From Candidatus Nanohaloarchaea archaeon (lineage in GTDB: Archaea > Nanohalarchaeota > Nanosalinia > Nanosalinales > Nanosalinaceae), in contig CP046106.1 in the NCBI GenBank assembly GCA_013343275.1, positions 480,001-544,000 of the forward strand: DNA of 64,000 bases, read 5' to 3'. The translations under genes were made by a program, and so were the position numbers. Shown here one piece after another: positions 1 to 64,000 of the stretch; position 1 is the stretch's first letter; each line of letters starts with the position of its first letter. A model generated the notes under the pieces. That model saw only the letters and a list, made by a program, of their open reading frames with translations. It had not been told where the DNA came from and did not search any database.

Positions 1-1265
1 GTCAAACGGTCCATAAGCATGTCAAGGCTGTCGGCGTGGATAGTACTGAGTCCTGTGTGGCCTGTTGCCATCTGCTGGAACAGAATGTAGGCCTCTTCAC
101 CACGGACCTCACCGACGATAATGTACTCAGGTCTCTGACGTAGAGATTCCTTGAGCAGGTTATCCATCGATACCTCTCCACCTTCCTCAGCGGATGAACC
201 GAAACCTGAACGTGCTACCTCTGGCACCCAGTGCTCGTGTGGAAGCCTGAGCTCTGGCGTGTCCTCGATCGAGACAATCTTCTTGTCAGGCCTTATGAAC
301 AGAGATAATGCATTTAGCTGTGATGTCTTACCGGATCCTGTAGTTCCTGCAATCAGTATTGATTTTCCGTGTTCCACCAGTGTCCAGAGATAGCTGTACA
401 TCTGTGCGTTCTCCGTCTCGTAGTCCATCATGTGGATAGGAGTCAATGGGTCCTCTGTGAAACGACGGATCGTGAAGTTCGAACCTTTACGAGCAATGTC
501 AGTTGCCAGAGTGGCCTGTACACGGGAGCCATCCGGCAGCGAACCATCGAGAAGTGGGCTGGAGACCGAAATCGACCGGCCGCATCTCTGAGCCAGCTTC
601 ATGACAAACGCATCCAGCTCATCTTTCTCCTCCCAGACAATATCTGTCTTCACTGAGCCATATTTCGGGTTTCTGTGGTATGCATAGACAGGGATACCCT
701 TCCCGTCGCAGGAGATATCCTCTACCTCAGTGTCGTTCATCAGAGGCTGCAGTCTTCCGAGGCCCGCGAAATCCCTCTTTGTGTAGTACCGTATTACCTC
801 TTTCTGCTGACTGGTGACGTTCAGATTGTATTTATCGACAATAGTATCTATCTTCTTCTCCAGGTATTCGTCCGCGTCTCCGCTCTCAAGGTCGTTGAAG
901 TCTATATCGAAGCTTCTCTGCATGATTGAATGGACTTTATCAAGAAGCTGCTCTATCTGAGGAGTGATCTCTGGTTCAACAACTCTGTAAACCAATTCTT
1001 CCTCCTCTTCGCTCCAGGAAATATGGGCCCATGCATACACCATTTCGCCTTCATCCGGGTCTGCAGGAACTAATGGGTATGTAACATCTACATCTGTTAG
1101 ATCAGCTTCGTCCTGTCCTTCATCGATCATCTCAGGGCTGAACTCTCCCGGAGCAGGTACCGAGATACCTGGTTGATTCTGGGTTTCCTCTTCCTCGTCT
1201 TCATACCACTCCGGGTGTTTCATCTTCCGGAGCCTACCTATCAACCCGTTCAAGTTCGCAGACAT
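1..1265 (-). CDS. Type IV pilus/T2SS assembly ATPase (PilB/ArlI-like, VirB11 family), truncated by the window edge
   Basis: Not in the ORF track; translated by hand from ATG at 1265. Has EDISCDG, Walker A GTTGSGKT, SIEDTPEL, LRQRPEYIIVGEVRG and TGH..STIHA motifs. Confidence 0.93.
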   Translation of the reverse strand, partial: MSANLNGLIGRLRKMKHPEWYEDEEEETQNQPGISVPAPGEFSPEMIDEGQDEADLTDVDVTYPLVPADPDEGEMVYAWAHISWSEEEEELVYRVVEPEITPQIEQLLDKVHSIMQRSFDIDFNDLESGDADEYLEKKIDTIVDKYNLNVTSQQKEVIRYYTKRDFAGLGRLQPLMNDTEVEDISCDGKGIPVYAYHRNPKYGSVKTDIVWEEKDELDAFVMKLAQRCGRSISVSSPLLDGSLPDGSRVQATLATDIARKGSNFTIRRFTEDPLTPIHMMDYETENAQMYSYLWTLVEHGKSILIAGTTGSGKTSQLNALSLFIRPDKKIVSIEDTPELRLPHEHWVPEVARSGFGSSAEEGGEVSMDNLLKESLRQRPEYIIVGEVRGEEAYILFQQMATGHTGLSTIHADSLDMLMDRL

Positions 1266-1673
1266 CTATCTATCACTCAAGATCAATTTGTTTTGCTCCT
1301 TCAAAATACTTACTTCCCCGCCGTCGGCTGAACCGGAGAATCGATACGTGGAGTTCAGGTTTTCAAAACTGGTTACATACTCCTCATTTCCTACAAGTAC
1401 GAAGAACTTACCGTTCTCCAGATCCATCTGATAGGAGGAATCGCCTATACTATCAGGCAGATCAACAGCCACCGTCGCAGAACCGTTCTCTATATGGCCA
1501 ACAGATAAAAGGGCAGTAGCAACTTTGGACTGCACAGCATCTACCTGCGAGGACTCCACATCCTCCATAATACTATTCTGGAAAGTAGTGAAAGCAGTTA
1601 GAAGACCTAGAGCAACCATAAGGCCTATACCCAGAGATAGTACCGCCTCCACCGCTATAAACTGGCCTTTCAT
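1266..1673 (-). CDS. Pilin-like protein with class III signal peptide
   Basis: N-terminus MKG/QFIAVEAVLSLGIGL (KG cleavage motif then a hydrophobic helix); adjacent to the ATPase. Confidence 0.7.
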   Translation of the reverse strand: MKGQFIAVEAVLSLGIGLMVALGLLTAFTTFQNSIMEDVESSQVDAVQSKVATALLSVGHIENGSATVAVDLPDSIGDSSYQMDLENGKFFVLVGNEEYVTSFENLNSTYRFSGSADGGEVSILKEQNKLILSDR

Positions 1674-2353
1674 CCTAGATCTATGCTGATAACGTATCTC
1701 TTACGGTTTAAGGCCCTTCCAGAAGGCAATGTGACGGCCTCCGAACCCGTATCCATCCGGGTTCCTTCATTACGTATTCTTACAGTGGCGCCACCTGCAG
1801 CTTTTGTTCCTCCTGCAGCTACAAGGTCTATCTTTTCCAAACGAGAGCCAGAAGGTGTTTCTACATACATATTTCTGAACTCAATCCTGTAGGTCAGCAA
1901 AGTAGCTGAACCCCCAGTAGATTTCACCATGACTATCCCTGGAAGGTCTTTCCCGCTTATAGCATAGGCTCCGGTCTCTGCACTTGGTCTTATAGATATA
2001 TTTTGCAGACTGTCCCCTTTCAGAAATGTCCAGCGGTTGGCGTAGGGCGCGCTGCGGGAGGTACGGACCGTTACGTTGATGTAGTCTTTTTCAGAGTTAA
2101 CATTTACTCTGCGTATTGATGATTCCGAGTTCGGAAGCTTCAAGGGATACGGAGTTAATGTTCCTTCACCGGACTCCTTAACATCTATTATTTCCGAATA
2201 CAGGCCGACAACGTTATCTTCTATATTTGATACTGTTGCTTGGCCCTGTCGTTTCTCGAGTATAGGCGTTCCCCATACGTAGACAGATGCCACAGCACCT
2301 ATTGTAAGACCGGTGACTAGAATTGCAGTTACTGCAGTTGTCTGGCCTTTCAT
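1670..2353 (-). CDS. Pilin-like protein with class III signal peptide
   Basis: MKG/QTTAVTAILVTGL followed by a hydrophobic helix; operon context. Confidence 0.7.
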   Translation of the reverse strand: MKGQTTAVTAILVTGLTIGAVASVYVWGTPILEKRQGQATVSNIEDNVVGLYSEIIDVKESGEGTLTPYPLKLPNSESSIRRVNVNSEKDYINVTVRTSRSAPYANRWTFLKGDSLQNISIRPSAETGAYAISGKDLPGIVMVKSTGGSATLLTYRIEFRNMYVETPSGSRLEKIDLVAAGGTKAAGGATVRIRNEGTRMDTGSEAVTLPSGRALNRKRYVISIDLG

Positions 2354-2411
2354 GTAATCAGGATAATCAGAGATAGAATATAAAATGAGGGGAAATGAAA
2401 AGTAAGGAAGT

Positions 2412-2942
2412 TTAGCAGCCTACTGAGCTACTGGTCTGTGGATCACATGTCCATGGTCCGAAGCTCTTTGCCGCTCCATCCATACTAACTGATATGCCTA
2501 TTGAGTTAGCTGCTGAAGGCCACTCAATACCGGTATTACAGGTATACTTCTCTCCTGGATTCACAAGTTTGTAGTTGCTCTGCTCAAAGCAGTTCTTAGC
2601 TGTATCACTGAAGGTGAAAGGTGTTGATGCTAGTGCACGCCCGGAAACTGCCGAGCCTGTACCCTGCGGCACGTAGGACATGCTGAACTCAGTACTGTTC
2701 CACGCTACACTTCCTACGTTAGACAATGTAATATTGACATATGCCGGAGAGCCACTGGTCTTGTAGAGGCTCTCCATATTCATATCCGTATTCCTAATCT
2801 GCTGCTGCTGGTTCACCTGCTGGCCAGGATTCCCGATTAGGCTTTGGAACTGAGTGTATACAACTCCTACCGCTCCTACAGTTATGAGAAGTAGTAGAAC
2901 AATAGCAATTACAGGCGTTATACCTTTCCTCTTTGTTAGCAT
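2412..2942 (-). CDS. Archaeal type IV pilin
   Basis: Classic KRKG/ITPVIAIVLLLLIT pilin N-terminus; several NxS/T sequons and Cys pairs. Confidence 0.88.
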   Translation of the reverse strand: MLTKRKGITPVIAIVLLLLITVGAVGVVYTQFQSLIGNPGQQVNQQQQIRNTDMNMESLYKTSGSPAYVNITLSNVGSVAWNSTEFSMSYVPQGTGSAVSGRALASTPFTFSDTAKNCFEQSNYKLVNPGEKYTCNTGIEWPSAANSIGISVSMDGAAKSFGPWTCDPQTSSSVGC

Positions 2943-2994
2943 GATACCACTTATATCCTAGATTCCTTCTGCCTACTTAAATAGTTTTTTCGAC

Positions 2995-3477
2995 TTAACA
3001 GGAGTCTTCGCCGTTACTGTTGCTGCAGACTATCGAGGAGGAAGTATCGTACTGACCTCTCAGGACGATAGTAGTTGAACTCCCTACAGCAGGATAGGCC
3101 TTCATAGTATCTATAGTAACAGTATCTCCTGGATCAAGGGCGTTGTCCGACGGTGCACCGTAAGCATAGGTCCAGGATAACTTGTTGCCGTCCGAGTATA
3201 TATTCCAGAGCTTAACCCCGTCTTCCTCAGTAGCCAGAGTCATATCCCCATCATTTGTTACTTCAAGCCAGATATTACCGTTGCTACCTCTGTAACCGTA
3301 CTCTATACTTAACTCAGCTTTCTGCTCTTTGCTATCTACTCCTAATCTCTCCTTAACTCCTTCCCCAACATCGTCGACAGTATCGCTGAGAAAGATAGCT
3401 GAAGTAGAAACTGTGGCTATGCTGATAAGCAGAAGTAAGGAAGTTGCAACTACAGGAGTGACTCCTTTTCTATTCAT
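2995..3477 (-). CDS. Archaeal type IV pilin
   Basis: Probable start MNRKG/VTPVVATSLLLLI at 3477; C-terminal Cys pair. Confidence 0.85.
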   Translation of the reverse strand: MNRKGVTPVVATSLLLLISIATVSTSAIFLSDTVDDVGEGVKERLGVDSKEQKAELSIEYGYRGSNGNIWLEVTNDGDMTLATEEDGVKLWNIYSDGNKLSWTYAYGAPSDNALDPGDTVTIDTMKAYPAVGSSTTIVLRGQYDTSSSIVCSNSNGEDSC

Positions 3478-4087
3478 TTTGATTATTGCCGTTACCTGAT
3501 CCAAACCTTTCTTTTAACTGCCTGACTCTCTCAGAGCTTTGGCCTCCAGAGTTATTTTGCTGCCTGCTCTGAGCATTACCTGATCTCTGCTGCCTGCCTC
3601 CTCCCTGAGCCATTCCGGCCTGCCGGAGGTTATTGTTTATATTCTGCAGATGGTTGATAACCTCTTCATTAGATGACTGAATATCCTGGGCCACATCATC
3701 CATCTTGTTACCTATGGCATCGGCGATTCTGCCTTCCATATCGCCAACCATTTCTCCTTCCATATCCATCTCGGAGGCCTCGTGAAGAAGGTCCATGAAT
3801 GAGTTCATGTTGTCAACTACCTCGTCCATCTTATGTGTCAGGTCTTCGACTTCGTTCTTCAACTCGTGAGTGGACTCAGTCATATCGTTGACGATTTTCT
3901 GGTTGGATTTCATTATGTCAAGAACATCACGGATAAGCTCATCGTTGCTTCCGCCAGCATTCTGCTGGGCCTGTTCCTGCATTTCATCAATTCTTCTTTC
4001 AAGTTTTCTGATAGGGCCAACTGGCACCATTTCATAGTCGTCATGCCCTTCGTCGTCGCCCAGTTCAACCTCGCTTCTTTTTGACAT
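3470..4087 (-). CDS. Hypothetical coiled-coil protein at the head of the pilin operon
   Basis: 205 aa acidic heptad-rich ORF with a Q/G/N-rich tail; overlaps the pilin start. Confidence 0.7.
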   Translation of the reverse strand: MSKRSEVELGDDEGHDDYEMVPVGPIRKLERRIDEMQEQAQQNAGGSNDELIRDVLDIMKSNQKIVNDMTESTHELKNEVEDLTHKMDEVVDNMNSFMDLLHEASEMDMEGEMVGDMEGRIADAIGNKMDDVAQDIQSSNEEVINHLQNINNNLRQAGMAQGGGRQQRSGNAQSRQQNNSGGQSSERVRQLKERFGSGNGNNQNE

Positions 4088-4181
4088 AGTTAGGAGAACC
4101 TCTCTTATTGAAGAATAAGGTAGAAGCCGGTATTTATAATCAAGGGAAGAAAAAGAAATGAAATCTTTAGAGATGGGAGGG

Positions 4182-5867
4182 CTACATCATTCCTCCCATA
4201 CCGCCCATTCCTCCGCCAGGCATTCCGCCGGCGCCGCCTCCTGGGCCTCCTTCTGGTTCACTGTCGTCGGAGCTGAATCCTGAGGCAGAGATTACGTCGT
4301 CGATTCTGAGAATCATCTCTGCGGATTCTGATGCAGAGGTGACGGCCTGTGTCTTGATCTGTAGCGGTTCGACTACGCCCTGGTCAAAGAGTTTCTGGGA
4401 GCTGCCAGACGTTACGTCGAGGCCGGCCCATACCTGGCCTTCGTCATGTTTGTTTCTGAGATCGACCAGAGAGTCGATTGGGTCGTAGCCTGCGTTTTCT
4501 GCCAGGGTGCGCGGTACTACTTCCAGTGCATCGGCGAAGGCATTGATTGCGAGCTGTTCTCTGCCTCCTACGCTGTCAGCGTAGTCTCGGAGTTCCTGTG
4601 CAAGTTCTACTTCTGTTGCTCCGCCACCCCCTACTACTTTGCCATTTCTGAGGGCGGACGCTGCTCCACCGATTGCGTCTTCCATTGCTCTTTCTATCTC
4701 GTCGACTACGTGTTCTGTTCCTCCTCTTACAAGGATAGTAACGGATTTTGCAGCCGGGCAGTCCTGTACAAATGTCATCGCGTCGCCGCCGACAACTTTT
4801 TCCTGTACGGAGCCTGCTTTTCCGAGATCTGAGGCCTCTATGTCTTCTATATTTGTTACAATGTTTGCTCCTGTGGCCCGGGAGAGCTTTTCGATGTCTT
4901 TGGTTGATACCCTTCTGATTGCTGTGATTCCTTTCTTGGCAAGGTAGTGCTGTGCGATGTCGTCGATACCTTTCTGACAGAGAACTACATCTGCTCCTGC
5001 TTCGTCAAGTGCATCTACCATCTCCTTGAGCTGTTCTTCTTCCTGTTCGACGAAGTTCTTCATCTGGCTTGGATCGGAGATATTGATCTCTGCGTCAGTC
5101 TCTGTTTCCTTAACTTCGATTGCTGTATTCAGGAGCGCGATATCTGCGTCTTCGACTTCTGTAGGCATTCCGGTATGTACTCTATCCTTGTTTAGGATTA
5201 CTCCCTGTACAAGTTCTGTGTCCTCTACAGTTCCGCCCTGGCTTTTCTCCAGCTTGATCATTTCTCTGTCGATGACAAACTCATCTTCTCTCTCCTCTGC
5301 TACTTGCTTAACTGCGTCAACAGCGATCTCTGCCAGGTAGTCACGGGCTGTCTCTGCTGATTTGCCAGTCATAGACGTCATGGCTACTTTTTCAAGAGTT
5401 TCATCGTCGTCAAGCGATACATCTTCTGCGATATCGTTGAGAACTCTTGTTGCTCGCTCTCTGGCCTTACGGTAGCCTTTAGTTATGATTGTTGGATGGA
5501 TTTCCTGGTCCAGGAGATCCTCTGCCTGTTTCAGCAGCTCTCCGGAAAGTACTACTGCAGTTGTTGTTCCATCTCCGACTTCTTCTTCCTGAGTCTGTGC
5601 GACCTCGACCATCATCTTGGCGGCCGGATGCTCGAGATCCATTTCTTCAAGTATTGTTACACCGTCATTGGTCACTACAAGATCTCCTACGGAATCGACC
5701 ATCATCTTGTCCATTCCTTTAGGGCCTAGAGTAGTTCTTACTGCTTTTGCGACGGTTTTGCATGCATTAATATTGTTTTCCTGAGCGTCTTCTCCAGACT
5801 GTCTTTGGGTATCTTCCGACATTACGAAGATTGGCTGTCCTCCTAGTCCTGGCATAGAATTATTCAC
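4182..5867 (-). CDS. ths: Thermosome (group II chaperonin) subunit
   Basis: [16 protein letters not shown] and a GGM-repeat tail. Confidence 0.97.
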
Positions 5868-5941
5868 CTATTTTCATAGACATGTACAAAAAAATAAAAG
5901 ACTGTCTGTTGCCAGAAAATTGTCACAATACAGAGGGCCTT

Positions 5942-7804
5942 CTACTCAAGCGCTTTCTCCAGCTCTTCCTGCAAGATCTTCGATACAGTCCCTCCATCAG
6001 CCTCTACACGGCCCATCACCTGACCCATCAGGGCTCCCTGCGCATGCATGCCTTGCTCTTCGACCATCTCCTCTTTCTGATCTATTACTTCTCTGACAAC
6101 CTTTCTGATCTCTTCTTCAGAAGTCTTGCTCTCGGAAATTTCTTCTATAATTACTTCAACAGATTTACCTGTGCTGTTAAACTCCGAGACAAGCTCTTTC
6201 AGATCATCGTTCGATATCTTTCCTTCATCAAGCCCTCCAAGAATCTTGGAGTACTGCTCGTGGCCTAGGTCTTCTATATCGACTTCTTTCTCTAGGACAG
6301 AGTAGATATTGGTGAAAAAGTTTGCTACAAGCTTTTCATCATACTCGTCCTTGAACTTTTCGAACAACGGTAGCCTCTCGCTATATACTATCTGGGAAGC
6401 CAGTTCTCCGCCTATAATTTCCGAATATCTGTCTTCTCTTTCCTCGAGAGTGTCCGGCAGGTTCTGATCGATTTCCTGAACATCTTCCTCAGTAACTCTT
6501 ACCGCCGGTATATCGGTCTCAGGATACATCCGGGCGCTGCCTGGCAGAGGCCTTGCATAGCTGGTGGTAAAGTTCTGCTCAGCAGTCCTGGTTTCTTCCG
6601 GTACTTCTCCCTTATACAGTAGTTTTGCTCTATCTTTTACTGCCTGTGCTGCGGCCTTTGCCTGATCTTTCTCGGCAGCGATGACCGTGACTACATCTTC
6701 GTCATTTTTATCGAATACATCGGCTAGCTCTGAGAATTCTTCCGTCAGGCCGTAGTTTTCAAGGTCCTCATCTGTATGCAGTATTCCCTGCACTCCACGG
6801 GATTTCGCGTAGTCAACTAGCTCCTTGGCCACATATCTGTCTCCAGAGATCTTCTGCTTCATCTTACCTGTCAGGCCCGGGAGCTTCATTGCATATACTG
6901 CACCGTTGTTTTCCAGTACTGTAGAAATTATCTCATTATCTGTACTTTCGAAGACAGAAGTTACATTGTCAGCTACAATTTCCTGTTTTTCAAGCTGTTC
7001 TCCCAGCTCGACTAGGTTTTTCTGACGCTGGACTTCGTTCTCTATCACTTTATCGATATTCTCTACATCCTGGAATCCTTTGATCTCTACCCGAGAGCCT
7101 TCCTCGATAGAGACGTTGACGTCCTGTCTGATTGTACCGATTCCTCTGCGGGCTTTTCCTGTTGACCGGAGAAGCATACCTATCTTCTTGGCTACTTCAC
7201 GCGCATGCTCCGGGTTCTGGATCGAGGCATCGGTTCCTACCTCCACAAGAGGAACACCAAGCCTGTTGAGATCATAGAGAGCCTTATCTCCGTCCCTCTC
7301 ATGTATTCCAGCGGATTCCTCCTCCAGCTCGATGTCATCGATGTTTACTGTACCGGTCTCGGTCTCCAGTTTGCCGCCAAGGCCTATCATTGCTGTTCTC
7401 TGGAAGCCTGAGGTGTTGGAGCCATCCACCACCATTTTACGCATGACCTGGACCTCATCCGGAACATCTGCGTCAACCATACGTGTAAATATGAGAGCCG
7501 TCTCCAGGGCCTCTTCGTCGATGCTGTGCGGAGGTTCTTCATCGAGTTCTACGAGGCAGTTGTTGCGGTTATAGTATTTGTAGATGTATTTCTTGGATTG
7601 TTCTGCTGCTACTTCGGCGGCCTCGTCTTTCTCTCCGGTCTCTCCAGCTACTGCTCTGAGGTATCTGCTAACTCTGTGATCTGCGGCCTCGTCCTGAAGG
7701 TCTACAGGGCAGTCGCAGAAAAGTTTTGTCTCTGTTGCAAGCTGCTGGTGTATTTCGATTCCGCATTTGAAGCCTAGTTCTTCATAGTTAAGATTATTTG
7801 ACAA
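5942..7804 (-). CDS. gatE: Glu-tRNA(Gln) amidotransferase subunit E
   Basis: GIEIHQQL, MRKMVVDGSNTSGFQRT and RMYPETD motifs. Confidence 0.96.
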   Translation of the reverse strand: MSNNLNYEELGFKCGIEIHQQLATETKLFCDCPVDLQDEAADHRVSRYLRAVAGETGEKDEAAEVAAEQSKKYIYKYYNRNNCLVELDEEPPHSIDEEALETALIFTRMVDADVPDEVQVMRKMVVDGSNTSGFQRTAMIGLGGKLETETGTVNIDDIELEEESAGIHERDGDKALYDLNRLGVPLVEVGTDASIQNPEHAREVAKKIGMLLRSTGKARRGIGTIRQDVNVSIEEGSRVEIKGFQDVENIDKVIENEVQRQKNLVELGEQLEKQEIVADNVTSVFESTDNEIISTVLENNGAVYAMKLPGLTGKMKQKISGDRYVAKELVDYAKSRGVQGILHTDEDLENYGLTEEFSELADVFDKNDEDVVTVIAAEKDQAKAAAQAVKDRAKLLYKGEVPEETRTAEQNFTTSYARPLPGSARMYPETDIPAVRVTEEDVQEIDQNLPDTLEEREDRYSEIIGGELASQIVYSERLPLFEKFKDEYDEKLVANFFTNIYSVLEKEVDIEDLGHEQYSKILGGLDEGKISNDDLKELVSEFNSTGKSVEVIIEEISESKTSEEEIRKVVREVIDQKEEMVEEQGMHAQGALMGQVMGRVEADGGTVSKILQEELEKALE

Positions 7805-8330
7805 GATCTCTCACCTTCTCTCTGAGTTCTTCTTCCTCTATATCTTCGTTTTTGATAATGTAGTCGCTTAGAGACATCATCTTCCCGACACCGTTCTGGA
7901 TTTCTCTCAGGTCTCTCTCCTCGAAGCCATCTCCTTCGACATCCTCATCTCTCTGGCGAGCCTCTCTCCGTTTCCTGCGGGTTTCACGCGAGGCCCATAC
8001 AGCCACTACATCAATTTCTTCCTCTATCTCTTTCTCAAATCTTTTCTTTTCATCCCAGCCTCTCATACCGGTAATCACTATCTTATCTCTTTCATCAATT
8101 ATTTCCTGGAGATAAGGAATACTGAGTTGGGCGATCGCATCCATTCCGTGTTCCTCTCGCATAGAGTTCACGAAGTCTCCTGTAGAGGCGGTTTCAAGGT
8201 TTCTTTTCTGCATCTCTGTTCTCACTACATCTCCCATGTCAAGGACTACGAATCCTTCTTCCTCAAGCATTTCAGCGACAGTGGTTTTTCCTGCAAGAGG
8301 CATTCCTGTTACTCCGTATATTTCTGTCAT
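7794..8330 (-). CDS. P-loop kinase, UPF0200/dephospho-CoA kinase-like
   Basis: GVTGMPLAGKTT, MGDVVR and ERDLREI motifs. Confidence 0.8.
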   Translation of the reverse strand: MTEIYGVTGMPLAGKTTVAEMLEEEGFVVLDMGDVVRTEMQKRNLETASTGDFVNSMREEHGMDAIAQLSIPYLQEIIDERDKIVITGMRGWDEKKRFEKEIEEEIDVVAVWASRETRRKRREARQRDEDVEGDGFEERDLREIQNGVGKMMSLSDYIIKNEDIEEEELREKVRDLVK

Positions 8331-8585
8331 CTAGGCCGACCTCTTGACTTCGTCTCGTATCATTGATTTAGCTACCTGGTACTCTGTAAAGTCATCTATT
8401 TCGATCTGGTCAAATCCCTGCTGGTTCATGAACTGTTTCGGATTATCCAGCTCCTTCCCGTTATCGTAGGAGACTACCAGCGCGAACTCTCTGAGAATAT
8501 CGAAAACCCTCTCCTTCTTACCGCTTTCAAGGAATTTCTTGGCTTTCTTGTCGAATTCATCCAGCATATCGTCTTCACTCATCAT
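8331..8585 (-). CDS. Small hypothetical protein
   Basis: 84 aa acidic ORF tightly coupled between gatD and the kinase. Confidence 0.65.
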   Translation of the reverse strand: MMSEDDMLDEFDKKAKKFLESGKKERVFDILREFALVVSYDNGKELDNPKQFMNQQGFDQIEIDDFTEYQVAKSMIRDEVKRSA

Positions 8586-9867
8586 ACATCGACCGCATCG
8601 TTACTTCTCCAGCGAGATTACTAGTCAGGTCTTCTTCAGGATTTTCAGAGTTCTCAAGAACCCACATCAGTTTGACATATGCTAACTCCGGATGCATGTC
8701 TTCAGCTGAGATAACTCCTGCATCCCGGATTTTAAGGCCTGTATCGTAGACATCCATGTCGATTCTTCCGAACAGGCACTGGGAGGTCATTACGACAATA
8801 GTATCCTCTGCAAGTTCTTCCAGCTTCTCCAGAATTTCTTCATGATGATCGGTCTCTCCATCCTCAAGATTGTTGACCGGTAAGTGCCCGAGGCCTGTTC
8901 CCTCAAGTACAACACCATCGTAATCCTGTTCAATCAGGAAGTCGATCTCCTCAGGGCCCATTCCCGGCCTTGTCTTCAGGAAGCCCACGTTCTCGTTCAG
9001 TTCAGTATTCTTTTCGTACTCCTCACTTGAGGCCTCGAAATTTTCCTCTACCTCGCCTGTCTCGTAGTTTACTCTTCCAAGAGCTGTTTCGTTAACGGCC
9101 TCAAACGCGTCTCTCCGGGATGTATGCATTTTACGGGCCTTGTGTGGCGGCAGAATGTTGCAGTAATTGTCGCTGCTGGTTTCATGCATGCAGATTCCAA
9201 ATCCTGTAAAGTCCGTTTCTTTCAGGAACTTTGATGCGCAGTACATGTTCATTGCTGCGTCGCTGGAAGGCCTGTCCGAGGATCTCTGCGATCCAACAAT
9301 CATGACGCCTGTGTCGATGTTCTGAAGCATAAGGCTGAGAGCTGCTCCTGTGTAGGCCATTGTATCAGTTCCGTGGCCTAGAATTATTCCGTCGTAGCTG
9401 TCTTTTTCTTCATCTATTTTTTCGGCAATCTGCTGCCAGTGAGCCGGCTCCATGTCTTCTGAAAACATCTGGGCCACGACCTTGCTGTGGATATTCACTT
9501 CATCGGCCAGTTCCGGGTACATTTCGAGGAGATCTTCCGGGTCGAAGGCCGGTTTGACTCCTCCTTCTTCGTATGATACTCTGGAGGCTATTGTTCCGCC
9601 CGTGTGTAGAATTAGTATTTCGGGCCTGTCTTCGTTGTGTTCTATTTCTCGGCCTTTTCTTTCGGAAGATTCGTTTTTCTCTACTAGTTCGATGTTTTCT
9701 GGTTCGAGGCCTATGTTGTATCCTGAGTCCAGTTTAAGCACTATTACTTCAGGGTCGCCGCTTTCTGGTTTCGGCATCAGTCGGCCTTCTCTATCGTTTA
9801 CTTTTACTGTGTCGCCGACTTCAATGTTGTTCTCTTCCAGCTGGGCCTGTATCTGTTCAGAATACAT
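8575..9867 (-). CDS. gatD: Glu-tRNA(Gln) amidotransferase subunit D
   Basis: KLDSGYNIG N-domain, TGGTIAS, HGTDT and GSQRSSDRPSSD motifs. Confidence 0.96.
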   Translation of the reverse strand: MYSEQIQAQLEENNIEVGDTVKVNDREGRLMPKPESGDPEVIVLKLDSGYNIGLEPENIELVEKNESSERKGREIEHNEDRPEILILHTGGTIASRVSYEEGGVKPAFDPEDLLEMYPELADEVNIHSKVVAQMFSEDMEPAHWQQIAEKIDEEKDSYDGIILGHGTDTMAYTGAALSLMLQNIDTGVMIVGSQRSSDRPSSDAAMNMYCASKFLKETDFTGFGICMHETSSDNYCNILPPHKARKMHTSRRDAFEAVNETALGRVNYETGEVEENFEASSEEYEKNTELNENVGFLKTRPGMGPEEIDFLIEQDYDGVVLEGTGLGHLPVNNLEDGETDHHEEILEKLEELAEDTIVVMTSQCLFGRIDMDVYDTGLKIRDAGVISAEDMHPELAYVKLMWVLENSENPEEDLTSNLAGEVTMRSMYDE

Positions 9868-9983
9868 CTGAAACTGGTTGGAATATGAAAGCTTAATAAT
9901 CTAAACGGAGCCGGCGTTTTTTCTGGCCCGTTTTATAAAGTTTGCATCGGCATTGTTCTAGTATAAAAGGTGAAAATCACTTT

Positions 9984-11306
9984 ATGAAAGTTTACACACT
10001 TGGCGGTTATGAAGAAGTTGGAAAGAACATGACTGCCGTTGAAGTTGACGGAGAAGTAGTTATATTCGACATGGGTTATGATATGGAGAGCGTTGTCTCT
10101 TCTGAAGGCCAGGTCGATGAGATGACCACAAATCAGAGTCTAGATATTGGTGCAGTCCCTGAGGACGAACCAGTTCTGGATAAAAACGTTGTAGGAATTG
10201 TAATTGGTCACGGACACCTTGACCACGTTGGCGGCATTCCAAAGCTCGCCGGCAGTCACGACTGTCCTATCTACTGTACTCCATACACAGGTAAAATCGT
10301 AGAAAGAATGATCGAAGACGATCGCAAGAATGTCGACAACCAGTTGATTACACTGGACAAGGGAGAGGAAATGGAGATCTCAGGCAAGTTCACACTTGAA
10401 TTTGCTCACGTCAACCACTCAATCCCTGACGCAACACTATCTCTACTGGACACTCCAGAAGGATACGTTGTGTACGGTAACGACATGAAGATCGACAGAA
10501 GTCCAGTCATCGAGGAGACAACCGATGTCGAGAGACTGAAAGAAGTCGGAGAAGAGGGCGTAGAACTAATGATTCCAGGAACCACACGAGTAGACGAACC
10601 TGGACGGGCCCGTTCCGAGAAATCTGTTGAAGTAGAGCTCGAAGACGTACTGAACTCCTGCTACCAGGCAGGCGGAGCAGTAATCATGTCCACCTTCTCC
10701 AGCCAGATCAGCAGGCTGAACTCAATCATCGAGGCTAACAACGGACGCAGAAAGATCGCGTTTGTAGGAAGAAGCCTCAAGGAATACGTCGAGTCAGCAG
10801 AGGAACTAGGCCTTATCGACACAGGCCAGATTGAGGTAGTTTCCTACTTCGACGAATGTGACGAACTTATGAGCCGTGTTGACGGCGAGAGAAATGAGTG
10901 GCTTGTCGTTGCGACAGGAAACCAGGGAGAGAAAGGCGCACAGCTCGACAAGATCGCATCCGGAACATACGGATTCGACTTCGAGGAAGGCGACCACGTA
11001 ATCTTCTCCTCACAGGTAATTCCTTCACCAGTCAACGAAGCCAACCGCTACGAACTGGAGAAGAAGATGGAGGAGAAAGGAGTCAGAATCTATCCTGGTA
11101 TCCACACCACCGGCCACGCCCACAAGGAAGATCACAGAGACTTCATCCACTTCCTCCAGCCTAACAACATCATCCCAAGCCACGGAACAATCCAGAAGCT
11201 GGGCGACTACGTAGAACTCGCAAGAGAGGAAGACTACAGTCTAGGCGACGACGTCTTCGTCAGCGAGAACGGGAAGTGCATCGATCTAGAAGAAGCAAGC
11301 CTCTAA
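9984..11306 (+). CDS. rnj: Ribonuclease J (beta-CASP metallo-beta-lactamase)
   Basis: LGGYEEVGKNMT, HGHLDH, HSIPD and HTTGHA motifs; start taken at ATG 9984. Confidence 0.9.
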   Translation: MKVYTLGGYEEVGKNMTAVEVDGEVVIFDMGYDMESVVSSEGQVDEMTTNQSLDIGAVPEDEPVLDKNVVGIVIGHGHLDHVGGIPKLAGSHDCPIYCTPYTGKIVERMIEDDRKNVDNQLITLDKGEEMEISGKFTLEFAHVNHSIPDATLSLLDTPEGYVVYGNDMKIDRSPVIEETTDVERLKEVGEEGVELMIPGTTRVDEPGRARSEKSVEVELEDVLNSCYQAGGAVIMSTFSSQISRLNSIIEANNGRRKIAFVGRSLKEYVESAEELGLIDTGQIEVVSYFDECDELMSRVDGERNEWLVVATGNQGEKGAQLDKIASGTYGFDFEEGDHVIFSSQVIPSPVNEANRYELEKKMEEKGVRIYPGIHTTGHAHKEDHRDFIHFLQPNNIIPSHGTIQKLGDYVELAREEDYSLGDDVFVSENGKCIDLEEASL

Positions 11307-11320
11307 AAATAGAGGCCTTT

Positions 11321-11797
11321 CTACTTCCCCCATTTTACTTTACTTCCTTCTTCAATCGAATAGTTATCAGCAAAACCAGCATTTACTTCTATAACATACT
11401 TTGCAGGCCTCTCGCTGCGGTAAAGCTTTAGATTCTCCTCAGAAGTATTTGGCTGAGGGTATGCTGTTTCAATATTGATAATCTCTCTATCAGAGTTCAG
11501 AAACATCATATCCAGCGGGATATATGTGTTTTTCATCCAGAAAGCTCTAGGAGCTTCCTTCTTGAAGACAAAAAGCATTCCCTGATGCCGGCCCAATTCT
11601 TTCCTGTACATAAGGCCTCTCTCCCTCTCGGAAGAATTATCAGCTATCTCCAGGACAGCCCATGCACCGCTGGAACCTGCAAAACTTGCATTAACTGTCT
11701 CAACAGTGCTGGCATCCTGTTTATCGCCAGTTGATGATACGAGAACCCCTGTAGCTATCAGCGAAAGGCCTATCAAGAAAACTATTTTCCTGTCCAT
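11321..11797 (-). CDS. DUF192 family membrane-anchored protein
   Basis: GLMYR..GMLFVF..FWMKNTYIPLD motif. Confidence 0.88.
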   Translation of the reverse strand: MDRKIVFLIGLSLIATGVLVSSTGDKQDASTVETVNASFAGSSGAWAVLEIADNSSERERGLMYRKELGRHQGMLFVFKKEAPRAFWMKNTYIPLDMMFLNSDREIINIETAYPQPNTSEENLKLYRSERPAKYVIEVNAGFADNYSIEEGSKVKWGK

Positions 11798-11857
11798 AGT
11801 ACCTGTTTCTGACTTCTGGGATAAATAAACTAAATGTAACTCCCACAGAATTCTTTG

Positions 11858-13270
11858 ATGGCCTCAATAATTCTGCCTAACCAGTTGTTTGAGAACCCTG
11901 TTGACGAGAGCAAGAAATACCTTATCGAGCACAGCAGATACTTCACTGACTTCAACTTCCACAAAAAGAAACTGATCCTACACCGGGCTTCAATGAAGGC
12001 CTACGCAGAGAAATTCGACGTCGAATACATAGAATACAACGAAGATATCGCAGAAATTTTCCAGAAAGAAGACAGAATCCGAATGTACGACCCTGTAGAC
12101 CACAAACTCAGGAACCAGTTAGAGGCCTTAGCGGAGAAACACGATACAGAACTGGTTTTCGAGGAGAATTCTGGATTTATGGCCTCCATGGAGTTCAACC
12201 GTGAATACTTCGAGAGCCACGAATACTTCCAATTAAACTACTACAAACGGATGCGGAAAAAGTTCAACGTCCTAGTTGACGAGAATGGAAAGCCTGAAGG
12301 CGGAAAATGGAGCTTCGACCCGGAAAACAGGAAAAAGATGCCGGAAGATATAGAGAAGCCGGAAATACCGCAGTTCTCATCCCAACATGTCGAAGAAGCG
12401 AAGGCCTACATCGAAGAAAACTTTTCGGACAATCCCGGAAAGATTGAAGACTTCTTCTGGCCGGTGACGCGGGAACAGGCCTTGGAGAACCTGGAAGACT
12501 TTCTTGAAAACCGTCTGGAGAAGTTCGGGTATTACCAGGATGCGATCGACTCCGACCTAAAGTTTGGCTTCCACTCACTGCTTTCCTCATCGATCAACAT
12601 TGGGCTGATTACACCGGAGGAAGTTGTCGAGAAGACCCTGGAGGCGCATGAGGAAAATGATTATCCTATGAATTCTCTGGAGGGTTTTCTGCGGCAGATC
12701 ATCGGTTGGAGAGAATTCATCCGGGCGATGTACATGCTGGAGCCAGAGATGCGGGAGGCGAACTTCTGGGACGCGGATAACTCGATGCCTGAGGAGTTTT
12801 ACACCGGTGATACAGGCCTTCCGCCTGTGGATGATTCGATTCAGCATGCTTTGGATGATGCGTACTGCCATCATATCGAGCGGTTGATGGTTTTGGGTAA
12901 CGTGATGCTGTTGCTGGAGATCGATCCTGACGAGGTCTACGACTGGTTCATGGAGATGTTCATCGACTCATACGACTGGGTGATGGTGCCGAACATCTAC
13001 GGCATGAGCCAGTACAGCTGGGAAAACATGATGACCAAACCCTACATCTCCTCCAGTAACTACATCAACAAAATGTCACATTACGAGGGCGGCGAATGGG
13101 AAAACCACTGGGACGGCCTCTACTGGAACTTCATCAACAAGCATGAGGAGAAGATTGGAGATATTCAGCGGATGAGCTTCATGACTTCGACCTTGAACAG
13201 GATGAACGATGAGACCGTCGAGGATCATCTGGAGAATGCAGAAGAATATAAGGAAAGTCTAAATTTTTAG
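11858..13270 (+). CDS. Cryptochrome/photolyase family protein (PhrB/CryB-like (6-4) photolyase clade)
   Basis: HKKKLILHRASM, GGKWSFDPENRK, EGFLRQIIGWREF, HHIERLM and KPYISSSNYI motifs. Confidence 0.9.
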   Translation: MASIILPNQLFENPVDESKKYLIEHSRYFTDFNFHKKKLILHRASMKAYAEKFDVEYIEYNEDIAEIFQKEDRIRMYDPVDHKLRNQLEALAEKHDTELVFEENSGFMASMEFNREYFESHEYFQLNYYKRMRKKFNVLVDENGKPEGGKWSFDPENRKKMPEDIEKPEIPQFSSQHVEEAKAYIEENFSDNPGKIEDFFWPVTREQALENLEDFLENRLEKFGYYQDAIDSDLKFGFHSLLSSSINIGLITPEEVVEKTLEAHEENDYPMNSLEGFLRQIIGWREFIRAMYMLEPEMREANFWDADNSMPEEFYTGDTGLPPVDDSIQHALDDAYCHHIERLMVLGNVMLLLEIDPDEVYDWFMEMFIDSYDWVMVPNIYGMSQYSWENMMTKPYISSSNYINKMSHYEGGEWENHWDGLYWNFINKHEEKIGDIQRMSFMTSTLNRMNDETVEDHLENAEEYKESLNF

Positions 13271-13304
13271 AAAAATACTTAGGATTTAGTGAGGAAGGAT
13301 CATT

Positions 13305-13613
13305 ATGCCACTAGACGCCTTCAAAGACGATGATGTATATTTGTTGGCCTCCTCATTCATCCTAGGTTACGGAATTCTACTAGTCTTAATGGAAGGATAT
13401 CTGCTCGATTTGAGCGATGTAAATATAATTATCCAAAGCACTGCTCTGGGACTATTTTTGACAGCACTAATAGGTTTTCCCGCAAAATTCATCATTGAAG
13501 ATATTCATCACAAAAGTAAGGCAGAGAAAAAGAAGAGTAAGTTTAATGACCTATTCGAAATCTTAAGGCTATTTGGCGGCGCACTTCTCGTAGTATTAGG
13601 GATTATTTTCTAG
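13305..13613 (+). CDS. Hypothetical membrane protein
   Basis: 102 aa with three hydrophobic segments; AT-richer than its neighbours. Confidence 0.6.
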   Translation: MPLDAFKDDDVYLLASSFILGYGILLVLMEGYLLDLSDVNIIIQSTALGLFLTALIGFPAKFIIEDIHHKSKAEKKKSKFNDLFEILRLFGGALLVVLGIIF

Positions 13614-14215
13614 CGTAACTCAAAGATTTCTTCACCCTTTCTTCTCCAGTTTTTGTCTTCTTCCTTCGGGTAGCCGATCGGGAAGATCAGTATAGGCCTT
13701 TCGCTGTCCTTCAAGTCTAGTTTGTTAGATAGTTTGTCTTGGTCGAAGCCTCTTACTGGGCAGCTGCCGATTCTCTGTGTTTTGCATGCGAGCATGAAGA
13801 ATGTGGCAGGTATGACGGTGTTTCTGGTGAGCCAGCCTGTCATGAATTCGCTGCCCCTGTCTTTGTAGTCGGAGTACATTTTACGCAGGTTCTCTGCTTT
13901 CTCCTCGTCGATCCTGCCTTCCTCCAGTTTGTGCTCTAGTACCTGGTCGGCGTTCACATCTATCTCCTCGTCTCCAACCAGGACTACAATCTTGTCGGCG
14001 TATCTCACCCAGCCGTTCACCGGTATCACGGAGCTGGTGGCTTTCTCCATCGCCTCCTCGGAATCCAGAACGATGAACCTGTACGGCTGGAGGTTAAATG
14101 CTGTCGGAGCATTCGTCGTCAGGTCGAAGATCTTCTCCAGTTTTTCCCTTTCTACTTCTTCATCTGTGAACTTCTTAACTGAGGACCAGTTCTCCATCGC
14201 ATCGATCAGATCCAT
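13610..14215 (-). CDS. Nitroreductase family protein
   Basis: APTAFNLQPYRF, GSCPVRGFD and PIGYP motifs. Confidence 0.88.
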   Translation of the reverse strand: MDLIDAMENWSSVKKFTDEEVEREKLEKIFDLTTNAPTAFNLQPYRFIVLDSEEAMEKATSSVIPVNGWVRYADKIVVLVGDEEIDVNADQVLEHKLEEGRIDEEKAENLRKMYSDYKDRGSEFMTGWLTRNTVIPATFFMLACKTQRIGSCPVRGFDQDKLSNKLDLKDSERPILIFPIGYPKEEDKNWRRKGEEIFELR

Positions 14216-14257
14216 TATTCTCGCCGCAGAAAGAAAAGTAAAAAGGATGGTAGGCCT

Positions 14258-14437
14258 TTATTCTGCGTAGTAGGAGCCGAAGAATCCTGAGAGGAAGGAT
14301 GCGAATCCTACTGCGTAGAGCGCCCAGATCAGGTCCTGAGTTGGTACAGCGAATGATGCTGCGTAGGTTGCTACCAGGCTGATGACTAGTGATATAAGGC
14401 CGCTTATCGCATCGTCAGTGTAGTTATCTAGTTCCAT
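14258..14437 (-). CDS. Small two-TM membrane protein (59 aa, below the ORF-track cutoff)
   Basis: Hand translation MELDNYTDDAISGLISLVISLVATYAASFAVPTQDLIWALYAVGFASFLSGFFGSYYAE*; fills the gap between same-strand genes. Confidence 0.6.
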   Translation of the reverse strand: MELDNYTDDAISGLISLVISLVATYAASFAVPTQDLIWALYAVGFASFLSGFFGSYYAE

Positions 14438-14469
14438 GGCAATTTCTGGAGTCTTTTAACTGAAATAGG

Positions 14470-14790
14470 TTATGGTGCACCGACCGCCACAATTGTGCTC
14501 TGTGTGTCGCCGTTAACCAGTTTTCTCTCTTCGTCGGCCGATACCCTGATTGCATCTCCTTCTTCCAGCTGTACTACCTCGTTGTCTACTTCGATAGCTG
14601 CCTGGCCTTCAGTTAGAAGATAGACTTCTTCCTGGCCTTCATCTGCATGGTCATGCTCCATTCCTTCCCAACCAGGTTCTGCATCAATAACAGTTATACC
14701 TAGATTTTCGCAGTCAAGTTCATCTCGCAGGAAATGCAGTGCACCGCCTTCTGCACCTACATTCCGATAGTTTGCCTTAGAATAGCTCAT
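14470..14790 (-). CDS. Cupin domain protein
   Basis: HDH..QEEVYLLTEG cupin motif; start at MSYSK. Confidence 0.85.
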   Translation of the reverse strand: MSYSKANYRNVGAEGGALHFLRDELDCENLGITVIDAEPGWEGMEHDHADEGQEEVYLLTEGQAAIEVDNEVVQLEEGDAIRVSADEERKLVNGDTQSTIVAVGAP

Positions 14791-14891
14791 TGGAGAAAAA
14801 CACCTCACAGAAACACTCCTGCTCCAAACTTAAGGCCTTTTTGGAGAAGAGATTCAGGAATTTTATATTGTCTGAGAACACAATCGTTGAC

Positions 14892-15386
14892 ATGGTTCTG
14901 GAGACTGTTTTACTGGCAACCAGTATTTCTATAGTCAAGGCCTTGGTCTTCCTGGTTTTCGCAGGTATAGCTATCAGGCTCAGCTCCGATATAATTCGGA
15001 AAGCTGCCTCACACAAGTTCTCCGAACCGGTAGTTGTCGATCTTATAACGGATTCAGGCCGTTTTCTGCTGTGGTTCTGGGCTCTTCTTATGACTATGAG
15101 CATCCTCGGGTTCTCCGGGTTAGCAGCCTCTATGGGTACGGCGGCAGGATTCGTGGCACTGGGAGTATCCTTCGCACTGAAGAATGTGATCTCCGATACC
15201 GTGGCAGGAGCCTATCTTGCTCAGGACCCTGACTTCAACTCTGGCGACCGGGTAGAGACCGACGGCAGCGAAGGAGTTATCGAGGACGTAGGCCTCCGGA
15301 AAACCCGTCTACGGCTTGACAACAGCAACCTCAGAGTTCTCAATAATACCGATGTCGAGAAGAAATGGACTTTGCTCGAGGAGTAG
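14892..15386 (+). CDS. Short MscS-family mechanosensitive channel
   Basis: GVSFALKNVISDTVAG..FNSGDRVE..GLRKTRL; no C-terminal vestibule domain. Confidence 0.8.
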   Translation: MVLETVLLATSISIVKALVFLVFAGIAIRLSSDIIRKAASHKFSEPVVVDLITDSGRFLLWFWALLMTMSILGFSGLAASMGTAAGFVALGVSFALKNVISDTVAGAYLAQDPDFNSGDRVETDGSEGVIEDVGLRKTRLRLDNSNLRVLNNTDVEKKWTLLEE

Positions 15387-15437
15387 GTCGGGCCTTACCA
15401 CTTGTTTTATACAAATTTTTCTATCAGAACTGTATTT

Positions 15438-17105
15438 ATGGAATTAGAGGAGATAGCTCGGAAATATGCTTTGAAGAATGCTGTCGAGCACGGCGGCGAA
15501 TGCAACCCTGGAGCAGTTATCGGAAAGATTTTTGCGGAAGAAGACTTTGAGAACAAAGGAGAAGTCACAGAGGCCGCACAGGAAGTATGCCAGGAGGTAA
15601 ACAGTAGGAGTCTTGAAGAGCAGGAATCCGAGCTAGAATCCTTCGAGTTCGAGGAAGAAGAGGAGGAAGAGCATGATCCGATTCCAGATCTGACGAACGC
15701 CGATGAATACGAAGAAATAGTTGTAAGGTTTGCTCCTAACCCGAACGGGCCTCCACACATCGGTCATGCACGTGGAATGACGATCAACGGCGAGCTACGT
15801 GACAAGTACGATGGCAAACTTATTCTAAGGTACGATGATACCGATCCGGTGACTAAGAGGCCTTTGAAAGAGGCCTATGACATGTATGCTGAGGACTACG
15901 AATGGCTGGGATACGAACCTGATGAAGTGCGGTACAGTTCGAAAAACTTTGATACTTACATAGAGTACGCTGAGAAACTGATCGAGATGGGGAAGGCCTA
16001 TGTCTGCAAGTGCTCGCAGGAGGAAGGCCACGAATACCGTGAGAAAGGTGAGGCCTGCCCTCACAGAGATCAGAGCGAAGAGAAGAACATGGAACTATGG
16101 CAGGGCATGAGAAACGGCGATATAGATGAGGGCGAAGCTACCCTTAAGATCAAGACCGATATGCAGCACAAGAACCCTGCGATAAGAGACTTCGTAGCCT
16201 TCAGAATCATCGATGACGCAGAACACCCTATCACCGGTGACAAGTACCGGGTATGGCCTCTGCTGGACTTCCAGGGCGCGATCGAAGACCATGTAATGGG
16301 CACGACCCATATTGTCCGAGGTAAGGAGCTGCGGGCATCGACAAAAAGACAGAAGTTTATCTACGACTACCTTGGCTGGGACTATCCTCACATCCAGTAC
16401 TGGGGCAATGTAAAGATCTCGGGATTCGAAGCTCCTGTAAGCACTTCAACACTTACAGAGATGATGGAGAACGGCGAGCTTGATGGATGGGATGATCCAC
16501 GTGCCCCGACACTTAGAGCGCTGCGGAAGAGAGGATTCCAGCCGGAGGCACTTCAGAACTTCTACATCGAGATGGGAGTCTCCGAGAAAGATATCGAGGC
16601 CAGTACAGAAACACTGGAATCACACAACCGTAAAATTGTAGATGACGGGGCCGAGAGAAGGTTTTTCGTGGAGAATCCTGTAGAGCTGGAGATTTCAGGA
16701 ATTCCAGAAGACATAGAACCTCACATGGCCCGCCACCCTGATCAGGACTGGGGAACGCGGAGCTTCGACCTTGAGAGAGATGACGGCACAGTTACAGTGC
16801 TTGTAGAGGAGAACGACCTTGAAGACGGTTTCCTCAGGTTAAAAGGCCTCTGCAATATCGAAATCCAGGGAGAGACTGCAGAGTACCGAGAGGGAGACCA
16901 TACCGAGGCGCTGGATAGAGATGCCAGCATAGTTCACTGGGTTCCAGCAAGTGCAGAAAAGGCCCGGGTTTTCATGCCGGACGGCAGAGAGATCGAAGGC
17001 CGTATAGAGCCTTCAGAGTACGAGAATGATACGGTCTACCAGTTCGAGAGGTTCGGTTTTGTTAGGTGCGAGGAAGAAGGAGAGTTCTACTTCGCCCACG
17101 AGTAA
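15438..17105 (+). CDS. gltX: Glutamate--tRNA ligase (non-discriminating, archaeal type)
   Basis: RFAPNPNGPPHIGH, DDTDP, GWDDPRAPT and YQFERFGF motifs. Confidence 0.96.
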   Translation: MELEEIARKYALKNAVEHGGECNPGAVIGKIFAEEDFENKGEVTEAAQEVCQEVNSRSLEEQESELESFEFEEEEEEEHDPIPDLTNADEYEEIVVRFAPNPNGPPHIGHARGMTINGELRDKYDGKLILRYDDTDPVTKRPLKEAYDMYAEDYEWLGYEPDEVRYSSKNFDTYIEYAEKLIEMGKAYVCKCSQEEGHEYREKGEACPHRDQSEEKNMELWQGMRNGDIDEGEATLKIKTDMQHKNPAIRDFVAFRIIDDAEHPITGDKYRVWPLLDFQGAIEDHVMGTTHIVRGKELRASTKRQKFIYDYLGWDYPHIQYWGNVKISGFEAPVSTSTLTEMMENGELDGWDDPRAPTLRALRKRGFQPEALQNFYIEMGVSEKDIEASTETLESHNRKIVDDGAERRFFVENPVELEISGIPEDIEPHMARHPDQDWGTRSFDLERDDGTVTVLVEENDLEDGFLRLKGLCNIEIQGETAEYREGDHTEALDRDASIVHWVPASAEKARVFMPDGREIEGRIEPSEYENDTVYQFERFGFVRCEEEGEFYFAHE

Positions 17106-17217
17106 AAGAAGGCCTTTTGACTTGAAAGTAGTATCGGAGGAGAATACAACTTCTCCTCTACAGATTTACTTATTACCCTCCTTCCCTCATTAATGTTCAC
17201 GGGGGAGGTGGATAATT

Positions 17218-17361
17218 CTGAAGACCGAAGTCGACAGGTTAGGCCTCTGCGTTATCTGCGGAGATAGAGTCCACAGCCAGGAAGACTACCTGCAAGCATC
17301 CGAAGGCTACTGTCACCAGAGCTGCGTAAACAATACTCGTATAGTAGAAGCTGAGGCCTAA
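17218..17361 (+). CDS. Putative zinc-binding microprotein (CxxC..HxxC), non-ATG start
   Basis: GGAGGTG SD at 17204-17210, then CTG; frame reads LKTEVDRLGLCVICGDRVHSQEDYLQASEGYCHQSCVNNTRIVEAEA*. Confidence 0.5.
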   Translation: MKTEVDRLGLCVICGDRVHSQEDYLQASEGYCHQSCVNNTRIVEAEA

Positions 17362-17423
17362 CAGCGAAGAAAAAACCACAAACACTTTCTTTTTCTTCTT
17401 TCTTAGACGGCCTTTGAAAAGTA

Positions 17424-17566
17424 TGGGAAAGCCGGGAATCGAACCCGGGACCTCTGCGTATCTCACAAACGAATTGTTTTATTTAATCATCAAGGCCTTC
17501 CGTCGGCCTCTCATTGCTCATAAAGTTGTTATGAGCGCAGCGCTCTAACCGCTGAGCTACTTTCCC
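17424..17566 (-). tRNA. tRNA-Met(CAT), elongator, with a 70 nt intron at position 37/38
   Basis: Full cloverleaf GGGAAAG..CTTTCCC-A, anticodon arm CTGCG-CT-CAT-AA-CGCAG; canonical bulge-helix-bulge (CTCA/TGAG helix, TA|A and AT|A bulges). Confidence 0.92.
17460..17529 (-). ncRNA. tRNA-Met intron, candidate C/D-box guide RNA
   Basis: TTATGAGC is antisense to tRNA positions 31-38, followed by A, a D-like ATGA, an AGGCC/GGCCT stem-loop and C box TGATGA. Confidence 0.6.
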
Positions 17567-17679
17567 AAACTTTGAAGCGAAGTTTGATCACGCTCGGCTC
17601 CAAAGGAACCGACTTCAGAAAGTTCCTGAACGCCACCGTAGGTGGCTTCACGCGTGCCGCACTCCGCGTTAGGAGGCGA
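17566..17679. repeat. Array of GC-rich hairpins filling the tRNA-Val/tRNA-Met spacer
   Basis: CAAACTT/AAGTTTG, TCGGCTCC/GGAACCGA, TTCAG/CTGAA and GCCACC/GGTGGC inverted repeats back to back. Confidence 0.7.
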
Positions 17680-17753
17680 TGGGTTCGCCCGGATTCGAAC
17701 CGGGGATCTCCGCCATGTCAAGGCGGTGTCATAACCAGCTAGACCACGAACCC
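17680..17753 (-). tRNA. tRNA-Val(GAC)
   Basis: GGGTTCG..CGAACCC-A acceptor stem, CCGCC-TT-GAC-AT-GGCGG anticodon arm, GGTTCGAATCC T-loop. Confidence 0.95.
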
Positions 17754-17878
17754 TTAGACGGTTAATTGATGGTTGGGAGTGTACTTTTTTGAATCACTTG
17801 CAGTATTTTGGTTATTGTTTTTCTGGTTAGGCTTAAATAGTTAGGAAGACCATTTCTGGGTAGAGGTAAGAACTGTCG

Positions 17879-18034
17879 ATGAGCGTGGAGTGTGAGAAGT
17901 GCGGTAACGATTTGCAGGTTAATCCTGTTGACAAACCGAACGTGGACTGGATGAAAGTTGTCTGCAGCGAATGTGGTCATGTAGAGAATATTTCGATGAT
18001 CCGGCTTTCTGCTACAGCAACTCAGGAGAGATAA
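17879..18034 (+). CDS. Zinc-ribbon microprotein (two CxxCG motifs, 51 aa)
   Basis: Hand translation MSVECEKCGNDLQVNPVDKPNVDWMKVVCSECGHVENISMIRLSATATQER*; GAGGT upstream. Confidence 0.7.
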   Translation: MSVECEKCGNDLQVNPVDKPNVDWMKVVCSECGHVENISMIRLSATATQER

Positions 18035-18118
18035 CAAAGTAAAAAATCTCTCCACCACCGATTTTCGGTTTTTCGAAGATGTTAAAAGTTCTCAGGCCTT
18101 ATTTTCTGGTAGATAGTT

Positions 18119-18652
18119 ATGGTAAATAAATGGCAAGATTACGAGACAGGGCCTGATGCGCCTGAAGAAATCTATGCAATTGTTGAAAATCCGACCGGAA
18201 CAAAGAACAAGTACGAATACGACAAGGAGAAGGAGTCTGTAGTTCTGGACAGAGTTCTTCACTCCGCAGTACATTATCCAGGAGACTACGGGTTCATCCC
18301 GCAGGCCTACTACGAGGACGGCGATCCAATGGACATCCTAGTCCTCACTACTCACGCCACCTTCCCTGGCTGTGTAATCGAGTGCAGGCCTATTGGAATC
18401 CTGTACATGGATGATGGAGGCGAGCAGGACGACAACATTATCGCAGTTCCAACCGAAGATCCAAGATGGGACGGCGTTGACAGCCTCGACGATCTATCCG
18501 ACCACAAGAAAGAGGAGATTGCAGAGTTCTTCAAGACCTACAAGAACCTCGAACCTAAGAAGCATGTCGAAATCGAGGGATGGGGCGGACAGGACGACGC
18601 ACACGACGCAATCAACCGCTCAATGGAACTCTACAGCGAAAAGTTTGAGTAA
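18119..18652 (+). CDS. ppa: Inorganic pyrophosphatase (family I)
   Basis: KYEYDK, YGFIP and DGDPMD motifs. Confidence 0.96.
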   Translation: MVNKWQDYETGPDAPEEIYAIVENPTGTKNKYEYDKEKESVVLDRVLHSAVHYPGDYGFIPQAYYEDGDPMDILVLTTHATFPGCVIECRPIGILYMDDGGEQDDNIIAVPTEDPRWDGVDSLDDLSDHKKEEIAEFFKTYKNLEPKKHVEIEGWGGQDDAHDAINRSMELYSEKFE

Positions 18653-18689
18653 AAAATTCCCCGGAGGCCTGATAAAGAGGGCCTTCTCT

Positions 18690-19211
18690 TCATTTTCTAT
18701 TTCTTTCTACAAGTACTGCATTTCCTCCTGTTTCTCTGCGTATAGGAGTTACTTTTCCCGCAGTTTCAGTGCTTATATCCAGGGCCAGCTCTTCGACTTC
18801 GGGCAGTTCTCCTCCTGCATCTCTTTCTACTTCCGTCATTAGTGCTGCATCGAGGCCCTCATCTACCTTCCTTGCTATTGACTTGTAGTTCTCTACGGGA
18901 TTGTTTCTGGTGTTTTCCGGGTTGTATCTAAGCACTCCGGGCTTTGGAACCATCAACATTGCGGATTCGGTTCCGAGTTCGCCGCTGTAGTCCCACTCGA
19001 AAACGTTGGATTCTATATCATACTCAGGGCTTTCCTGTCCTGGAACTCCAAGCCAGTAAGGTTCTGACTCCACGCCTTGTTCCTCAAAGCTGTCTGCAGC
19101 ATCGTAAAGCCACTGATTTCTCTCAGTTTGCAGAGACTTGCCTGTAGCTACAACCGCTGTCGAACCATCTTCCTCCAGTCTTTCAGCAACATACTCATAC
19201 AGGCCCGTCAT
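18690..19211 (-). CDS. Hypothetical acidic protein
   Basis: Long acidic ORF downstream of the ABC operon; no recognised motif. Confidence 0.6.
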   Translation of the reverse strand: MTGLYEYVAERLEEDGSTAVVATGKSLQTERNQWLYDAADSFEEQGVESEPYWLGVPGQESPEYDIESNVFEWDYSGELGTESAMLMVPKPGVLRYNPENTRNNPVENYKSIARKVDEGLDAALMTEVERDAGGELPEVEELALDISTETAGKVTPIRRETGGNAVLVERNRK

Positions 19212-19257
19212 ATTTTCGTTACCGCCGATCAACAACTTAACTGTTGTGGTGCGGTTT

Positions 19258-20070
19258 CTAGCTGCCGGTACTGGAGTAGTTGCTGAGGCCGTATTTCCAG
19301 AACCTGTAGGCCAGGAAGTAGAATACCGGGCCTACAAACGGCGTGACGAGTTTCCAGGTGTGGAAGCCTTCTTTTCCGAGCAGGAAGGATACAGGGAAGA
19401 ATGATGCGAAGGCTAGCGGTATCAGTGTGACGAGCAGGGCCTGTATCACTACGCCGAATATTCCTATAGGGTATTTTCTGAAGTTGCTGATGCGGAAGAT
19501 CAGCCAGATTGCGCTGCGGGAGGTACCTGTCCAGAATGCAGTGGTTGAGAACACCAGGTAGATCGAGGCCACTACAAGTATTCCGCTGACCATTGCAGAT
19601 GCCGCATAGACTAGTTCAACTAGGCCAAGGTTCAGGCCTATTTTTGTGCCTGCATAGATTACGAGCGCGAAGTTTGCGATTATCTTAGGCAGATTGTTGT
19701 CGTGGACATCGTCAGCATAGACTTGGAATAGCGGGTTCAGAGGCCTTAAGAGGAATCTGTCCATGTCTCCTGAGATTATGTAGTTTTCTCCAAGCCTTGT
19801 GATGTTGAACAGGAACATGTTCTGTATGAAGATTACCATTCCACCGAATCCGGAGAGGAAAAGCATTTCGTTGAACGTCCAGCCCTGCAAGGTCTCAATC
19901 TGTGTGAATACCAGTGTCAGGAAGGATATAGAGACTGCTACACTTACCGTCTGGCCTAGAGCTCCCAGCAGGAAATCTTTTTTGTATACAAGCCTGGATT
20001 TCCAGTACTGTACGAAGTACAGCCAGTAGATTCGGGCGTATTTCCTGAAAGTATCGATTTTGTTTCTCAC
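19258..20070 (-). CDS. ABC-2 type exporter permease (DUF990-like)
   Basis: GWTFNEML, GDMDRFLLRPLNPL and YPIGIF motifs; multi-TM. Confidence 0.88.
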   Translation of the reverse strand: MRNKIDTFRKYARIYWLYFVQYWKSRLVYKKDFLLGALGQTVSVAVSISFLTLVFTQIETLQGWTFNEMLFLSGFGGMVIFIQNMFLFNITRLGENYIISGDMDRFLLRPLNPLFQVYADDVHDNNLPKIIANFALVIYAGTKIGLNLGLVELVYAASAMVSGILVVASIYLVFSTTAFWTGTSRSAIWLIFRISNFRKYPIGIFGVVIQALLVTLIPLAFASFFPVSFLLGKEGFHTWKLVTPFVGPVFYFLAYRFWKYGLSNYSSTGS

Positions 20071-20074
20071 CGTC

Positions 20075-20857
20075 TTAGCCTCCCTGCACCGTCAGTCTTT
20101 TCTTTGCTTTTCGCCAGAGAAGCTCTGCGAGAACGAACAGAACTACTATCCACGCTACCTGTAACCCCAGAACGCGGAGAGCGCTCTCCGCTGTACCCTG
20201 GTAGATAGAGATAGGGCCGTCTACCATCCACGGGAAGGGAGTGAGATAGAATAGCTGTCTGATTCCTTCCGGCACCAGGTACAGCGGGATCATTGCTCCG
20301 GATAGAAGGCCTGCCAGCATTGTTCTCATCATTCTGAGACTCCAGCCTACCTTCGTCCAGAAGACTAGCATCGATGTAGCATAGGAAAGTACGATAGCTA
20401 GGTTCAGAGTCAGGAACAGCGAGGCCAGGAATACTACGGCATCTGCCGGGCCTGGTATTCCCACGTTCAGGAAGGCTATACCTGCCAGTAGTGCCGGGAG
20501 ACCTCTGATAACCATTTTGAAGGATGATCGGCCTATTTCGTAGAAGTATAGCTGTGATCTCAGGGAGACAGGCTTTTTCAGTTCGTTGACTATTGTTCCT
20601 CTCCTGATCCTGTCGCCGACCCAGTTTTCCAGGTTGGCCGAGGTAGCGTTGTTTATCACACGGGCCAGCGCCACGTACGATATAATTGTGCTGAAAGGTA
20701 CTGCAAGTGTTCCTGAGGCCGCGATCGCCTTCCAGACATAGTAGAAAAGTACCAGCGAGATAAGAGTGGAGCCTATACCTGAGAGTGTGTTTGCCCTGTA
20801 CTGCAGGCCTTCTCTGAGACCTACTTTTGTGAAAGAGAGGTACTTGCCGAGTTTCAT
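20075..20857 (-). CDS. ABC-2 type exporter permease
   Basis: IRRGTIVNELKKP and LSGAMIPL motifs; multi-TM. Confidence 0.88.
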   Translation of the reverse strand: MKLGKYLSFTKVGLREGLQYRANTLSGIGSTLISLVLFYYVWKAIAASGTLAVPFSTIISYVALARVINNATSANLENWVGDRIRRGTIVNELKKPVSLRSQLYFYEIGRSSFKMVIRGLPALLAGIAFLNVGIPGPADAVVFLASLFLTLNLAIVLSYATSMLVFWTKVGWSLRMMRTMLAGLLSGAMIPLYLVPEGIRQLFYLTPFPWMVDGPISIYQGTAESALRVLGLQVAWIVVLFVLAELLWRKAKKRLTVQGG

Positions 20858-21838
20858 CTACAGGCCCTCGTTGTACACCTTTTTCACTACAGTTTCTATA
20901 TCCGGCTCCCTGATCTGGAAGTCAAGCACATCGTAGTTATCGAGTACTTCTCTCATCAGGTCGCTGGCAGAGATTACCTCGCGGTCGAAAACTATCTCTA
21001 CATGGCCGTCATCCTGATTGATCTCCTTTATGCCTTCCAGTTCAAGCTCGACAGGCTCTGTACCTCTGGTATCCATAACCAGTCTCCTCGAGGTGAATCT
21101 GTTCACCAAGGTGTCCAGCTCTCCATCGTAGATCTTCTTCCCTTCATCCAGAACCACTATTCTATCACAGAGGTCCTCTATATCGCCGATATCGTGCGTT
21201 GTCAGCATTACAGTGATATCTTTCTCCCTGTTCATCTTCTTGATGAAGTCCCTGATCCTTTCCTTAACTGCAACATCTAGGCCGATAGTAGGCTCATCGA
21301 GATAGACAATTTTAGGATGGTGGAGGAAGGCTGCTGCCAGCTCGCACCTCATCTTCTGGCCCAGCGAAAGTTTCCGGACAGGCTGGTCCCAGAAATCGGA
21401 GAGCTGGAGAACCTCGTCGAACTCCTCTATACGGGCCTCGTAGTCCTCATCGCTGACCTCATAGATCTCTTTCAGGAGCTTGAAACTTTCTTTTACCGGC
21501 AGATCCCACCAGAGCTGTGTTTTCTGTCCGAACACCACTCCAATATTCATTGCGTTTTTCTTTCTATGTTTATGCGGATCTCTTCCGTCAACCTCAATTT
21601 GGCCGGAAGATGGCTCGAGAATACCTGTTAACATCTTTACAGTAGTGGATTTTCCAGCGCCGTTGGCCCCGATATACCCTATCATCTCGCCTTCCTCGAT
21701 CTCAAGGTTCAGATCCTCTACGGCGTGAACTTCCTCGTAGTCCCGGGAGAGAAAGCTTTTCAGATATCCTTTGATACCCTCTCCTCTCTGGTAGATTCGG
21801 AAAGTCTTGTTCAGGTTCTCGGCTTTGATTAAACTCAT
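20858..21838 (-). CDS. ABC transporter ATP-binding protein
   Basis: GANGAGKST, LSLGQ and LDEPTIGLD motifs. Confidence 0.94.
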   Translation of the reverse strand: MSLIKAENLNKTFRIYQRGEGIKGYLKSFLSRDYEEVHAVEDLNLEIEEGEMIGYIGANGAGKSTTVKMLTGILEPSSGQIEVDGRDPHKHRKKNAMNIGVVFGQKTQLWWDLPVKESFKLLKEIYEVSDEDYEARIEEFDEVLQLSDFWDQPVRKLSLGQKMRCELAAAFLHHPKIVYLDEPTIGLDVAVKERIRDFIKKMNREKDITVMLTTHDIGDIEDLCDRIVVLDEGKKIYDGELDTLVNRFTSRRLVMDTRGTEPVELELEGIKEINQDDGHVEIVFDREVISASDLMREVLDNYDVLDFQIREPDIETVVKKVYNEGL

Positions 21839-21864
21839 AGAAAAGAAGTTTTCAGCACAATTTT

Positions 21865-22263
21865 TTAACTTCTCCACCAGGGCTCATATGTCTCGAGGTA
21901 TGAGGGTTCTCTAGGCAACTCGGCACCATCTATAGAAAAATAAACCGAGTAATCTCCGTCTGCTACTCTGAGGAATTGATCGCCATCCACTGTAACCAGC
22001 ATCTTTGACTCAGTTCGCGGACTCTCCTCATAAGGATCCATTCCGTAACTGTCAAGTATTGAAGTTGACAAATCCGGGGAAAGTTCTGCTCTTTCGAGAG
22101 GTCTGTAGCCCGAGAAATCGAAGAATAAATCTTCTTTCCGGAAACCTCTAGCAGGTAGTTGAGTCCTTGCCTCATCAATATCGGTCAGATGCACAAGCGA
22201 AACCTCATCTTTATCTAGAAAACTATGCGTCTTATTCCAACCTGATTCGCCAGCATCTGCCAT
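21865..22263 (-). CDS. Hypothetical acidic protein (probable paralog of 45501-45887)
   Basis: Acidic ORF; DLFFDFS motif shared with the 45501 ORF. Confidence 0.55.
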   Translation of the reverse strand: MADAGESGWNKTHSFLDKDEVSLVHLTDIDEARTQLPARGFRKEDLFFDFSGYRPLERAELSPDLSTSILDSYGMDPYEESPRTESKMLVTVDGDQFLRVADGDYSVYFSIDGAELPREPSYLETYEPWWRS

Positions 22264-22339
22264 CAACAAAAAACCACCAAGCAAAACTTTTATCGATTAC
22301 TGAGAGAAATAAAGAAAGGAATACGTAAAGAGCCAAGGA

Positions 22340-23974
22340 CTATTCCTTCACCTTGACAGGCACTCCTTTCTCCTTCAAAAGCTCTACCTGGCGCTTGACG
22401 AAGTCTTCCTCATTAGATCCCTTTGTCGCAATCATGTAGACCTGTGCATCTCCAAAAGGCCTCATAACCCTTCCAGCCCTCTGAGTTGCCTGTCTACGGG
22501 AACCTCCCTGGCCCGACATGATGATTCCAACTTCTGTATCGGGTAGGTCAAGGCCTTCATCTCCGATCCTGGAGACAATGATCGTATTCATCTTGTCCTG
22601 ACGGAAGTCCTCAAAGTACTCCTCTCTGTCGTCAAAGTCAGTCTCACCGGAGATGAACGGTATATCGAACTTCTCAGAGATTTCCTCTCCCTGATCTATC
22701 CAGTCACAGAAGATAATCGTTTTCTCATCCTGATGCTCCTCCAGTAGATCCTCCAGCATAGGAATCTTCGCAGGGTTCTTAGAAGCCACTATTGCTTTCT
22801 TGATACCTGAGGCCTCCTCGTACTTGTGACGGTAGAAATCGGACTCCCATTCCACAAGGTTGATCTCTACATCCGGCTTGACAACGTAGCCTTCCGAGAA
22901 GAAACGGGCCCAGTCGCCGCCGATCTCCTGACCGATTAAAGCAAATATCTCCCGTTCCTTGGAGTCTTCCCTGACAGGGGAGGCCGATAGGCCTATCCTG
23001 CGGGTTGACTGTAGCGAAGCAGTCTTCCTGAACAGTTTGGATGGAATATGGTGTACTTCGTCGAAGATGATCAGGCCCCATTCCTTCTGGAATAGAGAGG
23101 TCTTCTCTCCAGCCATGTGGTATGTTGCGATCGTCACGTCCTTCATCTTCTTCTGATCTCCGTGGTACTGGCCGATCTGGTCCTCTGTCAGAGTTGTTTT
23201 GTCAAGTATTTCTCTTTTCCACTGGTTTACGAGCGATCTCTGCGGTACAAGTACCAGTGTCGGTGCGTCAACCTTCGCCATAAGGCCTATGCTGGTTACA
23301 GTCTTTCCTGATCCTGCAGGGTTGGCAAGTACTGCTGCTCTTTTCTCGTAGGCCTTTTCGACGTATTCTTCCTGGTAGTCACGTAGCTCTATTCCTTTGA
23401 GATCACAGCCAATTTTTTCGCTGGATTCCCGGAATTTTGAGTTGTCCTCTACCGGGTAGCCTTTCTTTAGAAGCGCTTTCTTGATCTCTGCGCGGGATTT
23501 AGCTCCCATCTGGATTCGGGACTTGGTGTCGGAGAGGTCGACGGAGAGATTCTGTCTTACTTTGTCGATTCCTCGGGCCCATTCCATTCGTTCCGGCTCT
23601 TCTGCTATGAGTACATGAGCCATTCGTTCGTGTTCGATCCGGAACATTTCCTGTTTTTCGTAGGTGCGCTCTACCCATTCGATGAAGTGCGGGTAGGATC
23701 CTACGAGTCGCGTGTATTTCTCCTTCATCTCCTCCAGCGAGAGATCGGAGTTCCAGACATCCATTTCCCTTACCTGGAACTTGTAGTGGTCTCCGGAGGA
23801 TGTTTCCATGTGTGAGATGGAAGATATTTCGCGTAATGTTTCCTCTGTAGGGTTTGAAAGTATAATTTCTCTCTGCGGTTCGAAGAAGACCACCTGATCT
23901 TCCTGCAGTTCATTTACTTTATCGATCAGTTCTTCCTTCGAAAGATCCTCTAGATCCGAATTTTCCTCTGACAT
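22340..23974 (-). CDS. xpb: XPB/Rad25-like SF2 helicase
   Basis: LRDYQ, PAGSGKT, DEVHH, LSASPVRED, GSRRQATQRAGR motifs. Confidence 0.88.
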   Translation of the reverse strand: MSEENSDLEDLSKEELIDKVNELQEDQVVFFEPQREIILSNPTEETLREISSISHMETSSGDHYKFQVREMDVWNSDLSLEEMKEKYTRLVGSYPHFIEWVERTYEKQEMFRIEHERMAHVLIAEEPERMEWARGIDKVRQNLSVDLSDTKSRIQMGAKSRAEIKKALLKKGYPVEDNSKFRESSEKIGCDLKGIELRDYQEEYVEKAYEKRAAVLANPAGSGKTVTSIGLMAKVDAPTLVLVPQRSLVNQWKREILDKTTLTEDQIGQYHGDQKKMKDVTIATYHMAGEKTSLFQKEWGLIIFDEVHHIPSKLFRKTASLQSTRRIGLSASPVREDSKEREIFALIGQEIGGDWARFFSEGYVVKPDVEINLVEWESDFYRHKYEEASGIKKAIVASKNPAKIPMLEDLLEEHQDEKTIIFCDWIDQGEEISEKFDIPFISGETDFDDREEYFEDFRQDKMNTIIVSRIGDEGLDLPDTEVGIIMSGQGGSRRQATQRAGRVMRPFGDAQVYMIATKGSNEEDFVKRQVELLKEKGVPVKVKE

Positions 23975-24019
23975 ACCCGTGTGAAGGAATGTTAAATCTT
24001 AAATCCCTAATCCTGTTGT

Positions 24020-24622
24020 GTGAAAACCGAGCTCAAGAAACAGCTTTCGAAAATAAGCGATTTCGAGAACCCTAGAATCAGTCTGGAGCAGTACCGCACC
24101 CCTCCAGCGCTTGCAGCCGATCTACTGCATACAGCATACATGCAGGGAGATATTGAAGGCCTTAAAGTAGCAGATCTAGGTGCAGGTACCGGAATGCTCA
24201 GTCTTGGAGCTGCACTTCTAGGAGCAGAAGTTGTAGCTGTTGAGAAAGAGGATGATGCTGTAAGAATACTGGAGGAGAACGCCAAAGATCTAGGCCTTGA
24301 AGTCGAGATAGTTCAGGAAGATATTGAGGAGTTCAATCAGGATGCTGATACTGTATTGATGAACCCTCCTTTTTCCCAGCACTCTGATATAGGCCTCAAG
24401 TTCTGGGAGAAGGCATTGGAGCACGGCGATACGGTTTACGGGATCAGTCCTCGAGGCCTGCGTGAACGTATAAAAGATTTTGTAGGAAATTCCAGTCATG
24501 AAGTACTGGCGGTAGAGGAGTTCAGTATCTCTTTGCCGCCGAGTTACGGCTTTCATACAGAGGAAAGCCATGAAACCGAGATAGACTTGATAATCACGAG
24601 GAGAACAGATAATGGAACTTGA
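24020..24622 (+). CDS. METTL5-family RNA methyltransferase
   Basis: LEQYRTP, DLGAGTG and MNPPF motifs; next to rpoL. Confidence 0.88.
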   Translation: MKTELKKQLSKISDFENPRISLEQYRTPPALAADLLHTAYMQGDIEGLKVADLGAGTGMLSLGAALLGAEVVAVEKEDDAVRILEENAKDLGLEVEIVQEDIEEFNQDADTVLMNPPFSQHSDIGLKFWEKALEHGDTVYGISPRGLRERIKDFVGNSSHEVLAVEEFSISLPPSYGFHTEESHETEIDLIITRRTDNGT

Positions 24623-24854
24623 AGCAGTAGAAAAAGGAGACCGGCTTATCGTAAACTTTCAGAAAAACCACACAGTCGCAAATCTTGTAAGGAAGGCAAT
24701 CTGGAAGAACGGCGGAGAAGCCGGTTACGACAAAGGACACCCACTGGGCGAAGACTCAAACCTTGTAATCGACGCAGACAACCCTCGCGAAGTACTCAAG
24801 GAAGGAATCGACACCGCTCAGGAATGGATGGAAGAGCTCGAAGACCAGGCCTAG
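24612..24854 (+). CDS. rpoL: RNA polymerase subunit L (Rpo11)
   Basis: HTVANLVR..AGYDKGHPL; conserved gene context. Confidence 0.85.
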   Translation: MELEAVEKGDRLIVNFQKNHTVANLVRKAIWKNGGEAGYDKGHPLGEDSNLVIDADNPREVLKEGIDTAQEWMEELEDQA

Positions 24855-24926
24855 AGAAGGCCTTTCTTCTGGATAAATTTTTCTCAAGGGTTAACTCAAA
24901 AAAGAGGTCTCTCCAAGTTTTTCTTC

Positions 24927-25664
24927 ATGGATATCAGAAACCAGTACAGTTCTTTCAGGGATCAGGTCAAGGAGTTCGATGATATATACTTTATTTTCCT
25001 GGCTGTTCTCCTGGCATTCGGTACCCTTCAGACAACCGGAGCTGTTCTTGACACAGAGAAGCCTGTTGTTACCGTAGTTTCGCCATCCATGTGCCCGGAG
25101 CTACAGGTAGGAGACATCCTTTTCGTTAAAGGAGCTTCATACAGCAACATCCATGAAGGAGACATAATTGTATACAATGTCCCTGACAGAGTGGAATTCA
25201 CGGTAGGAGAGAGGAGGTATGTTCTGGAGCAGAATCAGAGCGGCACCCCATCAGTTGTTACTTCTATAGGCCGTTTCTCACTTCTCGGTGTCGATCCTGC
25301 ACGCGACAGAGACAACGACAGAGTTAGAATGTCGCTGAACGGAACCCAGCTGGAACCAATGTTTGAGGGCGAGAGCTACAGCATATCAGGCCGTAGCGTT
25401 GAGATCACATATGCTACAGATTTACCTCCTGGAGATATCCCTATCGTCCACAGAGTCGTGGAGAAAAATCCCTCCTATCTTGAAACTATGGGTGACGCCA
25501 ACACAGGGCAGCTCGAGTTTGAGAAGCATGTTGAGCCAGATCAGATTCACGGCAAGGTTTTCTTTGAAATTCCTCGTGTCGGCCTTGTAAAGCTCTGGAC
25601 TATGGACTTGCTGGGGTATGCTGGTGACAGGCCTTTCGTTATTGATAACACTCCTTCGTGCTAG
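24927..25664 (+). CDS. Signal peptidase I (Sec11/S26), with an insertion
   Basis: TM, VVSPSMCP (catalytic Ser), GDIIVY, IVHRV and TMGDAN motifs. Confidence 0.8.
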   Translation: MDIRNQYSSFRDQVKEFDDIYFIFLAVLLAFGTLQTTGAVLDTEKPVVTVVSPSMCPELQVGDILFVKGASYSNIHEGDIIVYNVPDRVEFTVGERRYVLEQNQSGTPSVVTSIGRFSLLGVDPARDRDNDRVRMSLNGTQLEPMFEGESYSISGRSVEITYATDLPPGDIPIVHRVVEKNPSYLETMGDANTGQLEFEKHVEPDQIHGKVFFEIPRVGLVKLWTMDLLGYAGDRPFVIDNTPSC

Positions 25665-25705
25665 AAGTAGTTAATTTAAAGGTTGGTTGTTTAATCTATG
25701 GCAAT

Positions 25706-26041
25706 ATGGACTTCTGTGACGAATGTGGAGGAATGCTTGTATCCCAGAAGAAAGATGGGGAAACAGTAATGGAGTGCCGTGACTGCGGTCATGTTCAGGA
25801 CGTAGAGGGCGGTGACTACAAGGTAACTGAGGAGAAAGAAGACGATCCTATGAACCGTCTGAACGTTAATGAAGAGGGAGGCGACGAATCCACAAGGCCG
25901 ACTACGACAAAAGAATGCAAGAAGTGCGGTGAAGAGACAGAGCAGGAATGGTGGATGGAGCAGACACGTGCATCAGACGAGCCGGCCACACGTTTCTACA
26001 AGTGCCGTCAGTGCGGTAACGTGTACAAAGAATACGATTAA
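25706..26041 (+). CDS. tfs: Transcription elongation factor TFS
   Basis: Two zinc ribbons and the QTRASDEP acidic hairpin. Confidence 0.93.
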   Translation: MDFCDECGGMLVSQKKDGETVMECRDCGHVQDVEGGDYKVTEEKEDDPMNRLNVNEEGGDESTRPTTTKECKKCGEETEQEWWMEQTRASDEPATRFYKCRQCGNVYKEYD

Positions 26042-26043
26042 AC

Positions 26044-26670
26044 CTATTCTTCCTCTATCTCTACATTTTCAGCATCTATTTCATCGACAACAGAGTTCAA
26101 AGAAGTTCTAAGCTTACTTAACTCTCTATTAATCTTCTCAGTCCTGTTCTCAAACTGTGACTTCTCAACCTTGCTCTCAAGATCCCACTCCTGTCGATTC
26201 GAGTCAAGGATAAACTCCTCCTCGATCTCGCTGACCTTGTCCTCCAGGCTATTTACCCTCTCAAAGATCTCTCTATCCTGATTATCAATTTTGCTCTCAA
26301 GCTTCGAAACGCGGTTCTCAAGCCTCTGAGAGTCAGCTTTCTGGTTATTTAATTTCTGCTTCAGAGAAGAAATTTCGCTCCTGACATCATCCTTACTATC
26401 GTTAAGCTGCCTGAGCTTCTTATTCTGTTTAGACTGGATCTTGCTAAGTCTGCGGAAAATCCTCTCCAAGTCGTTAAGATCCTGCTTGTTTTTCTCAACA
26501 TCAGCCTGAAGGCCTTCAGAGAAATTCTGCTGAAGAGAATTGAAACGTGACTCAAAATCCTGAAGTGCGTTATCCATCGCATTAACGTGCGACTGAAGAG
26601 ACTGAATCTGTTCCTCTAACTGTTCAGTATTTTCAGCTGCCTCCTCACCTTTCTGACCTAACAAGTCCAT
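26044..26670 (-). CDS. Hypothetical long coiled-coil protein
   Basis: Heptad pattern over ~190 aa. Confidence 0.7.
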   Translation of the reverse strand: MDLLGQKGEEAAENTEQLEEQIQSLQSHVNAMDNALQDFESRFNSLQQNFSEGLQADVEKNKQDLNDLERIFRRLSKIQSKQNKKLRQLNDSKDDVRSEISSLKQKLNNQKADSQRLENRVSKLESKIDNQDREIFERVNSLEDKVSEIEEEFILDSNRQEWDLESKVEKSQFENRTEKINRELSKLRTSLNSVVDEIDAENVEIEEE

Positions 26671-26702
26671 AACCAGTTTTTGAGTTTGCTGGTATTTAAT
26701 CC

Positions 26703-26954
26703 CTAGTGCCGATGCCTCCAGTCAATCAACAGAATCTCCGCACCAGCCACAAAAAAGGCAAAACTCGCAACCATCAGGCCCGCAAACAGCTGGTACTCTC
26801 CAGGCCTGTAGTTATAGATCCCGGTACTGACGCGGTAACCTAGGTACGCGAAAAGAGCCACGAACGAGAGAAATCCTGTCAGAACCAGGAACTCTCCAAG
26901 AGGCCTGTTGTACAGAACCTTGTCATGGAGTTTCTCGAGGTTTTCGCGCACCAT
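26703..26954 (-). CDS. Small two-TM membrane protein
   Basis: 83 aa with two hydrophobic helices. Confidence 0.6.
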   Translation of the reverse strand: MVRENLEKLHDKVLYNRPLGEFLVLTGFLSFVALFAYLGYRVSTGIYNYRPGEYQLFAGLMVASFAFFVAGAEILLIDWRHRH

Positions 26955-26985
26955 ATTGAAATAGTTTTATCTCGGCTTATTTATT

Positions 26986-27315
26986 ATGCCCGAGAATCAA
27001 AGACGAGCGCCGGCAAGGCCTAAAGATATCGAGGAGATCGACCCGCAAAAAGATATTAGAGTACGAGTCGTAGGAACAGTAATTTCAGTAGACGACGACT
27101 CTGTCACAATCGACGACAGCACCGGATCTGTAGAGGTATTCCTGGAAGACGAGGCCATGGAAGATCTTGAAGAACAGCAGAGAATTAGAGTGCTCGGCCG
27201 AGTACTGCCGACCCCTGACAGCTTTGAAATCCAGGGAGAGATCGTGCAGAGCTTCGAAGACGTCGACCCAGAAATCTACGACAGCGTTAAAAAAGTTGTT
27301 AACACTTCTGAGTAA
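26986..27315 (+). CDS. Single OB-fold protein (RPA small subunit-like)
   Basis: VRVVGTV..IDDSTGSVEV..IRVLGRV; directly upstream of PCNA. Confidence 0.75.
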   Translation: MPENQRRAPARPKDIEEIDPQKDIRVRVVGTVISVDDDSVTIDDSTGSVEVFLEDEAMEDLEEQQRIRVLGRVLPTPDSFEIQGEIVQSFEDVDPEIYDSVKKVVNTSE

Positions 27316-27330
27316 CATAGGTGAGGAGGG

Positions 27331-28083
27331 GTGTTTAAAGCAGAAATCGAAGATGTTGGACTTCTACAGGACTCAATGAAAACCATTTCAGACCTAATCA
27401 GTGAAGGCCTATTCCAGTTAAAGGATGACGGCATTCACCTGGTTGCAGCAGACCCTGCAATGGTAGGTCTGGTAGATTTCCACATCGAAAAAGACGTATT
27501 CGAAAACTACGAACTTGATGAAGAATCAAAAGTAGGCCTAAATCTAGAAAATCTATACTCAATTCTTCGAAGAGCAAACAGCGATGACACAATTACTCTC
27601 GAAGTAAAGGACGACGAATCCAAGTTTTACATCAACATGGAAGGCCGCAGCACGAGAAACTTCTCACTGCCGATCCTCAATCTTTCAGAGGACGACATTC
27701 CTTCCACAGACCAGCTTGACTTCACATTCGAAGGAGAACTCGAGACAAAAGTTCTCGAAAGCGCTATAAAAGACGCGATGGTCGTCTCAGACTCCGTAAC
27801 AGTAACGGCCTCAAAGGACAGCATCGAGATCTCGGCAGAAGGCGACCAGTCCGATGTAGACTTCAAGATTACAGAGGACTCAGAAGGAGTACTGGAGCTT
27901 TCAGGAGAAGAGGCCAACTCAATGTTCAGCCTCGATTACCTGTCAAAGATGATCGGCGCCAAGAAACTATCAGATACAGTCACAGTCAAGATGGCCGACG
28001 AATTCCCAGTCAGACTGGAGTTCGAGATCCCAGATGAGGCCAACCTGAGCTTCGTACTGGCACCACGCATAGAAGAAGATTAA
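27331..28083 (+). CDS. pcn: PCNA sliding clamp
   Basis: AADPAMVGLV, FSLDYL and C-terminal LAPRIEE. Confidence 0.96.
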   Translation: MFKAEIEDVGLLQDSMKTISDLISEGLFQLKDDGIHLVAADPAMVGLVDFHIEKDVFENYELDEESKVGLNLENLYSILRRANSDDTITLEVKDDESKFYINMEGRSTRNFSLPILNLSEDDIPSTDQLDFTFEGELETKVLESAIKDAMVVSDSVTVTASKDSIEISAEGDQSDVDFKITEDSEGVLELSGEEANSMFSLDYLSKMIGAKKLSDTVTVKMADEFPVRLEFEIPDEANLSFVLAPRIEED

Positions 28084-28215
28084 CTTCTTTCTATGCTTAA
28101 ACCAGAAGATCTCTGATCTTCGGATCCACGCATCGAGGAAGACTAAGGCTTCTCACGTGCTCTAAGAAGCATTATTGAATGCTTCGTCACGTATTGAAGA
28201 GGATTAAACCTCTTC
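28063..28215 (+). repeat. Three synonymous copies of the PCNA 3' end separated by double-hairpin units
   Basis: CCACGCATAGAAGAAGATTAA (28063), CCACGCATCGAGGAAGACTAA (28126), TCACGTATTGAAGAGGATTAA (28187), with inverted repeats in between. Confidence 0.85.
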
Positions 28216-28265
28216 CCACCTCTTATTTTTCCTAATTTTCTCATCTAAGTAAAAAGAAAGAAAAT

Positions 28266-28952
28266 TTATTTCTCTGATTCAGCGCCGAAGTAAACTACCG
28301 AATCTAGAGGCCCAGAGAAAGCATCCTGAACCCTCTCAACCACACCAGAGAACAGTTCGGAATCTGATTCCCTGTAGGCCCCGAAAGGTATCGGGAAATC
28401 ACTCTGGACATCATAATCAAGGCCTTCCAGCCATTCTTCAACTTCTTCATCGCTGTGAAGTGTACTGCCTTCCGGCATATCATCGTTCAGGTCAGCCATC
28501 CTGCCGTTGTATAGTTTTCTGGCGCTTGACTCGCTGAACACATCGAATACAAAACCTTCCTCTGCTACACGGTTCATCTCATCAATAACTTCTTCCTCAT
28601 CCCCTACAAGGTGGAAAAGCCTTGGAGCAACTATATAATCGAATGCATCGTCCTGATAAGGGAGTCTGTGAGCATCGACACGCACAGCATCTTCCACCCG
28701 GTTATTTGCGACTGCTGCCTGAAGAGGCTCCTGCTCTATATCCGCTGCAAAATTCTCGTAATCATCCAGATACTCTGAAAGCAGTGCAGGGCCTGAGCCT
28801 AGTTCAAGTATTTTATCTCCCTGTTGTGCGCCGAGGCCTTCAAGCATCTCCTCGAAGTTGTGGTTCTGTCTCTCGAGCACCTTCTTTCCGCCGGCGGAAG
28901 AGTACCTTCTCTCTACATAGGTTTCCGGGTCTCTGTATATTTCTTCAGGCAT
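28266..28952 (-). CDS. Class I SAM-dependent methyltransferase
   Basis: LELGSGPA and DAHRLPYQDDAFD motifs. Confidence 0.85.
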   Translation of the reverse strand: MPEEIYRDPETYVERRYSSAGGKKVLERQNHNFEEMLEGLGAQQGDKILELGSGPALLSEYLDDYENFAADIEQEPLQAAVANNRVEDAVRVDAHRLPYQDDAFDYIVAPRLFHLVGDEEEVIDEMNRVAEEGFVFDVFSESSARKLYNGRMADLNDDMPEGSTLHSDEEVEEWLEGLDYDVQSDFPIPFGAYRESDSELFSGVVERVQDAFSGPLDSVVYFGAESEK

Positions 28953-29036
28953 AGAGACTGTTTACGCAGAAACTTTTTTATCTGAAATCTCGATGTGAGG
29001 CCGGGATTTTTACAGTTTCCTACCGCAATACTAACC

Positions 29037-30440
29037 ATGTCAGAGAAGGGGGGTGAGAAGAGGCCGCAGGACTGGAAGATACGCCAGTACTACGAACAGG
29101 AAGGCCTTAAGGAGAAGATTCTTGACATAGCTGAGTACCGCGAGATCGCTCCTACCTACCCAAACGGTTACGGTAAAAGGCCTGATGCCATCAACTTTCC
29201 AGGCGACTTCCAGGCCCTGGTTGAGGACGGTGCGGTCGCGTTCCATGCCTCTGTTGAGCGGTGGCGTAACCCTCTGCTGATCGACAATGTTTCTGACCTG
29301 GATCAGCTGCGTGAGGCCTGGGATCTGGTAATAGATATCGACTGCGACCACTCATTTGAACTTGCGAAAGATACTGCAGAACTTGTTCTCCGCGAACTGA
29401 AGGATCACGGTATCGAGAATATCAGTGTAAAATTCTCCGGTAACCGTGGATTCCATATCGGAGTCAGGGGGGAGGCCTTCCCTCAGGAGATCGACCAGCA
29501 GGAAATCTCCGATCTATACCCTCGGCTTCCGCGAGGAATAATTGATTACATCCGCGAGAACCTCAGAGATGAAATGGTAGAGCTAATCAAAGAATACGGC
29601 CTGGAGGAGAAGATGGAGACCGACAACGGCAGGAAGCCGTACAAGGTCTCCGATATAGAGAATGACTGGGGTCAGCGCCACCTTTTCAGAATGCCTTACT
29701 CTCTGCACGACGGTTCGTGGCTGGTATCACTGCCGATCGAAATCGACCATATACAGGACTTCGAGAAAGAAGAGGCCGAGATCGACAATGTTGAGTTCGA
29801 AACCGATTTCCTCGACGAGTATGAGGAGGGAGAGGCCACTAACCTTGCAGTACAGGCCATGGATTTCCTGGCCGAGCAGGAGGAAGAGCGGAGGGAAGAG
29901 ATCCAGAAGAAGCAGGATCGAGATTTTGAGAGGCCTGAAGATGCTATCCCCGAACAGCATTTCCCTCCTACGATAAAGAATATTCTGGAAGGCCTAGAAG
30001 ATGGCCGTAAGAGAGGTCTATTTATTCTGCTTAATTTCTACCGTACCGTTGGTTATTCATGGGAGGAGATAGAGTCTAAAATCTGGTCGTGGAATGAACG
30101 GAATAAGGAAGAGCTTGGTGAGACTTACGTGAAGTCACAGCTTCGATGGCACCGTGAGAGAAGCGAGGACGTCCCTCCCCCAAACTACGATTCAAACGGT
30201 TACTACAAGGATATGGGCGTCTATGAAGGAGATAACCTAGAGGAGCAGGTTTCCAACCCTGTAAGTTATGCTTTCCGGAAGGCCAACAGGCGCCAGAACA
30301 GTGAAGAAGATGAAGAGGAAAGCAATGAGAGCGATGAGGTTATGGAGTGTCCTTACTGCGGCAAGGAGTACAAATCCGAAGGTTATTACAAGAAGCACGT
30401 GGAGCAGTGCAACGAGGACCTAGAGGTAAAAAAGCTTTAG
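29037..30440 (+). CDS. priSL: Fused DNA primase PriS-PriL (DPANN type) with C-terminal zinc finger
   Basis: WDLVIDID, KFSGNRGFH and RMPYSLH (PriS), then FPPTIKNIL..GRKR (PriL/PriX-like), then CPYC..H..C; located between PCNA and GINS. Confidence 0.88.
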   Translation: MSEKGGEKRPQDWKIRQYYEQEGLKEKILDIAEYREIAPTYPNGYGKRPDAINFPGDFQALVEDGAVAFHASVERWRNPLLIDNVSDLDQLREAWDLVIDIDCDHSFELAKDTAELVLRELKDHGIENISVKFSGNRGFHIGVRGEAFPQEIDQQEISDLYPRLPRGIIDYIRENLRDEMVELIKEYGLEEKMETDNGRKPYKVSDIENDWGQRHLFRMPYSLHDGSWLVSLPIEIDHIQDFEKEEAEIDNVEFETDFLDEYEEGEATNLAVQAMDFLAEQEEERREEIQKKQDRDFERPEDAIPEQHFPPTIKNILEGLEDGRKRGLFILLNFYRTVGYSWEEIESKIWSWNERNKEELGETYVKSQLRWHRERSEDVPPPNYDSNGYYKDMGVYEGDNLEEQVSNPVSYAFRKANRRQNSEEDEEESNESDEVMECPYCGKEYKSEGYYKKHVEQCNEDLEVKKL

Positions 30441-30458
30441 CAGGTGTAGAGTATATAG

Positions 30459-31139
30459 ATGTCAGAAAACGCGTTAACCTTCAGCGAACTTAGAAAGATA
30501 CAGAAAGAAGAGAAAAGAGAGGAAGACCTAACAGAGCTAGGAGAAGACTTCCTGTTACGAGTATCCAACTATCTGAGATCCAAAAAAGAGAAGTCAGGAG
30601 AAGGCCGCGAATACAAGAACGCCAAAAGAGTTTTCGAGAAAATTATATCGCTCAGAGAAGACAAAGTAGTTAAAAACGCCAAGATATCGGTCAAAACAGA
30701 AGATCTAAGTTCTGACGATCTCATGCTGCCAAGAGAAAAAGAACTCTACAGGCAGCTGAAGGAAGTATTCAACGACCACAGAAACAGGATTGACGAGATA
30801 GTGGATTCAAGCAGCGAGATAGAGGAACTAGAAACGCCGGAAACTCAGCCAGAGCCAGAAGCTACCGATGAGAGCCAGGAACAGGTGGACGGAGATACAG
30901 AAGAGGAAGAACCAGAAGTAGAGAACGACGAAGACAGTAGCGAGGAACAGGAAGGTGCTGAGAGCAGTGAAGAAGACGTAGAGGAAGGATATACCAAGGT
31001 AAAAATAACTTCAGAAGTTCCAGAGTTCATGGGAACCGATCTCGAAACCTACGGGCCTTTCGATGAAGGGGAAGAAGCCAGCCTACCGGAAGACAACGCA
31101 GAAATTCTCGTAAACCGCGGTAATGCCGAAGAACTGTAA
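30459..31139 (+). CDS. GINS complex protein (GINS15/51)
   Basis: Helical A domain, acidic linker and B domain PEFMGTDLETYGPF..NAEILVNRG. Confidence 0.85.
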   Translation: MSENALTFSELRKIQKEEKREEDLTELGEDFLLRVSNYLRSKKEKSGEGREYKNAKRVFEKIISLREDKVVKNAKISVKTEDLSSDDLMLPREKELYRQLKEVFNDHRNRIDEIVDSSSEIEELETPETQPEPEATDESQEQVDGDTEEEEPEVENDEDSSEEQEGAESSEEDVEEGYTKVKITSEVPEFMGTDLETYGPFDEGEEASLPEDNAEILVNRGNAEEL

Positions 31140-31151
31140 TCTATACTAAAA

Positions 31152-31790
31152 ATGGTATCAAAAGTCTACGCTGTCAGCGGATCGTTAATAACAGAAAACC
31201 TTGACGAGCTAGGAGAACTAGCAGAGGCCCTAGAGAAGAACGAGGACCAGATACTTGTCGTTACAGGAGCTGGAGGCCTCAAAGAGTATATCTATTCTGC
31301 GGGAGAGTTCGGCAACCAGGGAGAACAGGATCTGGTTGGCATCGCGGCCACACGCCTGAATGCAAAGACCTTGATGACAGCAATGGAGGCCTACCCAGAT
31401 ACTCCTGAGACTGCCGAGGAGATCAGGACGGCGGCCTCTACCGAATTGAACGTTGTGATGGGAGGCCTTACTCCAGGCCACTCTACTGATGCTGTAGCTG
31501 CTATTGCTGCAGAGCTTCTGGAGGCCGAACTGTATATAGCCACCAGTATTGACGGAGTCTACAACAAGAATCCTGAGGCCGAGGATGCGAAGAAGCTTGA
31601 TGAGGTTACTCCGGAAGAGCTGAAAGGTATTATCGACGGGAACAACGAGGCCGGGCGTCACGAGTTGATCGATTCGACCGCTGTTGAGATAATCGAGCGT
31701 TCACGGACGGAGACCAAGATTTTTGAGGGAACATTCGAGAATATTGAGAGGCCTGGCAGTGCTGACGGCACCAGGATTGTTCATGAGTAG
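31152..31790 (+). CDS. pyrH: UMP kinase
   Basis: VVTGAGG, GIAATRLNA, PGHSTDAVAA and DGVY..NP motifs. Confidence 0.88.
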   Translation: MVSKVYAVSGSLITENLDELGELAEALEKNEDQILVVTGAGGLKEYIYSAGEFGNQGEQDLVGIAATRLNAKTLMTAMEAYPDTPETAEEIRTAASTELNVVMGGLTPGHSTDAVAAIAAELLEAELYIATSIDGVYNKNPEAEDAKKLDEVTPEELKGIIDGNNEAGRHELIDSTAVEIIERSRTETKIFEGTFENIERPGSADGTRIVHE

Positions 31791-31844
31791 TTTCAGGAGT
31801 GATGGTTCGGAGGCCTTTTAAAGTTTAATCTCGAGGGTTTTGGT

Positions 31845-32147
31845 ATGGTAAAGATTCCAAAAGAGCAGAGAAGGTACTGTCCTCACTGCGATAAGCATAC
31901 GGAGCAGACAGTGAAAGAAGTTACTAATCGCTCCACAAGCCAGATGAGCAAGAAGCACCGTAAGCGTCAGAGAAAGATCGATAACGGTTACGGATCATTC
32001 CCTTATGAGAATCCGGCGAATCGTAGCCGTGGTGGATCCAATCCTACTTCAGAGAAGAAGGATCTGCAGTTCAACTGCAAGGAATGCGGTAAATCCTGGA
32101 AACCTAGAAACGCTCTTCGAGCTGCGAAGTTCGAGATCGAACGGTGA
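31845..32147 (+). CDS. rpl44e: 50S ribosomal protein L44e
   Basis: YCPHCDKHT..CKECGK; conserved context. Confidence 0.92.
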   Translation: MVKIPKEQRRYCPHCDKHTEQTVKEVTNRSTSQMSKKHRKRQRKIDNGYGSFPYENPANRSRGGSNPTSEKKDLQFNCKECGKSWKPRNALRAAKFEIER

Positions 32148-32214
32148 TTCAATAATGACCGAAAATCAGAGATTTTCTGAGCAAGCAAAAAATCACAGAG
32201 GTGATTTTTGAATG
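32143..32214 (-). repeat. Double-hairpin unit with duplicated SD/start region upstream of rps27e
   Basis: GGTGATTCAATAATG (32143) and GGTGATTTTTGAATG (32200) flank hairpins GAAAATC/GATTTTC and CAAAAAATCAC/GTGATTTTTG. Confidence 0.75.
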
Positions 32215-32385
32215 GCAAGAAACTTTGTAAGAGTAAAATGCAGTGAATGTGGCAACGAACAGACAACTTTCTCCAGAGCATCTACAGAAGTAGAATGCCT
32301 GGTATGTGGAGAAGTTCTCGCGAAGCCAACCGGCGGAAAAGCCGAGTTCCCTGGCGAAGTAGTTCGAGAACTTTCAGTAGAATAA
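32212..32385 (+). CDS. rps27e: 30S ribosomal protein S27e
   Basis: Hand translation [44 protein letters not shown]... Confidence 0.95.
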
Positions 32386-32471
32386 ATTTTCCCTTCTACT
32401 TACTCCCTATCCTAATTTTTACTTTCTAACAGTTCGATTCTCTTTTAAAAATCACTTATCATCATTTCTCT

Positions 32472-33227
32472 ATGCGCTGGTACAAAGACAAACCTGATGA
32501 AGGAGACTTCGTAGTAATAACCCTGACGGACGTAGACAAGAACTCTGCATACGCAGATCTGGACGAATACGAAGACCTGACAGGCCTGATCCACATCTCG
32601 GAAGTATCAAGATCCTGGATCCAGGACATCAGAAAAGAACTGAGCGAAGGCGAAAAGACAGTTGCACAGGTAGTAGATACCGAAGACGACAACATCAGCC
32701 TTTCCATCAAGAGAGTAAACGATAATCAGAAAAGAGAAAGCATGGCCCGATGGAAAAAAGAACAGAAGGCCGAAAGCTTTGTAGAAGAACTAGCCGACAA
32801 ACTAGACCGCGACAAAGAAGATTTATTCGACGAAGTAGTCTTCCCTATGCAACGCGAGTTCGGATCCAGCTTCCACGGCTTTGAAATCGCAGAGGCCCGC
32901 GAAGAAGAACTGCAGGAGCTTTTCGACGAAGAAGTAGTGGATGCCATCCAGGAAGTGGCCCGCGAGAATATTAATTTGAAGCAGGAGAAGCTTGAAGGAG
33001 AGCTGGAGATTGCCTTCGATCAGAGCGATGGAGTCGAGCGTTTGAAAGATGCTCTTTCCGAAGTTGAAGAAGGTGTCGAGATAAAGTATGTTTCCGCTCC
33101 AACGTACTCCATCACAGCTTGGGGCCGCACACAGGAGCTGGCGAAGAAGAGAATGGACGAGTCTGTTCGAACTATCCGAGAAAAAGCCGAGGACATGGAT
33201 GGAGAGTTCGAGTTCAACAGGGCATAG
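32472..33227 (+). CDS. eif2a: Translation initiation factor aIF2 alpha
   Basis: S1 domain GLIHISEVSRSWI..LSIKRV, and YVSAPTY. Confidence 0.93.
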   Translation: MRWYKDKPDEGDFVVITLTDVDKNSAYADLDEYEDLTGLIHISEVSRSWIQDIRKELSEGEKTVAQVVDTEDDNISLSIKRVNDNQKRESMARWKKEQKAESFVEELADKLDRDKEDLFDEVVFPMQREFGSSFHGFEIAEAREEELQELFDEEVVDAIQEVARENINLKQEKLEGELEIAFDQSDGVERLKDALSEVEEGVEIKYVSAPTYSITAWGRTQELAKKRMDESVRTIREKAEDMDGEFEFNRA

Positions 33228-33231
33228 TCCG

Positions 33232-33375
33232 ATGATTAAAAAGTGTCCGAACTGCAATTCTTACACGTTGAAGGACGAGCACTGCGGTGAAGAGACGGAG
33301 AGCGCAAGGCCTCCGAAGTTCTCATTTCCCGATAGTTACGGAGAGTACCGCAGAAAAATGAAGAAACAGTCCTGA
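33232..33375 (+). CDS. nop10: H/ACA RNP protein Nop10
   Basis: MIKKCPNCNSYTLK..PPKFS..YGEYRR. Confidence 0.9.
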   Translation: MIKKCPNCNSYTLKDEHCGEETESARPPKFSFPDSYGEYRRKMKKQS

Positions 33376-33395
33376 AACCAAAGGTGTACAAATTA

Positions 33396-34175
33396 ATGGG
33401 AAAGACTAAGATCCAGATGACTGCTGAACAGGAAACAGAAAACCCTCTATTTATCGAAGGGCTTGCAGGAGTAGGCCATATAGGCCGGAACAGCGTAAGC
33501 TATATTGCAGAGAAGATGGGTGCCAGAAAGATCGGCGAGATCTCATCATCACATTTCCCTCCTTATGCAATCGTCAGCGACGAGAAAACAGTACAGACTA
33601 TCAAGAACGAGATTTACGAGCTCGAGAGGGAAGATCAGCAGGATATTGTATTCCTTGAAGGAAACGCGCAGGCCAACAACCCTGAAGGCCATCACGAAGT
33701 AGCAGACAAAGTTATGGATCTCGTTGAACAGGTGGGCGCCACTGAGATCGTGACTGTAGGCGGCTACGGAACCGGAGATGTAGTTGAGGAACCCGATGTA
33801 ATGGGGGTAACTACTGAAGAAGAACTTCAGGAGAAGTACGGAGAATACGATATTACTTTCGAACACGATGTAGAACAGGTTGTCGGAGTATCAGGCCTTC
33901 TGCTCGGTCTTGCACAGGAAAGAGGTTATGAAGGAATATGTATACTTGGAGAGACTCCTGGCTTCCTCTTGAGCGATCCAAAATCCACCGAGACTGTTAT
34001 CAAGGTGATCGAGAGCATAATTGATGCAGATCTTGACTTCACAGACCTTGACGAAAAGGTTGAGGAGTCTCAGGAGATTCTTAAAAAGATTAGGAACCTG
34101 AAAGATAAACAGGGACAGGGCCAGGACCAGGATGGTCAAAAAGGACAGGCTCCTGACCTGGGATACATAGGTTGA
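33396..34175 (+). CDS. PAC2 family proteasome assembly chaperone
   Basis: [17 protein letters not shown] and GETPG..DPKS motifs; follows nop10. Confidence 0.88.
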
Positions 34176-34182
34176 TACACAA

Positions 34183-34347
34183 ATGAAAGACTACACAAGA
34201 TACGAGAAGGCCCGAATTCTGGGAGCAAGAAGCCTGCAGATAGCGATGGGCGCACCATCTTTCGTCGAATCCAGCGATAAAGAGAATCCGATAGACATAG
34301 CGAAGAAGGAGATGGAGGACGACAAGCTTCCGATCACAGTCAAATAG
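34183..34347 (+). CDS. rpoK: RNA polymerase subunit K (Rpo6)
   Basis: Hand translation [31 protein letters not shown]. Confidence 0.95.
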
Positions 34348-34390
34348 GGAATACCCTATTTTTTATTCCACTTTTCTCAATTAACTCTAC

Positions 34391-35512
34391 ATGGAACTCC
34401 GAAATATAGAGCTCAGAGAGATAATCGATTCAAGAACAAAACCTACCGTAGAGGCCGAAGTAAACAACTCTTACGGGAAAGCGCCTTCCGGAGCATCAAC
34501 CGGCACACACGAGGCCAAATGCTTCGTACCAGATCACCTGGAGCATGTAGAAGAACTTGTCCAGAAACTGGAAGGTCGCGACCTCTCACAGCAGGAGTTC
34601 GACCAGGAACTGCATAAAATCGATGGTACAGAAGACTTCTCGCGGCTAGGGGCTGCGGCTATAGCATCGAGCTTCGCATTCAAAAACGCCGACGGATTCG
34701 AAAACACAGAAAACTTTCCACTGCCGCTGAGCAACGTGATCGGCGGGGGAGAGCACGGAGGAAACACCAGTATCCAGGAGTTCCTAGTACTGCCTGTAAA
34801 CGCCGACACATTTCCAGAGGCCTTAGAGACCAACCGAAAAATCTATCAGGAGCTTAAAGAGCGGTACGCCTCGAAGATCAAGGGTATCAACGATGAAGGA
34901 GCATTAATCACATCTATGGATGATGAGGCTACACTAAAAGCGCTGAAGAAAGTTGCAGACAAGCATGAGGCCCGTATAGGCCTGGATATTGCAGCTTCAG
35001 AGTTCTACTCTGATGGAGAGTACAGAATGACCTCTCTGGGCGAGACTCATACTGCCGAGGAGCATCTGGATTTTGTTCAGATGTTGATCGATGAGTTTGA
35101 ACTAGTCTACGTTGAAGATCCTTTCGATCAGGAAGACTTCACCATGCACGCCAAGCTTACGCGCCAGAATCCAGAAGTCATGATCTGCGGTGACGACCTC
35201 TTTACCACTGATAAGGAGAGGCTGCAGCAGGGAATTGAACAGGACTCATGCAACTCTCTGATCGTCAAACCTAACCAGATCGGAACAGTAACCGATGCAA
35301 GAGAAACCGTGGAACTCGCCAAAGAAAACGACTATACCCCGGTAATCTCACACAGATCAGGAGAGACCTGCGACCACACGATCAGCGACCTGGCCCTGGA
35401 ATGGGAGTGCCCTGTAATCAAGGCCGGAATCGCAGACATAAGAATTGCAAAACTGAACAGGCTGCTCAGACTGTGGGACAAATCCGACAGACCAGAGATC
35501 AATATGGCCTGA
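34391..35512 (+). CDS. eno: Enolase
   Basis: PSGASTG, EDPF, GDDL, KPNQIGT and SHRSGET motifs. Confidence 0.93.
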   Translation: MELRNIELREIIDSRTKPTVEAEVNNSYGKAPSGASTGTHEAKCFVPDHLEHVEELVQKLEGRDLSQQEFDQELHKIDGTEDFSRLGAAAIASSFAFKNADGFENTENFPLPLSNVIGGGEHGGNTSIQEFLVLPVNADTFPEALETNRKIYQELKERYASKIKGINDEGALITSMDDEATLKALKKVADKHEARIGLDIAASEFYSDGEYRMTSLGETHTAEEHLDFVQMLIDEFELVYVEDPFDQEDFTMHAKLTRQNPEVMICGDDLFTTDKERLQQGIEQDSCNSLIVKPNQIGTVTDARETVELAKENDYTPVISHRSGETCDHTISDLALEWECPVIKAGIADIRIAKLNRLLRLWDKSDRPEINMA

Positions 35513-35554
35513 ACAATCGAGCCGTATTTAATATTTGTCTTTAAATAGCCGTGT

Positions 35555-36184
35555 ATGAGCGAAGAGGAAAACATGCTGGTCGATCGAGAACAGTACCTTG
35601 CCAATGGAGTCCACATTGGAACCAAGGCCCAACACACATCAATGGACAAGTACATCTTCCACGTAAAGAAAAACCAGTTGGCAGTTCTCAACCTTGAAGA
35701 CACAGATAAACAGATAAGAAAAGTCGCAGAAGTACTTGAAGACTACGATCCAGAAGAAATACTAGTTGTAGGTCGTACAGAACAGGCCCGTACACCAATC
35801 AAGGCATTCAGCGAAGCAATCGGATCCGAACTTATCGACGGACGTTTCATGCCAGGAACACTGACAAATCCAGAGTCGGAGAACTTTGTGGAGCCTGAAA
35901 TCGTAGTAGTATCTAATCCTGAAGAAGATGCACAGGCTATTCAGGAAGCACAGGATACCAATATTCCTGTAGTAGCTATCGCAGACTCTGAGAACGAAAT
36001 TGGGGAAATAGACTACGTTATCCCTGCAAACAACAAGGCAGAGAACTCTCTAGGCCTTGTCTACTTCCTTCTAGCTCGAGAGATCGCTGAGAACAAGGGA
36101 GAAGAGTTCAACTACGAGGTTTCTGACTTCGGCGCAGAGATCAAGGAAGCCGAGCCAGAAGAAGGAGACTCGGAAGAAGAGTAG
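35555..36184 (+). CDS. rps2: 30S ribosomal protein S2
   Basis: GVHIGT, GRFMPGTLTN and IPANNK motifs. Confidence 0.95.
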   Translation: MSEEENMLVDREQYLANGVHIGTKAQHTSMDKYIFHVKKNQLAVLNLEDTDKQIRKVAEVLEDYDPEEILVVGRTEQARTPIKAFSEAIGSELIDGRFMPGTLTNPESENFVEPEIVVVSNPEEDAQAIQEAQDTNIPVVAIADSENEIGEIDYVIPANNKAENSLGLVYFLLAREIAENKGEEFNYEVSDFGAEIKEAEPEEGDSEEE

Positions 36185-36331
36185 AATATCTTTTCTCCTG
36201 TCCTCGTCATCTCTTTTTCTATATTAACTGCAGGCCTCTAATTTCCGGTACGTAGTTCTTCTGTAACGCATTCTGATTGTATCTGTGACGGGTTTATTTA
36301 AACCGGCAGCGCGGTATAATACCATAGGGCT

Positions 36332-37192
36332 ATGTTTAATCTGGGCAACGATGATAAGGAGAAATTGAAGGAGAATATGGAGGAAATCAAAAACCTCGTT
36401 AACAATGAGGGTAACGACAGCGATCAGGACCAAGACCAGAAAAAGAGTCAGGCAGATAACGAAGGACAGCAGAAACCTGATTTCTCCGAAATGAACCAGG
36501 AAGCCGGACAAAAGCAGCAACAGGGTTTTTCAGGTCAGGCAAACAACCAGTCTCAGCAGCAGAACAGACAGCAAAACAGTACTAATTTCTCACAGCAGTC
36601 AGGCCAGTCTGACAGCAGCGCAGATGGCGAGAACCAGTTCCAGACCGGAGGTTCCAATGCATACAACCCATCAGAAGATAACTCCGGATTTCAGGATCAG
36701 AACAGTCAGAGATTCCAGGACAGCTCATCCGGTCAGACCCAGTCCAGCAACCAGCAGTTAAACAGCACCAGCTCAGATAACATGAGTCAGGACTTTGATG
36801 CAGAGCCAAACTCTAGAGACCGCAGCTCCCACGAAAACAATAATACTGATAGATCTATCTCGAACACGGAGAACAGCATAGATCAACAGAACCAGGGAAC
36901 CGATACCCAGACTGAGAGTACCGGTCAGAGATCAGCACCTCAATCAGCAGACTTCTCAAAAGGTAAAGAGGACTCGGAAACCATTTTTCTTACAGTAGAG
37001 CACTTCGACAAGCTGCAGGACCGGATAGAGGAAATGCGTTACCTTTCAAACGAGATCGAGGACGTAGTTGATCACCTTGAGGCCGGCGTTTCTGAAGACG
37101 AGAGAACAGAAGGTGAGGCCCAGCAGCTACTGGAAGATTTCAGCAGTAGGAGAGACCAGGTGGAGGACATTGTCTCCTCCCAGGAAGAATAA
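36332..37192 (+). CDS. Hypothetical protein with a long Q/S/N-rich disordered region and C-terminal coiled coil
   Basis: Amino-acid composition; helical termini. Confidence 0.75.
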   Translation: MFNLGNDDKEKLKENMEEIKNLVNNEGNDSDQDQDQKKSQADNEGQQKPDFSEMNQEAGQKQQQGFSGQANNQSQQQNRQQNSTNFSQQSGQSDSSADGENQFQTGGSNAYNPSEDNSGFQDQNSQRFQDSSSGQTQSSNQQLNSTSSDNMSQDFDAEPNSRDRSSHENNNTDRSISNTENSIDQQNQGTDTQTESTGQRSAPQSADFSKGKEDSETIFLTVEHFDKLQDRIEEMRYLSNEIEDVVDHLEAGVSEDERTEGEAQQLLEDFSSRRDQVEDIVSSQEE

Positions 37193-37218
37193 AAATTTCA
37201 GTCCTGACGTGATACTAT

Positions 37219-37449
37219 ATGGAAGATAGAGAGCAGATAGAGGCCTTACTGAGCGAGTACCGTGATGCGAACTCTCCTCTGGAAGAGGCAGAGTTTCTGA
37301 AAGATAAGCTTGTTGAGGCCCTGGAGGAAGCACCTTCCAGAACGGAGACTCAGAAGCATAACTTGAATCTTCTGATCCGGGATATTGAGGAGGAGCTTGA
37401 CTGGATTGAGAACGAGAAGCTGGCCGAATTCGATCCGGAGCAGCAGTAA
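37219..37449 (+). CDS. Small acidic hypothetical protein
   Basis: 76 aa helical ORF with typical acidic composition. Confidence 0.6.
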   Translation: MEDREQIEALLSEYRDANSPLEEAEFLKDKLVEALEEAPSRTETQKHNLNLLIRDIEEELDWIENEKLAEFDPEQQ

Positions 37450-37500
37450 ACTTGCTGAGGCCCGGGTATAAAAAAGTTCTCTTCTGTTTGTGTATTTACA

Positions 37501-37529
37501 ACCTTGATGAATTTCATTCATGGAGAGGT
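37501..37529 (+). promoter_or_regulatory. Candidate kink-turn in the L7Ae 5' UTR overlapping the SD
   Basis: ACC-TTGA-TGAAT-TTC-ATTCA-TGGAGA-GGT: hairpin with a C-box-like TGATGA and opposing GA. Confidence 0.6.
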
Positions 37530-37538
37530 AATTCAAAA

Positions 37539-37916
37539 ATGACATACCAAAAATTCGAGCCGGAAGAAACTTTAGCTGAACAAACCTACGATGCAGTTGA
37601 GAAAGCTGCTGATACAGGTAAAGTCGTTAAAGGAACAAACGAAGTTACAAAAGCAATCGAAAGAAATAACGCAGATCTAGTTGTAATCGCTGGAAACGTT
37701 TCTCCAGAAGAAATTGTAATGCATCTGCCTGCACTAGCCGAGGAAAGAGACATTTCCTACACATTCGTACCTGACAAGGAAGAACTTGGACTTGCAGCAG
37801 GCCTCGAAGTGCAGACAGCAGCTACAGCAGTTGTAGACGCTGGCAGCGCAGAAGACGATGTAGAAGACATCGCAAACAAAGCACAAGAACTCCTCGAAGC
37901 AGAAGAGGAAGAATAA
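37539..37916 (+). CDS. rpl7ae: 50S ribosomal protein L7Ae
   Basis: KGTNEVTKAIER..PEEIVMHLP. Confidence 0.96.
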   Translation: MTYQKFEPEETLAEQTYDAVEKAADTGKVVKGTNEVTKAIERNNADLVVIAGNVSPEEIVMHLPALAEERDISYTFVPDKEELGLAAGLEVQTAATAVVDAGSAEDDVEDIANKAQELLEAEEEE

Positions 37917-37938
37917 ACCTTTCCCTCAGTGATCAAAA

Positions 37939-38115
37939 ATGGTAATGGCTAAAATCATCGAAGTAATCGGAGACCAGGGCCACAGAAGCGTACGGAAAGT
38001 ACGGTGCCGGGTAATCGAAGGAAATGAAGAAGGAAAGATCCTGGTAAGAAACGTCCGTGGGCCAATCCGAGAAGACGATGTAGTACACATCAAAGAGACA
38101 GAGATGGAGGGATAG
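37939..38115 (+). CDS. rps28e: 30S ribosomal protein S28e
   Basis: Hand translation MVMAKIIEVIG..VRCRVIEG..RNVRGPIREDD. Confidence 0.93.
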   Translation: MVMAKIIEVIGDQGHRSVRKVRCRVIEGNEEGKILVRNVRGPIREDDVVHIKETEMEG

Positions 38116-38118
38116 AAA

Positions 38119-38274
38119 ATGGCTGAATGTTACTACTGCGGCGACGAAGTACCTAAAGGACAGGGCAAGATGCTAATCCTTAACTCAGGTGAAAGACTGC
38201 ATTTCTGCTCCGGAAAGTGCGAGAAGAACTACAAGAACAACCGGAGCCACCAGTACCCTGACAAAGAGAACTAA
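38119..38274 (+). CDS. rpl24e: 50S ribosomal protein L24e
   Basis: Hand translation MAECYYCG..GQGKM..FCSGKCEKN. Confidence 0.92.
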   Translation: MAECYYCGDEVPKGQGKMLILNSGERLHFCSGKCEKNYKNNRSHQYPDKEN

Positions 38275-38322
38275 CCAAGTTCTCAAACATTTATTTTCCT
38301 TCTCTATTAATTTTCTGTATAG

Positions 38323-39600
38323 ATGACTAACTTCCGCGAATTCCCTGAAGACTTTTTCTGGGGTTCAGCAACAGCAGCACACCAAGTAGAGGGAGACAAT
38401 ACAAACGACTGGACCCGATGGGAGAAGCAGAACGCGGAGAAATTAGCCGACAACGCCAAGAGCAGATTTAACCCATACACAGATCTAGGTATGCCAACCC
38501 CAGAATGGCAGGAAATCAAAGACCAGGCATCCAGACCAGAAAACTATATCTCCGGAAAGGCCGCTGACCACCTCAACAGATACAAAAAAGACTTCCAGCT
38601 GGCCTCAAAACTTAACCACAACGCATACCGATTCTCAATCGAATGGTCTCGTATAGAACCCGAGGAAGGAGAGATAAACCCAGAAGCGATCGAACACTAC
38701 CATCAAGTTCTTGACGAGCTCGAGAAAAGAGGGATAGAGCCTTTCGTAACCTTGCATCACTTCACGAACCCACAGTGGTTCGCAGACAGAGGTGGATGGG
38801 CCTCCCGCCAAGCACATCAACGATGGCAGAACTTTCTCGATACCGTGGTAGAGGAGTTTGGAGACAGAGTGGACTACTGGATAACAGTAAACGAGCCGTT
38901 ACTATACTCTCTAGAGGCCTATCTTCTGGGCGGAAGACCTCCCAATAAACACAGCCCTGTAGCTTACCGCAGATCAGTTAAAAACCTGATAAAATTCCAT
39001 AAGCAGGCCTACAGAAAGATCAAGAGACAGGATGGTAATTCAAACGTAAGCTTCAGCACAAACAACGCTTATTTCGAGTCAGGAGGAGGTCCGTTGAACA
39101 CAGCTATTGCAAAAATAGGGAAAGAATGGTGGAACAACTATTTCATCAAAAAGGCTCTCCCTGAACTTGATTTCATAGCTCTCAACTTTTACTTCCGTAA
39201 CAGGATACACTACGGCTTCTTCAAGAACGAGTATAGAAAGAAGTCAGATATGGGCTGGGAGCTTTACCCACAAGGCATCTACAACGTGCTTCAAGACCTC
39301 AAAAAGTACAACCTACCTATAATAATCACCGAGAATGGCCTTGCTGACTCGGAGGACAGTAACCGAACCTGGTACCTGCAGAAAATCCTAAAACACATCC
39401 ATAGGGCCAGAGAAGACAACGCACCTGTAGCAGGATACCTCCACTGGTCCCTGCTTGACAACTTCGAATGGGATTTCGGATTCTGGCCTCGATTCGGACT
39501 GATAGAAGTTGAATACGACACATACGAGAGAACCGTACGCGGCAGCGCAGAAAAGTACGCTGAAATTATAGATCAAAACGGGTTATACAGCAACGAGTAG
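38323..39600 (+). CDS. Glycoside hydrolase family 1 (beta-glucosidase-like)
   Basis: FFWGSATAAHQVEG, YRFSIEWSRI, catalytic TVNEP and ITENG, WSLLDNFEW. Confidence 0.95.
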   Translation: MTNFREFPEDFFWGSATAAHQVEGDNTNDWTRWEKQNAEKLADNAKSRFNPYTDLGMPTPEWQEIKDQASRPENYISGKAADHLNRYKKDFQLASKLNHNAYRFSIEWSRIEPEEGEINPEAIEHYHQVLDELEKRGIEPFVTLHHFTNPQWFADRGGWASRQAHQRWQNFLDTVVEEFGDRVDYWITVNEPLLYSLEAYLLGGRPPNKHSPVAYRRSVKNLIKFHKQAYRKIKRQDGNSNVSFSTNNAYFESGGGPLNTAIAKIGKEWWNNYFIKKALPELDFIALNFYFRNRIHYGFFKNEYRKKSDMGWELYPQGIYNVLQDLKKYNLPIIITENGLADSEDSNRTWYLQKILKHIHRAREDNAPVAGYLHWSLLDNFEWDFGFWPRFGLIEVEYDTYERTVRGSAEKYAEIIDQNGLYSNE

Positions 39601-39660
39601 AACCCCTGAATCGCCTAACTTATAAAAATTCATCGAGACTCTGGTATGTAGTGAAAAACA

Positions 39661-41418
39661 ATGCCTCGCCAGCCAATTCTATCCGTACTCGGACACGTAG
39701 ACTCAGGTAAAACAACACTTCTAGACGACATCAGAGAATCAAAGATATGCGAAGGCGAGGCCGGCGGCATCACACAGATGATCGGGGCCACCGAAGTACC
39801 TATCGAAACACTCGAAGACGTATGCGGAGGCCTACTAGACCAGCTCGAAGCAGACATCACAATTCCCGGCCTTTTATTCATTGACACACCAGGTCACGCA
39901 GCATTCTCATCGCTCCGAAAACGCGGGGGATCAATCAGCGACATCGCAGTAGTAGTAATTGATATAGAAGACGGTGTGCAGCCACAGACAGAAGAGGCCC
40001 TGGAAATACTGCAGGAAACCAATACACCATTTGTAGTAGCTCTAAACAAGATAGATAAGCTAAACGGATGGAGAAGCGAGAAAGAACTCTTCACCCAGAA
40101 CATTCAGCTTCAGCAGGACCACGTACAGCAACAGCTAGATGAAAAAATATACGAACTGATGGGCGAACTCAACGAGTACGATGTAGTAGCCGACAGATTC
40201 GACCGAGTCGACAACTTCCAGCAGAAAGCCGCAATGGTACCTATCTCCGCGAAGACCGGAGAAGGAATCCCTGAACTACTGATGGTGATCGCAGGCCTCA
40301 GCCAGAACTACCTGGCCGACGAACTAGAAATACACGAAGGAATGGGCCGCGGCACAGTACTTGAAGTATCACAGGAGAAAGGTCTTGGTACAACCATCGA
40401 TGTAATCCATTACGACGGCGTGATTAACAAATCGGATAAACTGGTGTACGGGACTGCCGGAGGTGTAAAAGTTACTGATATCCGAGCTCTACTTGAGCCA
40501 AGGCCTCTACAGGAAATCCGTGAAGACAAACAGTACAACGAAGTTGAGTCCGTCCATCCAGCATCAGGTGTGAAGATCTCGGGCAAGGACCTGGAAGGTA
40601 TAATAGCAGGAGCTCCGATCCGAGCCTGCAGCGAAGAAGAACTTGGAGAGGCCAAGCAGGAGGTAGAGGACGAGCTGGAAGCCGTAGAGTTCGAGACCAA
40701 GACACACGGCGTTGTAGTCAAGGCAGATTCCCTGGGCTCCCTAGAAGCTCTGATGCGTGTGGTGGAGGAAAGCGATATAATGGTGCAGAAAGCTGAAGTA
40801 GGCCCTATCAACAAGGGAGACGTTGTTGATGTGCAGAACGAGGAGGAAGAGAATCAGGCTATCTTCGCATTCAACACCGGAATGACTGATCAGGGAGAGA
40901 CTGCGGTCAAAGACAAGGATATCAAGGTTTTCCAGAGCGACGTAATCTACGAGATAATAGACAGCTACACAGAATGGAAAGAAGAACTTGAGAGAGAAAG
41001 AAGAGAGGAGGCCCTATCGAATACTTCAAGACCTGCAAAGATACGTATCATGCCAGACCACGTATTCCGCAGCTCTAACCCTGCAGTAGTAGGGGTAGAG
41101 GTAGTTGAAGGGGTGCTCTCAACTGGCAGCAGCCTGATGGACGAAGAAGGCGACAGCATCGGCCGCGTAAAGAGCATACAGGAACAGCAGGAATCCATTG
41201 ACGAAGCCCATAAAGGAGATGAAGTTGCGGTATCGATCACAAACGCTACAGTGGGCCGGAACATCGAAGAAGGCGACATCCTGTACTCAGATATAACAGG
41301 TGAGGACTACCGGAAGCTTCAGGAACTTGAAGACCTGACAACCGCCGGCGAAGATAAAGTACTGGAAGATATCGTCGAGTTAAAGGACAGGAAGGACCCT
41401 CACTGGAAACTCGGATAA
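39661..41418 (+). CDS. infB: Translation initiation factor aIF5B (IF-2)
   Basis: GHVDSGKT, GITQMIGA, DTPGH and NKID motifs. Confidence 0.96.
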   Translation: MPRQPILSVLGHVDSGKTTLLDDIRESKICEGEAGGITQMIGATEVPIETLEDVCGGLLDQLEADITIPGLLFIDTPGHAAFSSLRKRGGSISDIAVVVIDIEDGVQPQTEEALEILQETNTPFVVALNKIDKLNGWRSEKELFTQNIQLQQDHVQQQLDEKIYELMGELNEYDVVADRFDRVDNFQQKAAMVPISAKTGEGIPELLMVIAGLSQNYLADELEIHEGMGRGTVLEVSQEKGLGTTIDVIHYDGVINKSDKLVYGTAGGVKVTDIRALLEPRPLQEIREDKQYNEVESVHPASGVKISGKDLEGIIAGAPIRACSEEELGEAKQEVEDELEAVEFETKTHGVVVKADSLGSLEALMRVVEESDIMVQKAEVGPINKGDVVDVQNEEEENQAIFAFNTGMTDQGETAVKDKDIKVFQSDVIYEIIDSYTEWKEELERERREEALSNTSRPAKIRIMPDHVFRSSNPAVVGVEVVEGVLSTGSSLMDEEGDSIGRVKSIQEQQESIDEAHKGDEVAVSITNATVGRNIEEGDILYSDITGEDYRKLQELEDLTTAGEDKVLEDIVELKDRKDPHWKLG

Positions 41419-41452
41419 CACGCTAATATTTCTTGAGGCCCAAACATGGTAC

Positions 41453-42631
41453 ATGGGATACGGCAAACTCGCAAAAGGAATAAGTGAAGACGAGGCCCGA
41501 CGAAAGCTGGAGAAAGTGATGCCCAGCCAGGAGAGAAAGAAGAAATTCCACGGGGCCTCCCCGCCAAGCGTTTTCATCGGATCACACAACTATCCCAAGG
41601 TCAACACCGGTATCCTCTCACCACAGCACGTCGGCAGCTCGGAGATGATGGACTCGCCAGACAACTGGTACAGCGAGAACTACTCGATAGAGAAGATAGC
41701 CTCGTTGAGAACTTCTCTGGTCAACTCGAAAAAACAGCTGAAAGTACAGAACACCGACAACTTCGTAGACAATACCAGAGAGATCGCGATGGCCTCAGAT
41801 CCCGTTGACATCGAGGTAGAACTAGATAAAAAACCTGGCGCATCGATCAGCGGAGGCCGTGTCAAACCTGTTTCTGCCAGCGGCGACATCAAAGAGTTCC
41901 TGCTGGGAGAGAATCCCTCAGTTGAGAAACAGGTGGAGAAAAAGTTCTACGACACTGATGTGAAGGCCGAAACCGCGGTAGAAGAGTTGACAGATAAAGG
42001 AATCGATGTATACAAGATCCAGCAATCGCTTTCAACCGGGATGCTGGGCCAGGAAGACAACAGGAAACTTGTGCCTACGCGCTGGGGCATCACAGCTTCT
42101 GACGACATGGTATCGAAGAAGATCCGTTCGCAGGTGAAAAACTACCAGGAGCTGGGCGAAATCCGTTACTTCAATAACGAATACGTTGGGAACGATTTCC
42201 ACATTTTTCTGATTCCTGGTCGCTGGGAGTACGAGCTTATAGAGCTGAAAAGGCCTGGATCTGTCTGGAACGCTGCGGAAAACACCTATATTGCTCAGAA
42301 CTACGAGCCTTTCCAGGGCCGAACACAGTACGCCGATGAGACAGCAGGCGCCTTCTACGCTGCAAGGCTTGGTGCTCTAGAGTACCTCAACAGTATAAAC
42401 CGTCAGGCCAAAGTACTGATACTAAGAGATGTCAGCCCCGAGTACTGGGCGCCTCTAGGAGTCTGGGTGATCCGCGAAACCGTCCGAAACGGCTTCGATG
42501 AGTACCGAGAGATAGACTCCTTCCAGCAGGTCAAAAAGATGATTGGAAGCGAGTTCAAATTCCTGTACCACCGACTGAAGAACAAAAGCAAGATGCTTGG
42601 CTCCCGGCAGGCCTCCCTCTCAAACTTCTAA
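41453..42631 (+). CDS. nre: Nre family PCNA-interacting DNA repair protein
   Basis: SPPSVFIG..YPKV, KLVPTRWGITA, PLGVWVIRE and a C-terminal PIP box QASLSNF. Confidence 0.88.
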   Translation: MGYGKLAKGISEDEARRKLEKVMPSQERKKKFHGASPPSVFIGSHNYPKVNTGILSPQHVGSSEMMDSPDNWYSENYSIEKIASLRTSLVNSKKQLKVQNTDNFVDNTREIAMASDPVDIEVELDKKPGASISGGRVKPVSASGDIKEFLLGENPSVEKQVEKKFYDTDVKAETAVEELTDKGIDVYKIQQSLSTGMLGQEDNRKLVPTRWGITASDDMVSKKIRSQVKNYQELGEIRYFNNEYVGNDFHIFLIPGRWEYELIELKRPGSVWNAAENTYIAQNYEPFQGRTQYADETAGAFYAARLGALEYLNSINRQAKVLILRDVSPEYWAPLGVWVIRETVRNGFDEYREIDSFQQVKKMIGSEFKFLYHRLKNKSKMLGSRQASLSNF

Positions 42632-42640
42632 AAGCAGTAT

Positions 42641-43579
42641 CTACTCTTTCTCCACGTTTTCAGCCTGTGTAAGATCGTTGTAGACCAGTAAGCTATAGTA
42701 CCTGAAGAATGTTACTGCTGGACCGTTCAGGAAGTAAACTATCCCTCCTACCCAGATCAATAGCCCTATAAGCACTGCTACCAGAGCCAGAGGCTTGAAA
42801 ATAAGATACATCACAAACGCCAACAGGCCTACAGGTATTATCAGCAGTAAGACAAAGAGTAACGAGGCCGTACCTATTGCTATCTGAACCATAAGTCCTA
42901 TGACCATTTTAACTACGAAGTAGAGGCCTAGCTGTCTCCACTCATCGATGGCTACTTGGTAGAGATCTCTCCAGGATGCGATAACTCCCTGCTCCTTCTC
43001 TATCATGAATAACGGGATGAAGTCAGCTGTAAACTGGAAGAAAACCACCGCTGCAATCACAAACACTACTGCAAGCGGCAAAGTGACGATAAGCGATAGC
43101 GGTGTTATTGCCAGAGGCAGTACAAGTAATCCTGCCGCTGCGATAAATGCAATTATTACGGCGATTTCAAAGGTAAATAGATGGAGCCCGTTGAATAAAT
43201 GCTTTCTGAAGTTCTCTCTAATACGGATTTCGTCGTCGAGAAGGGATTGATAGTATACAAAGCTGAATACTGCTTTCAAAAGACCGAAGACCAGGCCTAT
43301 ACCTATAGCAGCTGCCAGAGCAATTAAGATAATGGCCGCTGTGCTGAATCCATAGATACCGGACTGGCCAATATCAGATCCGGAAATTATATCCTGACCT
43401 GCGTCAAAATCATCTGAGTCAGAGAAACTGCCTCCAGGAGATGCACCGGGAAAAGCCACTCCGCCGACAAAGAAGGCCATAACTGCGATCTTAGCCCATA
43501 GCTTCCAGTCAAAAGGTAGCAGAAGCTCTCGAGTTCTTTTCGCTGCCTCCTCGATCTCCTGGAGCGCATACCATGCCAT
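42641..43579 (-). CDS. Multi-pass membrane protein (haloarchaeal DUF7544-like)
   Basis: MAWYAL..LLPFDW..W.K; about six TM helices; TFFRYYSL. Confidence 0.7.
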   Translation of the reverse strand: MAWYALQEIEEAAKRTRELLLPFDWKLWAKIAVMAFFVGGVAFPGASPGGSFSDSDDFDAGQDIISGSDIGQSGIYGFSTAAIILIALAAAIGIGLVFGLLKAVFSFVYYQSLLDDEIRIRENFRKHLFNGLHLFTFEIAVIIAFIAAAGLLVLPLAITPLSLIVTLPLAVVFVIAAVVFFQFTADFIPLFMIEKEQGVIASWRDLYQVAIDEWRQLGLYFVVKMVIGLMVQIAIGTASLLFVLLLIIPVGLLAFVMYLIFKPLALVAVLIGLLIWVGGIVYFLNGPAVTFFRYYSLLVYNDLTQAENVEKE

Positions 43580-43662
43580 GTTAGAACTAATAGGTAGACT
43601 ATGTTAAAACATTTTCTGCTGGCTGAAAGCCCTTAAATCAGTCAGCATCCCTCCAGTAATAC

Positions 43663-45504
43663 ATGGATCTTTTCCCATTCGAGCAAGTAAGGGACCGCCA
43701 GGACGAACTGGTAGAGGCCTCGGAACAGGCACTTGAAGATGAAAGCAATCTCGTAGCCCACGCACCGACGGGCCTCGGAAAGACAGCAGCAACAGTAACA
43801 CCTGCAATCGAGAAAGCACGCGAACAGGACAAGAAAGTATTCTTCCTCACACCACGGCACAGCCAGCACCAGATAGCGCTCGAAACAGTAAGAAAAATGA
43901 ACGAAAGGCACGGAGAAAATATAATTTCAGTAGACCTCATCGGGAAAGACCATCTATGTGAGGCCGACATCTCTACACGCGGAGGAGAAGGCCCGGACTG
44001 CCCACGCCACGACAACACCTTCAAAGACAACCATGAACTAACGACCCAGGCCCAGAGAAAACTGAAAGAGGTCAAACACCAGAATCTTTCAGCTGGAGAG
44101 ATGAAACAGGCCTGCGATAAAGTATGTGCCTACTCTCTTTCAATGCAACTGGCAGCTGACGCCGACCTGGTAATTGCAGACTACTTCCACATCTTCCATC
44201 CCGGAGTCCGCGAGGCCGTACTTGAAAACGCAGATATCAACCTGGAGGACTGTATACTTATCGTAGACGAGGCCCACAACATGCCTTCTCGGACCCGTTC
44301 GCTGTTTACATACTCTCTTTCGATGCCGAATATCAAGCGTGCGATCACAGAGGCAGAGACATTCGGCTACTACTCGGAACAGGAGAACCTTGACCAGTTG
44401 AAACGTGTTGTTTCGCGGATGGCAAACGAAAAGCTCTCCCAGACCGAACAGGACTCTACAATGAAGAAAGACGACCTGGTCGATAGCATCGACAACTTCC
44501 ACGACTACGAGGATATGGTCAAGGATATGGAGAATGTCGCAGAAGAAGTCGAGGAGGAACAGGAACGTAGCTACTGCGCGCAGATCGCAGAGTTCCTCAG
44601 GGCCTGGGAAGAAGGAGAAGACAACGGCTTCGTCCGCGTCATCAAAAGAGAGTACTCTCAGGGCAGTCAGACACTGAAAATCAAGTACTCATGTCTGGAT
44701 CCACAGATCTCAAGCAAGAAACCTCTGAACAAGGCCCACTCCTCGATCCTGATGTCAGCAACACTGACACCTCAGGAGATGTACGTACAGCTACTGGGCC
44801 TGGAAGAAGATAAGACTGAGACTAGAGCTTTTAAGTCGCCGTTCCCGGAGGAGAACGAGCTGGATCTTGTTATACCTACGTTGACAACAAAGTACGAGGA
44901 GCGAGGAGACTCTATGTGGCAGAAATACGCATGGTATCTGTCCAAATCCTTTGAGGCAGTTGACGGCAACTGTGGGGTTTTCTTCCCGAGCTACGCCATG
45001 ATGAACAAGGTCAAACCTCTGATAGAGGAGCACAGCGACAGGAAAATATTTATCGAGGAGAGGAAAGCAGACAAGGATGAGAAGCAGGACCTTCTGGACA
45101 AGTTCGCGGACAGGAAAGAAGCCGGCGACTCCGTGCTTCTTGGAGTAGCAGCAGGATCTTTCGGAGAAGGAGTGGACTTCCCGGGCGAAGTCCTGAAAGC
45201 AGTTTTTATAGTAGGCCTTCCATTGCAGCGGCCTGACCTTGAGACCAAGGAGCTGATAGATTTCTACGACGAGAAATTCGGAAAAGGATGGGACTATGGA
45301 TACAGCTATCCCGCCATGAACCGGGCGATACAGGCCGCAGGAAGATGTATACGTTCCTCAACAGACGAAGGCGTGATCGTTTACATGGATGAGCGGTATG
45401 AGTGGAGTAACTACCGGAAGGTCTTCCCTGACGACAAGAAACTTGTATCAACACGCGCACCATGGAAAGAGATAAACGAATTCTTCAGCAAAAACAGAAA
45501 CTAG
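43663..45504 (+). CDS. xpd: XPD/Rad3-like Fe-S helicase
   Basis: APTGLGKT, four Cys in the Fe-S region, DEAH, SATL and QAAGRCIRS. Confidence 0.88.
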   Translation: MDLFPFEQVRDRQDELVEASEQALEDESNLVAHAPTGLGKTAATVTPAIEKAREQDKKVFFLTPRHSQHQIALETVRKMNERHGENIISVDLIGKDHLCEADISTRGGEGPDCPRHDNTFKDNHELTTQAQRKLKEVKHQNLSAGEMKQACDKVCAYSLSMQLAADADLVIADYFHIFHPGVREAVLENADINLEDCILIVDEAHNMPSRTRSLFTYSLSMPNIKRAITEAETFGYYSEQENLDQLKRVVSRMANEKLSQTEQDSTMKKDDLVDSIDNFHDYEDMVKDMENVAEEVEEEQERSYCAQIAEFLRAWEEGEDNGFVRVIKREYSQGSQTLKIKYSCLDPQISSKKPLNKAHSSILMSATLTPQEMYVQLLGLEEDKTETRAFKSPFPEENELDLVIPTLTTKYEERGDSMWQKYAWYLSKSFEAVDGNCGVFFPSYAMMNKVKPLIEEHSDRKIFIEERKADKDEKQDLLDKFADRKEAGDSVLLGVAAGSFGEGVDFPGEVLKAVFIVGLPLQRPDLETKELIDFYDEKFGKGWDYGYSYPAMNRAIQAAGRCIRSSTDEGVIVYMDERYEWSNYRKVFPDDKKLVSTRAPWKEINEFFSKNRN

Positions 45505-45887
45505 AAAGGTGCGGAAAACTCCATCTCATAGACAGTAAGGCCAGCAACATCTTTCTCCCTTAACTCTGTATCAATAGCTTCATCAAGACTCTGCATAACC
45601 TCAGGCCATCTATCGCCCTCAAACTGGAAAACAGCTCTACGAGAAGTCCCGGAAAGAATTTCTTGGTCGCTGTTGACCGGTCCAGCGAGACTGAAATCAA
45701 AGTAAAGATCATCCAGCTCGTATTCATAACCAGACTCAATCTCGGATCTATCAGAATTCAGAACTCTGTATTCAGGCCTTCCATCCAGAGAATCCAGGAT
45801 ATACTCGTTTACAGCTGCGGCCATCTCATCGATATCATTTCTCCACAGCTCCTCCACCGAGTACTTCGTGTCAACAACCTGGGTCAT
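45501..45887 (-). CDS. Hypothetical acidic protein
   Basis: 128 aa ORF with DLYFDFS motif. Confidence 0.6.
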   Translation of the reverse strand: MTQVVDTKYSVEELWRNDIDEMAAAVNEYILDSLDGRPEYRVLNSDRSEIESGYEYELDDLYFDFSLAGPVNSDQEILSGTSRRAVFQFEGDRWPEVMQSLDEAIDTELREKDVAGLTVYEMEFSAPF

Positions 45888-45968
45888 ACAAAGAGAATAA
45901 CCGCAAAAAGATTAAACACCTCGCAAAAACTTGAAGCTGTAATAAATCTATCCTGACAAAGAACAAAC

Positions 45969-46361
45969 ATGACGAAAGTAATGGCCCAGGGAACATTCGA
46001 CATCCTCCATCCAGGCCACCTGCACTACCTGCAGAAATCAGCAGAGCTAGGAGAAAACCTGGTAGTAGTAATAGCAAGAGACTCACGCGTAGAAGACAAA
46101 GGCCTGCATTTCACCGAAGAGGAGAGGAGGGAGATGGTTAACGCCCTGAAACCTGTAGACAAGGCCATTCTTGGAAGCGAAGGAGATATCTACTCCACTG
46201 TACAGCAAGTCGATCCCGATACAATAACACTTGGCTACGACCAGGATCACAGCGAGGAAGAAGTCAGAGAAATGGCAGAAAAAGCTACAGGCCACGAAGT
46301 AAAAGTTAAAAGAATTTCAGGCCTTGAAGATTACTCCTCCAGCAACATCAGGGACTCCTAG
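45969..46361 (+). CDS. ribL: FAD synthase-like nucleotidyltransferase
   Basis: GTFDILHPGH, VVIARD and LGYDQ motifs. Confidence 0.8.
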   Translation: MTKVMAQGTFDILHPGHLHYLQKSAELGENLVVVIARDSRVEDKGLHFTEEERREMVNALKPVDKAILGSEGDIYSTVQQVDPDTITLGYDQDHSEEEVREMAEKATGHEVKVKRISGLEDYSSSNIRDS

Positions 46362-46708
46362 AAACTCTCGACTTCCCTGTATATAGCCTTGTAGATCGCT
46401 TCAGTGAAATTCTCATACTCTTCAGATCTTTCCTCTGGCCTTATCGTGAAACCTGTTCCATAATTTTCTGAGAGAACAGGAGCAACTTCGAAACCTAATA
46501 TCTTATCCTGAAGATCTCTATTTTCAAGTACGTAACCAGTATATCCTTCCGAAAGAGACTCTGTCTTCTCCAGGCCTGTATTAAGGCCTTCTATTTCACC
46601 GTAGATATCCGCTGCTTCTTCCAAGATTTCTTCTATCCAGAATTCTTCGCTACCCTCCAAATGAGAGGTCTCCAGCATCTGGCCATAAGTACTTTCCTCT
46701 ACTGACAT
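46358..46708 (-). CDS. Hypothetical acidic protein
   Basis: 116 aa acidic ORF. Confidence 0.55.
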   Translation of the reverse strand: MSVEESTYGQMLETSHLEGSEEFWIEEILEEAADIYGEIEGLNTGLEKTESLSEGYTGYVLENRDLQDKILGFEVAPVLSENYGTGFTIRPEERSEEYENFTEAIYKAIYREVESF

Positions 46709-46785
46709 TTTCGGCAGTTATACACATCAAGAAGGCTGCATTTAAAATATCAGGATTTAAAGATTTAGGCCCACCTAACTTTACT

Positions 46786-48186
46786 ATGAGCGAAGAGGAA
46801 ATCCAGAAGAACCAGGAGAAATTCGACCACATAACAGACGCAGAAATCAGCTACGACTCCGGAAAAGGCCTTTCAGAGGAAACAGTCCGGAAGATCTCCG
46901 AGGAGAAAGATGAGCCAGAATGGATGCTGAAAAAGCGTTTACAGGCCTACGACCACTTCAAGAGGAGGCCTATGCCAGACTGGGGTCCAGACCTTTCCGA
47001 TCTTGATTTCTCCGAGATCACTCCTTTCATGGTTGCAGAAGGAGACCAAGCTGACTCATGGGAAGACGTACCTGACGAAATCAAAGATACTTTCGACAAG
47101 CTCGGCATTCCTGAGGCCGAGAAAGAAGCACTTTCCGGCGTTGGAGCTCAGTACGAGTCCGAAGTTGTCTACCAGAATATGAAAGAGGAATGGGAGGAGA
47201 AAGGCGTTATCTTCTGCGACATGGACGAAGCAGTCCAGGAACACGAAGATCTAGTTAAAGAATACTTCATGAACAAATGTGTCCCACCGCAAGACAATAA
47301 ATTTGCGGCCCTACACGGCGCAGTATGGTCAGGAGGATCATTCGTCTACGTTCCAGAAGGCGTAGAAGTCGAGATACCGGTACAGGCCTACTTCAGGATG
47401 AACTCCAAAGGAATGGGGCAGTTCGAACATACTTTGATCATCGCGGAGAAGAACTCTAAGGTTCACTATATTGAAGGATGTTCCGCGCCGCAATATACCA
47501 GAAACAATCTACACTCCGGCTGTGTGGAGGTTTTCGTAGGTGAAGATGCTCACGTGCAGTACTCGACCGTCCAGAACTGGTCCAAGAACACGTACAATCT
47601 GAACACGAAAAGAGCAAAGGTCCAGTCCAACGGAACCATGGAATGGGTCTCCGGAAGTATGGGATCGAAAGTCACGATGCTTTACCCTTCCAGCCATCTA
47701 AACGGAGAAGGTGCACGCGCAAACCACATCTCCATCGCATATGCCGGAGATGACCAGGATATCGATACAGGTGCCAAAGTAGTACACAATGCGGAAAACA
47801 CCAAATCGACGATCGAATCCAAGTCTATCTCACAGGGAAGCGGGAGAACAAACTATAGAGGCCTTGTAAGAGTGTCTGAAGGAGCATCAGGCTCAAAAAC
47901 AAGTATCGAATGTGACGCACTGATGTTCGACGAAGAAGCAACCTCCGATACAGAACCATACATAGAACTGAAGGAAGACGACGTAGAAGTCGCCCACGAA
48001 GCTACAGTCGGAAAGATCGGCGACGAAGAGATCCATTACATGATGTCGAGAGGAATCGAGGAAGAGGAGGCCAAGGAGATGATCGTGAGAGGATTCATCG
48101 AACCTATCGCAAAAGAACTACCTCTTGAATACGCAGTCGAGTTGAACAGGTTAATTCAACTCGAAATGGAGGGCTCTCTAGGCTAG
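46786..48186 (+). CDS. sufB: Fe-S cluster assembly protein SufB
   Basis: GAQYESEVVY, WSGGSF, YIEGCSAP and HEATVGKI motifs. Confidence 0.96.
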   Translation: MSEEEIQKNQEKFDHITDAEISYDSGKGLSEETVRKISEEKDEPEWMLKKRLQAYDHFKRRPMPDWGPDLSDLDFSEITPFMVAEGDQADSWEDVPDEIKDTFDKLGIPEAEKEALSGVGAQYESEVVYQNMKEEWEEKGVIFCDMDEAVQEHEDLVKEYFMNKCVPPQDNKFAALHGAVWSGGSFVYVPEGVEVEIPVQAYFRMNSKGMGQFEHTLIIAEKNSKVHYIEGCSAPQYTRNNLHSGCVEVFVGEDAHVQYSTVQNWSKNTYNLNTKRAKVQSNGTMEWVSGSMGSKVTMLYPSSHLNGEGARANHISIAYAGDDQDIDTGAKVVHNAENTKSTIESKSISQGSGRTNYRGLVRVSEGASGSKTSIECDALMFDEEATSDTEPYIELKEDDVEVAHEATVGKIGDEEIHYMMSRGIEEEEAKEMIVRGFIEPIAKELPLEYAVELNRLIQLEMEGSLG

Positions 48187-49272
48187 GTGATAACAGTGAA
48201 ATTAGAAAAAGTAAGAAAAGACGCTTCAGAGAAGATCGAAGAACTGGATAACCCGGAATCCATCAGAACACCCGGCAGAACATGGACCAGATATCCAGAA
48301 GTTTCACCGGAAGAAAGCGAGGTAGAACCCGGAATTGAGACAGAAGGAGAAGTAAAAGTTCTTCAGGGCGGAAAAGCAGTAAGTGAAGCGGGAGAAAAAC
48401 TTTTTGATGCAGTAAAATTCGATGAAGACAAACTTACAGCAGTTCATGCCGCCAATCTAAACTCTGTAATCTACATCAGGTCTGAAGGAGAGGCAGAAGT
48501 AAAGATAACTTACGAAGACGAAGCCGATACATTCGCACACGTCGTAGTAGACGCAGAGAAAAACTCGGAACTAACTTTAACTGAAGAATTCAGGAATAAA
48601 GGCCTTCTCACATCGATCAACGAAGTATACGTTGGAGAAAACGCCACAGTAAATTACGGCGCAGTAGAGGCCTCGGATTCCGAACTAACTTACTCTAGAA
48701 GAAAGGCTGTCGTCGGAGATTACGGAACCATAAACTGGTTGAACTCTCAGTTTACTGGAGATCTAAAGAGGACGAAGATAGAAACAGTTCTGAAAGGCGA
48801 CGGCTCGGAGACTGAAAAATTAGCTGTCTGGTATCCGACAGGCGAACAGCACAACGACATCTCAATGCATGCCTACCATTACGGAGAGAATACACGGTGT
48901 CAGATGGACTCTCGTGCAGTAGTAGACGACGAAGCACGTTCAGTTTACGAAGGCCTTCAGCACGTCGGCGATCGCGCAGACGAGACCCAGAGCTTCCAGG
49001 ACGAATCAGTTCTTATGCTGAGCGACAAATGTGAAGTCGATGCCTCGCCAAAACTGATGATCAACGATCCTAACGTAGAGGCCTCACACGCAGCAAGCGC
49101 CGGAAATCTTCCGGAAAAGGAGCTGCATTATCTAAAGTCTAGAGGCCTTACAGAGGATCAGGCCCGGAGACTGATCGTTAAAGGTTACTTTGAGCCTGTA
49201 ATTGGAGACATTTCGCTTCCAGAGTTGAAGGAAAGTATCCGTGAGGAAGTAACGAAGAAACTGGCCAAATAA
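48187..49272 (+). CDS. sufD: Fe-S cluster assembly protein SufD
   Basis: P.L.I...VEASHAAS..YLKSRGL; follows sufB. Confidence 0.9.
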   Translation: MITVKLEKVRKDASEKIEELDNPESIRTPGRTWTRYPEVSPEESEVEPGIETEGEVKVLQGGKAVSEAGEKLFDAVKFDEDKLTAVHAANLNSVIYIRSEGEAEVKITYEDEADTFAHVVVDAEKNSELTLTEEFRNKGLLTSINEVYVGENATVNYGAVEASDSELTYSRRKAVVGDYGTINWLNSQFTGDLKRTKIETVLKGDGSETEKLAVWYPTGEQHNDISMHAYHYGENTRCQMDSRAVVDDEARSVYEGLQHVGDRADETQSFQDESVLMLSDKCEVDASPKLMINDPNVEASHAASAGNLPEKELHYLKSRGLTEDQARRLIVKGYFEPVIGDISLPELKESIREEVTKKLAK

Positions 49273-49327
49273 AAGGCCTTTAACTTCTATCTTTGGTTTT
49301 TTGTAAAATTTCTTCTAGAGATTTGGA

Positions 49328-49369
49328 GTAAAGTATGCTTTACATTTTTAAATGTCAAGGGCACTTTAC
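49328..49369. promoter_or_regulatory. Tandem palindromic operators GTAAAG-N4-CTTTAC
   Basis: GTAAAGTATGCTTTAC (49328-49343) and GTCAAGGGCACTTTAC (49354-49369) flank TTTTTAAA upstream of an operon that encodes an XRE HTH. Confidence 0.7.
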
Positions 49370-49391
49370 ATTCTGTGATCAGGTGTTTACA

Positions 49392-49802
49392 ATGAAACTA
49401 CAGGACTACGGCCTGATGTCTTTCAGGGCCTCGGCAATCTACTTCATGATTATCCAGGGATTCGGATTCCTGCTCAGACTAAATTATTCAGCCTTCCAGC
49501 TTTTCGGAGTCTCGACTATAGGCGTGATACTGTTCAATATCTGGGCCTTGATCGACTCCCACTACGATCTGCCTCGGCGTTTCTCAGGCTGTGGCGCACA
49601 CGGCCTCATGGACGAACGGGAGATGGAAGTAGCAACAACATCCGCAGCATACGGATTTATAGCCTCGATCTTCGCAGCATCGATCAATCAAGGACAAATC
49701 TATGCATTAACACAGAACCAGATCGCCCAGATCGGATTCGCAGCATTCCTCACACTATTCCTCGGAAAAACAGCTCACCAGAGATTCGGAGGAAAAATCT
49801 AG
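49392..49802 (+). CDS. DUF2178-like four-TM membrane protein
   Basis: Two TM, MDERE..SAAYGF, two TM. Confidence 0.7.
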   Translation: MKLQDYGLMSFRASAIYFMIIQGFGFLLRLNYSAFQLFGVSTIGVILFNIWALIDSHYDLPRRFSGCGAHGLMDEREMEVATTSAAYGFIASIFAASINQGQIYALTQNQIAQIGFAAFLTLFLGKTAHQRFGGKI

Positions 49803-50242
49803 TGAACCTGAGAGATAAAGGCCTGATATCTGTAAAACACAACTTCCTGATCTTTATCGCAGCATTGACAGGCCAGATAATCGCTGAACAATACTTTATA
49901 GCGCCGGAAAGCGGTGTCAGCATAGTAACAGCTCTGGCAGCAGTAATCGGGTTCAACATCGGAAACATAATTATGAAAAAGGCCTCCTCAGGCCAGCAGT
50001 ACGATGAGAGGAACTACAGAAACCTGGATGAAGGCCTTGCATGAGGATTCATCGTCGCGGCCTCGATGCTCGGCGTGGATCTCGCCACAGGTTTTTCCTG
50101 GAGTAAACCGGAGATTCTGATTGTATCAGCGTCGGTTGCAGTCCTTGTAATGATCTGCAGGAACTTCCGGCAGACAGAAGGCCTCTGGAAGAAATTCATT
50201 AACGGCTGGAAGCAAAGAATAAGAGGTGAAGCCAGTGAATAG
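49802..50242 (+). pseudogene. DUF2178-like membrane protein interrupted by an in-frame TGA
   Basis: YDERNYRNLDEGLA-TGA(50042)-GFIVAASML... stays open in frame to TAG at 50242; the paralog has AW at this position. Confidence 0.7.
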
Positions 50243-50624
50243 AGAAGGCCTTTTACCAGCGCGGATGACGGCGATGTGGTTTACGGTTACCGCGGTATGG
50301 CTGTCGATAATGAACGGAGAGCACAGTCTCGGCCTTGAGCTGGTACATCTTTTCGGCGGGAGCCTTCTTGTAGCTGTACTCGTAAATATCTGGAACATTC
50401 GCAGAGAACAGCCTGTTATGGATGAACGGAAGCAACGGCTGGTGACGAACGCGATGGCGTGGGCCTTTGTGGTTATTGCTGTCGGTTTGCTGGTGGCTTC
50501 CAAGATGGCGAACCAGCCTTTTGATGCGATGACGGATCTGCTGGAGTTCGGTTTCTGGACCTGGCTGATCGTGATATCGGGAACGATGCTCTGGCAGAAG
50601 TACGGGCGGAGTGAAGGCCTGTAA
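50235..50624 (+). CDS. DUF2178-like four-TM membrane protein
   Basis: GAGGTGA SD then GTG; MDERKQRLVTNAMAWAF. Confidence 0.72.
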   Translation: MNREGLLPARMTAMWFTVTAVWLSIMNGEHSLGLELVHLFGGSLLVAVLVNIWNIRREQPVMDERKQRLVTNAMAWAFVVIAVGLLVASKMANQPFDAMTDLLEFGFWTWLIVISGTMLWQKYGRSEGL

Positions 50625-50650
50625 ATACTTTCGCCTTCAAAGTGAGTGTT

Positions 50651-50863
50651 ATGGGAATTAAAAATCAACTGAAAGAGTACAGGGCAGAACAGGATATTAC
50701 ACAGGCCCAGCTGGCAGAACAGGTGAATGTTTCCCGGCAGACAATCAACGCGATCGAGACCGGGAAGTACGATCCGAGCCTGGAACTGGCCCTGAAGATC
50801 GCCGATTTTTTCGATACTGAAGTAGAGAGGATTTTCTCTCTAGCACAAAGAACCAAAGATTGA
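50651..50863 (+). CDS. XRE-family HTH transcriptional regulator
   Basis: TQAQLAEQVNVSRQTINAIETGKYDPSLELA. Confidence 0.93.
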   Translation: MGIKNQLKEYRAEQDITQAQLAEQVNVSRQTINAIETGKYDPSLELALKIADFFDTEVERIFSLAQRTKD

Positions 50864-50889
50864 AATCTAGAGGCGAGAAAAACTTTTTC

Positions 50890-51528
50890 ATGAACTTGGA
50901 AAAGCAGGATTACGGTGCAGTGATTCTAGGCCTTTTGATGGCTGCTGTAACGGTTTACGGCTGGTTACATCTACCAGATCAGATAGCAGTGCATTTCAAT
51001 GCTTCTGGAGAACCGGATCGAATCACCGATAAATTTCTGGGCCTGATCCTTCTGCCTGTAATGTTTTCCGGCTTCTACGTACTGTTCAAGCTGTTGCCGG
51101 GTATCGATCCGCTGGGAGAAAATATTCAGAAGTTCAAAGGCCAGTACAGAACTGTAATAGTAGCTGTTCTCGGATTCCTGACATATATCCAGGCCATGAT
51201 AGTTTTCTGGAATCTGGGCTACTCTTTCAGCATCAGTCAGGCCCTGGCGCCTGCTATAGCAGTACTTTACTACGTCATGGGAGATGTGATCAGTGAGGCC
51301 CGTCAGAACTGGTTTATCGGCATCAGAACGCCGTGGACTCTCAGCGATGAAGAGGTATGGAACCAGACTCACGAGAGATGCGGGCCTCTGTTCAAGATCG
51401 CTGCCGCGATAACTCTCATCGCGGTAGCTCTTCCGGATTACTTCCTGATACTTGCAGTAGCTCCAGCGCTTGCAGCCTCGCTCTATGCAACTTTCTATTC
51501 CTACAGAGAGTACCGGAGAGAAAATTAG
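50890..51528 (+). CDS. SdpI/DUF1648 family immunity-like membrane protein
   Basis: LPDQIAVHFNASGEPD and NWFIGIRTPWTLSDEEVWNQTH. Confidence 0.9.
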   Translation: MNLEKQDYGAVILGLLMAAVTVYGWLHLPDQIAVHFNASGEPDRITDKFLGLILLPVMFSGFYVLFKLLPGIDPLGENIQKFKGQYRTVIVAVLGFLTYIQAMIVFWNLGYSFSISQALAPAIAVLYYVMGDVISEARQNWFIGIRTPWTLSDEEVWNQTHERCGPLFKIAAAITLIAVALPDYFLILAVAPALAASLYATFYSYREYRREN

Positions 51529-51536
51529 AAGTCTGT

Positions 51537-51932
51537 CTATAGATCGTCGATCAAGTTTCCCAGGGCCTCATCGCCGTACTTGTTTTCGTATATCTTCAGG
51601 TAGCCTAGAATCAGGTCTTCAAAGTTCTCGCGGTGTTCTTCCGCGTCCATATCATTTGCGATCTCTTCAAGGCCTTTCTCGGTCAGCCTGAAGTACTTCC
51701 TGTCGCTGTCTTCAAGACCTCTGTCCTTAACTTCTTTCTCATCCAGCTTTTCGAGAAGGCCTTCGTCCTCAAGTCGCTGAATCAATGGGTATATTGTTCC
51801 ATAGCTGGGGCTCCAGTAGCCTTCCGTCACATCTTCTATTCCTGATACAACGCCGTACCCGTAATTTGGGCCGTTCTCGAACTGCTTGAGCACGCTGTAC
51901 CTCAAGATGTGGCTTGGAAGCTTCTTACCCAT
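51537..51932 (-). CDS. PadR family transcriptional regulator
   Basis: YGY..PSYGTIYP..L..RKYFRLTEKG. Confidence 0.9.
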   Translation of the reverse strand: MGKKLPSHILRYSVLKQFENGPNYGYGVVSGIEDVTEGYWSPSYGTIYPLIQRLEDEGLLEKLDEKEVKDRGLEDSDRKYFRLTEKGLEEIANDMDAEEHRENFEDLILGYLKIYENKYGDEALGNLIDDL

Positions 51933-51971
51933 GAACCTTGTATAGTCTCGAATCTTTTTGTCAGTTACGAT

Positions 51972-51985
51972 TCGAAACATTTCGA
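51972..51985. promoter_or_regulatory. Candidate PadR operator
   Basis: Inverted repeat TCGAAA-CA-TTTCGA between divergent padR and MATE genes. Confidence 0.45.
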
Positions 51986-52026
51986 TTCGATACATGTTTT
52001 TAAATTTTCCAGCAGAATCTTCAACC

Positions 52027-53535
52027 ATGGTTCTCGCTAAAATCACTGATTTAATCAGCAGCAAGTTCAAATCCCAGGAAGAACTCGATCTACTGAACGG
52101 GCCGGTAGGCAAGAACCTTTTCTACCTCTCGCTGCCGGTCATAATGATCAACCTGTTACAGACAGCCTACAACCTGGCAGATACTTTCTGGCTGGGCCAG
52201 TACAGCAACAACGCACTTGAAGCCATCACCTACGCTTTTCCACTGGTCTTCTTCCTGATATCCCTTGGAATGGGCCTTGCAGTAGCAGGCAGCGTCCTGG
52301 TCGCGCAGTACGAAGGATCAGGTAACAAAAAGAAGAGGAATTACGCTGCATCGCAAACCATCGCATTCAGCGCACTGGCCTCCGTTATCATTGGAGGTAT
52401 AGGATACTTCTTCATACCAGACATCGTAGGCCTTCTTGGAGCTTCAGGCCCTGTAGCAGCCTCTGCAGCACAGTACCTGGAAGTTATCTCGCTAGGCCTG
52501 TTCTCGATGTTCGGCTTCCTGGTCTTCCAGTCTCTGATGAGAGGTTATGGAGACACAGTTACGCCTATGCTCCTGATGCTCGGAACGGTCATACTGAACA
52601 TTATAATCGACCCTATCTTCATCTTCGGCTGGGGTCCAGTACCTGAAATGGGTGTAAAAGGTGCTGCTCTTGCAACAGTGCTTGCAAGAACACTTTCACT
52701 AGCTATAGGAGTAGGAATACTGTTTACCGGCCGCAAAGGGATAGAGATCTCGCTCAGCCAGATGCACCCGGACCTGAATTTCTTCAAGAAGATGATGGCG
52801 ATCGGAATACCGGCCTCGGCAGAGGGAACCGGTAGATCTCTTTCTGTCAACGCGCTTGTAGCAGTAGTTGGTACAGTATTTGCAGGATCGGTCGTAGCAG
52901 GCTACGGTATCGCGGTAAGAATATTTTCTATGGTCTTCCTCCCTGCAGCAGCTGTAGGCAGAGGGGTTGAATCCATGACCGGTCAGAATATCGGAGCAGA
53001 GAACTACGATCGTGCAGCAGAGACAGCAAGATTTGGAGCCAAGTGGACCTTCCTTATACTCTCACTGCTCGGCGTAATCACATTTGTATTCGCAAAACCT
53101 ATCTCCTCAGTATTCACCACCGATCCAGAGATTGCAGCAGTCGGCGCCGAGTTCCTACGTTACGTATCATTCAGCTTCGGGTTCATCGGCGTTCTCAGAA
53201 GCTACAACGGAAGTCTCAGAGGCGCAGGAAAGACAGCTACCGCAGCAGTAATCTCTATAGCAACCCTAGGCCTTATCAGGCTTCCAATAGCCTACTTCGG
53301 AGCAATCAACATCGGAACAAGAGGAGTGTGGGCCGCGTTCTTCATCTCCAATGTCGCAGGAGCCGGAATCGCATACCTGTGGTACCAGAGAGGAACCTGG
53401 AGACAGAGAATAACAGAGGAAGAGAAAGCAAAAGGAGAAGTATCAGAGGAGACAGGCGGTACAGGAGGATCTATTACAGAGTCAGTCAGCAAGAAAATTG
53501 CAGGACTAATCCCCGGCCTCTCCAGCAGAAGTTAG
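52027..53535 (+). CDS. MATE family efflux transporter
   Basis: YNLADTFWLG, NIIIDPIFIFG..GAALAT and GQNIGA; 12 TM. Confidence 0.93.
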   Translation: MVLAKITDLISSKFKSQEELDLLNGPVGKNLFYLSLPVIMINLLQTAYNLADTFWLGQYSNNALEAITYAFPLVFFLISLGMGLAVAGSVLVAQYEGSGNKKKRNYAASQTIAFSALASVIIGGIGYFFIPDIVGLLGASGPVAASAAQYLEVISLGLFSMFGFLVFQSLMRGYGDTVTPMLLMLGTVILNIIIDPIFIFGWGPVPEMGVKGAALATVLARTLSLAIGVGILFTGRKGIEISLSQMHPDLNFFKKMMAIGIPASAEGTGRSLSVNALVAVVGTVFAGSVVAGYGIAVRIFSMVFLPAAAVGRGVESMTGQNIGAENYDRAAETARFGAKWTFLILSLLGVITFVFAKPISSVFTTDPEIAAVGAEFLRYVSFSFGFIGVLRSYNGSLRGAGKTATAAVISIATLGLIRLPIAYFGAINIGTRGVWAAFFISNVAGAGIAYLWYQRGTWRQRITEEEKAKGEVSEETGGTGGSITESVSKKIAGLIPGLSSRS

Positions 53536-54104
53536 CCGGAGTCTGAGAACGAACAGCACTGATCGTCCAGAAATGCAGATATAGTATCTTTCATATCCTC
53601 TTTCAACTCTTTCAAGCCTTCTCTATCACCTGAAGCTACTTTCCGGCTTATACTGCCTTCGATCATTGAGAGAAATATTTCTGCAGCTACTTCAGAATTT
53701 TCCGCACCGGCCTCACTCATTATCTCCGATACGTTTTCGAGAAAAATCCTGTCTGCTTCCTGGAATTTTTCCTGAAACTTTTCGTTGTGCTGGGCCTGGA
53801 CACGTAGCTCCTGGAAGGCCTTCTGGAACTCCCACTGCTCCTCACTTTCAATCCCCAGAGCTTTATCCAGTATTCCATCAATCCTGGCCTCCGGAGAATC
53901 GTTTTCATACTCAAAATCCGCCTTCTCCATCAGAAAGTCCAGGAAGGAAAGCATCAGATCCCCTTTATCATCAAAATGGTAATAGATCAGGGATTTGCCT
54001 TTATCCGACTCATCCGCAATCTTCTGAATAGAGAGATCTGCGTAGCCGTGCTTGCATAAGGCCTTGAATGTAGCATCCATGATCTCTTCTTTTGAGTCGC
54101 TCAT
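53532..54104 (-). CDS. TetR/AcrR family regulator
   Basis: IMDATFKALCKHGYADLSIQKIA..LIYYHFDDK. Confidence 0.93.
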   Translation of the reverse strand: MSDSKEEIMDATFKALCKHGYADLSIQKIADESDKGKSLIYYHFDDKGDLMLSFLDFLMEKADFEYENDSPEARIDGILDKALGIESEEQWEFQKAFQELRVQAQHNEKFQEKFQEADRIFLENVSEIMSEAGAENSEVAAEIFLSMIEGSISRKVASGDREGLKELKEDMKDTISAFLDDQCCSFSDSG

Positions 54105-54122
54105 CTCTATCTTTCCACGGTG

Positions 54123-54140
54123 ACTGAATGTTCGTTCAGT
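54123..54140. promoter_or_regulatory. Candidate TetR operator
   Basis: ACTGAA-TGTTCG-TTCAGT inverted repeat between tetR and the divergent RND operon. Confidence 0.65.
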
Positions 54141-54175
54141 TTCTTAAGTCTACGGATCTTAAGAAATGAATAGTG

Positions 54176-55279
54176 ATGGAAAACCCTCTGAATCTGCTGG
54201 CCAGAGCGCATCTCGAGCATACCGACAAGATTATCGCGTTCTGCCTGTTACTGACAGTTATACTTTCCCTCGGGCTCCCTCAGATCCAGTTACAGACCAA
54301 TTTCCAGGAAAGCCTACCTGACAGCCTCCCTCCGATAAAGGCCCAGGAGAAGGTTGAGGCCAACTTCGGCAGCAGTAACTCTATTATAGTGCTTTTCCAG
54401 ACGAACGAGAAGAAGCTGGAGGAGAATTTCGTGACCGATGTCCGTGATCCACGTATGATCCGGACTCTGAACTTTCTGGAGCAGGAGCTGCAGAACGAAC
54501 CGTCTATTGCCTCGGTTAACTCGATGGCCTCGCTTTTCGAGGAGAACCCTGACTTGAAGAAGGAAGTGAAGAGAGTTCTTTCTCAGACCGAGGCCAGTTT
54601 CACGAACCGGGACTATACTGCGACCACGATGTTTATCCAGCTCAGCAACGATATGACAGAGGAAAACGTGCGTGAGGCCACTCGGACAATCAGGGAGAAC
54701 ATAGAGCAGTCGCCCAGATATCCGGGAATAAGTATCCAGATAACAGGGACGCCAGTCATGAGGAACGTGCTGTCAGATGTACTGATAACAGATACTGTTA
54801 CAATTATTGCAGTGGCCTCAGCACTGATATGGGTGCTGCTAGCTGCGGTAAGAGGGCCTGTATACGGAACTGCTACTTTTGCACCTCTCTTCATAGGCCT
54901 TCTGTGGGCGCTGGGCGCAATGGGGCTTCTGGGGATACCTATGACGATCGCCACTATCGCGATTGGATCGATGCTGCTGGGTCTCGGAGTCGAGTACGGT
55001 TCCTTCATATCAGAGAGGATCGTGGAGGAAACCAGCGAGCAGGGACTGGAGGACGGAATAATGACCGCCGTACCGAACACCGGTAAGGCGGTCCTCGGTT
55101 CCTCAACTACCGATCTTGTAGGCTTCCTGGCATTGCTGCTGGCCTCGATCTCCTTCATGAGGGATCTGGGGCTGACACTTGCACTGGGAGAGGGATTGAC
55201 ACTGGCCGCAGCGCTCCTTCTGACACCAGCCCTTATCGTAAAATACGAGAGATGGAAACAGGAAGGTGACGGAGAATGA
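54176..55279 (+). CDS. MMPL/RND transporter, half-size
   Basis: TM1, extracellular domain and five TM with GLGVEYG..STTDLVGF. Confidence 0.85.
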   Translation: MENPLNLLARAHLEHTDKIIAFCLLLTVILSLGLPQIQLQTNFQESLPDSLPPIKAQEKVEANFGSSNSIIVLFQTNEKKLEENFVTDVRDPRMIRTLNFLEQELQNEPSIASVNSMASLFEENPDLKKEVKRVLSQTEASFTNRDYTATTMFIQLSNDMTEENVREATRTIRENIEQSPRYPGISIQITGTPVMRNVLSDVLITDTVTIIAVASALIWVLLAAVRGPVYGTATFAPLFIGLLWALGAMGLLGIPMTIATIAIGSMLLGLGVEYGSFISERIVEETSEQGLEDGIMTAVPNTGKAVLGSSTTDLVGFLALLLASISFMRDLGLTLALGEGLTLAAALLLTPALIVKYERWKQEGDGE

Positions 55280-56475
55280 ACGGAAAAGTAGATAGAGCAC
55301 TTGAAAAATACTCCGATACTATCGAAAGCAGGCCTCTAACAGTTCTTGCAGTAGCAGTCATGGCAACCGCTGTACTGGCCTCCGGAGCTTCCAAAGTTCA
55401 GACAGAGCAGATGAGTCAGGAAGACCTGCTGCCGGATTCAATGCCTACCATGGAGGCCTTCAGCGTGATAAGCTCCGAGTTCTCGACAGCTTCAGGAACC
55501 AGTTACACAATACTTATTGAGACCGCACCACAGTACCCTAACTCGACAGAGATAAGAGATCTCCGGCAACCGGAGGCCCTGAGATTTATGAAGGCTGTCT
55601 CCGATGATCTAAGCTCCAGAGATAAGATCAGTTCAGTATCCGGGCCTTCAGATCTGTTCCGAGGAAGTATTCCGTCCAGCAAGACCAGGGTTGACCAGGC
55701 CTTCAGAACTCTGGGCGAAGCGAGATGGAGCAACTACGTCTCCAGCGACTACACTGCAGCAATTATGCGTGTGGATACTGTTGAGATGTCGACATCTGAG
55801 CAGATGCAGCTGGCAAATCAGATAAGACAGACCGTCAGATCACACGAGAAACCTGCAGGTCTGGATATAAGCTATACAGGTCAGCCATTTATCGACAAGG
55901 CCTTCCAGCAGCAGACGCAGAAAACTATGAGTATAACAGGAGCTGCGGCCCTCCTGGGAGTGATTCTGGTAGTGGTTCTTCTTTTCCGGTCGCTTTTCTA
56001 CGGATTTACCTCTCTGCTCACACTGGTATTTGGAGTCACAGCAGGTTTCGGTATCTTCGGCTGGCTGGGCCTTAATATGAGTCCTGCAACATCCGGTGCA
56101 ATCACAATGGGTATCGGAGTCGCGATAGACTTCGGAATCCAGCCAATATCACGGTACATAGAGGAAAGAGAGAACTTTGGGATAGAGAAATCTCTGGAGG
56201 AAACTATCAAAGGCATTGTAACACCGATGACAGTGGGCCTCATCGCTGCAAACATCGGTTTCCTGTCGCTCAACGTTGGCAGAGTTACATTCCTCTCAGA
56301 TCTTGGAACATTGCTTACATTGACGACTACAATGGCCTACGTTGCGGCATTCACAGTTATTCCTTCCTCGCTCGTAATTTACGATCGCTACTTCACCAGA
56401 AACGGGACTTCAGGCTTTACTTTATCTAAAATTACCGGAAATTCGGAAAACAGTACTAAAGGTGAATCACAATAA
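55276..56475 (+). CDS. MMPL/RND transporter, half-size
   Basis: GIGVAIDFG..RYIEER; same topology as the preceding gene. Confidence 0.85.
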   Translation: MNGKVDRALEKYSDTIESRPLTVLAVAVMATAVLASGASKVQTEQMSQEDLLPDSMPTMEAFSVISSEFSTASGTSYTILIETAPQYPNSTEIRDLRQPEALRFMKAVSDDLSSRDKISSVSGPSDLFRGSIPSSKTRVDQAFRTLGEARWSNYVSSDYTAAIMRVDTVEMSTSEQMQLANQIRQTVRSHEKPAGLDISYTGQPFIDKAFQQQTQKTMSITGAAALLGVILVVVLLFRSLFYGFTSLLTLVFGVTAGFGIFGWLGLNMSPATSGAITMGIGVAIDFGIQPISRYIEERENFGIEKSLEETIKGIVTPMTVGLIAANIGFLSLNVGRVTFLSDLGTLLTLTTTMAYVAAFTVIPSSLVIYDRYFTRNGTSGFTLSKITGNSENSTKGESQ

Positions 56476-56476
56476 A

Positions 56477-57676
56477 ATGAAAACGAAAGCACTAGCTTTA
56501 ATCACGGCTGCTGCGCTTCTCATGGGCGGAGCTGCAGCACAGACTCAAGACAGCCCACAACTCAATGCAATTCTGATTAACACAGATCCTGCTCCTGTAC
56601 AGTCAGGAGAAGACGCAGAGATAACTTTCAAGATACGGAACAGCGGCGGCGCTACTGCTGAAGACGTAGAGGTTGGATTAGTTGACTCCTTCCCTTTCCA
56701 GCTTAAACCAGACAGGAAGAGGACCTACAGCATCGGAGATATAGGGCCTAGCGATGGAATACAGCTTCCGACGTACGAGGTCCTTGTAGCGGAGAATGCT
56801 CCGGACGGCTCGAACAAGCTGAAGCTGCGGATTTCCCGGGGAGATCTTTCCTACACCGAGACGATCCCTATCCAGGTGCAGAGCCAGGATATAGAGCTTA
56901 ATCTGGCCAATCTGCAGACAGTTCCAACGCAGCTGACACCAGGAACGGAGAACGCAAAAATGGTTGTGGAAGTAGTTAACAACGGTGAGAAAACCGCTGA
57001 AAACGTGGTAGTTGATGTAGGCCTTCCTGAAAGCTTCCAGAAGACCTCCAGCTTCTCTACCCGGCAGGCAATCGGAAATCTGGGTCCTGGACAGGTGAAG
57101 AAGGCGGAGTTCACGTTCGATATACAGAAAACGGCAGAGAAAGGAACTGTAAGGATCCCTACAAACATCACCTACACGACAGGAGAATCAAACAACAGGA
57201 TAACGGAGAGCGCCAACTTCAGATTCCACCTGGCCGGCAAACCACAGTTCAAGGTAGTGGATGTAGAAAGCAACTTGAAGACTGGTGGTACAGGTCAGCT
57301 AAGGATTACAGTGAAGAACACTGGTTCAGAACAGGCCTCTTCAAGCCGTATCAGGGTTCTGGACTCATCTGATCTTCCTTTCAGCTATGATTCTGCAAGC
57401 CATTACATTGGGACACTTGAGCCAGACCAGAATGGGACTGTTGTGTTCGATGTTACAGCAGGGCCAGATGCTGTGGCGAAGAACTACCTGCTTGACTTCG
57501 AGATCCGGGGCGTCAAAGACACCCAGACATATGTAGAGAGCACGACAGTCAAAGTCGACATCGCAGAAGGAGACAGAGATTCAGGCCTTCCTCTCCCGAT
57601 TATAGCAGCTGCACTACTAGCAGCCGCCGGCGCATACATCTTCCGGGAGAAAATTGCAGAGACCCTCAGCAGGTAA
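56477..57676 (+). CDS. COG1361-like exported Ig-fold protein with C-terminal anchor
   Basis: Signal peptide, three CARDB-like repeats (N.G...A..V...IG.L.P) and a C-terminal TM. Confidence 0.8.
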   Translation: MKTKALALITAAALLMGGAAAQTQDSPQLNAILINTDPAPVQSGEDAEITFKIRNSGGATAEDVEVGLVDSFPFQLKPDRKRTYSIGDIGPSDGIQLPTYEVLVAENAPDGSNKLKLRISRGDLSYTETIPIQVQSQDIELNLANLQTVPTQLTPGTENAKMVVEVVNNGEKTAENVVVDVGLPESFQKTSSFSTRQAIGNLGPGQVKKAEFTFDIQKTAEKGTVRIPTNITYTTGESNNRITESANFRFHLAGKPQFKVVDVESNLKTGGTGQLRITVKNTGSEQASSSRIRVLDSSDLPFSYDSASHYIGTLEPDQNGTVVFDVTAGPDAVAKNYLLDFEIRGVKDTQTYVESTTVKVDIAEGDRDSGLPLPIIAAALLAAAGAYIFREKIAETLSR

Positions 57677-57755
57677 AAACCCAGGCCTCTATTTCCCTTT
57701 TTTCTTCAAATTTTTCTGGCTGCATCTAAAAAGATTCGCGGCGTAAAAACCAAGT

Positions 57756-58940
57756 ATGAACCCGGAGAAAATCAGGAAGGACTTCCCAATTTTCCAGGAA
57801 AGATCTGAACTCAGCTATCTTGACAATGCTGCAACCACGCAGAAACCAGAGGTAGTGACGCAGACGGTAAAGAATTTCTACGAGAAGAAGAACGCCAATG
57901 TTGGGCGAGGACTCTACGATCTCTCCCATGAGGCAACTGAGGCATACAGAGAGGCCCGTATAAAGGTCGCGGACTTCATAAATGCGTCAACGCCTGACGA
58001 AATAGTTTTCGTACGGAACACAACTGAGGCCTACAACCTTGTAGCCGAATCACTCGACTTCATGGGAGACATAGTTGTGGGAGAGATGGCACACCACAGC
58101 GAGCAGCTGCCTCTGAGAAAGAACGCGAACAGACACGGTAAAGAGGTGAAATACATAGAAACAGAAAACGGAAAGCTAAGTGTGGAATCCGCAGAGAAGC
58201 TTATAGACCATGAGACAGGCCTTGTATCTATATCTCACATGTCGAACGTGTTCGGAGCAGAGAACCCGGTAGATGAGATAATCGAGATCGCCAAGGCCCA
58301 CAATGCTATCGTTCTCCTGGACGGCGCCCAGTCAGTACCAAGAATGCCTGTAGACGTAAAGGAGCTGGACGTAGATCTCATGGCTTTCTCAGGACATAAA
58401 ATGCTTGGCCCAACCGGTATCGGCGTACTGTACGGTAAGAAACATGTGCTTGAAAGCATGGAGCCATACCAGGTAGGGGGAGGAATGATCAAGTCAGTAA
58501 GCAAGGAGTCCGCAAGCTGGGAGGACCCTCCAGAAAAATTCGAGGCTGGAACCCCGAACGTGGCAGGCGCAGTAGGCCTCGGTGCTGCGGTAGACTACCT
58601 CAATCAGCTGGACATGGAAGAGGTAAAGCAGCATGACATCGAATTAACCAGTAAAATGATTGAAGGCCTGGAAGAGATTGAAGGTATCGAGGTTCTTTCT
58701 CCTGAAGGATCAAGCCTGGTATCTTTCACAGCTGACTGGGCGCATCCGCATGACGTCGCAGAGGTTTTGAACCAGCATGAAGTCGCTGTGAGGGCCGGCC
58801 ACCACTGCGCACAGCCGCAGATGGAGGAACTTGACATCAATGGCAGTACCCGGGCATCACCATACATCTACAATACGGAAGAAGACGTGGAAAAATTCCT
58901 GGAAGGCGTTAAAGAAGCTAGAGAGGTCTTCAAGAGGTAG
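57756..58940 (+). CDS. sufS: Cysteine desulfurase SufS
   Basis: YLDNAATTQKP, FSGHKMLGPTG and RAGHHCAQP motifs. Confidence 0.95.
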   Translation: MNPEKIRKDFPIFQERSELSYLDNAATTQKPEVVTQTVKNFYEKKNANVGRGLYDLSHEATEAYREARIKVADFINASTPDEIVFVRNTTEAYNLVAESLDFMGDIVVGEMAHHSEQLPLRKNANRHGKEVKYIETENGKLSVESAEKLIDHETGLVSISHMSNVFGAENPVDEIIEIAKAHNAIVLLDGAQSVPRMPVDVKELDVDLMAFSGHKMLGPTGIGVLYGKKHVLESMEPYQVGGGMIKSVSKESASWEDPPEKFEAGTPNVAGAVGLGAAVDYLNQLDMEEVKQHDIELTSKMIEGLEEIEGIEVLSPEGSSLVSFTADWAHPHDVAEVLNQHEVAVRAGHHCAQPQMEELDINGSTRASPYIYNTEEDVEKFLEGVKEAREVFKR

Positions 58941-58947
58941 CCAGATA

Positions 58948-59298
58948 ATGTACAGAGAAGAAATCTTAGACCACTACAAGAGGCCGCGTAACGAAGGCTC
59001 TCTGGAGACAGAGTACGAGGCCGAAGGAGATAATTCCAGCTGCGGCGATCATACCCATGTCTACCTGGATGTAGAGTACGGAGAAGTCAAGGATATGAAG
59101 CATGAGACCGATGGCTGCGCGATCTGTACTTCCGCCACCTCAATTCTATCCGAGGAAATAAGCGGGATGAGCATTGAAGAAGTCGAACAGCTTGACAGAG
59201 ACTGGATGATTGATACTCTCGATATAGAGGTATCTCCTATGAGAGTAAAATGCGCAATGCTGGGCCTGAAAACAGCTCAGAAAGCGCTTGAAAAGTAA
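58948..59298 (+). CDS. sufU: SufU/IscU-like scaffold protein
   Basis: MYREEILDHY..NSSCGD..GCAIC..RVKCA. Confidence 0.9.
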   Translation: MYREEILDHYKRPRNEGSLETEYEAEGDNSSCGDHTHVYLDVEYGEVKDMKHETDGCAICTSATSILSEEISGMSIEEVEQLDRDWMIDTLDIEVSPMRVKCAMLGLKTAQKALEK

Positions 59299-59301
59299 AA
59301 A

Positions 59302-59592
59302 TTATTTCTCTACGGCCAGCACGTATCTCTCGCCGCCGTCAACAACACTACTACTGCGGGCCTTCAGCTCCCGACCCAGATCATGGAACTCATCGGCAAT
59401 ATCATCTTCTGCTTCCAGCTCAAGATATACGAAGTCTTCATCCTCAAATATTCTGTCCTGCAGATCGTAGTCACTCCACATACTATCGTACTCTATGGCT
59501 TCTTCAACAATTTTCTCTTTACTACCTGCTTCTTCAGCGTATTCGTTTGTAAGCACAAAATTTCTCCTCGAGAAATATGTGATGGCAGGCAA
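59302..59592 (-). CDS. Hypothetical acidic protein
   Basis: 96 aa acidic ORF with TTG start, opposite strand within the suf genes. Confidence 0.5.
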   Translation of the reverse strand: MPAITYFSRRNFVLTNEYAEEAGSKEKIVEEAIEYDSMWSDYDLQDRIFEDEDFVYLELEAEDDIADEFHDLGRELKARSSSVVDGGERYVLAVEK

Positions 59593-59656
59593 ATTACTTA
59601 TATGGATAGGCTGGAGGAGGATCGGCCTTAAGAAATTTTAGGCCTACCTAATCTGT

Positions 59657-60412
59657 ATGAGTCTAGAAGTCAAAAATTTGGAAGTATCTGTAGAGGAAGA
59701 AGAAATTGTCAGAGGAGTATCCCTGGAGATAGAGCCAGGAGAAATCCACGCGATCATGGGGCCTAACGGCTCAGGAAAGTCTACTCTATGTAAATCCCTG
59801 ATGGGTAACCCTACATACTCCATTGATGGAGGAGAAATCCTGGTTGATGGAGAAGATGTAACCGATGAGGAAACAGATGAGAGAGCACGTGAAGGCCTTT
59901 TCCTCGGATTCCAGTACCCGGCAGAGATATCAGGTATCTCCGTCGCAGAGTTCCTGAAAGAAGCAATCGACGCCCGCAGAGAGGAAGAAGGTAAAGACGC
60001 AATGCCTCAGAGCGAGTTCAATGAGCTTCTCCGTGAAAAGCTGGATCTCCTGGACATGGACGAAGAGTATGCTCGCCGATACCTGAACGAAGGATTTTCC
60101 GGTGGGGAGAAGAAGCGGAATGAGATCCTGCAGATGGCAGTGCTCGAGCCGAAGTACGCAATCCTTGACGAGATCGATTCAGGCCTCGATATCGACGCGC
60201 TGAAGGTAGTTGCGAAAGGTATCAACAAGCTAGCGGATGAGGACCAGGGCATCCTGATGATCACACACTACCAGAGAATCCTTGACTACGTCGAACCCGA
60301 CAGAGTTCACGTCATGGTCGACGGAAAAATAGTCGAATCAGGCGGAGCAGAACTAGCCGAGAAACTTGAAGAAGAGGGCTACGACTGGGCTAAAGAGCAA
60401 ATGGAAGAATAG
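59657..60412 (+). CDS. sufC: Fe-S cluster assembly ATPase SufC
   Basis: GPNGSGKST, FQYP, FSGGEKKRNE and THYQRIL motifs. Confidence 0.96.
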   Translation: MSLEVKNLEVSVEEEEIVRGVSLEIEPGEIHAIMGPNGSGKSTLCKSLMGNPTYSIDGGEILVDGEDVTDEETDERAREGLFLGFQYPAEISGISVAEFLKEAIDARREEEGKDAMPQSEFNELLREKLDLLDMDEEYARRYLNEGFSGGEKKRNEILQMAVLEPKYAILDEIDSGLDIDALKVVAKGINKLADEDQGILMITHYQRILDYVEPDRVHVMVDGKIVESGGAELAEKLEEEGYDWAKEQMEE

Positions 60413-60414
60413 TT

Positions 60415-61065
60415 CTATTTCTTCCTCATTTTCAGGAAAAGATGATCTTTCTCGTAAGGTTCAAGCCTTACTTCATCTAAAACATCAAAACTCTCCTTCA
60501 ATTTCTCTCTAGCCTCTTCAAAGACCTCTTCCGGATCTCTGGATGAGGAAATTGACTGAGCCTTTATAGCGATAAGGCCTACTCCATTTTCTTTGAGGAA
60601 TTTCTCTGCGTTCTTGTTGAAGATTTCAGGTTGATCTCTCTGAGAGATATCCTGGAATACAACATCTACTTCCGGCACCAAATCTTCGTAGTCCTCAGGC
60701 TTCCTTGCGTCTGCTATTATTGGTGCAATATTCTCACGGCTATCTGCTACCTTAACCAGATCTCTACCAACGGTTTCTGAGTACTCAACTGCAAAGACGA
60801 AGCCTTCCTCCAGAATATCGGAGAAATGTGATACAGTAGTTCCCGAAGCGGCACCAAGATAGAGTACATCATCACTCTGAGATAGGTCTAGGTCTATACC
60901 ATTCTTTACTGCTGCTGCAACTTTTGACCTGTTTGCATGCCAGGCCCTGTACTCTACACCATCAATCTCCTGCAGAGACTCTCCATAGACTTTCTCACCA
61001 GGAACCTGATTCTTAGTATACAGATTATCGTTTTGTGAGAAGATTCCAGGCTGTATTTCCTCCAT
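60415..61065 (-). CDS. flpA: Fibrillarin 2'-O-methyltransferase
   Basis: VYGE..YRAW..RSK, VLYLGAASGTTVSH and LEPYEKDH motifs. Confidence 0.95.
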   Translation of the reverse strand: MEEIQPGIFSQNDNLYTKNQVPGEKVYGESLQEIDGVEYRAWHANRSKVAAAVKNGIDLDLSQSDDVLYLGAASGTTVSHFSDILEEGFVFAVEYSETVGRDLVKVADSRENIAPIIADARKPEDYEDLVPEVDVVFQDISQRDQPEIFNKNAEKFLKENGVGLIAIKAQSISSSRDPEEVFEEAREKLKESFDVLDEVRLEPYEKDHLFLKMRKK

Positions 61066-61067
61066 AT

Positions 61068-61838
61068 CTACTCGGCCTCTTTCAGTTCTTCATACTTTTC
61101 GCGGGCCTTCTCCCTGTACTCCGATCCTTTCTCTTTGTCGCTGTACTGGTCGACTCGTGCAGCCATAGCTGCTTTGTTAGCCAGGAAACGGGCCATCTTC
61201 CCGCGTTTATCTTCTGGCAAAGTGTTGACGTATTCGTGCTCGAAGATTATTCCATGCTTCGGCGGAGTTCCCTCTCCTCTCAGATACCGGAACAATGCCT
61301 TCTCGGCGCCGAGCATCTGGATTGTGGAAGCAGGTTTCTTCGCCAGTTCTTCAAGGCCTCCCGCCAGCGACATCAGCCTTGCAGCCAGAAGAGGGCCTAG
61401 AAGAGTGGAAATATTGGACGCGTTCTGCTTCATGGCCTCTTCGACGTAGTCCTCCAGCTCGTCCATCGTTTCCTGCTTGTTCTTCAGCATTTCGAACGAT
61501 TTCTCCAGCATCTCCAGGTCTTCCTCCTGCAAGGCCTTTCCTGTAGATTCCTCTGCCAGAGATTCGAATCCCTTGACCTCTTCTCTCTTCAGGCCTCCTT
61601 TCGACAGTATCTTCAGGATATGTTCGTCTTCAGAAAGCTCGTTCATCAATTCGGGAAAGTAAATCGAGTACCAGTCCTTGAATCTCTCGAACTCGTCCTG
61701 AAAGCTTCCATTGGCTTCATCCAGCATTTTTACGGCCTTGATAACTAGCTGGTCTTTATCTGCTTCCTCCCGCAGCTGCGACTTCGCTCTCTCCAGAGCC
61801 TTTTCTCTCTTATCGTTTTTATCTGTCAACCTGGTCAC
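61068..61838 (-). CDS. nop5: C/D RNP protein Nop5 (short form)
   Basis: WYSIYFPEL and PASTIQMLGAEKALF..PKHGIIF..RGKMARFLA. Confidence 0.93.
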   Translation of the reverse strand: MTRLTDKNDKREKALERAKSQLREEADKDQLVIKAVKMLDEANGSFQDEFERFKDWYSIYFPELMNELSEDEHILKILSKGGLKREEVKGFESLAEESTGKALQEEDLEMLEKSFEMLKNKQETMDELEDYVEEAMKQNASNISTLLGPLLAARLMSLAGGLEELAKKPASTIQMLGAEKALFRYLRGEGTPPKHGIIFEHEYVNTLPEDKRGKMARFLANKAAMAARVDQYSDKEKGSEYREKAREKYEELKEAE

Positions 61839-62226
61839 CTAGGCCCATTATTCTGAGCTGCATTTCAACTGCTCGCGGACTTCTATCCAGTTCCTCGGCT
61901 ATCTCGTCAACTGTTTTAGCCTGGTAATTCTGTAGAATGAATTTTTCCTCGGTACTGGAGAAGCTGCCATGGTCTTCTCTCTGGAAATCTTTCTCTCCTT
62001 TCAGAAACTCCTCCATTTCCTCGTTATCCATACTTGTACGGTTCTGAGCCAGGAACTCCAGCTCTTCACTGCTCCAGTTAGTATTTTTGGAGTTGGCCTC
62101 CGACTCAAGTTTTTCATCGAACTCATTCGACTTATCCAGTTCGAAGCCTTCAGAGCCTCCGAACTCTTCCTTAAGCATATCGCGAGTTGAATCAACCAGT
62201 TGATCCTCAAAGTTTTCCTCTTCCAT
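61819..62226 (-). CDS. Hypothetical protein with two Myb/SANT-like repeats
   Basis: WSSEELEFLAQN.. and FSSTEEKFILQNY..EIAEELDRSPRAV. Confidence 0.6.
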   Translation of the reverse strand: MEEENFEDQLVDSTRDMLKEEFGGSEGFELDKSNEFDEKLESEANSKNTNWSSEELEFLAQNRTSMDNEEMEEFLKGEKDFQREDHGSFSSTEEKFILQNYQAKTVDEIAEELDRSPRAVEMQLRIMGLGDQVDR

Positions 62227-62336
62227 AACAAGGTACTGTCCTCTAAAGTTTGAAAACCTTACCGCAAGGCCAACCTCACAAAACATCGAGGTATTTAAGA
62301 AAATAACCGAATAAACCTAGCATACAGTTCCAACGT

Positions 62337-62408
62337 GCGGTGTTGGTCCAGTGGCTAAGACCCCGGCCTTCCAAGCCGGTGACCCGGGTTCAAATCCCGG
62401 ACGCCGCA
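62337..62408 (+). tRNA. tRNA-Gly(TCC)
   Basis: GCGGTGT..ACGCCGC-A acceptor stem, CCGGC-CT-TCC-AA-GCCGG anticodon arm, GGTTCAAATCC T-loop. Confidence 0.95.
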
Positions 62409-62606
62409 AATTTCTCTGGAATTTGCTTGATTAAGAAAATCTCCTGATTTTCGGACGCCGCAAAACTTCTGAAAGTTTTATCATCATAAGCCATGCACTG
62501 CATGGCTTCCGGATTTAGCAGAAGATTTCTAATCTTCGGCACCGCATCCAGAAACATTTCCTTTGCTACTCTAACTTTCGATAGGAAGTTCATGTAGGTT
62601 CCAGAG
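62398..62606 (+). repeat. Repeated tRNA-Gly 3' ends separated by hairpin units
   Basis: CGGACGCCGCAAA at 62398 and 62452, CGGCACCGCA at 62537; at least five inverted repeats in between. Confidence 0.85.
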
Positions 62607-62642
62607 TTTATTCTTAAAACTGAGCGGTCAAAATCTAGGTGT

Positions 62643-63542
62643 ATGAAGGATCAGAACCCTCTAGATGAGGACTGGGATTACCTGATTATCCTGGACGCAT
62701 GCAGATACGACTTCTTCGAGCAAGTTTACAGCGACTACCTGAAAGGAAAACTTGAGAAAAGAAAGAGCGTGGCCTCTTCAACACCTGAGTGGGCAGCAAA
62801 AACATTTACAGGCCAGCACGATTTAACGTATTTCTCCTCCAATCCTTTCATCAATGGAGCAGGCCTTCCACTGAACGATATCGAATGGGGTTCAAGCTGC
62901 GGCTACGAGTGGAACGGAGAAGAGCACATAACAGATATCGTGGACGTATGGCACGAGGCCTGGGATGACGAGCTAGGTACGGTTACTCCTGAAGGCATGA
63001 ACGAAGTTGTGCTCGATAATCTTGATAGAACAGAAGATACTGAACGAACTATTATCCACTATATGCAGCCCCACGCACCTTATATCACGAAAGGTAGAGG
63101 CCGTAAAGTGGAGAAGATCAGGAAAAGCTTCAAGGAGGCTAAAGAGGCCGGTGAAGAAAATGATAACGAAGAAAGCGGCGTCCTCTCTACTGTAGGAGAT
63201 GTTGTAAGGCCTAAGTTCGAGGATATAGTTGAGGACAGCACTCTGGCGATGAAACTGGGCATGTGGGTCGAGCTTGACCCTTCAAGCCTTCTATCCGTAG
63301 GCCGTAACGGTACACGGGAAACACTGGAGGAGTACTACGAGGAGAACCTGCGGCTGGCTATGGAGCAGGTCGTAGAGCTGGTTCAGGAGCTCGACGGCAA
63401 AGTGGTTGTCACCTCTGATCATGGAGAGGCCTTTGGCGAGCAGGGGGTCTGGGAGCACCATATCGAGACACATATCCCTGCATTGATCGAGGTTCCGTGG
63501 CTGGAAGTTGAAGGAGTTAAAGAGGATCATCCAGAGCAATGA
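62643..63542 (+). CDS. Alkaline phosphatase/sulfatase superfamily protein
   Basis: IILDACRYD, HYMQPHAPY and TSDHGEAFGE.G.WEH motifs. Confidence 0.82.
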   Translation: MKDQNPLDEDWDYLIILDACRYDFFEQVYSDYLKGKLEKRKSVASSTPEWAAKTFTGQHDLTYFSSNPFINGAGLPLNDIEWGSSCGYEWNGEEHITDIVDVWHEAWDDELGTVTPEGMNEVVLDNLDRTEDTERTIIHYMQPHAPYITKGRGRKVEKIRKSFKEAKEAGEENDNEESGVLSTVGDVVRPKFEDIVEDSTLAMKLGMWVELDPSSLLSVGRNGTRETLEEYYEENLRLAMEQVVELVQELDGKVVVTSDHGEAFGEQGVWEHHIETHIPALIEVPWLEVEGVKEDHPEQ

Positions 63543-64000
63543 TTACTGTTCCTGAGGCCGATTACTGTCCTGTCTGCGGCACCGAGCTCGGCGATAAAGA
63601 AGTTGAAGGCCGCAAAAGGCTTTTCTGCAGCAGCTGCGATCAGGTAATCTGGAGAAATCCGAAGCCGGCGGCAGGTGTACTTCTGCAGAAAGATTCCGGT
63701 GAGATACTGTTGGTTAAGCGAGGTAACTGGCCTAACATCGGCACATGGAGCATTCCTGCAGGATTTATTGAGCAGGATGAACGGCCTGTGAAGGCTGCTG
63801 CGCGCGAGCTCGGGGAGGAGACTTCGCTGGAAGTTGATACAGATGACCTGGAGCTTGTCGGCGACTTGATGGTTCAGCATCCTGACGGCAAGTATGTGAT
63901 CGTCATAACCTTTTCCACCGATATCTCCAGCATTAAGGGAGAGCTTTCTGCAGGAGATGATGCACAGGAGGCCCGTTTCTGGAATCTGGAGGATATCCAA
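63539..64000 (+). CDS. Nudix hydrolase with N-terminal zinc ribbon (runs off the window)
   Basis: Hand translation YCPVCG..FCSSCD..WRNPKP, then Nudix box GFIEQDERPVKAAARELGEETSL; start overlaps the upstream stop. Confidence 0.9.
   Translation, partial: MITVPEADYCPVCGTELGDKEVEGRKRLFCSSCDQVIWRNPKPAAGVLLQKDSGEILLVKRGNWPNIGTWSIPAGFIEQDERPVKAAARELGEETSLEVDTDDLELVGDLMVQHPDGKYVIVITFSTDISSIKGELSAGDDAQEARFWNLEDIQ

Follow-up and report, generated by a model that had tools for sequence, protein, structure and literature searches.

Why does the 3′ end of the gene for the PCNA sliding clamp stand three times in a row in a nanohaloarchaeal genome, with the copies differing almost only at silent sites? The sequence analysed was a 64-kb window (CP046106.1:480001-544000), and all coordinates given here are counted from its first letter. 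The best homologue of the pcn product has an E value of 6e-147, and 226 homologues were found at E<=1e-3. Those that carry a name are PCNA of Nanohaloarchaea (precomputed Pfam PF00705/PF02747), and the assignment is also supported by the length of ~250 aa and by a replication neighbourhood with primase and GINS51 downstream. The tail residues P245, R246, I247, E248 and E249 did not vary across 25 aligned sequences. The last 21 nt of the gene (CCACGCATAGAAGAAGATTAA, 28063-28083) belong, in the repeat search, to one family of three copies: the reference at 28063, a second copy at 28126 (86%) and a third at 28187 (81%), spaced 63 and 61 nt apart. The parts of the array and the gene that follows it are listed below.

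27331..28083, plus strand: pcn (PCNA sliding clamp), 250 aa, ending in APRIEED* (ORF list, homologues)
28063..28083, plus strand: T1, the working gene end Pro-Arg-Ile-Glu-Glu-Asp-stop (sequence, repeat search)
28067..28096, plus strand: H1, the stop-codon hairpin, with coding 5′ arm GCATAGAAGAAG, loop ATTAA holding the stop, and 3′ arm CTTCTTTCTATGC (fold; the arm covaries with codon choice across species)
28097..28125, plus strand: insert A, made of linker TTAAACCA, hairpin H2a GAAGATC-TCT-GATCTTC (28105-28121), then GGAT
28126..28146, plus strand: T2, the first spare gene end, with three silent differences
28147..28160, plus strand: imperfect 3′ arm of the second H1, GGCTTCTCACGTGC (sequence, fold)
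28161..28186, plus strand: insert B, made of linker TCTAA, hairpin H2b GAAGCATT-ATTG-AATGCTTC (28166-28185), then G
28187-28207, plus strand: T3, the second spare gene end, within the feature 28187..28215
28196-28215, plus strand: T3's own hairpin, GAAGAGG-ATTAAA-CCTCTTC (fold)
28216..28265, no strand assigned: T-rich spacer containing TTATTTTTCC and AATTTTC (sequence)
28266..28952, minus strand: convergent methyltransferase gene, situated, as in L001, between pcn and the gene for primase

The preliminary description of this DNA had claimed that the pcn end is present three times with silent-site differences, and both the repeat search and the sequence confirmed it. The copy at 28126 differs from the working end at three positions, all of them third-position and silent. 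The copy at 28187 has four mismatches to the working end, three silent and one a C>T change at the first base (CCA>TCA). It is true, as had also been stated, that every difference over RIEED* is at a third codon position, the CCA>TCA change of copy 3 falling outside that stretch. Allowing <=3 mismatches, the 21-mer gave 2 matches in the window, against 0.00 expected from 100 shuffles. When the last 21 nt of each of the 241 window ORFs (stop-to-stop, at least 80 aa) were searched for within 200 nt downstream with <=4 mismatches, pcn was alone in being repeated, and the same scan over all such ORFs of 44 related loci again returned pcn and no other ORF. Tandem Repeats Finder reported no array at the pcn end because the spacers of the window's two units are just 27/47 identical (57%).

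Each copy of the pcn end supplies the 5′ arm and the loop of a hairpin around the stop codon, H1. Folded as RNA, 28050-28250 gave five consecutive hairpins with z = -4.98, and 0/200 shuffles folded equally well; the complementary arms and the two GAAG..CTTC hairpins described earlier are real. The second H1 carries the loop, with the stop codon, in direct orientation, which makes H1 a direct repeat. An inverted duplication centred on H2 was rejected, the second loop being direct and not reverse-complemented. Stop-codon hairpins are common at gene ends in the window's genome: perfect stems of at least 6 bp were present at 6/70 window gene ends versus 37/2000 random positions (Fisher P = 0.0027), and stems of at least 7 bp at 5/70 versus 13/2000 (P = 2e-4). 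Since archaeal terminators are oligo-T runs, the T-rich spacer at 28216..28265 likely provides the terminators of pcn and of the convergent gene, and the pcn 3′ UTR probably includes the entire array, which precedes the oligo-T runs at ~28228-28245. A search of 27900-28400 against Rfam returned nothing at or near gathering score, the best match, SNORD26, reaching 21.3 bits versus a gathering score of 44 and lying on the minus strand outside the repeats. Translation of the spare copies by read-through or frameshift was rejected, the spacing being 61, 63, 64, 65 or 66 nt, depending on the genome, and an in-frame TGA being present in the window.

The next question was whether relatives share this arrangement. 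A scan of species-representative genomes yielded 44 nanohaloarchaeal pcn loci with 3-kb flanks, two of which (L021 and L044) stop short of the pcn stop codon, leaving 42 readable loci. One extra copy of the gene's own end was found 61-66 nt downstream in five of them, with 2 (L006), 3 (L016), 6 (L020), 4 (L023) and 0 (L029) mismatches to that end. No extra copy was present within 400 nt in the other 37, which include L002, counted as single-copy and unreadable from 14 nt past the stop (a run of 100 N). Across 43 genomes the number of extra copies is thus 0 in 37, 1 in five and 2 in the window, a comparison between species; the preliminary description had proposed to look for such variation in unit number among relatives, and it does exist. 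An assembly artefact is unlikely because the same architecture was recovered in five independently assembled genomes, one of them titled complete (L006, CP012986.1). Array-bearing genomes are scattered on the PCNA tree, where the six require five changes (mean of 5.8 with shuffled labels, 100/500 as low). L016 and L023 are sisters on this tree and both have the array; no extra copy is present in L001, L004 or L033, the respective sisters of the window, L006 and L029.

Seven units from six species follow a common plan, namely T, an arm T′, a linker T-CTAA, GAAG[H2]CTTC, G and the next T, where T′ is the reverse complement of T and places the stop codon in the H1 loop. In the unit alignment the next T again carries an arm, or the remnant of one, on its 3′ side. 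Successive T copies are separated by 40-46 nt, and the part outside the hairpin arm is an insert of 26-30 nt made of the linker and the GAAG..CTTC hairpin H2, in 7/7 pcn units. RNAalifold recovered H1 and H2 from the unit alignment, 9/20 pairs being changed on both sides in at least one sequence, and the arm tracks the synonymous codon choice of its own T: the arm of L016, TCCTCGATGC, fits GAG codons, and the arm CCTCTTC of the window's copy 3 fits GAAGAGG. The spacer between the H1 arms ranges from 5 to 11 nt among species, and a Xer/dif-like or other fixed recombinase core was rejected for that reason. All six pcn arrays, as well as an array at a tRNA-Gly gene described below, obey the rule that n inserts lie between n+1 gene ends, which fits the successive insertions proposed earlier better than one simple tandem duplication. 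Reading the sequences of the 37 single-copy loci by eye, we found no H2 without a second T. H1 is present in the single-copy loci L022, L033, L007, L012 and L002, and its occurrence alone in several such loci fits an ancestral H1 and events that add an insert together with a second H1.

The pattern of substitutions was then examined in the spare copies of all six species. When each of the seven spares was compared with its own working end, 16/19 substitutions were silent (stop-to-stop changes counted), and the three non-silent ones were all at the first base of the repeat; within RIEEX*, 15/15 were silent. The L020 spare has also undergone the in-frame loss of one Glu codon. Under a null model that lets the copy drift and allows the working end silent change alone, P ranged with the assumed transition bias from 1e-5 to 2e-3 over 21 nt and from 3e-8 to 3e-5 over 18 nt, the seven comparisons being partly dependent in that two share the window's working end. 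The earlier argument that neutral decay cannot explain the silent pattern is upheld by this pooled test. Seven of the silent differences are in the last codon or the stop, that is, in the H1 loop, where pairing sets no constraint. The spare copies of L016 and L023 differ from each other at 4/21 sites, three silent and one at the repeat's first base, whereas ~11 differences would be expected from the four-fold sites of pcn, which are 47% identical (P = 0.0015). As these two spares differ far less than four-fold sites do, the constraint acts on the spare in place. The spares are thus constrained as spares and are not merely fossils, and the proposal that each copy was "once" under selection as a working end is not supported in that form.

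The inserts are also similar between species. Insert A (with arm) is 36/43 identical to the L029 spacer and insert B 33/44 identical to the L006 spacer, the four-fold identities of pcn being 0.35 and 0.43, respectively; for the inserts of L016 and L023 the figures are 35/46 and 0.47. The spacers therefore appear to be conserved far above neutral sites. A compensated change in the H2 stem (G>A/C>T) separates the window, with GAAGATC/GATCTTC, from L029, with GAAAATC/GATTTTC. Given their low identity, inserts A and B are not recent duplicates of each other, and the window array is a composite of two old or imported unit types.

Hairpins of the H2a family are not confined to pcn. The pattern GAARATY-N3-5-RATYTTC was found four times in the window versus a mean of 0.065 and a maximum of 2 in 200 first-order Markov simulations, and once in the other 272,609 nt of the loci, at the pcn gene of L029. 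No H2 hairpin of type B, C or D was seen outside pcn. Palindromes cluster at three places in the window, at 28067-28215, 32161-32209 and 62406-62537, the last two belonging to the following features.

32143..32211, minus strand: a hairpin of the H2a family (32161-32177) and a second hairpin (32188-32209), between rpl44e and rps27e
62336..62546, plus strand: tRNA-Gly(TCC) and five hairpins, two of them of the H2a family (62435-62452 and 62521-62537)

The tRNA-Gly gene is bounded at 62336-62409 by ARAGORN and at 62337-62408 by Rfam. Its 3′ end, CGGACGCCGCAAA (62398-62410), recurs exactly (13/13) at 62452-62464 and weakly at 62538-62546. The array opens with the tRNA end, which is also part of the 5′ arm of a first hairpin; next come a linker, a hairpin of H2a type and the exact 13-nt copy of the tRNA end, and then three hairpins, of which the last is of H2a type, and the weaker third copy. 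It folds with z = -3.84, and no Rfam family was at or near gathering score in the tRNA-Gly trailer. Between rpl44e and rps27e the gap is 64 nt with two hairpins in the window versus 13 nt in L041, and GGTGATT..ATG stands there twice at a distance of 57 nt; whether the target was duplicated is ambiguous here, because GGTGATT might serve for ribosome binding or form a hairpin arm. A scan for direct repeats (12 nt, <=1 mismatch, 40-95 nt apart) gave 30 matches in the window versus 4-6 in shuffles, nearly all inside coding regions, and tRNA-Gly was the sole further case of the pcn kind. Two candidates taken as intergenic, at 57673 and 24679, proved unrelated on reading. A third candidate taken as intergenic is at 51664. 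In the 44 loci the direct-repeat scan returned nothing beyond the pcn arrays; these loci contain no tRNA genes whose ends could be checked for repeats. The process is general, since the H2a family is also found at tRNA-Gly together with a repeated tRNA end, and its recurrence at pcn across species is special.

The pcn feature is real, recurrent and statistically supported. For its origin we favor, with a confidence that we would put at about even, a reiterated terminator-hairpin module that arises by insertion with target duplication, is resized by recombination between copies, and has its spare ends kept usable. Each event would add one insert and duplicate the target H1, leaving n inserts between n+1 gene ends, much as if a small hairpin element had inserted and duplicated a long stretch of its target. 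Units would later be lost or gained when the direct copies recombine or slip, and the differences between species suggest that such contraction and expansion have occurred. Any contraction would turn the downstream copy into the working end of an essential gene, so that a lineage with a damaging change in its spare would pay for it. Alternatively, gene conversion from the working end might overwrite the spare; either way, spares would change at silent sites only. Part of the silent pattern could come from gene conversion or from an RNA-pairing constraint instead of selection on spare ends. The target duplications differ in length, being 13 nt and perfect at tRNA-Gly, 21 nt and perfect in L029, and up to ~35 nt and diverged in L006, and we know of no transposase that yields duplications of such varying length (13 to ~35 nt).

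Several other explanations have to be weighed against this model. Whole cassettes (gene end, arm, linker and H2) might have been imported horizontally by recombination at the invariant PRIEE[DE]*, each copy then being the former working end of another lineage; we consider this possible but unlikely, and it can be combined with the favored model. The high spacer identity between distant species and the absence of units in the sister species L001, L004 and L033 could reflect horizontal spread instead. In the same direction, the window's last 13 codons are 82% identical to those of the sister L001 and 90-92% identical to those of the distant L029 and L026. The window and L001 differ at 49/753 pcn positions, and 7/13 of the last codons differ, including CGC versus AGA for Arg. 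The divergence of this 3′ end has a permutation P of 0.005 if the window of codons is pre-chosen and of 0.30 for any 13-codon window, because the middle of pcn is as divergent; the excess is thus not unique in the gene. CGC, a minor codon (84/890 Arg codons in the window), is used at all six array-bearing ends versus 3/37 others (Fisher P = 1.4e-5), a bias compatible both with a common imported end and with an ancestral one that the hairpin has frozen. The L001 assembly breaks precisely at the pcn end, where a run of 100 N joins two contig ends that share a 55-nt overlap, which hints that the assembly graph branches at this point. However, no copy in the window resembles the end of L001, so that no displaced original end is visible, and copies 2 and 3 have no exact match among the 42 working ends, the nearest to copy 2 being that of L020 with 1 mismatch. 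The sisters L016 and L023 share a spacer type, showing that selection alone can keep 76% spacer identity, and import alone leaves the in-place constraint on the spare unexplained. Of the earlier claim that a gene end was brought in from another strain, the codon differences from L001 still stand when the 3′ end is taken by itself and lose their force when any part of the gene is admitted, which makes the claim a weak one. A further explanation is that the copies are relics of site-specific integration, that is, attL/attR-type sites of viruses or plasmids that targeted the 3′ ends of pcn and tRNA-Gly and brought a replacement end. Direct repeats of a 3′ end at a protein gene and a tRNA gene, one repeat overlapping the 3′ end of the target gene as in att-type sites, are the classic scar of such events. 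In Thaumarchaeota, 14/68 integrated elements are in 3′-distal regions of protein genes; elements may also stand in tandem, and the target gene can receive its new stop codon from the element (PMC6563490). A preprint on nanohaloarchaeal viruses describes, in the portion available, a provirus and spindle viruses encoding a tyrosine integrase, and that portion names no pcn integration site (bioRxiv 10.1101/2025.02.15.638363). The downstream order of genes is conserved, with pcn, 0-4 small variable genes, a fused primase, GINS51 and an amino-acid kinase; the variable genes encode MsrB, NUDIX, the minus-strand methyltransferase, unknown proteins and small HTH proteins. Against the larger islands or proviruses that had been suggested for this site, no integrase, transposase, capsid or Cas family was found in the 148 ORFs within 3 kb downstream of pcn in the 42 loci, nor, Cas1 included, among the 70 window ORFs. 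The insert between the copies is just 26-30 nt long in every unit, and internal deletions that leave the same small hairpin every time are implausible. The 3-kb flanks of L026, L027 and L032 contain no further pcn end at a greater distance; over the flanks and the whole window, the search for distant copies returned a single coding-region look-alike (21435, minus strand). Blastn of 28040-28270 against phage and plasmid collections gave no match. Integration relics are accordingly an improbable explanation, clearly more so than import, and the pcn array is probably not a prophage scar.

The spare could also belong to a switch formed by the RNA of the pcn 3′ UTR, with the first arm pairing either with the working end (local) or with the spare (long, capped by H2), so that the spare must stay complementary and hence looks "coding". 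The minimum-energy fold does pair the first arm with the second copy around H2 in 4/5 of the other species, with z of -5.3 in L006, -5.0 in L029, -3.4 in L023 and -2.1 in L020, and the single-copy L001 folds no better than shuffles (z = -0.03). The conservation of the spacers well above neutral sites, and the fact that silent GAA/GAG changes keep pairing via G-U, are consistent with a switch as well. However, such a long fold is possible in any H1-H2-H1 array, and at 3/3 stem positions where the copies differ, two in the window and one in L016, it is the working end that the arm complements. Together with the silent-only differences in the loop, which is free of pairing constraint, this argues that pairing with the spare does not explain the pattern. 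The downstream genes differ among species, so that there is no common regulatory target, and sister species do without the element. We therefore regard the switch as improbable, marginally more so than integration. Least probable of all is that the array arose by a single plain tandem duplication and has since decayed neutrally, or that it reflects chance or faulty assembly. Just 7 differences can be counted in the window itself, and purine-rich acidic-tail codons beside pyrimidine-rich terminators make some chance complementarity likely. Opposed to this are the pooled silent-site test, the recurrence in 5 other assemblies, the compensatory changes in the hairpins, the absence of the repeat from all 100 shuffles, and the fact that the inserts are unlike in type and yet each has a relative in another species.

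A more specific form of the insertion model can be proposed, although we consider it doubtful and slightly less probable than import. A ~30-nt miniature hairpin element (TGCT..A-GAAR..YTTC-G) might insert beside the terminator palindromes of essential genes (pcn, tRNA-Gly) and duplicate 13-35 nt with a Cas1-like geometry; the spare ends would be held by second-order selection, because repeat-mediated deletion makes any spare the working end. Such an element of Nanohaloarchaea may be so far undescribed, and in the literature we found no description of nanohaloarchaeal inverted repeats at stop codons or of intergenic repeat hairpins. If this reading is true, untranslated DNA would be evolving under codon-level constraint.

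How does the array compare with known systems? CRISPR spacer uptake duplicates a ~30-nt palindromic repeat, and at pcn a palindromic "repeat" of ~30-35 nt likewise alternates with a "spacer" of ~26-30 nt. The pcn repeats are, however, just 81-86% identical, and their "spacers" are shared between species at 75-84%, which sets them apart from a CRISPR array, whose repeats are nearly the same and whose spacers are unique and unrelated. Casposon or Cas1-type integration adjoins a tRNA 3′ end and makes a 15-bp target duplication, and short TIR-derived duplexes were inserted in vitro by the casposon system (PMC5137440). There as here, a short piece of DNA is inserted and the adjoining target duplicated, and the 13 nt duplicated at tRNA-Gly are the last tRNA bases, just past the T-loop. 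H2 is a 7-8-bp palindrome and could be two minimal inverted ends. In contrast to Cas1 systems, the duplications here are 13 to ~35 nt long, not 14-15, the "spacers" are conserved hairpins common to several species, and Cas1 is absent among the 70 ORFs of the 64-kb window.

REP/BIME sequences sit in 3′ UTRs and affect mRNA stability, and to our knowledge REPs do not duplicate a neighbouring gene end. Like these hairpin clusters of bacteria (PMC2817692), the window has a family of short imperfect intergenic palindromes after stop codons, well above the simulated number (4 versus 0.065), and regularly spaced clusters of different hairpin types. REP/BIME systems have many copies per genome and an associated RAYT transposase; H2a occurs 4 times in 64 kb, and no RAYT or IS200-type gene is present in the 64-kb window. 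The integrated elements of archaea (PMC6563490) resemble the array in having direct repeats of a gene 3′ end, a working gene whose end and stop are left intact, several successive repeats, and a tRNA and a protein gene affected in one genome. They differ from the pcn array, which has no cargo or integrase, has a 26-30-nt hairpin insert between the repeats, and has spares that appear to stay under coding-like constraint. Compared with a minisatellite or VNTR, the array shows 0, 1 or 2 extra units in 43 genomes and, with spacers 57% alike, escapes Tandem Repeats Finder. The MIRU-VNTR minisatellites of mycobacteria overlap gene ends, their intergenic units of 50-100 nt carrying the flanking stop or start codons and varying in number. 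Unlike these, the pcn units are hairpin pairs, neighbouring spacers are unlike, and the variation is between species.

If the favored model holds, the array would be a clear example from nature of non-coding DNA that is held under purifying selection as if it encoded protein, the reason being that recombination can make it coding. It would also suggest that DPANN archaea, about whose mobile DNA little is known, harbour a small hairpin element that leaves an unusual insertion signature. Even as a mere array of terminator hairpins, it would still be a conserved feature of the pcn 3′ UTR with a possible bearing on mRNA stability. For annotators, it is a warning that direct repeats of a gene end alone do not mean a prophage. 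In practical terms, the pcn end provides a length-variable marker beside a conserved gene; metagenome assemblies also break here, as the gaps at exactly this point in L001 and L002 show.

The end of pcn, the sliding-clamp gene, seems to be a break point of assemblies. In three related nanohaloarchaeal pcn loci, all from MAGs of one series, a run of Ns, each exactly 100 long, lies at or just after the end of the gene:

L001, 3750-3849, 100 N
L002, 3478-3577, 100 N
L029, 3915-4014, 100 N

The L001 gap has the identical 55 nt on either side of it. The record of a further pcn locus, L007 (JBLGBK010000003.1), is titled as a MAG from the bacterium Colwellia polaris. Its pcn is nanohaloarchaeal (80% identical), and genes for primase, GINS and the kinase accompany it in the usual order; mislabelling or contamination of the L007 bin is the probable cause.

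In the window (28995-30440) and in most loci, the primase gene near pcn encodes one polypeptide of about 450-480 aa. It was matched by small-subunit models and, in several loci, also by large-subunit models, which suggests a PriS-PriL fusion. The small genes between pcn and the primase gene form a variable set (MsrB, NUDIX, methyltransferase, unknown 250-aa proteins and HTH proteins). A weak match to SNORD26, a C/D-box snoRNA model (28216-28290, minus strand; 21.3 bits and E = 0.049, short of the gathering score, 44), sits in the spacer between the array of pcn ends and the methyltransferase gene.

An intron-containing tRNA of 143 nt was found at 17424-17566 on the minus strand by the Rfam tRNA model (60.4 bits), with no ARAGORN call there. 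Its anticodon, read by eye, is CAT, and the gene sits a short way downstream of tRNA-Val (17680-17753).

Hairpins were also observed at other genes. The genes for the ABC ATPase and fibrillarin (59657-61065) are convergent and have one palindrome in common, GGAAGAATAGTTCTATTTCTTCC (60403-60425), which contains both stop codons; likewise, a second convergent pair (25658-26038 and 26047-26670) has both stops in one common palindrome (26028-26051). The putative rps27e ribosome-binding sequence, GGTGAT, is sequestered in the hairpin AAAAATCAC-AGAG-GTGATTTTT (32188-32209), and a stop-codon hairpin is present at the 3' end of the same gene (32376-32400). On the minus strand, GAAAATTGGGAAGTCCTTCCTGATTTTC forms a hairpin with a 12-bp stem, G-U pairs allowed (57767-57794), at the start of a cysteine desulfurase-like gene (57756-58937).

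Follow-up and report, generated by a model that had tools for sequence, protein, structure and literature searches.

The window analysed here, a stretch of 64,000 nucleotides from the 916-kb genome of a Candidatus Nanohaloarchaea archaeon (G000), holds the PCNA gene, the ribosomal-protein genes rpl44e and rps27e and a tRNA-Gly(TCC) gene, all neighboured by short units with two adjacent hairpins (Table 1). A previous reading of the window from its letters alone, hereafter the sequence-only reading, had placed four hairpins at 28105-28121, 32161-32177, 62435-62452 and 62521-62537, and all of them were recovered there. RNA fold z scores ranged from -1.9 at rps27e and -2.7 at tRNA-Gly to -4.0 for the interval 62476-62541 and -5.0 at PCNA.

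Table 1. Genes and double-hairpin units in the window (coordinates count from the first nucleotide of the window).
Feature	Position	Strand	Basis and remarks
PCNA gene	27331..28083	+	Pfam PCNA_N/PCNA_C; last 7 codons and stop (28063-28083) are gene-end copy 1
PCNA unit 1	28084..28125	+	sequence; fold z -5.0
Displaced PCNA-end copy 2 (CCACGCATCGAGGAAGACTAA) with decaying antisense arm	28126..28160	+	sequence comparison
PCNA unit 2	28161..28215	+	sequence, RNA fold
rpl44e, upstream neighbour of the rps27e unit	31845..32147	+	Pfam Ribosomal_L44; stop TGA 32145-32147
rps27e start-site unit, type 2, 57-nt cassette	32155..32211	+	sequence, RNA fold
rps27e	32212..32385	+	Pfam Ribosomal_S27e; ATG immediately after the mini-ORF stop
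tRNA-Gly(TCC)	62336..62409	+	ARAGORN, Rfam; 3' end GGACGCCGCAAA (62399-62410) is copy 1
tRNA-Gly unit 1	62406..62464	+	sequence, RNA fold
tRNA-Gly unit 2 (older)	62488..62546	+	sequence; fold z -4.0

Behind the PCNA stop codon, unit 1 runs from an arm antisense to the gene end (28084-28096) through the linker TTAAACCA and a hairpin that we call hairpin A, here GAAGATC-TCT-GATCTTC, to the tetranucleotide GGAT. It is missing from the orthologous site of a congener (G001), which served as the reference for site comparisons, and from one metagenome contig variant. The second copy of the gene end (CCACGCAT..TAA) matches the first at 18 of 21 positions, the three differences being synonymous, and together with its arm is homologous to the functional end and arm of G001. 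Unit 2 continues with the linker TCTAA, a hairpin GAAGCAT-TATTGA-ATGCTTC (28166-28185), a GT, another copy of the gene end (28188-28207) and an arm; it is also found in G001, and similarly built units occur in G008, G006 and G010. The duplicated PCNA end described by the sequence-only reading is real, and the third, more diverged copy had been overlooked. The hairpin at the gene end is probably native to PCNA, duplicated along with the target. An apparent third state of this locus in another relative (G002), a 57-nt PCNA duplication in the MAG record L179, turned out to be an overlap across a 100-N scaffold gap. A stretch of N lies directly 3' of PCNA in two MAG records, L179 (100 N) and L180 (a run of N).

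At the tRNA gene, unit 1 is composed of GCAAATT-TCTCTGG-AATTTGC (62406-62426), the linker TTGATTAA, hairpin A and an exact 12-nt copy of the tRNA end, so that GGACGCCGCAAA is present at 62399-62410, in the gene, and again at 62453-62464, in the unit. The older unit 2 is made of AAGCCATGCA-CTG-CATGGCTT, a linker, hairpin A in the form GAAGATT-TCT-AATCTTC and a diverged tRNA-end copy, GGCACCGCA. Homologues of unit 2 were found in G002 (L138) and G015, similarly built units lie 3' of tRNA-Gly(TCC) in G015, G004, G005, G008 and G024, and tRNA-Gly arrays occur in six other genera. Units also adjoin tRNA-Cys, tRNA-Pro, tRNA-Gly(GCC) and tRNA-Arg, and a Nanohalobium record (L224) has three copies of the end of a thermosome-like gene, a locus for which a CRISPR-like array was considered and rejected. 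Units at PCNA and tRNA ends are flanked by gene-end duplications of 7-35 nt and stacked into arrays, with 26-70 nt of DNA and no cargo remnant between the repeats. Inside the gene for RNase P RNA, a local insert of 120 nt contains one further unit.

The unit at rps27e had likewise been taken for a gene-end case; its hairpin and the gene identities (PCNA, L44e and S27e, by Pfam) held up, but the unit lies upstream of the start codon, and what is repeated is the Shine-Dalgarno (SD)/ATG region instead of a gene end. It is built of an ATG (32155), hairpin A, a linker, a second hairpin (hairpin B, 32187-32209) with the SD GAGGTGAT, and a TGA (32209-32211), encoding a mini-ORF of 18 codons, MTENQRFSEQAKNHRGDF. 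Of 30 genomes, 27 have no unit at the rpl44e/rps27e junction, which is filled only in G000 and G002, both with type 2 units, and in G016, with a type 1 unit, while metagenome contigs omit exactly 57 nt there. Since this junction was hit twice independently, its units are gains.

A genome-wide scan, as proposed by the sequence-only reading, returned nine strict matches to hairpin A (GAARATY-N3-4-RATYTTC) with a trailing GG, for a chance expectation of about 0.01 by arithmetic estimate, and 17 sites in G000 when the GG was not required. The GG, part of the architecture first described, is not universal, and GT, GA, AT and TG also follow the hairpin. Of the 17 sites, 12 have another hairpin, with 7 bp or more, within 2-16 nt, as against 13.7% of 5000 random positions. 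Compensatory changes were seen in three of the seven stem pairs among 13 copies of hairpin A, and the type 1 cores (n=6) are 82% alike with flanks that are only about 50% alike. The counts of units given below were obtained with the strict hairpin A pattern and curation by hand, which gave a list of 30 double-hairpin units. A generic double-hairpin descriptor proved too loose (71 matches, versus 35 in a shuffle) and a MAFFT alignment misplaced hairpin B, and neither was a basis for these counts. The first hairpin had been described as target-specific, which is right for the minority of units at PCNA and tRNA ends; most copies carry instead a family-typical GAAAACAC..GTGTTTTC hairpin with the SD.

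Strict hairpin A occurs in 24 of the 31 related genomes screened, with no match for the reversed control; the other seven have a completeness of 91-99% (four genomes) or 61-87% (three genomes). The exact 19-mer of hairpin A was found in 105 stretches, versus none for its reversed control, and these include other DPANN archaea and Methanosarcinales, so that the element is not limited to nanohaloarchaea. The same 19-mer gave no match in the viral contigs searched. Among the Woesearchaeota and Methanosarcinales records with tRNA-like contexts, neither ARAGORN nor Rfam detected a tRNA. At the gathering score, Rfam reported only tRNA, rRNA and RNase P over the window and 20 loci, and no family covering the units. 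Readings as C/D-box or H/ACA RNA, K-turn, BHB intron or terminator were weighed by eye only, the stems being of 7 bp and no pocket, box pairs or T-run being seen.

The preference for gene ends advanced by the sequence-only reading stands for PCNA and the tRNAs; the main habitat of the family, however, is gene starts and intercistronic junctions, with 16 of the 30 units lying between co-directional genes. Each of these 16 carries a start codon, an SD inside hairpin B, specifically in its loop and 3' arm, and a stop codon. In 15 of them, a mini-ORF of 14-19 codons ends with its stop between -1 and +3 nt from the next start, an arrangement found in 3.2% of shuffles. Two units, L139 and L141, have a TTG start of their own and are placed between SD and ATG. 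Flank repeats at start-site units measure 0-8 nt and often read ..ATG(A), versus 7-35 nt at the PCNA and tRNA units.

Orthologous loci of close relatives show clear filled and empty sites, the comparison that the sequence-only reading had suggested. Flanks are colinear in G001 for 26 of the 30 units; at these sites, G001 lacks hairpin A in 19 cases and has it in five, with two ambiguous. At the 19 empty sites, the G001 locus is 41-64 nt shorter in 18 cases and 118 nt shorter in the other. In the same vein, seven of 11 hairpin sites of G002 are empty in G000. These filled and empty sites, with the 30 units themselves, bear out the earlier idea that very small non-autonomous insertions are dispersed here as one family, and gene function, as also foreseen, is preserved at each insertion site. 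Repeated hits do shift older gene-end copies outward, as in the three copies at PCNA and the tRNA-Gly arrays. Several units are old and conserved, among them tRNA-Gly unit 2, common to several genera, and the unit at 802121, which differs between G000 and G001 at two of about 57 positions, with flanks that differ by 10-15%. The two congeners each carry a double hairpin at 425218, with sequences that differ.

We consider it fairly probable that these units form a mobile family of non-autonomous double-hairpin insertions of 45-60 nt, which persist only where gene signals stay intact, although at most single sites gain and loss are not separable. The polarity is fixed, and each copy has hairpin A, with its 7-bp stem GAARATY and purine-rich loop of 3-4 nt, a linker of 5-12 nt, and hairpin B. 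Between co-directional genes, the cassette would insert on the start codon of the downstream gene or immediately ahead of it, and the old SD and start would then drive a mini-ORF of 14-19 codons across both hairpins. Its stop would fall on or beside the new start codon, whose new SD would be displayed in hairpin B, and translation of the downstream gene could be kept through re-initiation or direct initiation. Where the target is a tRNA end or the 3' end of a protein gene, insertion would be accompanied by a gene-end duplication of 7-35 nt, leaving the functional copy beside hairpin B, often the gene's own end hairpin, and the displaced copy directly adjoining hairpin A. Arrays would result from repeated hits, and recombination between the repeated copies could remove units. 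Tolerant loops of structural RNAs, such as RNase P RNA, would be a third setting. Movement would depend on a factor, supplied in trans and not a Y1/HUH enzyme encoded in these genomes, that recognises the single-strand fold of hairpin A; staggered or microhomology-guided joining might account for the variable flank repeats, and templated hairpin correction could explain the arms that match their target. Against a mobile family stands the span of flank repeats, 0-8 nt at starts versus 7-35 nt at ends, a range that comes from no single known transposition chemistry. The failure of the searches to reveal a mobilising enzyme, the old and conserved units, the double hairpins at 425218 and the hand curation of the unit list also weigh against it.

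The family could instead be a host-selected RNA module, in which hairpin A is bound or processed by a conserved archaeal RNA-binding protein or nuclease and mobility is secondary; the host would retain the units, with gene conversion perhaps helping their spread, because they regulate operons and tRNA trailers, and the protein or nuclease would act in stabilisation, in forming 3' ends or in controlling translational coupling. The sequence of hairpin A, and not merely its fold, is conserved across the order and beyond, all units lie in probably transcribed regions, the SD occupies the loop and 3' arm of hairpin B, and the genes flanking the unit at 802121 are less conserved than the unit itself. 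The unit at 425218, where structure was kept while sequence changed, fits selection for structure and therefore a host function, and the four unknown, highly expressed two-hairpin ncRNAs reported from a cultivated nanohaloarchaeon (PMC10266531) also count in favour of this module. We nevertheless find it rather unlikely, since a congener with intact orthologous genes has no unit at 19 of 26 sites, 27 of 30 genomes do well without one at rpl44e/rps27e, and seven of 31 genomes do without strict hairpin A. Moreover, both orientations to transcription occur, so that one set of RNAs would have AGA loops and the other UCU loops, and a 50-nt module could not arise repeatedly without an insertion mechanism.

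The tandem direct repeats of tRNA and PCNA 3' ends, together with a tyrosine recombinase above cut-off in G000, recall att arrays, scars in which gene-end-targeting integrative elements left duplicated ends and the hairpin is a residual element terminus. This reading, also raised from the sequence alone, fits poorly and we judge it improbable: the short inter-repeat DNA (26-70 nt) has no cargo, start codons are where most units lie, flanked by repeats of 0-8 nt, the same cassette lies within RNase P RNA, and G016 has units without any PF00589 match. As for an artefact of assembly or scaffolding, or local misassembly at repeats, the N runs after PCNA in two MAG records and the spurious duplication of L179 speak for it, but G000 and G001 are each a single contig without N, units at orthologous sites recur in independent assemblies, and filled and empty forms both appear on independent metagenome contigs. 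We regard that explanation as scarcely credible.

For a mobile family, the question is what moves it. The earlier remark that no transposase is apparent was upheld across the profile searches. The Y1_Tnp profile (PF01797) matched none of the 31 genomes, while control genomes were matched in six of 14 cases, and with this the proposed link to REP/RAYT or IS200/IS605 failed its key test. TnpB was above cut-off in six of the 31, none of them G000 or G001, and was found in the hairpin-free G014 and G018; it does not track the elements. Neither does DDE_Tnp_1, present in one of five genomes tested (G006). RVT_1 was detected only in G000 among the 31, where the gene is part of a DGR with an adjacent Avd gene; it does not track the elements, and a SINE-like repeat mobilised by a retroelement is not supported. 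The tyrosine recombinase of G000 was the only PF00589 match above cut-off in that genome, and with none in G016, which has units, this family does not track them either.

Small non-autonomous insertions tolerated in transcription units are well known among bacterial MITEs with expression signals (Correia/NEMIS, ERIC, BOX) and Rickettsia palindromic elements, some of which provide promoters or sites for processing, or are inserted in frame. The nanohaloarchaeal units depart from classical MITEs in having two separate hairpins, no element-spanning terminal inverted repeats, and flank repeats of 0-35 nt with no fixed TSD; to our knowledge and in our literature searches, no MITE has been described with a complete mini-cistron of start, SD and a stop placed on the following start. 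With REP/REPIN-RAYT systems and IS200/IS605 PATEs they share short hairpin-bearing non-autonomous repeats, often between operon genes, and a strand-specific hairpin that would be recognised. REP and PATE insertions produce no fixed target duplication, and the flank repeats here vary from 0-8 nt at starts to 7-35 nt at tRNA and PCNA ends. The nanohaloarchaeal units differ in that the defining Y1/HUH gene is absent from the 31 genomes and TnpB does not track them, and the long gene-end duplications are not a feature of REP/PATE chemistry. Integrative elements that restore tRNA and protein gene 3' ends also leave a duplicated end flanking the insert and accumulate in tandem; here, in contrast, the insert is of 26-70 nt, without integrase or cargo, and most copies are not at gene ends.

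Closer in behaviour are the double-hairpin elements (DHE) of Allomyces mitochondrial DNA and other repetitive hairpin-forming elements (RHE, yeast GC clusters), which are very short mobile two-hairpin units with presence/absence between close relatives, inserted in intergenic and variable structural-RNA sites and with no enzyme known to move them. The nanohaloarchaeal units have the same behavioural traits (adjacent hairpins, dispersed copies, filled and empty sites) with no sequence homology to them. The DHE of Allomyces are reported to lack flanking duplications, and an RNA intermediate has been proposed for them (PMC2800124, citing Paquin et al. 2000). DHE/RHE differ from our units in being organellar instead of belonging to a cellular archaeal genome and in lacking any sequence relationship to them; no built-in start/SD/stop cassette has been described in them, and no gene-end duplications or arrays reported.

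More tentatively, these units could represent an undescribed class of archaeal mobile elements: a mini-cistron of about 50 nt with its own start, ribosome-binding site and stop, which could enter the gap between any SD and its ORF with no polar effect. Its movement would fall to an undiscovered enzyme or host process recognising a 17-19-nt hairpin common to Nanohaloarchaea, other DPANN and Methanosarcinales, and that machinery would also produce the long duplications by which tRNA and protein gene ends are rebuilt. Our literature searches turned up no account of such elements for nanohaloarchaea or DPANN, nor any paper with the hairpin sequence. The host genomes measure less than 1.1 Mb, consist almost entirely of coding sequence and contain hardly any insertion sequences, yet they would harbour a mobile element with rapid turnover, whose targets include ribosomal-protein operons, PCNA, tRNAs and RNase P RNA. 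Such a parasite of a streamlined genome would stay harmless by bringing along the translation signals that it displaces, and its copies offer natural test cases for termination-reinitiation and SD presentation in archaea. With no transposase known for it, the conserved hairpin points to a mechanism of mobilisation, or a factor binding the hairpin, that distant archaea share and that is still to be discovered. On the practical side, the units break MAG assemblies and can mislead the annotation of gene starts.

G000, the genome holding the window, is a single contig of 915,886 bp, free of N, with a G+C content of 47%. Inspection of the sequence confirmed the four hairpins and their flanking repeats where the sequence-only reading had placed them, as well as the genes found there: PCNA, ribosomal proteins L44e and S27e, and tRNA-Gly(TCC). 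The family proposed from these loci extends beyond them, as a genome scan recovered the strict motif of hairpin A with its trailing GG at 9 sites genome-wide, where arithmetic predicts about 0.01, and 17 sites without the GG requirement. For 12 of these 17, another hairpin, 7 bp or longer, lies 2-16 nt away, against 13.7% of 5000 random positions. The double hairpins fold more stably than their shuffles (z -1.9 to -5.0), and 3 of the 7 pairs of the hairpin A stem show pair-keeping changes on both sides among 13 aligned copies. Because a generic double-hairpin descriptor proved too permissive (71 matches vs 35 in a shuffled genome), 30 units of G000 were curated by hand from hairpin scans.

The whole family follows one polarity, read on the strand opposite to the PCNA and tRNA examples, in which a start codon is followed by hairpin A (GAAAATC, a purine-rich loop of 3-4 nt, GATTTTC), a linker of 5-12 nt that frequently ends in GCA, then hairpin B and, shortly after it, the start codon of a real gene, separated from the hairpin by a few bases. 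Hairpin B, the first hairpin of the sequence-only reading, was read as target-specific; for most copies this does not apply, as they carry a hairpin typical of the family, GAAAACAC-loop-GTGTTTTC or one close to it, with a Shine-Dalgarno (SD) GAGGTG within the loop and 3′ arm.

More than half of the curated units (16/30) sit between two co-directional ORFs, and in 15 of these 16 a left-edge start codon opens a frame of 14-19 codons that crosses both hairpins. The stop of this mini-ORF lies at -1, +2 or +3 nt relative to the start of the next gene (ATGA or GTGA, TAATG, TGA-ATG), an arrangement seen in 3.2% of trials when those stretches are shuffled. Hairpin A is read as MKIADFR.. in type 1 units and, in a different frame, as M.ENQRFS.. 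in type 2, so what is conserved is the nucleic-acid fold, with the open frame as a requirement added on top. The rps27e unit is of this intercistronic kind and does not rebuild a gene end as had been claimed; what repeats there are the SD and ATG of rps27e. When the target lacks an ATG at the join, the insert supplies a start codon at its own beginning, plus its own SD and stop, as in unit 26758 and in units L139 and L141 of the congener G002, which use TTG and lie between SD and ATG. The start-site repeats are short and variable (ATG, AATG, TAATG, ATGAC, AATGAT, AATAATGA), and these bases may represent microhomology rather than true duplication.

Empty sites in relatives, which a mobile element should leave, do exist. 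G001, a complete congener genome sharing about 84% identity with G000 where the DNA can be aligned, has colinear flanks for 26 of the 30 units, with hairpin A absent at 19, present at 5 and ambiguous at 2. These empty loci are ordinary SD-spacer-ATG junctions, 41-64 nt shorter in 18 of 19 cases and 118 nt shorter at 417202. Conversely, 7 of the 11 hairpin A sites of G002 are empty in G000. The cores of six type 1 units in G000 have a mean identity of 82%, with flanks at the background of about 50%, and G001 lacks a unit at each of the six; from sequence comparison, these copies look like a recent burst. At the rpl44e/rps27e junction, 27 of the order's 30 genomes lack a unit. The filled junctions carry type 2 (G000, G002) or, in G016, from a different genus, a unit resembling type 1, which means two independent gains at a single junction. 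Metagenome contigs at least 85% alike span this junction minus exactly 57 nt, one form joining inside a 7-nt repeat, and others have no copy of one or other PCNA unit, so the repeats that flank units can also serve to remove them.

The end of the PCNA gene is present three times in G000, with an antisense arm after each copy. Only the distal unit, with a GAAGCAT hairpin, is present in G001, whose locus is thus empty with respect to the GAAGATC unit of the sequence-only reading. A hairpin across the PCNA stop codon persists in several genera without any unit, so the supposedly target-specific arm would most simply be the gene's own end hairpin, duplicated along with the target; if the arm is native, the inserted piece proper would span some 27-30 nt, made up of the linker, hairpin A and a further 1-4 bases. 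In the related genome G008, the PCNA copy is a direct repeat identical at 31/35 positions. In two MAG records the PCNA stop is immediately followed by a run of N, and strain differences in units may break assemblies there; the 57-nt PCNA duplication in one of them (L179) is a mimic, formed by the overlap of both sides of a 100-N gap.

Units of the same build lie 3′ of tRNA-Gly(TCC) in G015 (last 15 nt in three copies), G004, G005, G008 and G024 (an 81-nt tandem repeat), and G003 holds a diverged end-copy. The displaced copy is always directly preceded by hairpin A plus 1-2 bases, and begins at variable points, 10-27 nt from the tRNA end. Homologues of the second tRNA-Gly unit of the window occur in G002 and G015, so it is old. 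Other units of G000 adjoin tRNA-Gly(GCC), tRNA-Pro, tRNA-Cys and tRNA-Arg, and one, missing from G001, falls within the gene for RNase P RNA, in what is a 120-nt local insertion according to the Rfam model. Three end copies also occur at the end of a thermosome-like gene in a Nanohalobium record. Beside tRNA-Val, the window holds what is probably an intron-containing tRNA. Matches to tRNA-Gly are split at 38/39 by 60-190 nt in several relatives (G011:C40, G006:C6, G012:C1, G027:C13, G025:C1, G029:C1), and its 3′ half is matched twice in G029, which suggests introns and half-gene duplications.

Coordinates of units and neighbouring features
Feature	Record	Position	Strand
rps27e unit, between rpl44e and rps27e	window	32155-32211	
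Second tRNA-Gly unit	window	62488-62546	
Rfam tRNA call spanning 143 nt, without ARAGORN call	window	17424-17566	-
Diversity-generating retroelement, outside window	G000 (L289 42-3180)	207541-210680	
Tyrosine recombinase gene, outside window	G000	123875-124510	
Partial tRNA match	G000	122163-122200	
Unit near recombinase	G000	120914	
N run after PCNA stop	L179	1050-1149	
N run after PCNA stop	L180	~1068-1163	

Regarding what could move these units, mobilisation of the REP/RAYT or IS200/IS605 kind, proposed by the sequence-only reading, failed its defining test, as no Y1/HUH transposase was found in any of the 31 genomes. The distributions of TnpB, tyrosine recombinases and DDE transposases do not track the element. 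The sole reverse transcriptase among these genomes (331 aa; the only RVT_1 match) belongs to a diversity-generating retroelement of G000 together with an Avd accessory gene (100.6 bits, cut-off 80), and was rejected as mover; upstream, a 333-aa protein gives weak FGE-like domain matches (GldK/EgtB). The only tyrosine recombinase of G000 above cut-off lies close to a partial tRNA match and to a unit, at which G001 carries another segment, of 871 nt; this may be an integrated element. That the polarity is fixed, that the stems covary and that some of them contain G-T pairs all points to a single-strand fold being recognised. The flank repeats, being variable, match no single known transposition chemistry. 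Joining may be staggered or guided by microhomology, and templated correction of imperfect palindromes would account for arms matching constrained targets.

The finding belongs with miniature hairpin mobile elements, a known kind. Among elements already described, those that behave most like it are the double-hairpin and repetitive hairpin elements of mitochondria, which are likewise tiny and enzyme-less, polymorphic among close relatives, and tolerated within genes for structural RNAs (PMC2800124). What is unusual is the self-contained translational cassette, the arrays rebuilding gene ends and the conservation of the hairpin across distant archaea. Our literature search found no description of such elements in nanohaloarchaea or DPANN, and no paper with the hairpin sequence; highly expressed two-hairpin ncRNAs without assigned function are reported for a cultivated nanohaloarchaeon in one paper (PMC10266531).

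Hairpin A occurs in 24 of the 31 genomes of the order, with no match for a reversed control pattern, and is absent from 7, two of them 96-99% complete. The exact 19-mer (hairpin A with loop AGA, plus TG) was found in 105 stretches of a species-representative genome collection, its reversed string in none, and viral contigs held no copies of the 19-mer. By record title, the 80 loci listed comprise Nanohaloarchaea-type names (11), other DPANN names (Woese-, Pace-, Nano- and Aenigmatarchaeota; 10), Methanosarcinales (22), Methanobacteria-type names (2), unnamed archaea (9) and Bacteria (26). In 8 of 82 matches the hairpin has exact repeats of 9 nt or more in its flanks, Nanoarchaeia and Aenigmatarchaeota records included, vs 1 in an offset control.

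Among the matches listed, about 13 Methanosarcinales loci share wider flanks, which indicates a multi-copy repeat. A several-hairpin Methanosarcinales repeat contains the 19-mer in L190, L192, L205, L207, L218, L230, L246, L248 and L251, and is reversed in L247 and L256, again with loop AGA, so that the loop has switched orientation with respect to its flanks. In Woesearchaeota and Methanosarcinales records (L200, L212, L228, L240, L244, L263, L253), the hairpin lies 5′ of a tRNA T-arm and acceptor-like end (..GGCAGTTCGAATCTGCCCGGGGCTA), at loci where neither ARAGORN nor Rfam calls a tRNA, and which could be element-interrupted or split tRNA genes. In bacterial records of Nitrospirota, Thermodesulfovibrio and Clostridia (L193, L195, L209, L211, L222, L257), the hairpin is lengthened toward a 12-bp stem, mostly CCCCA..TGGGG.
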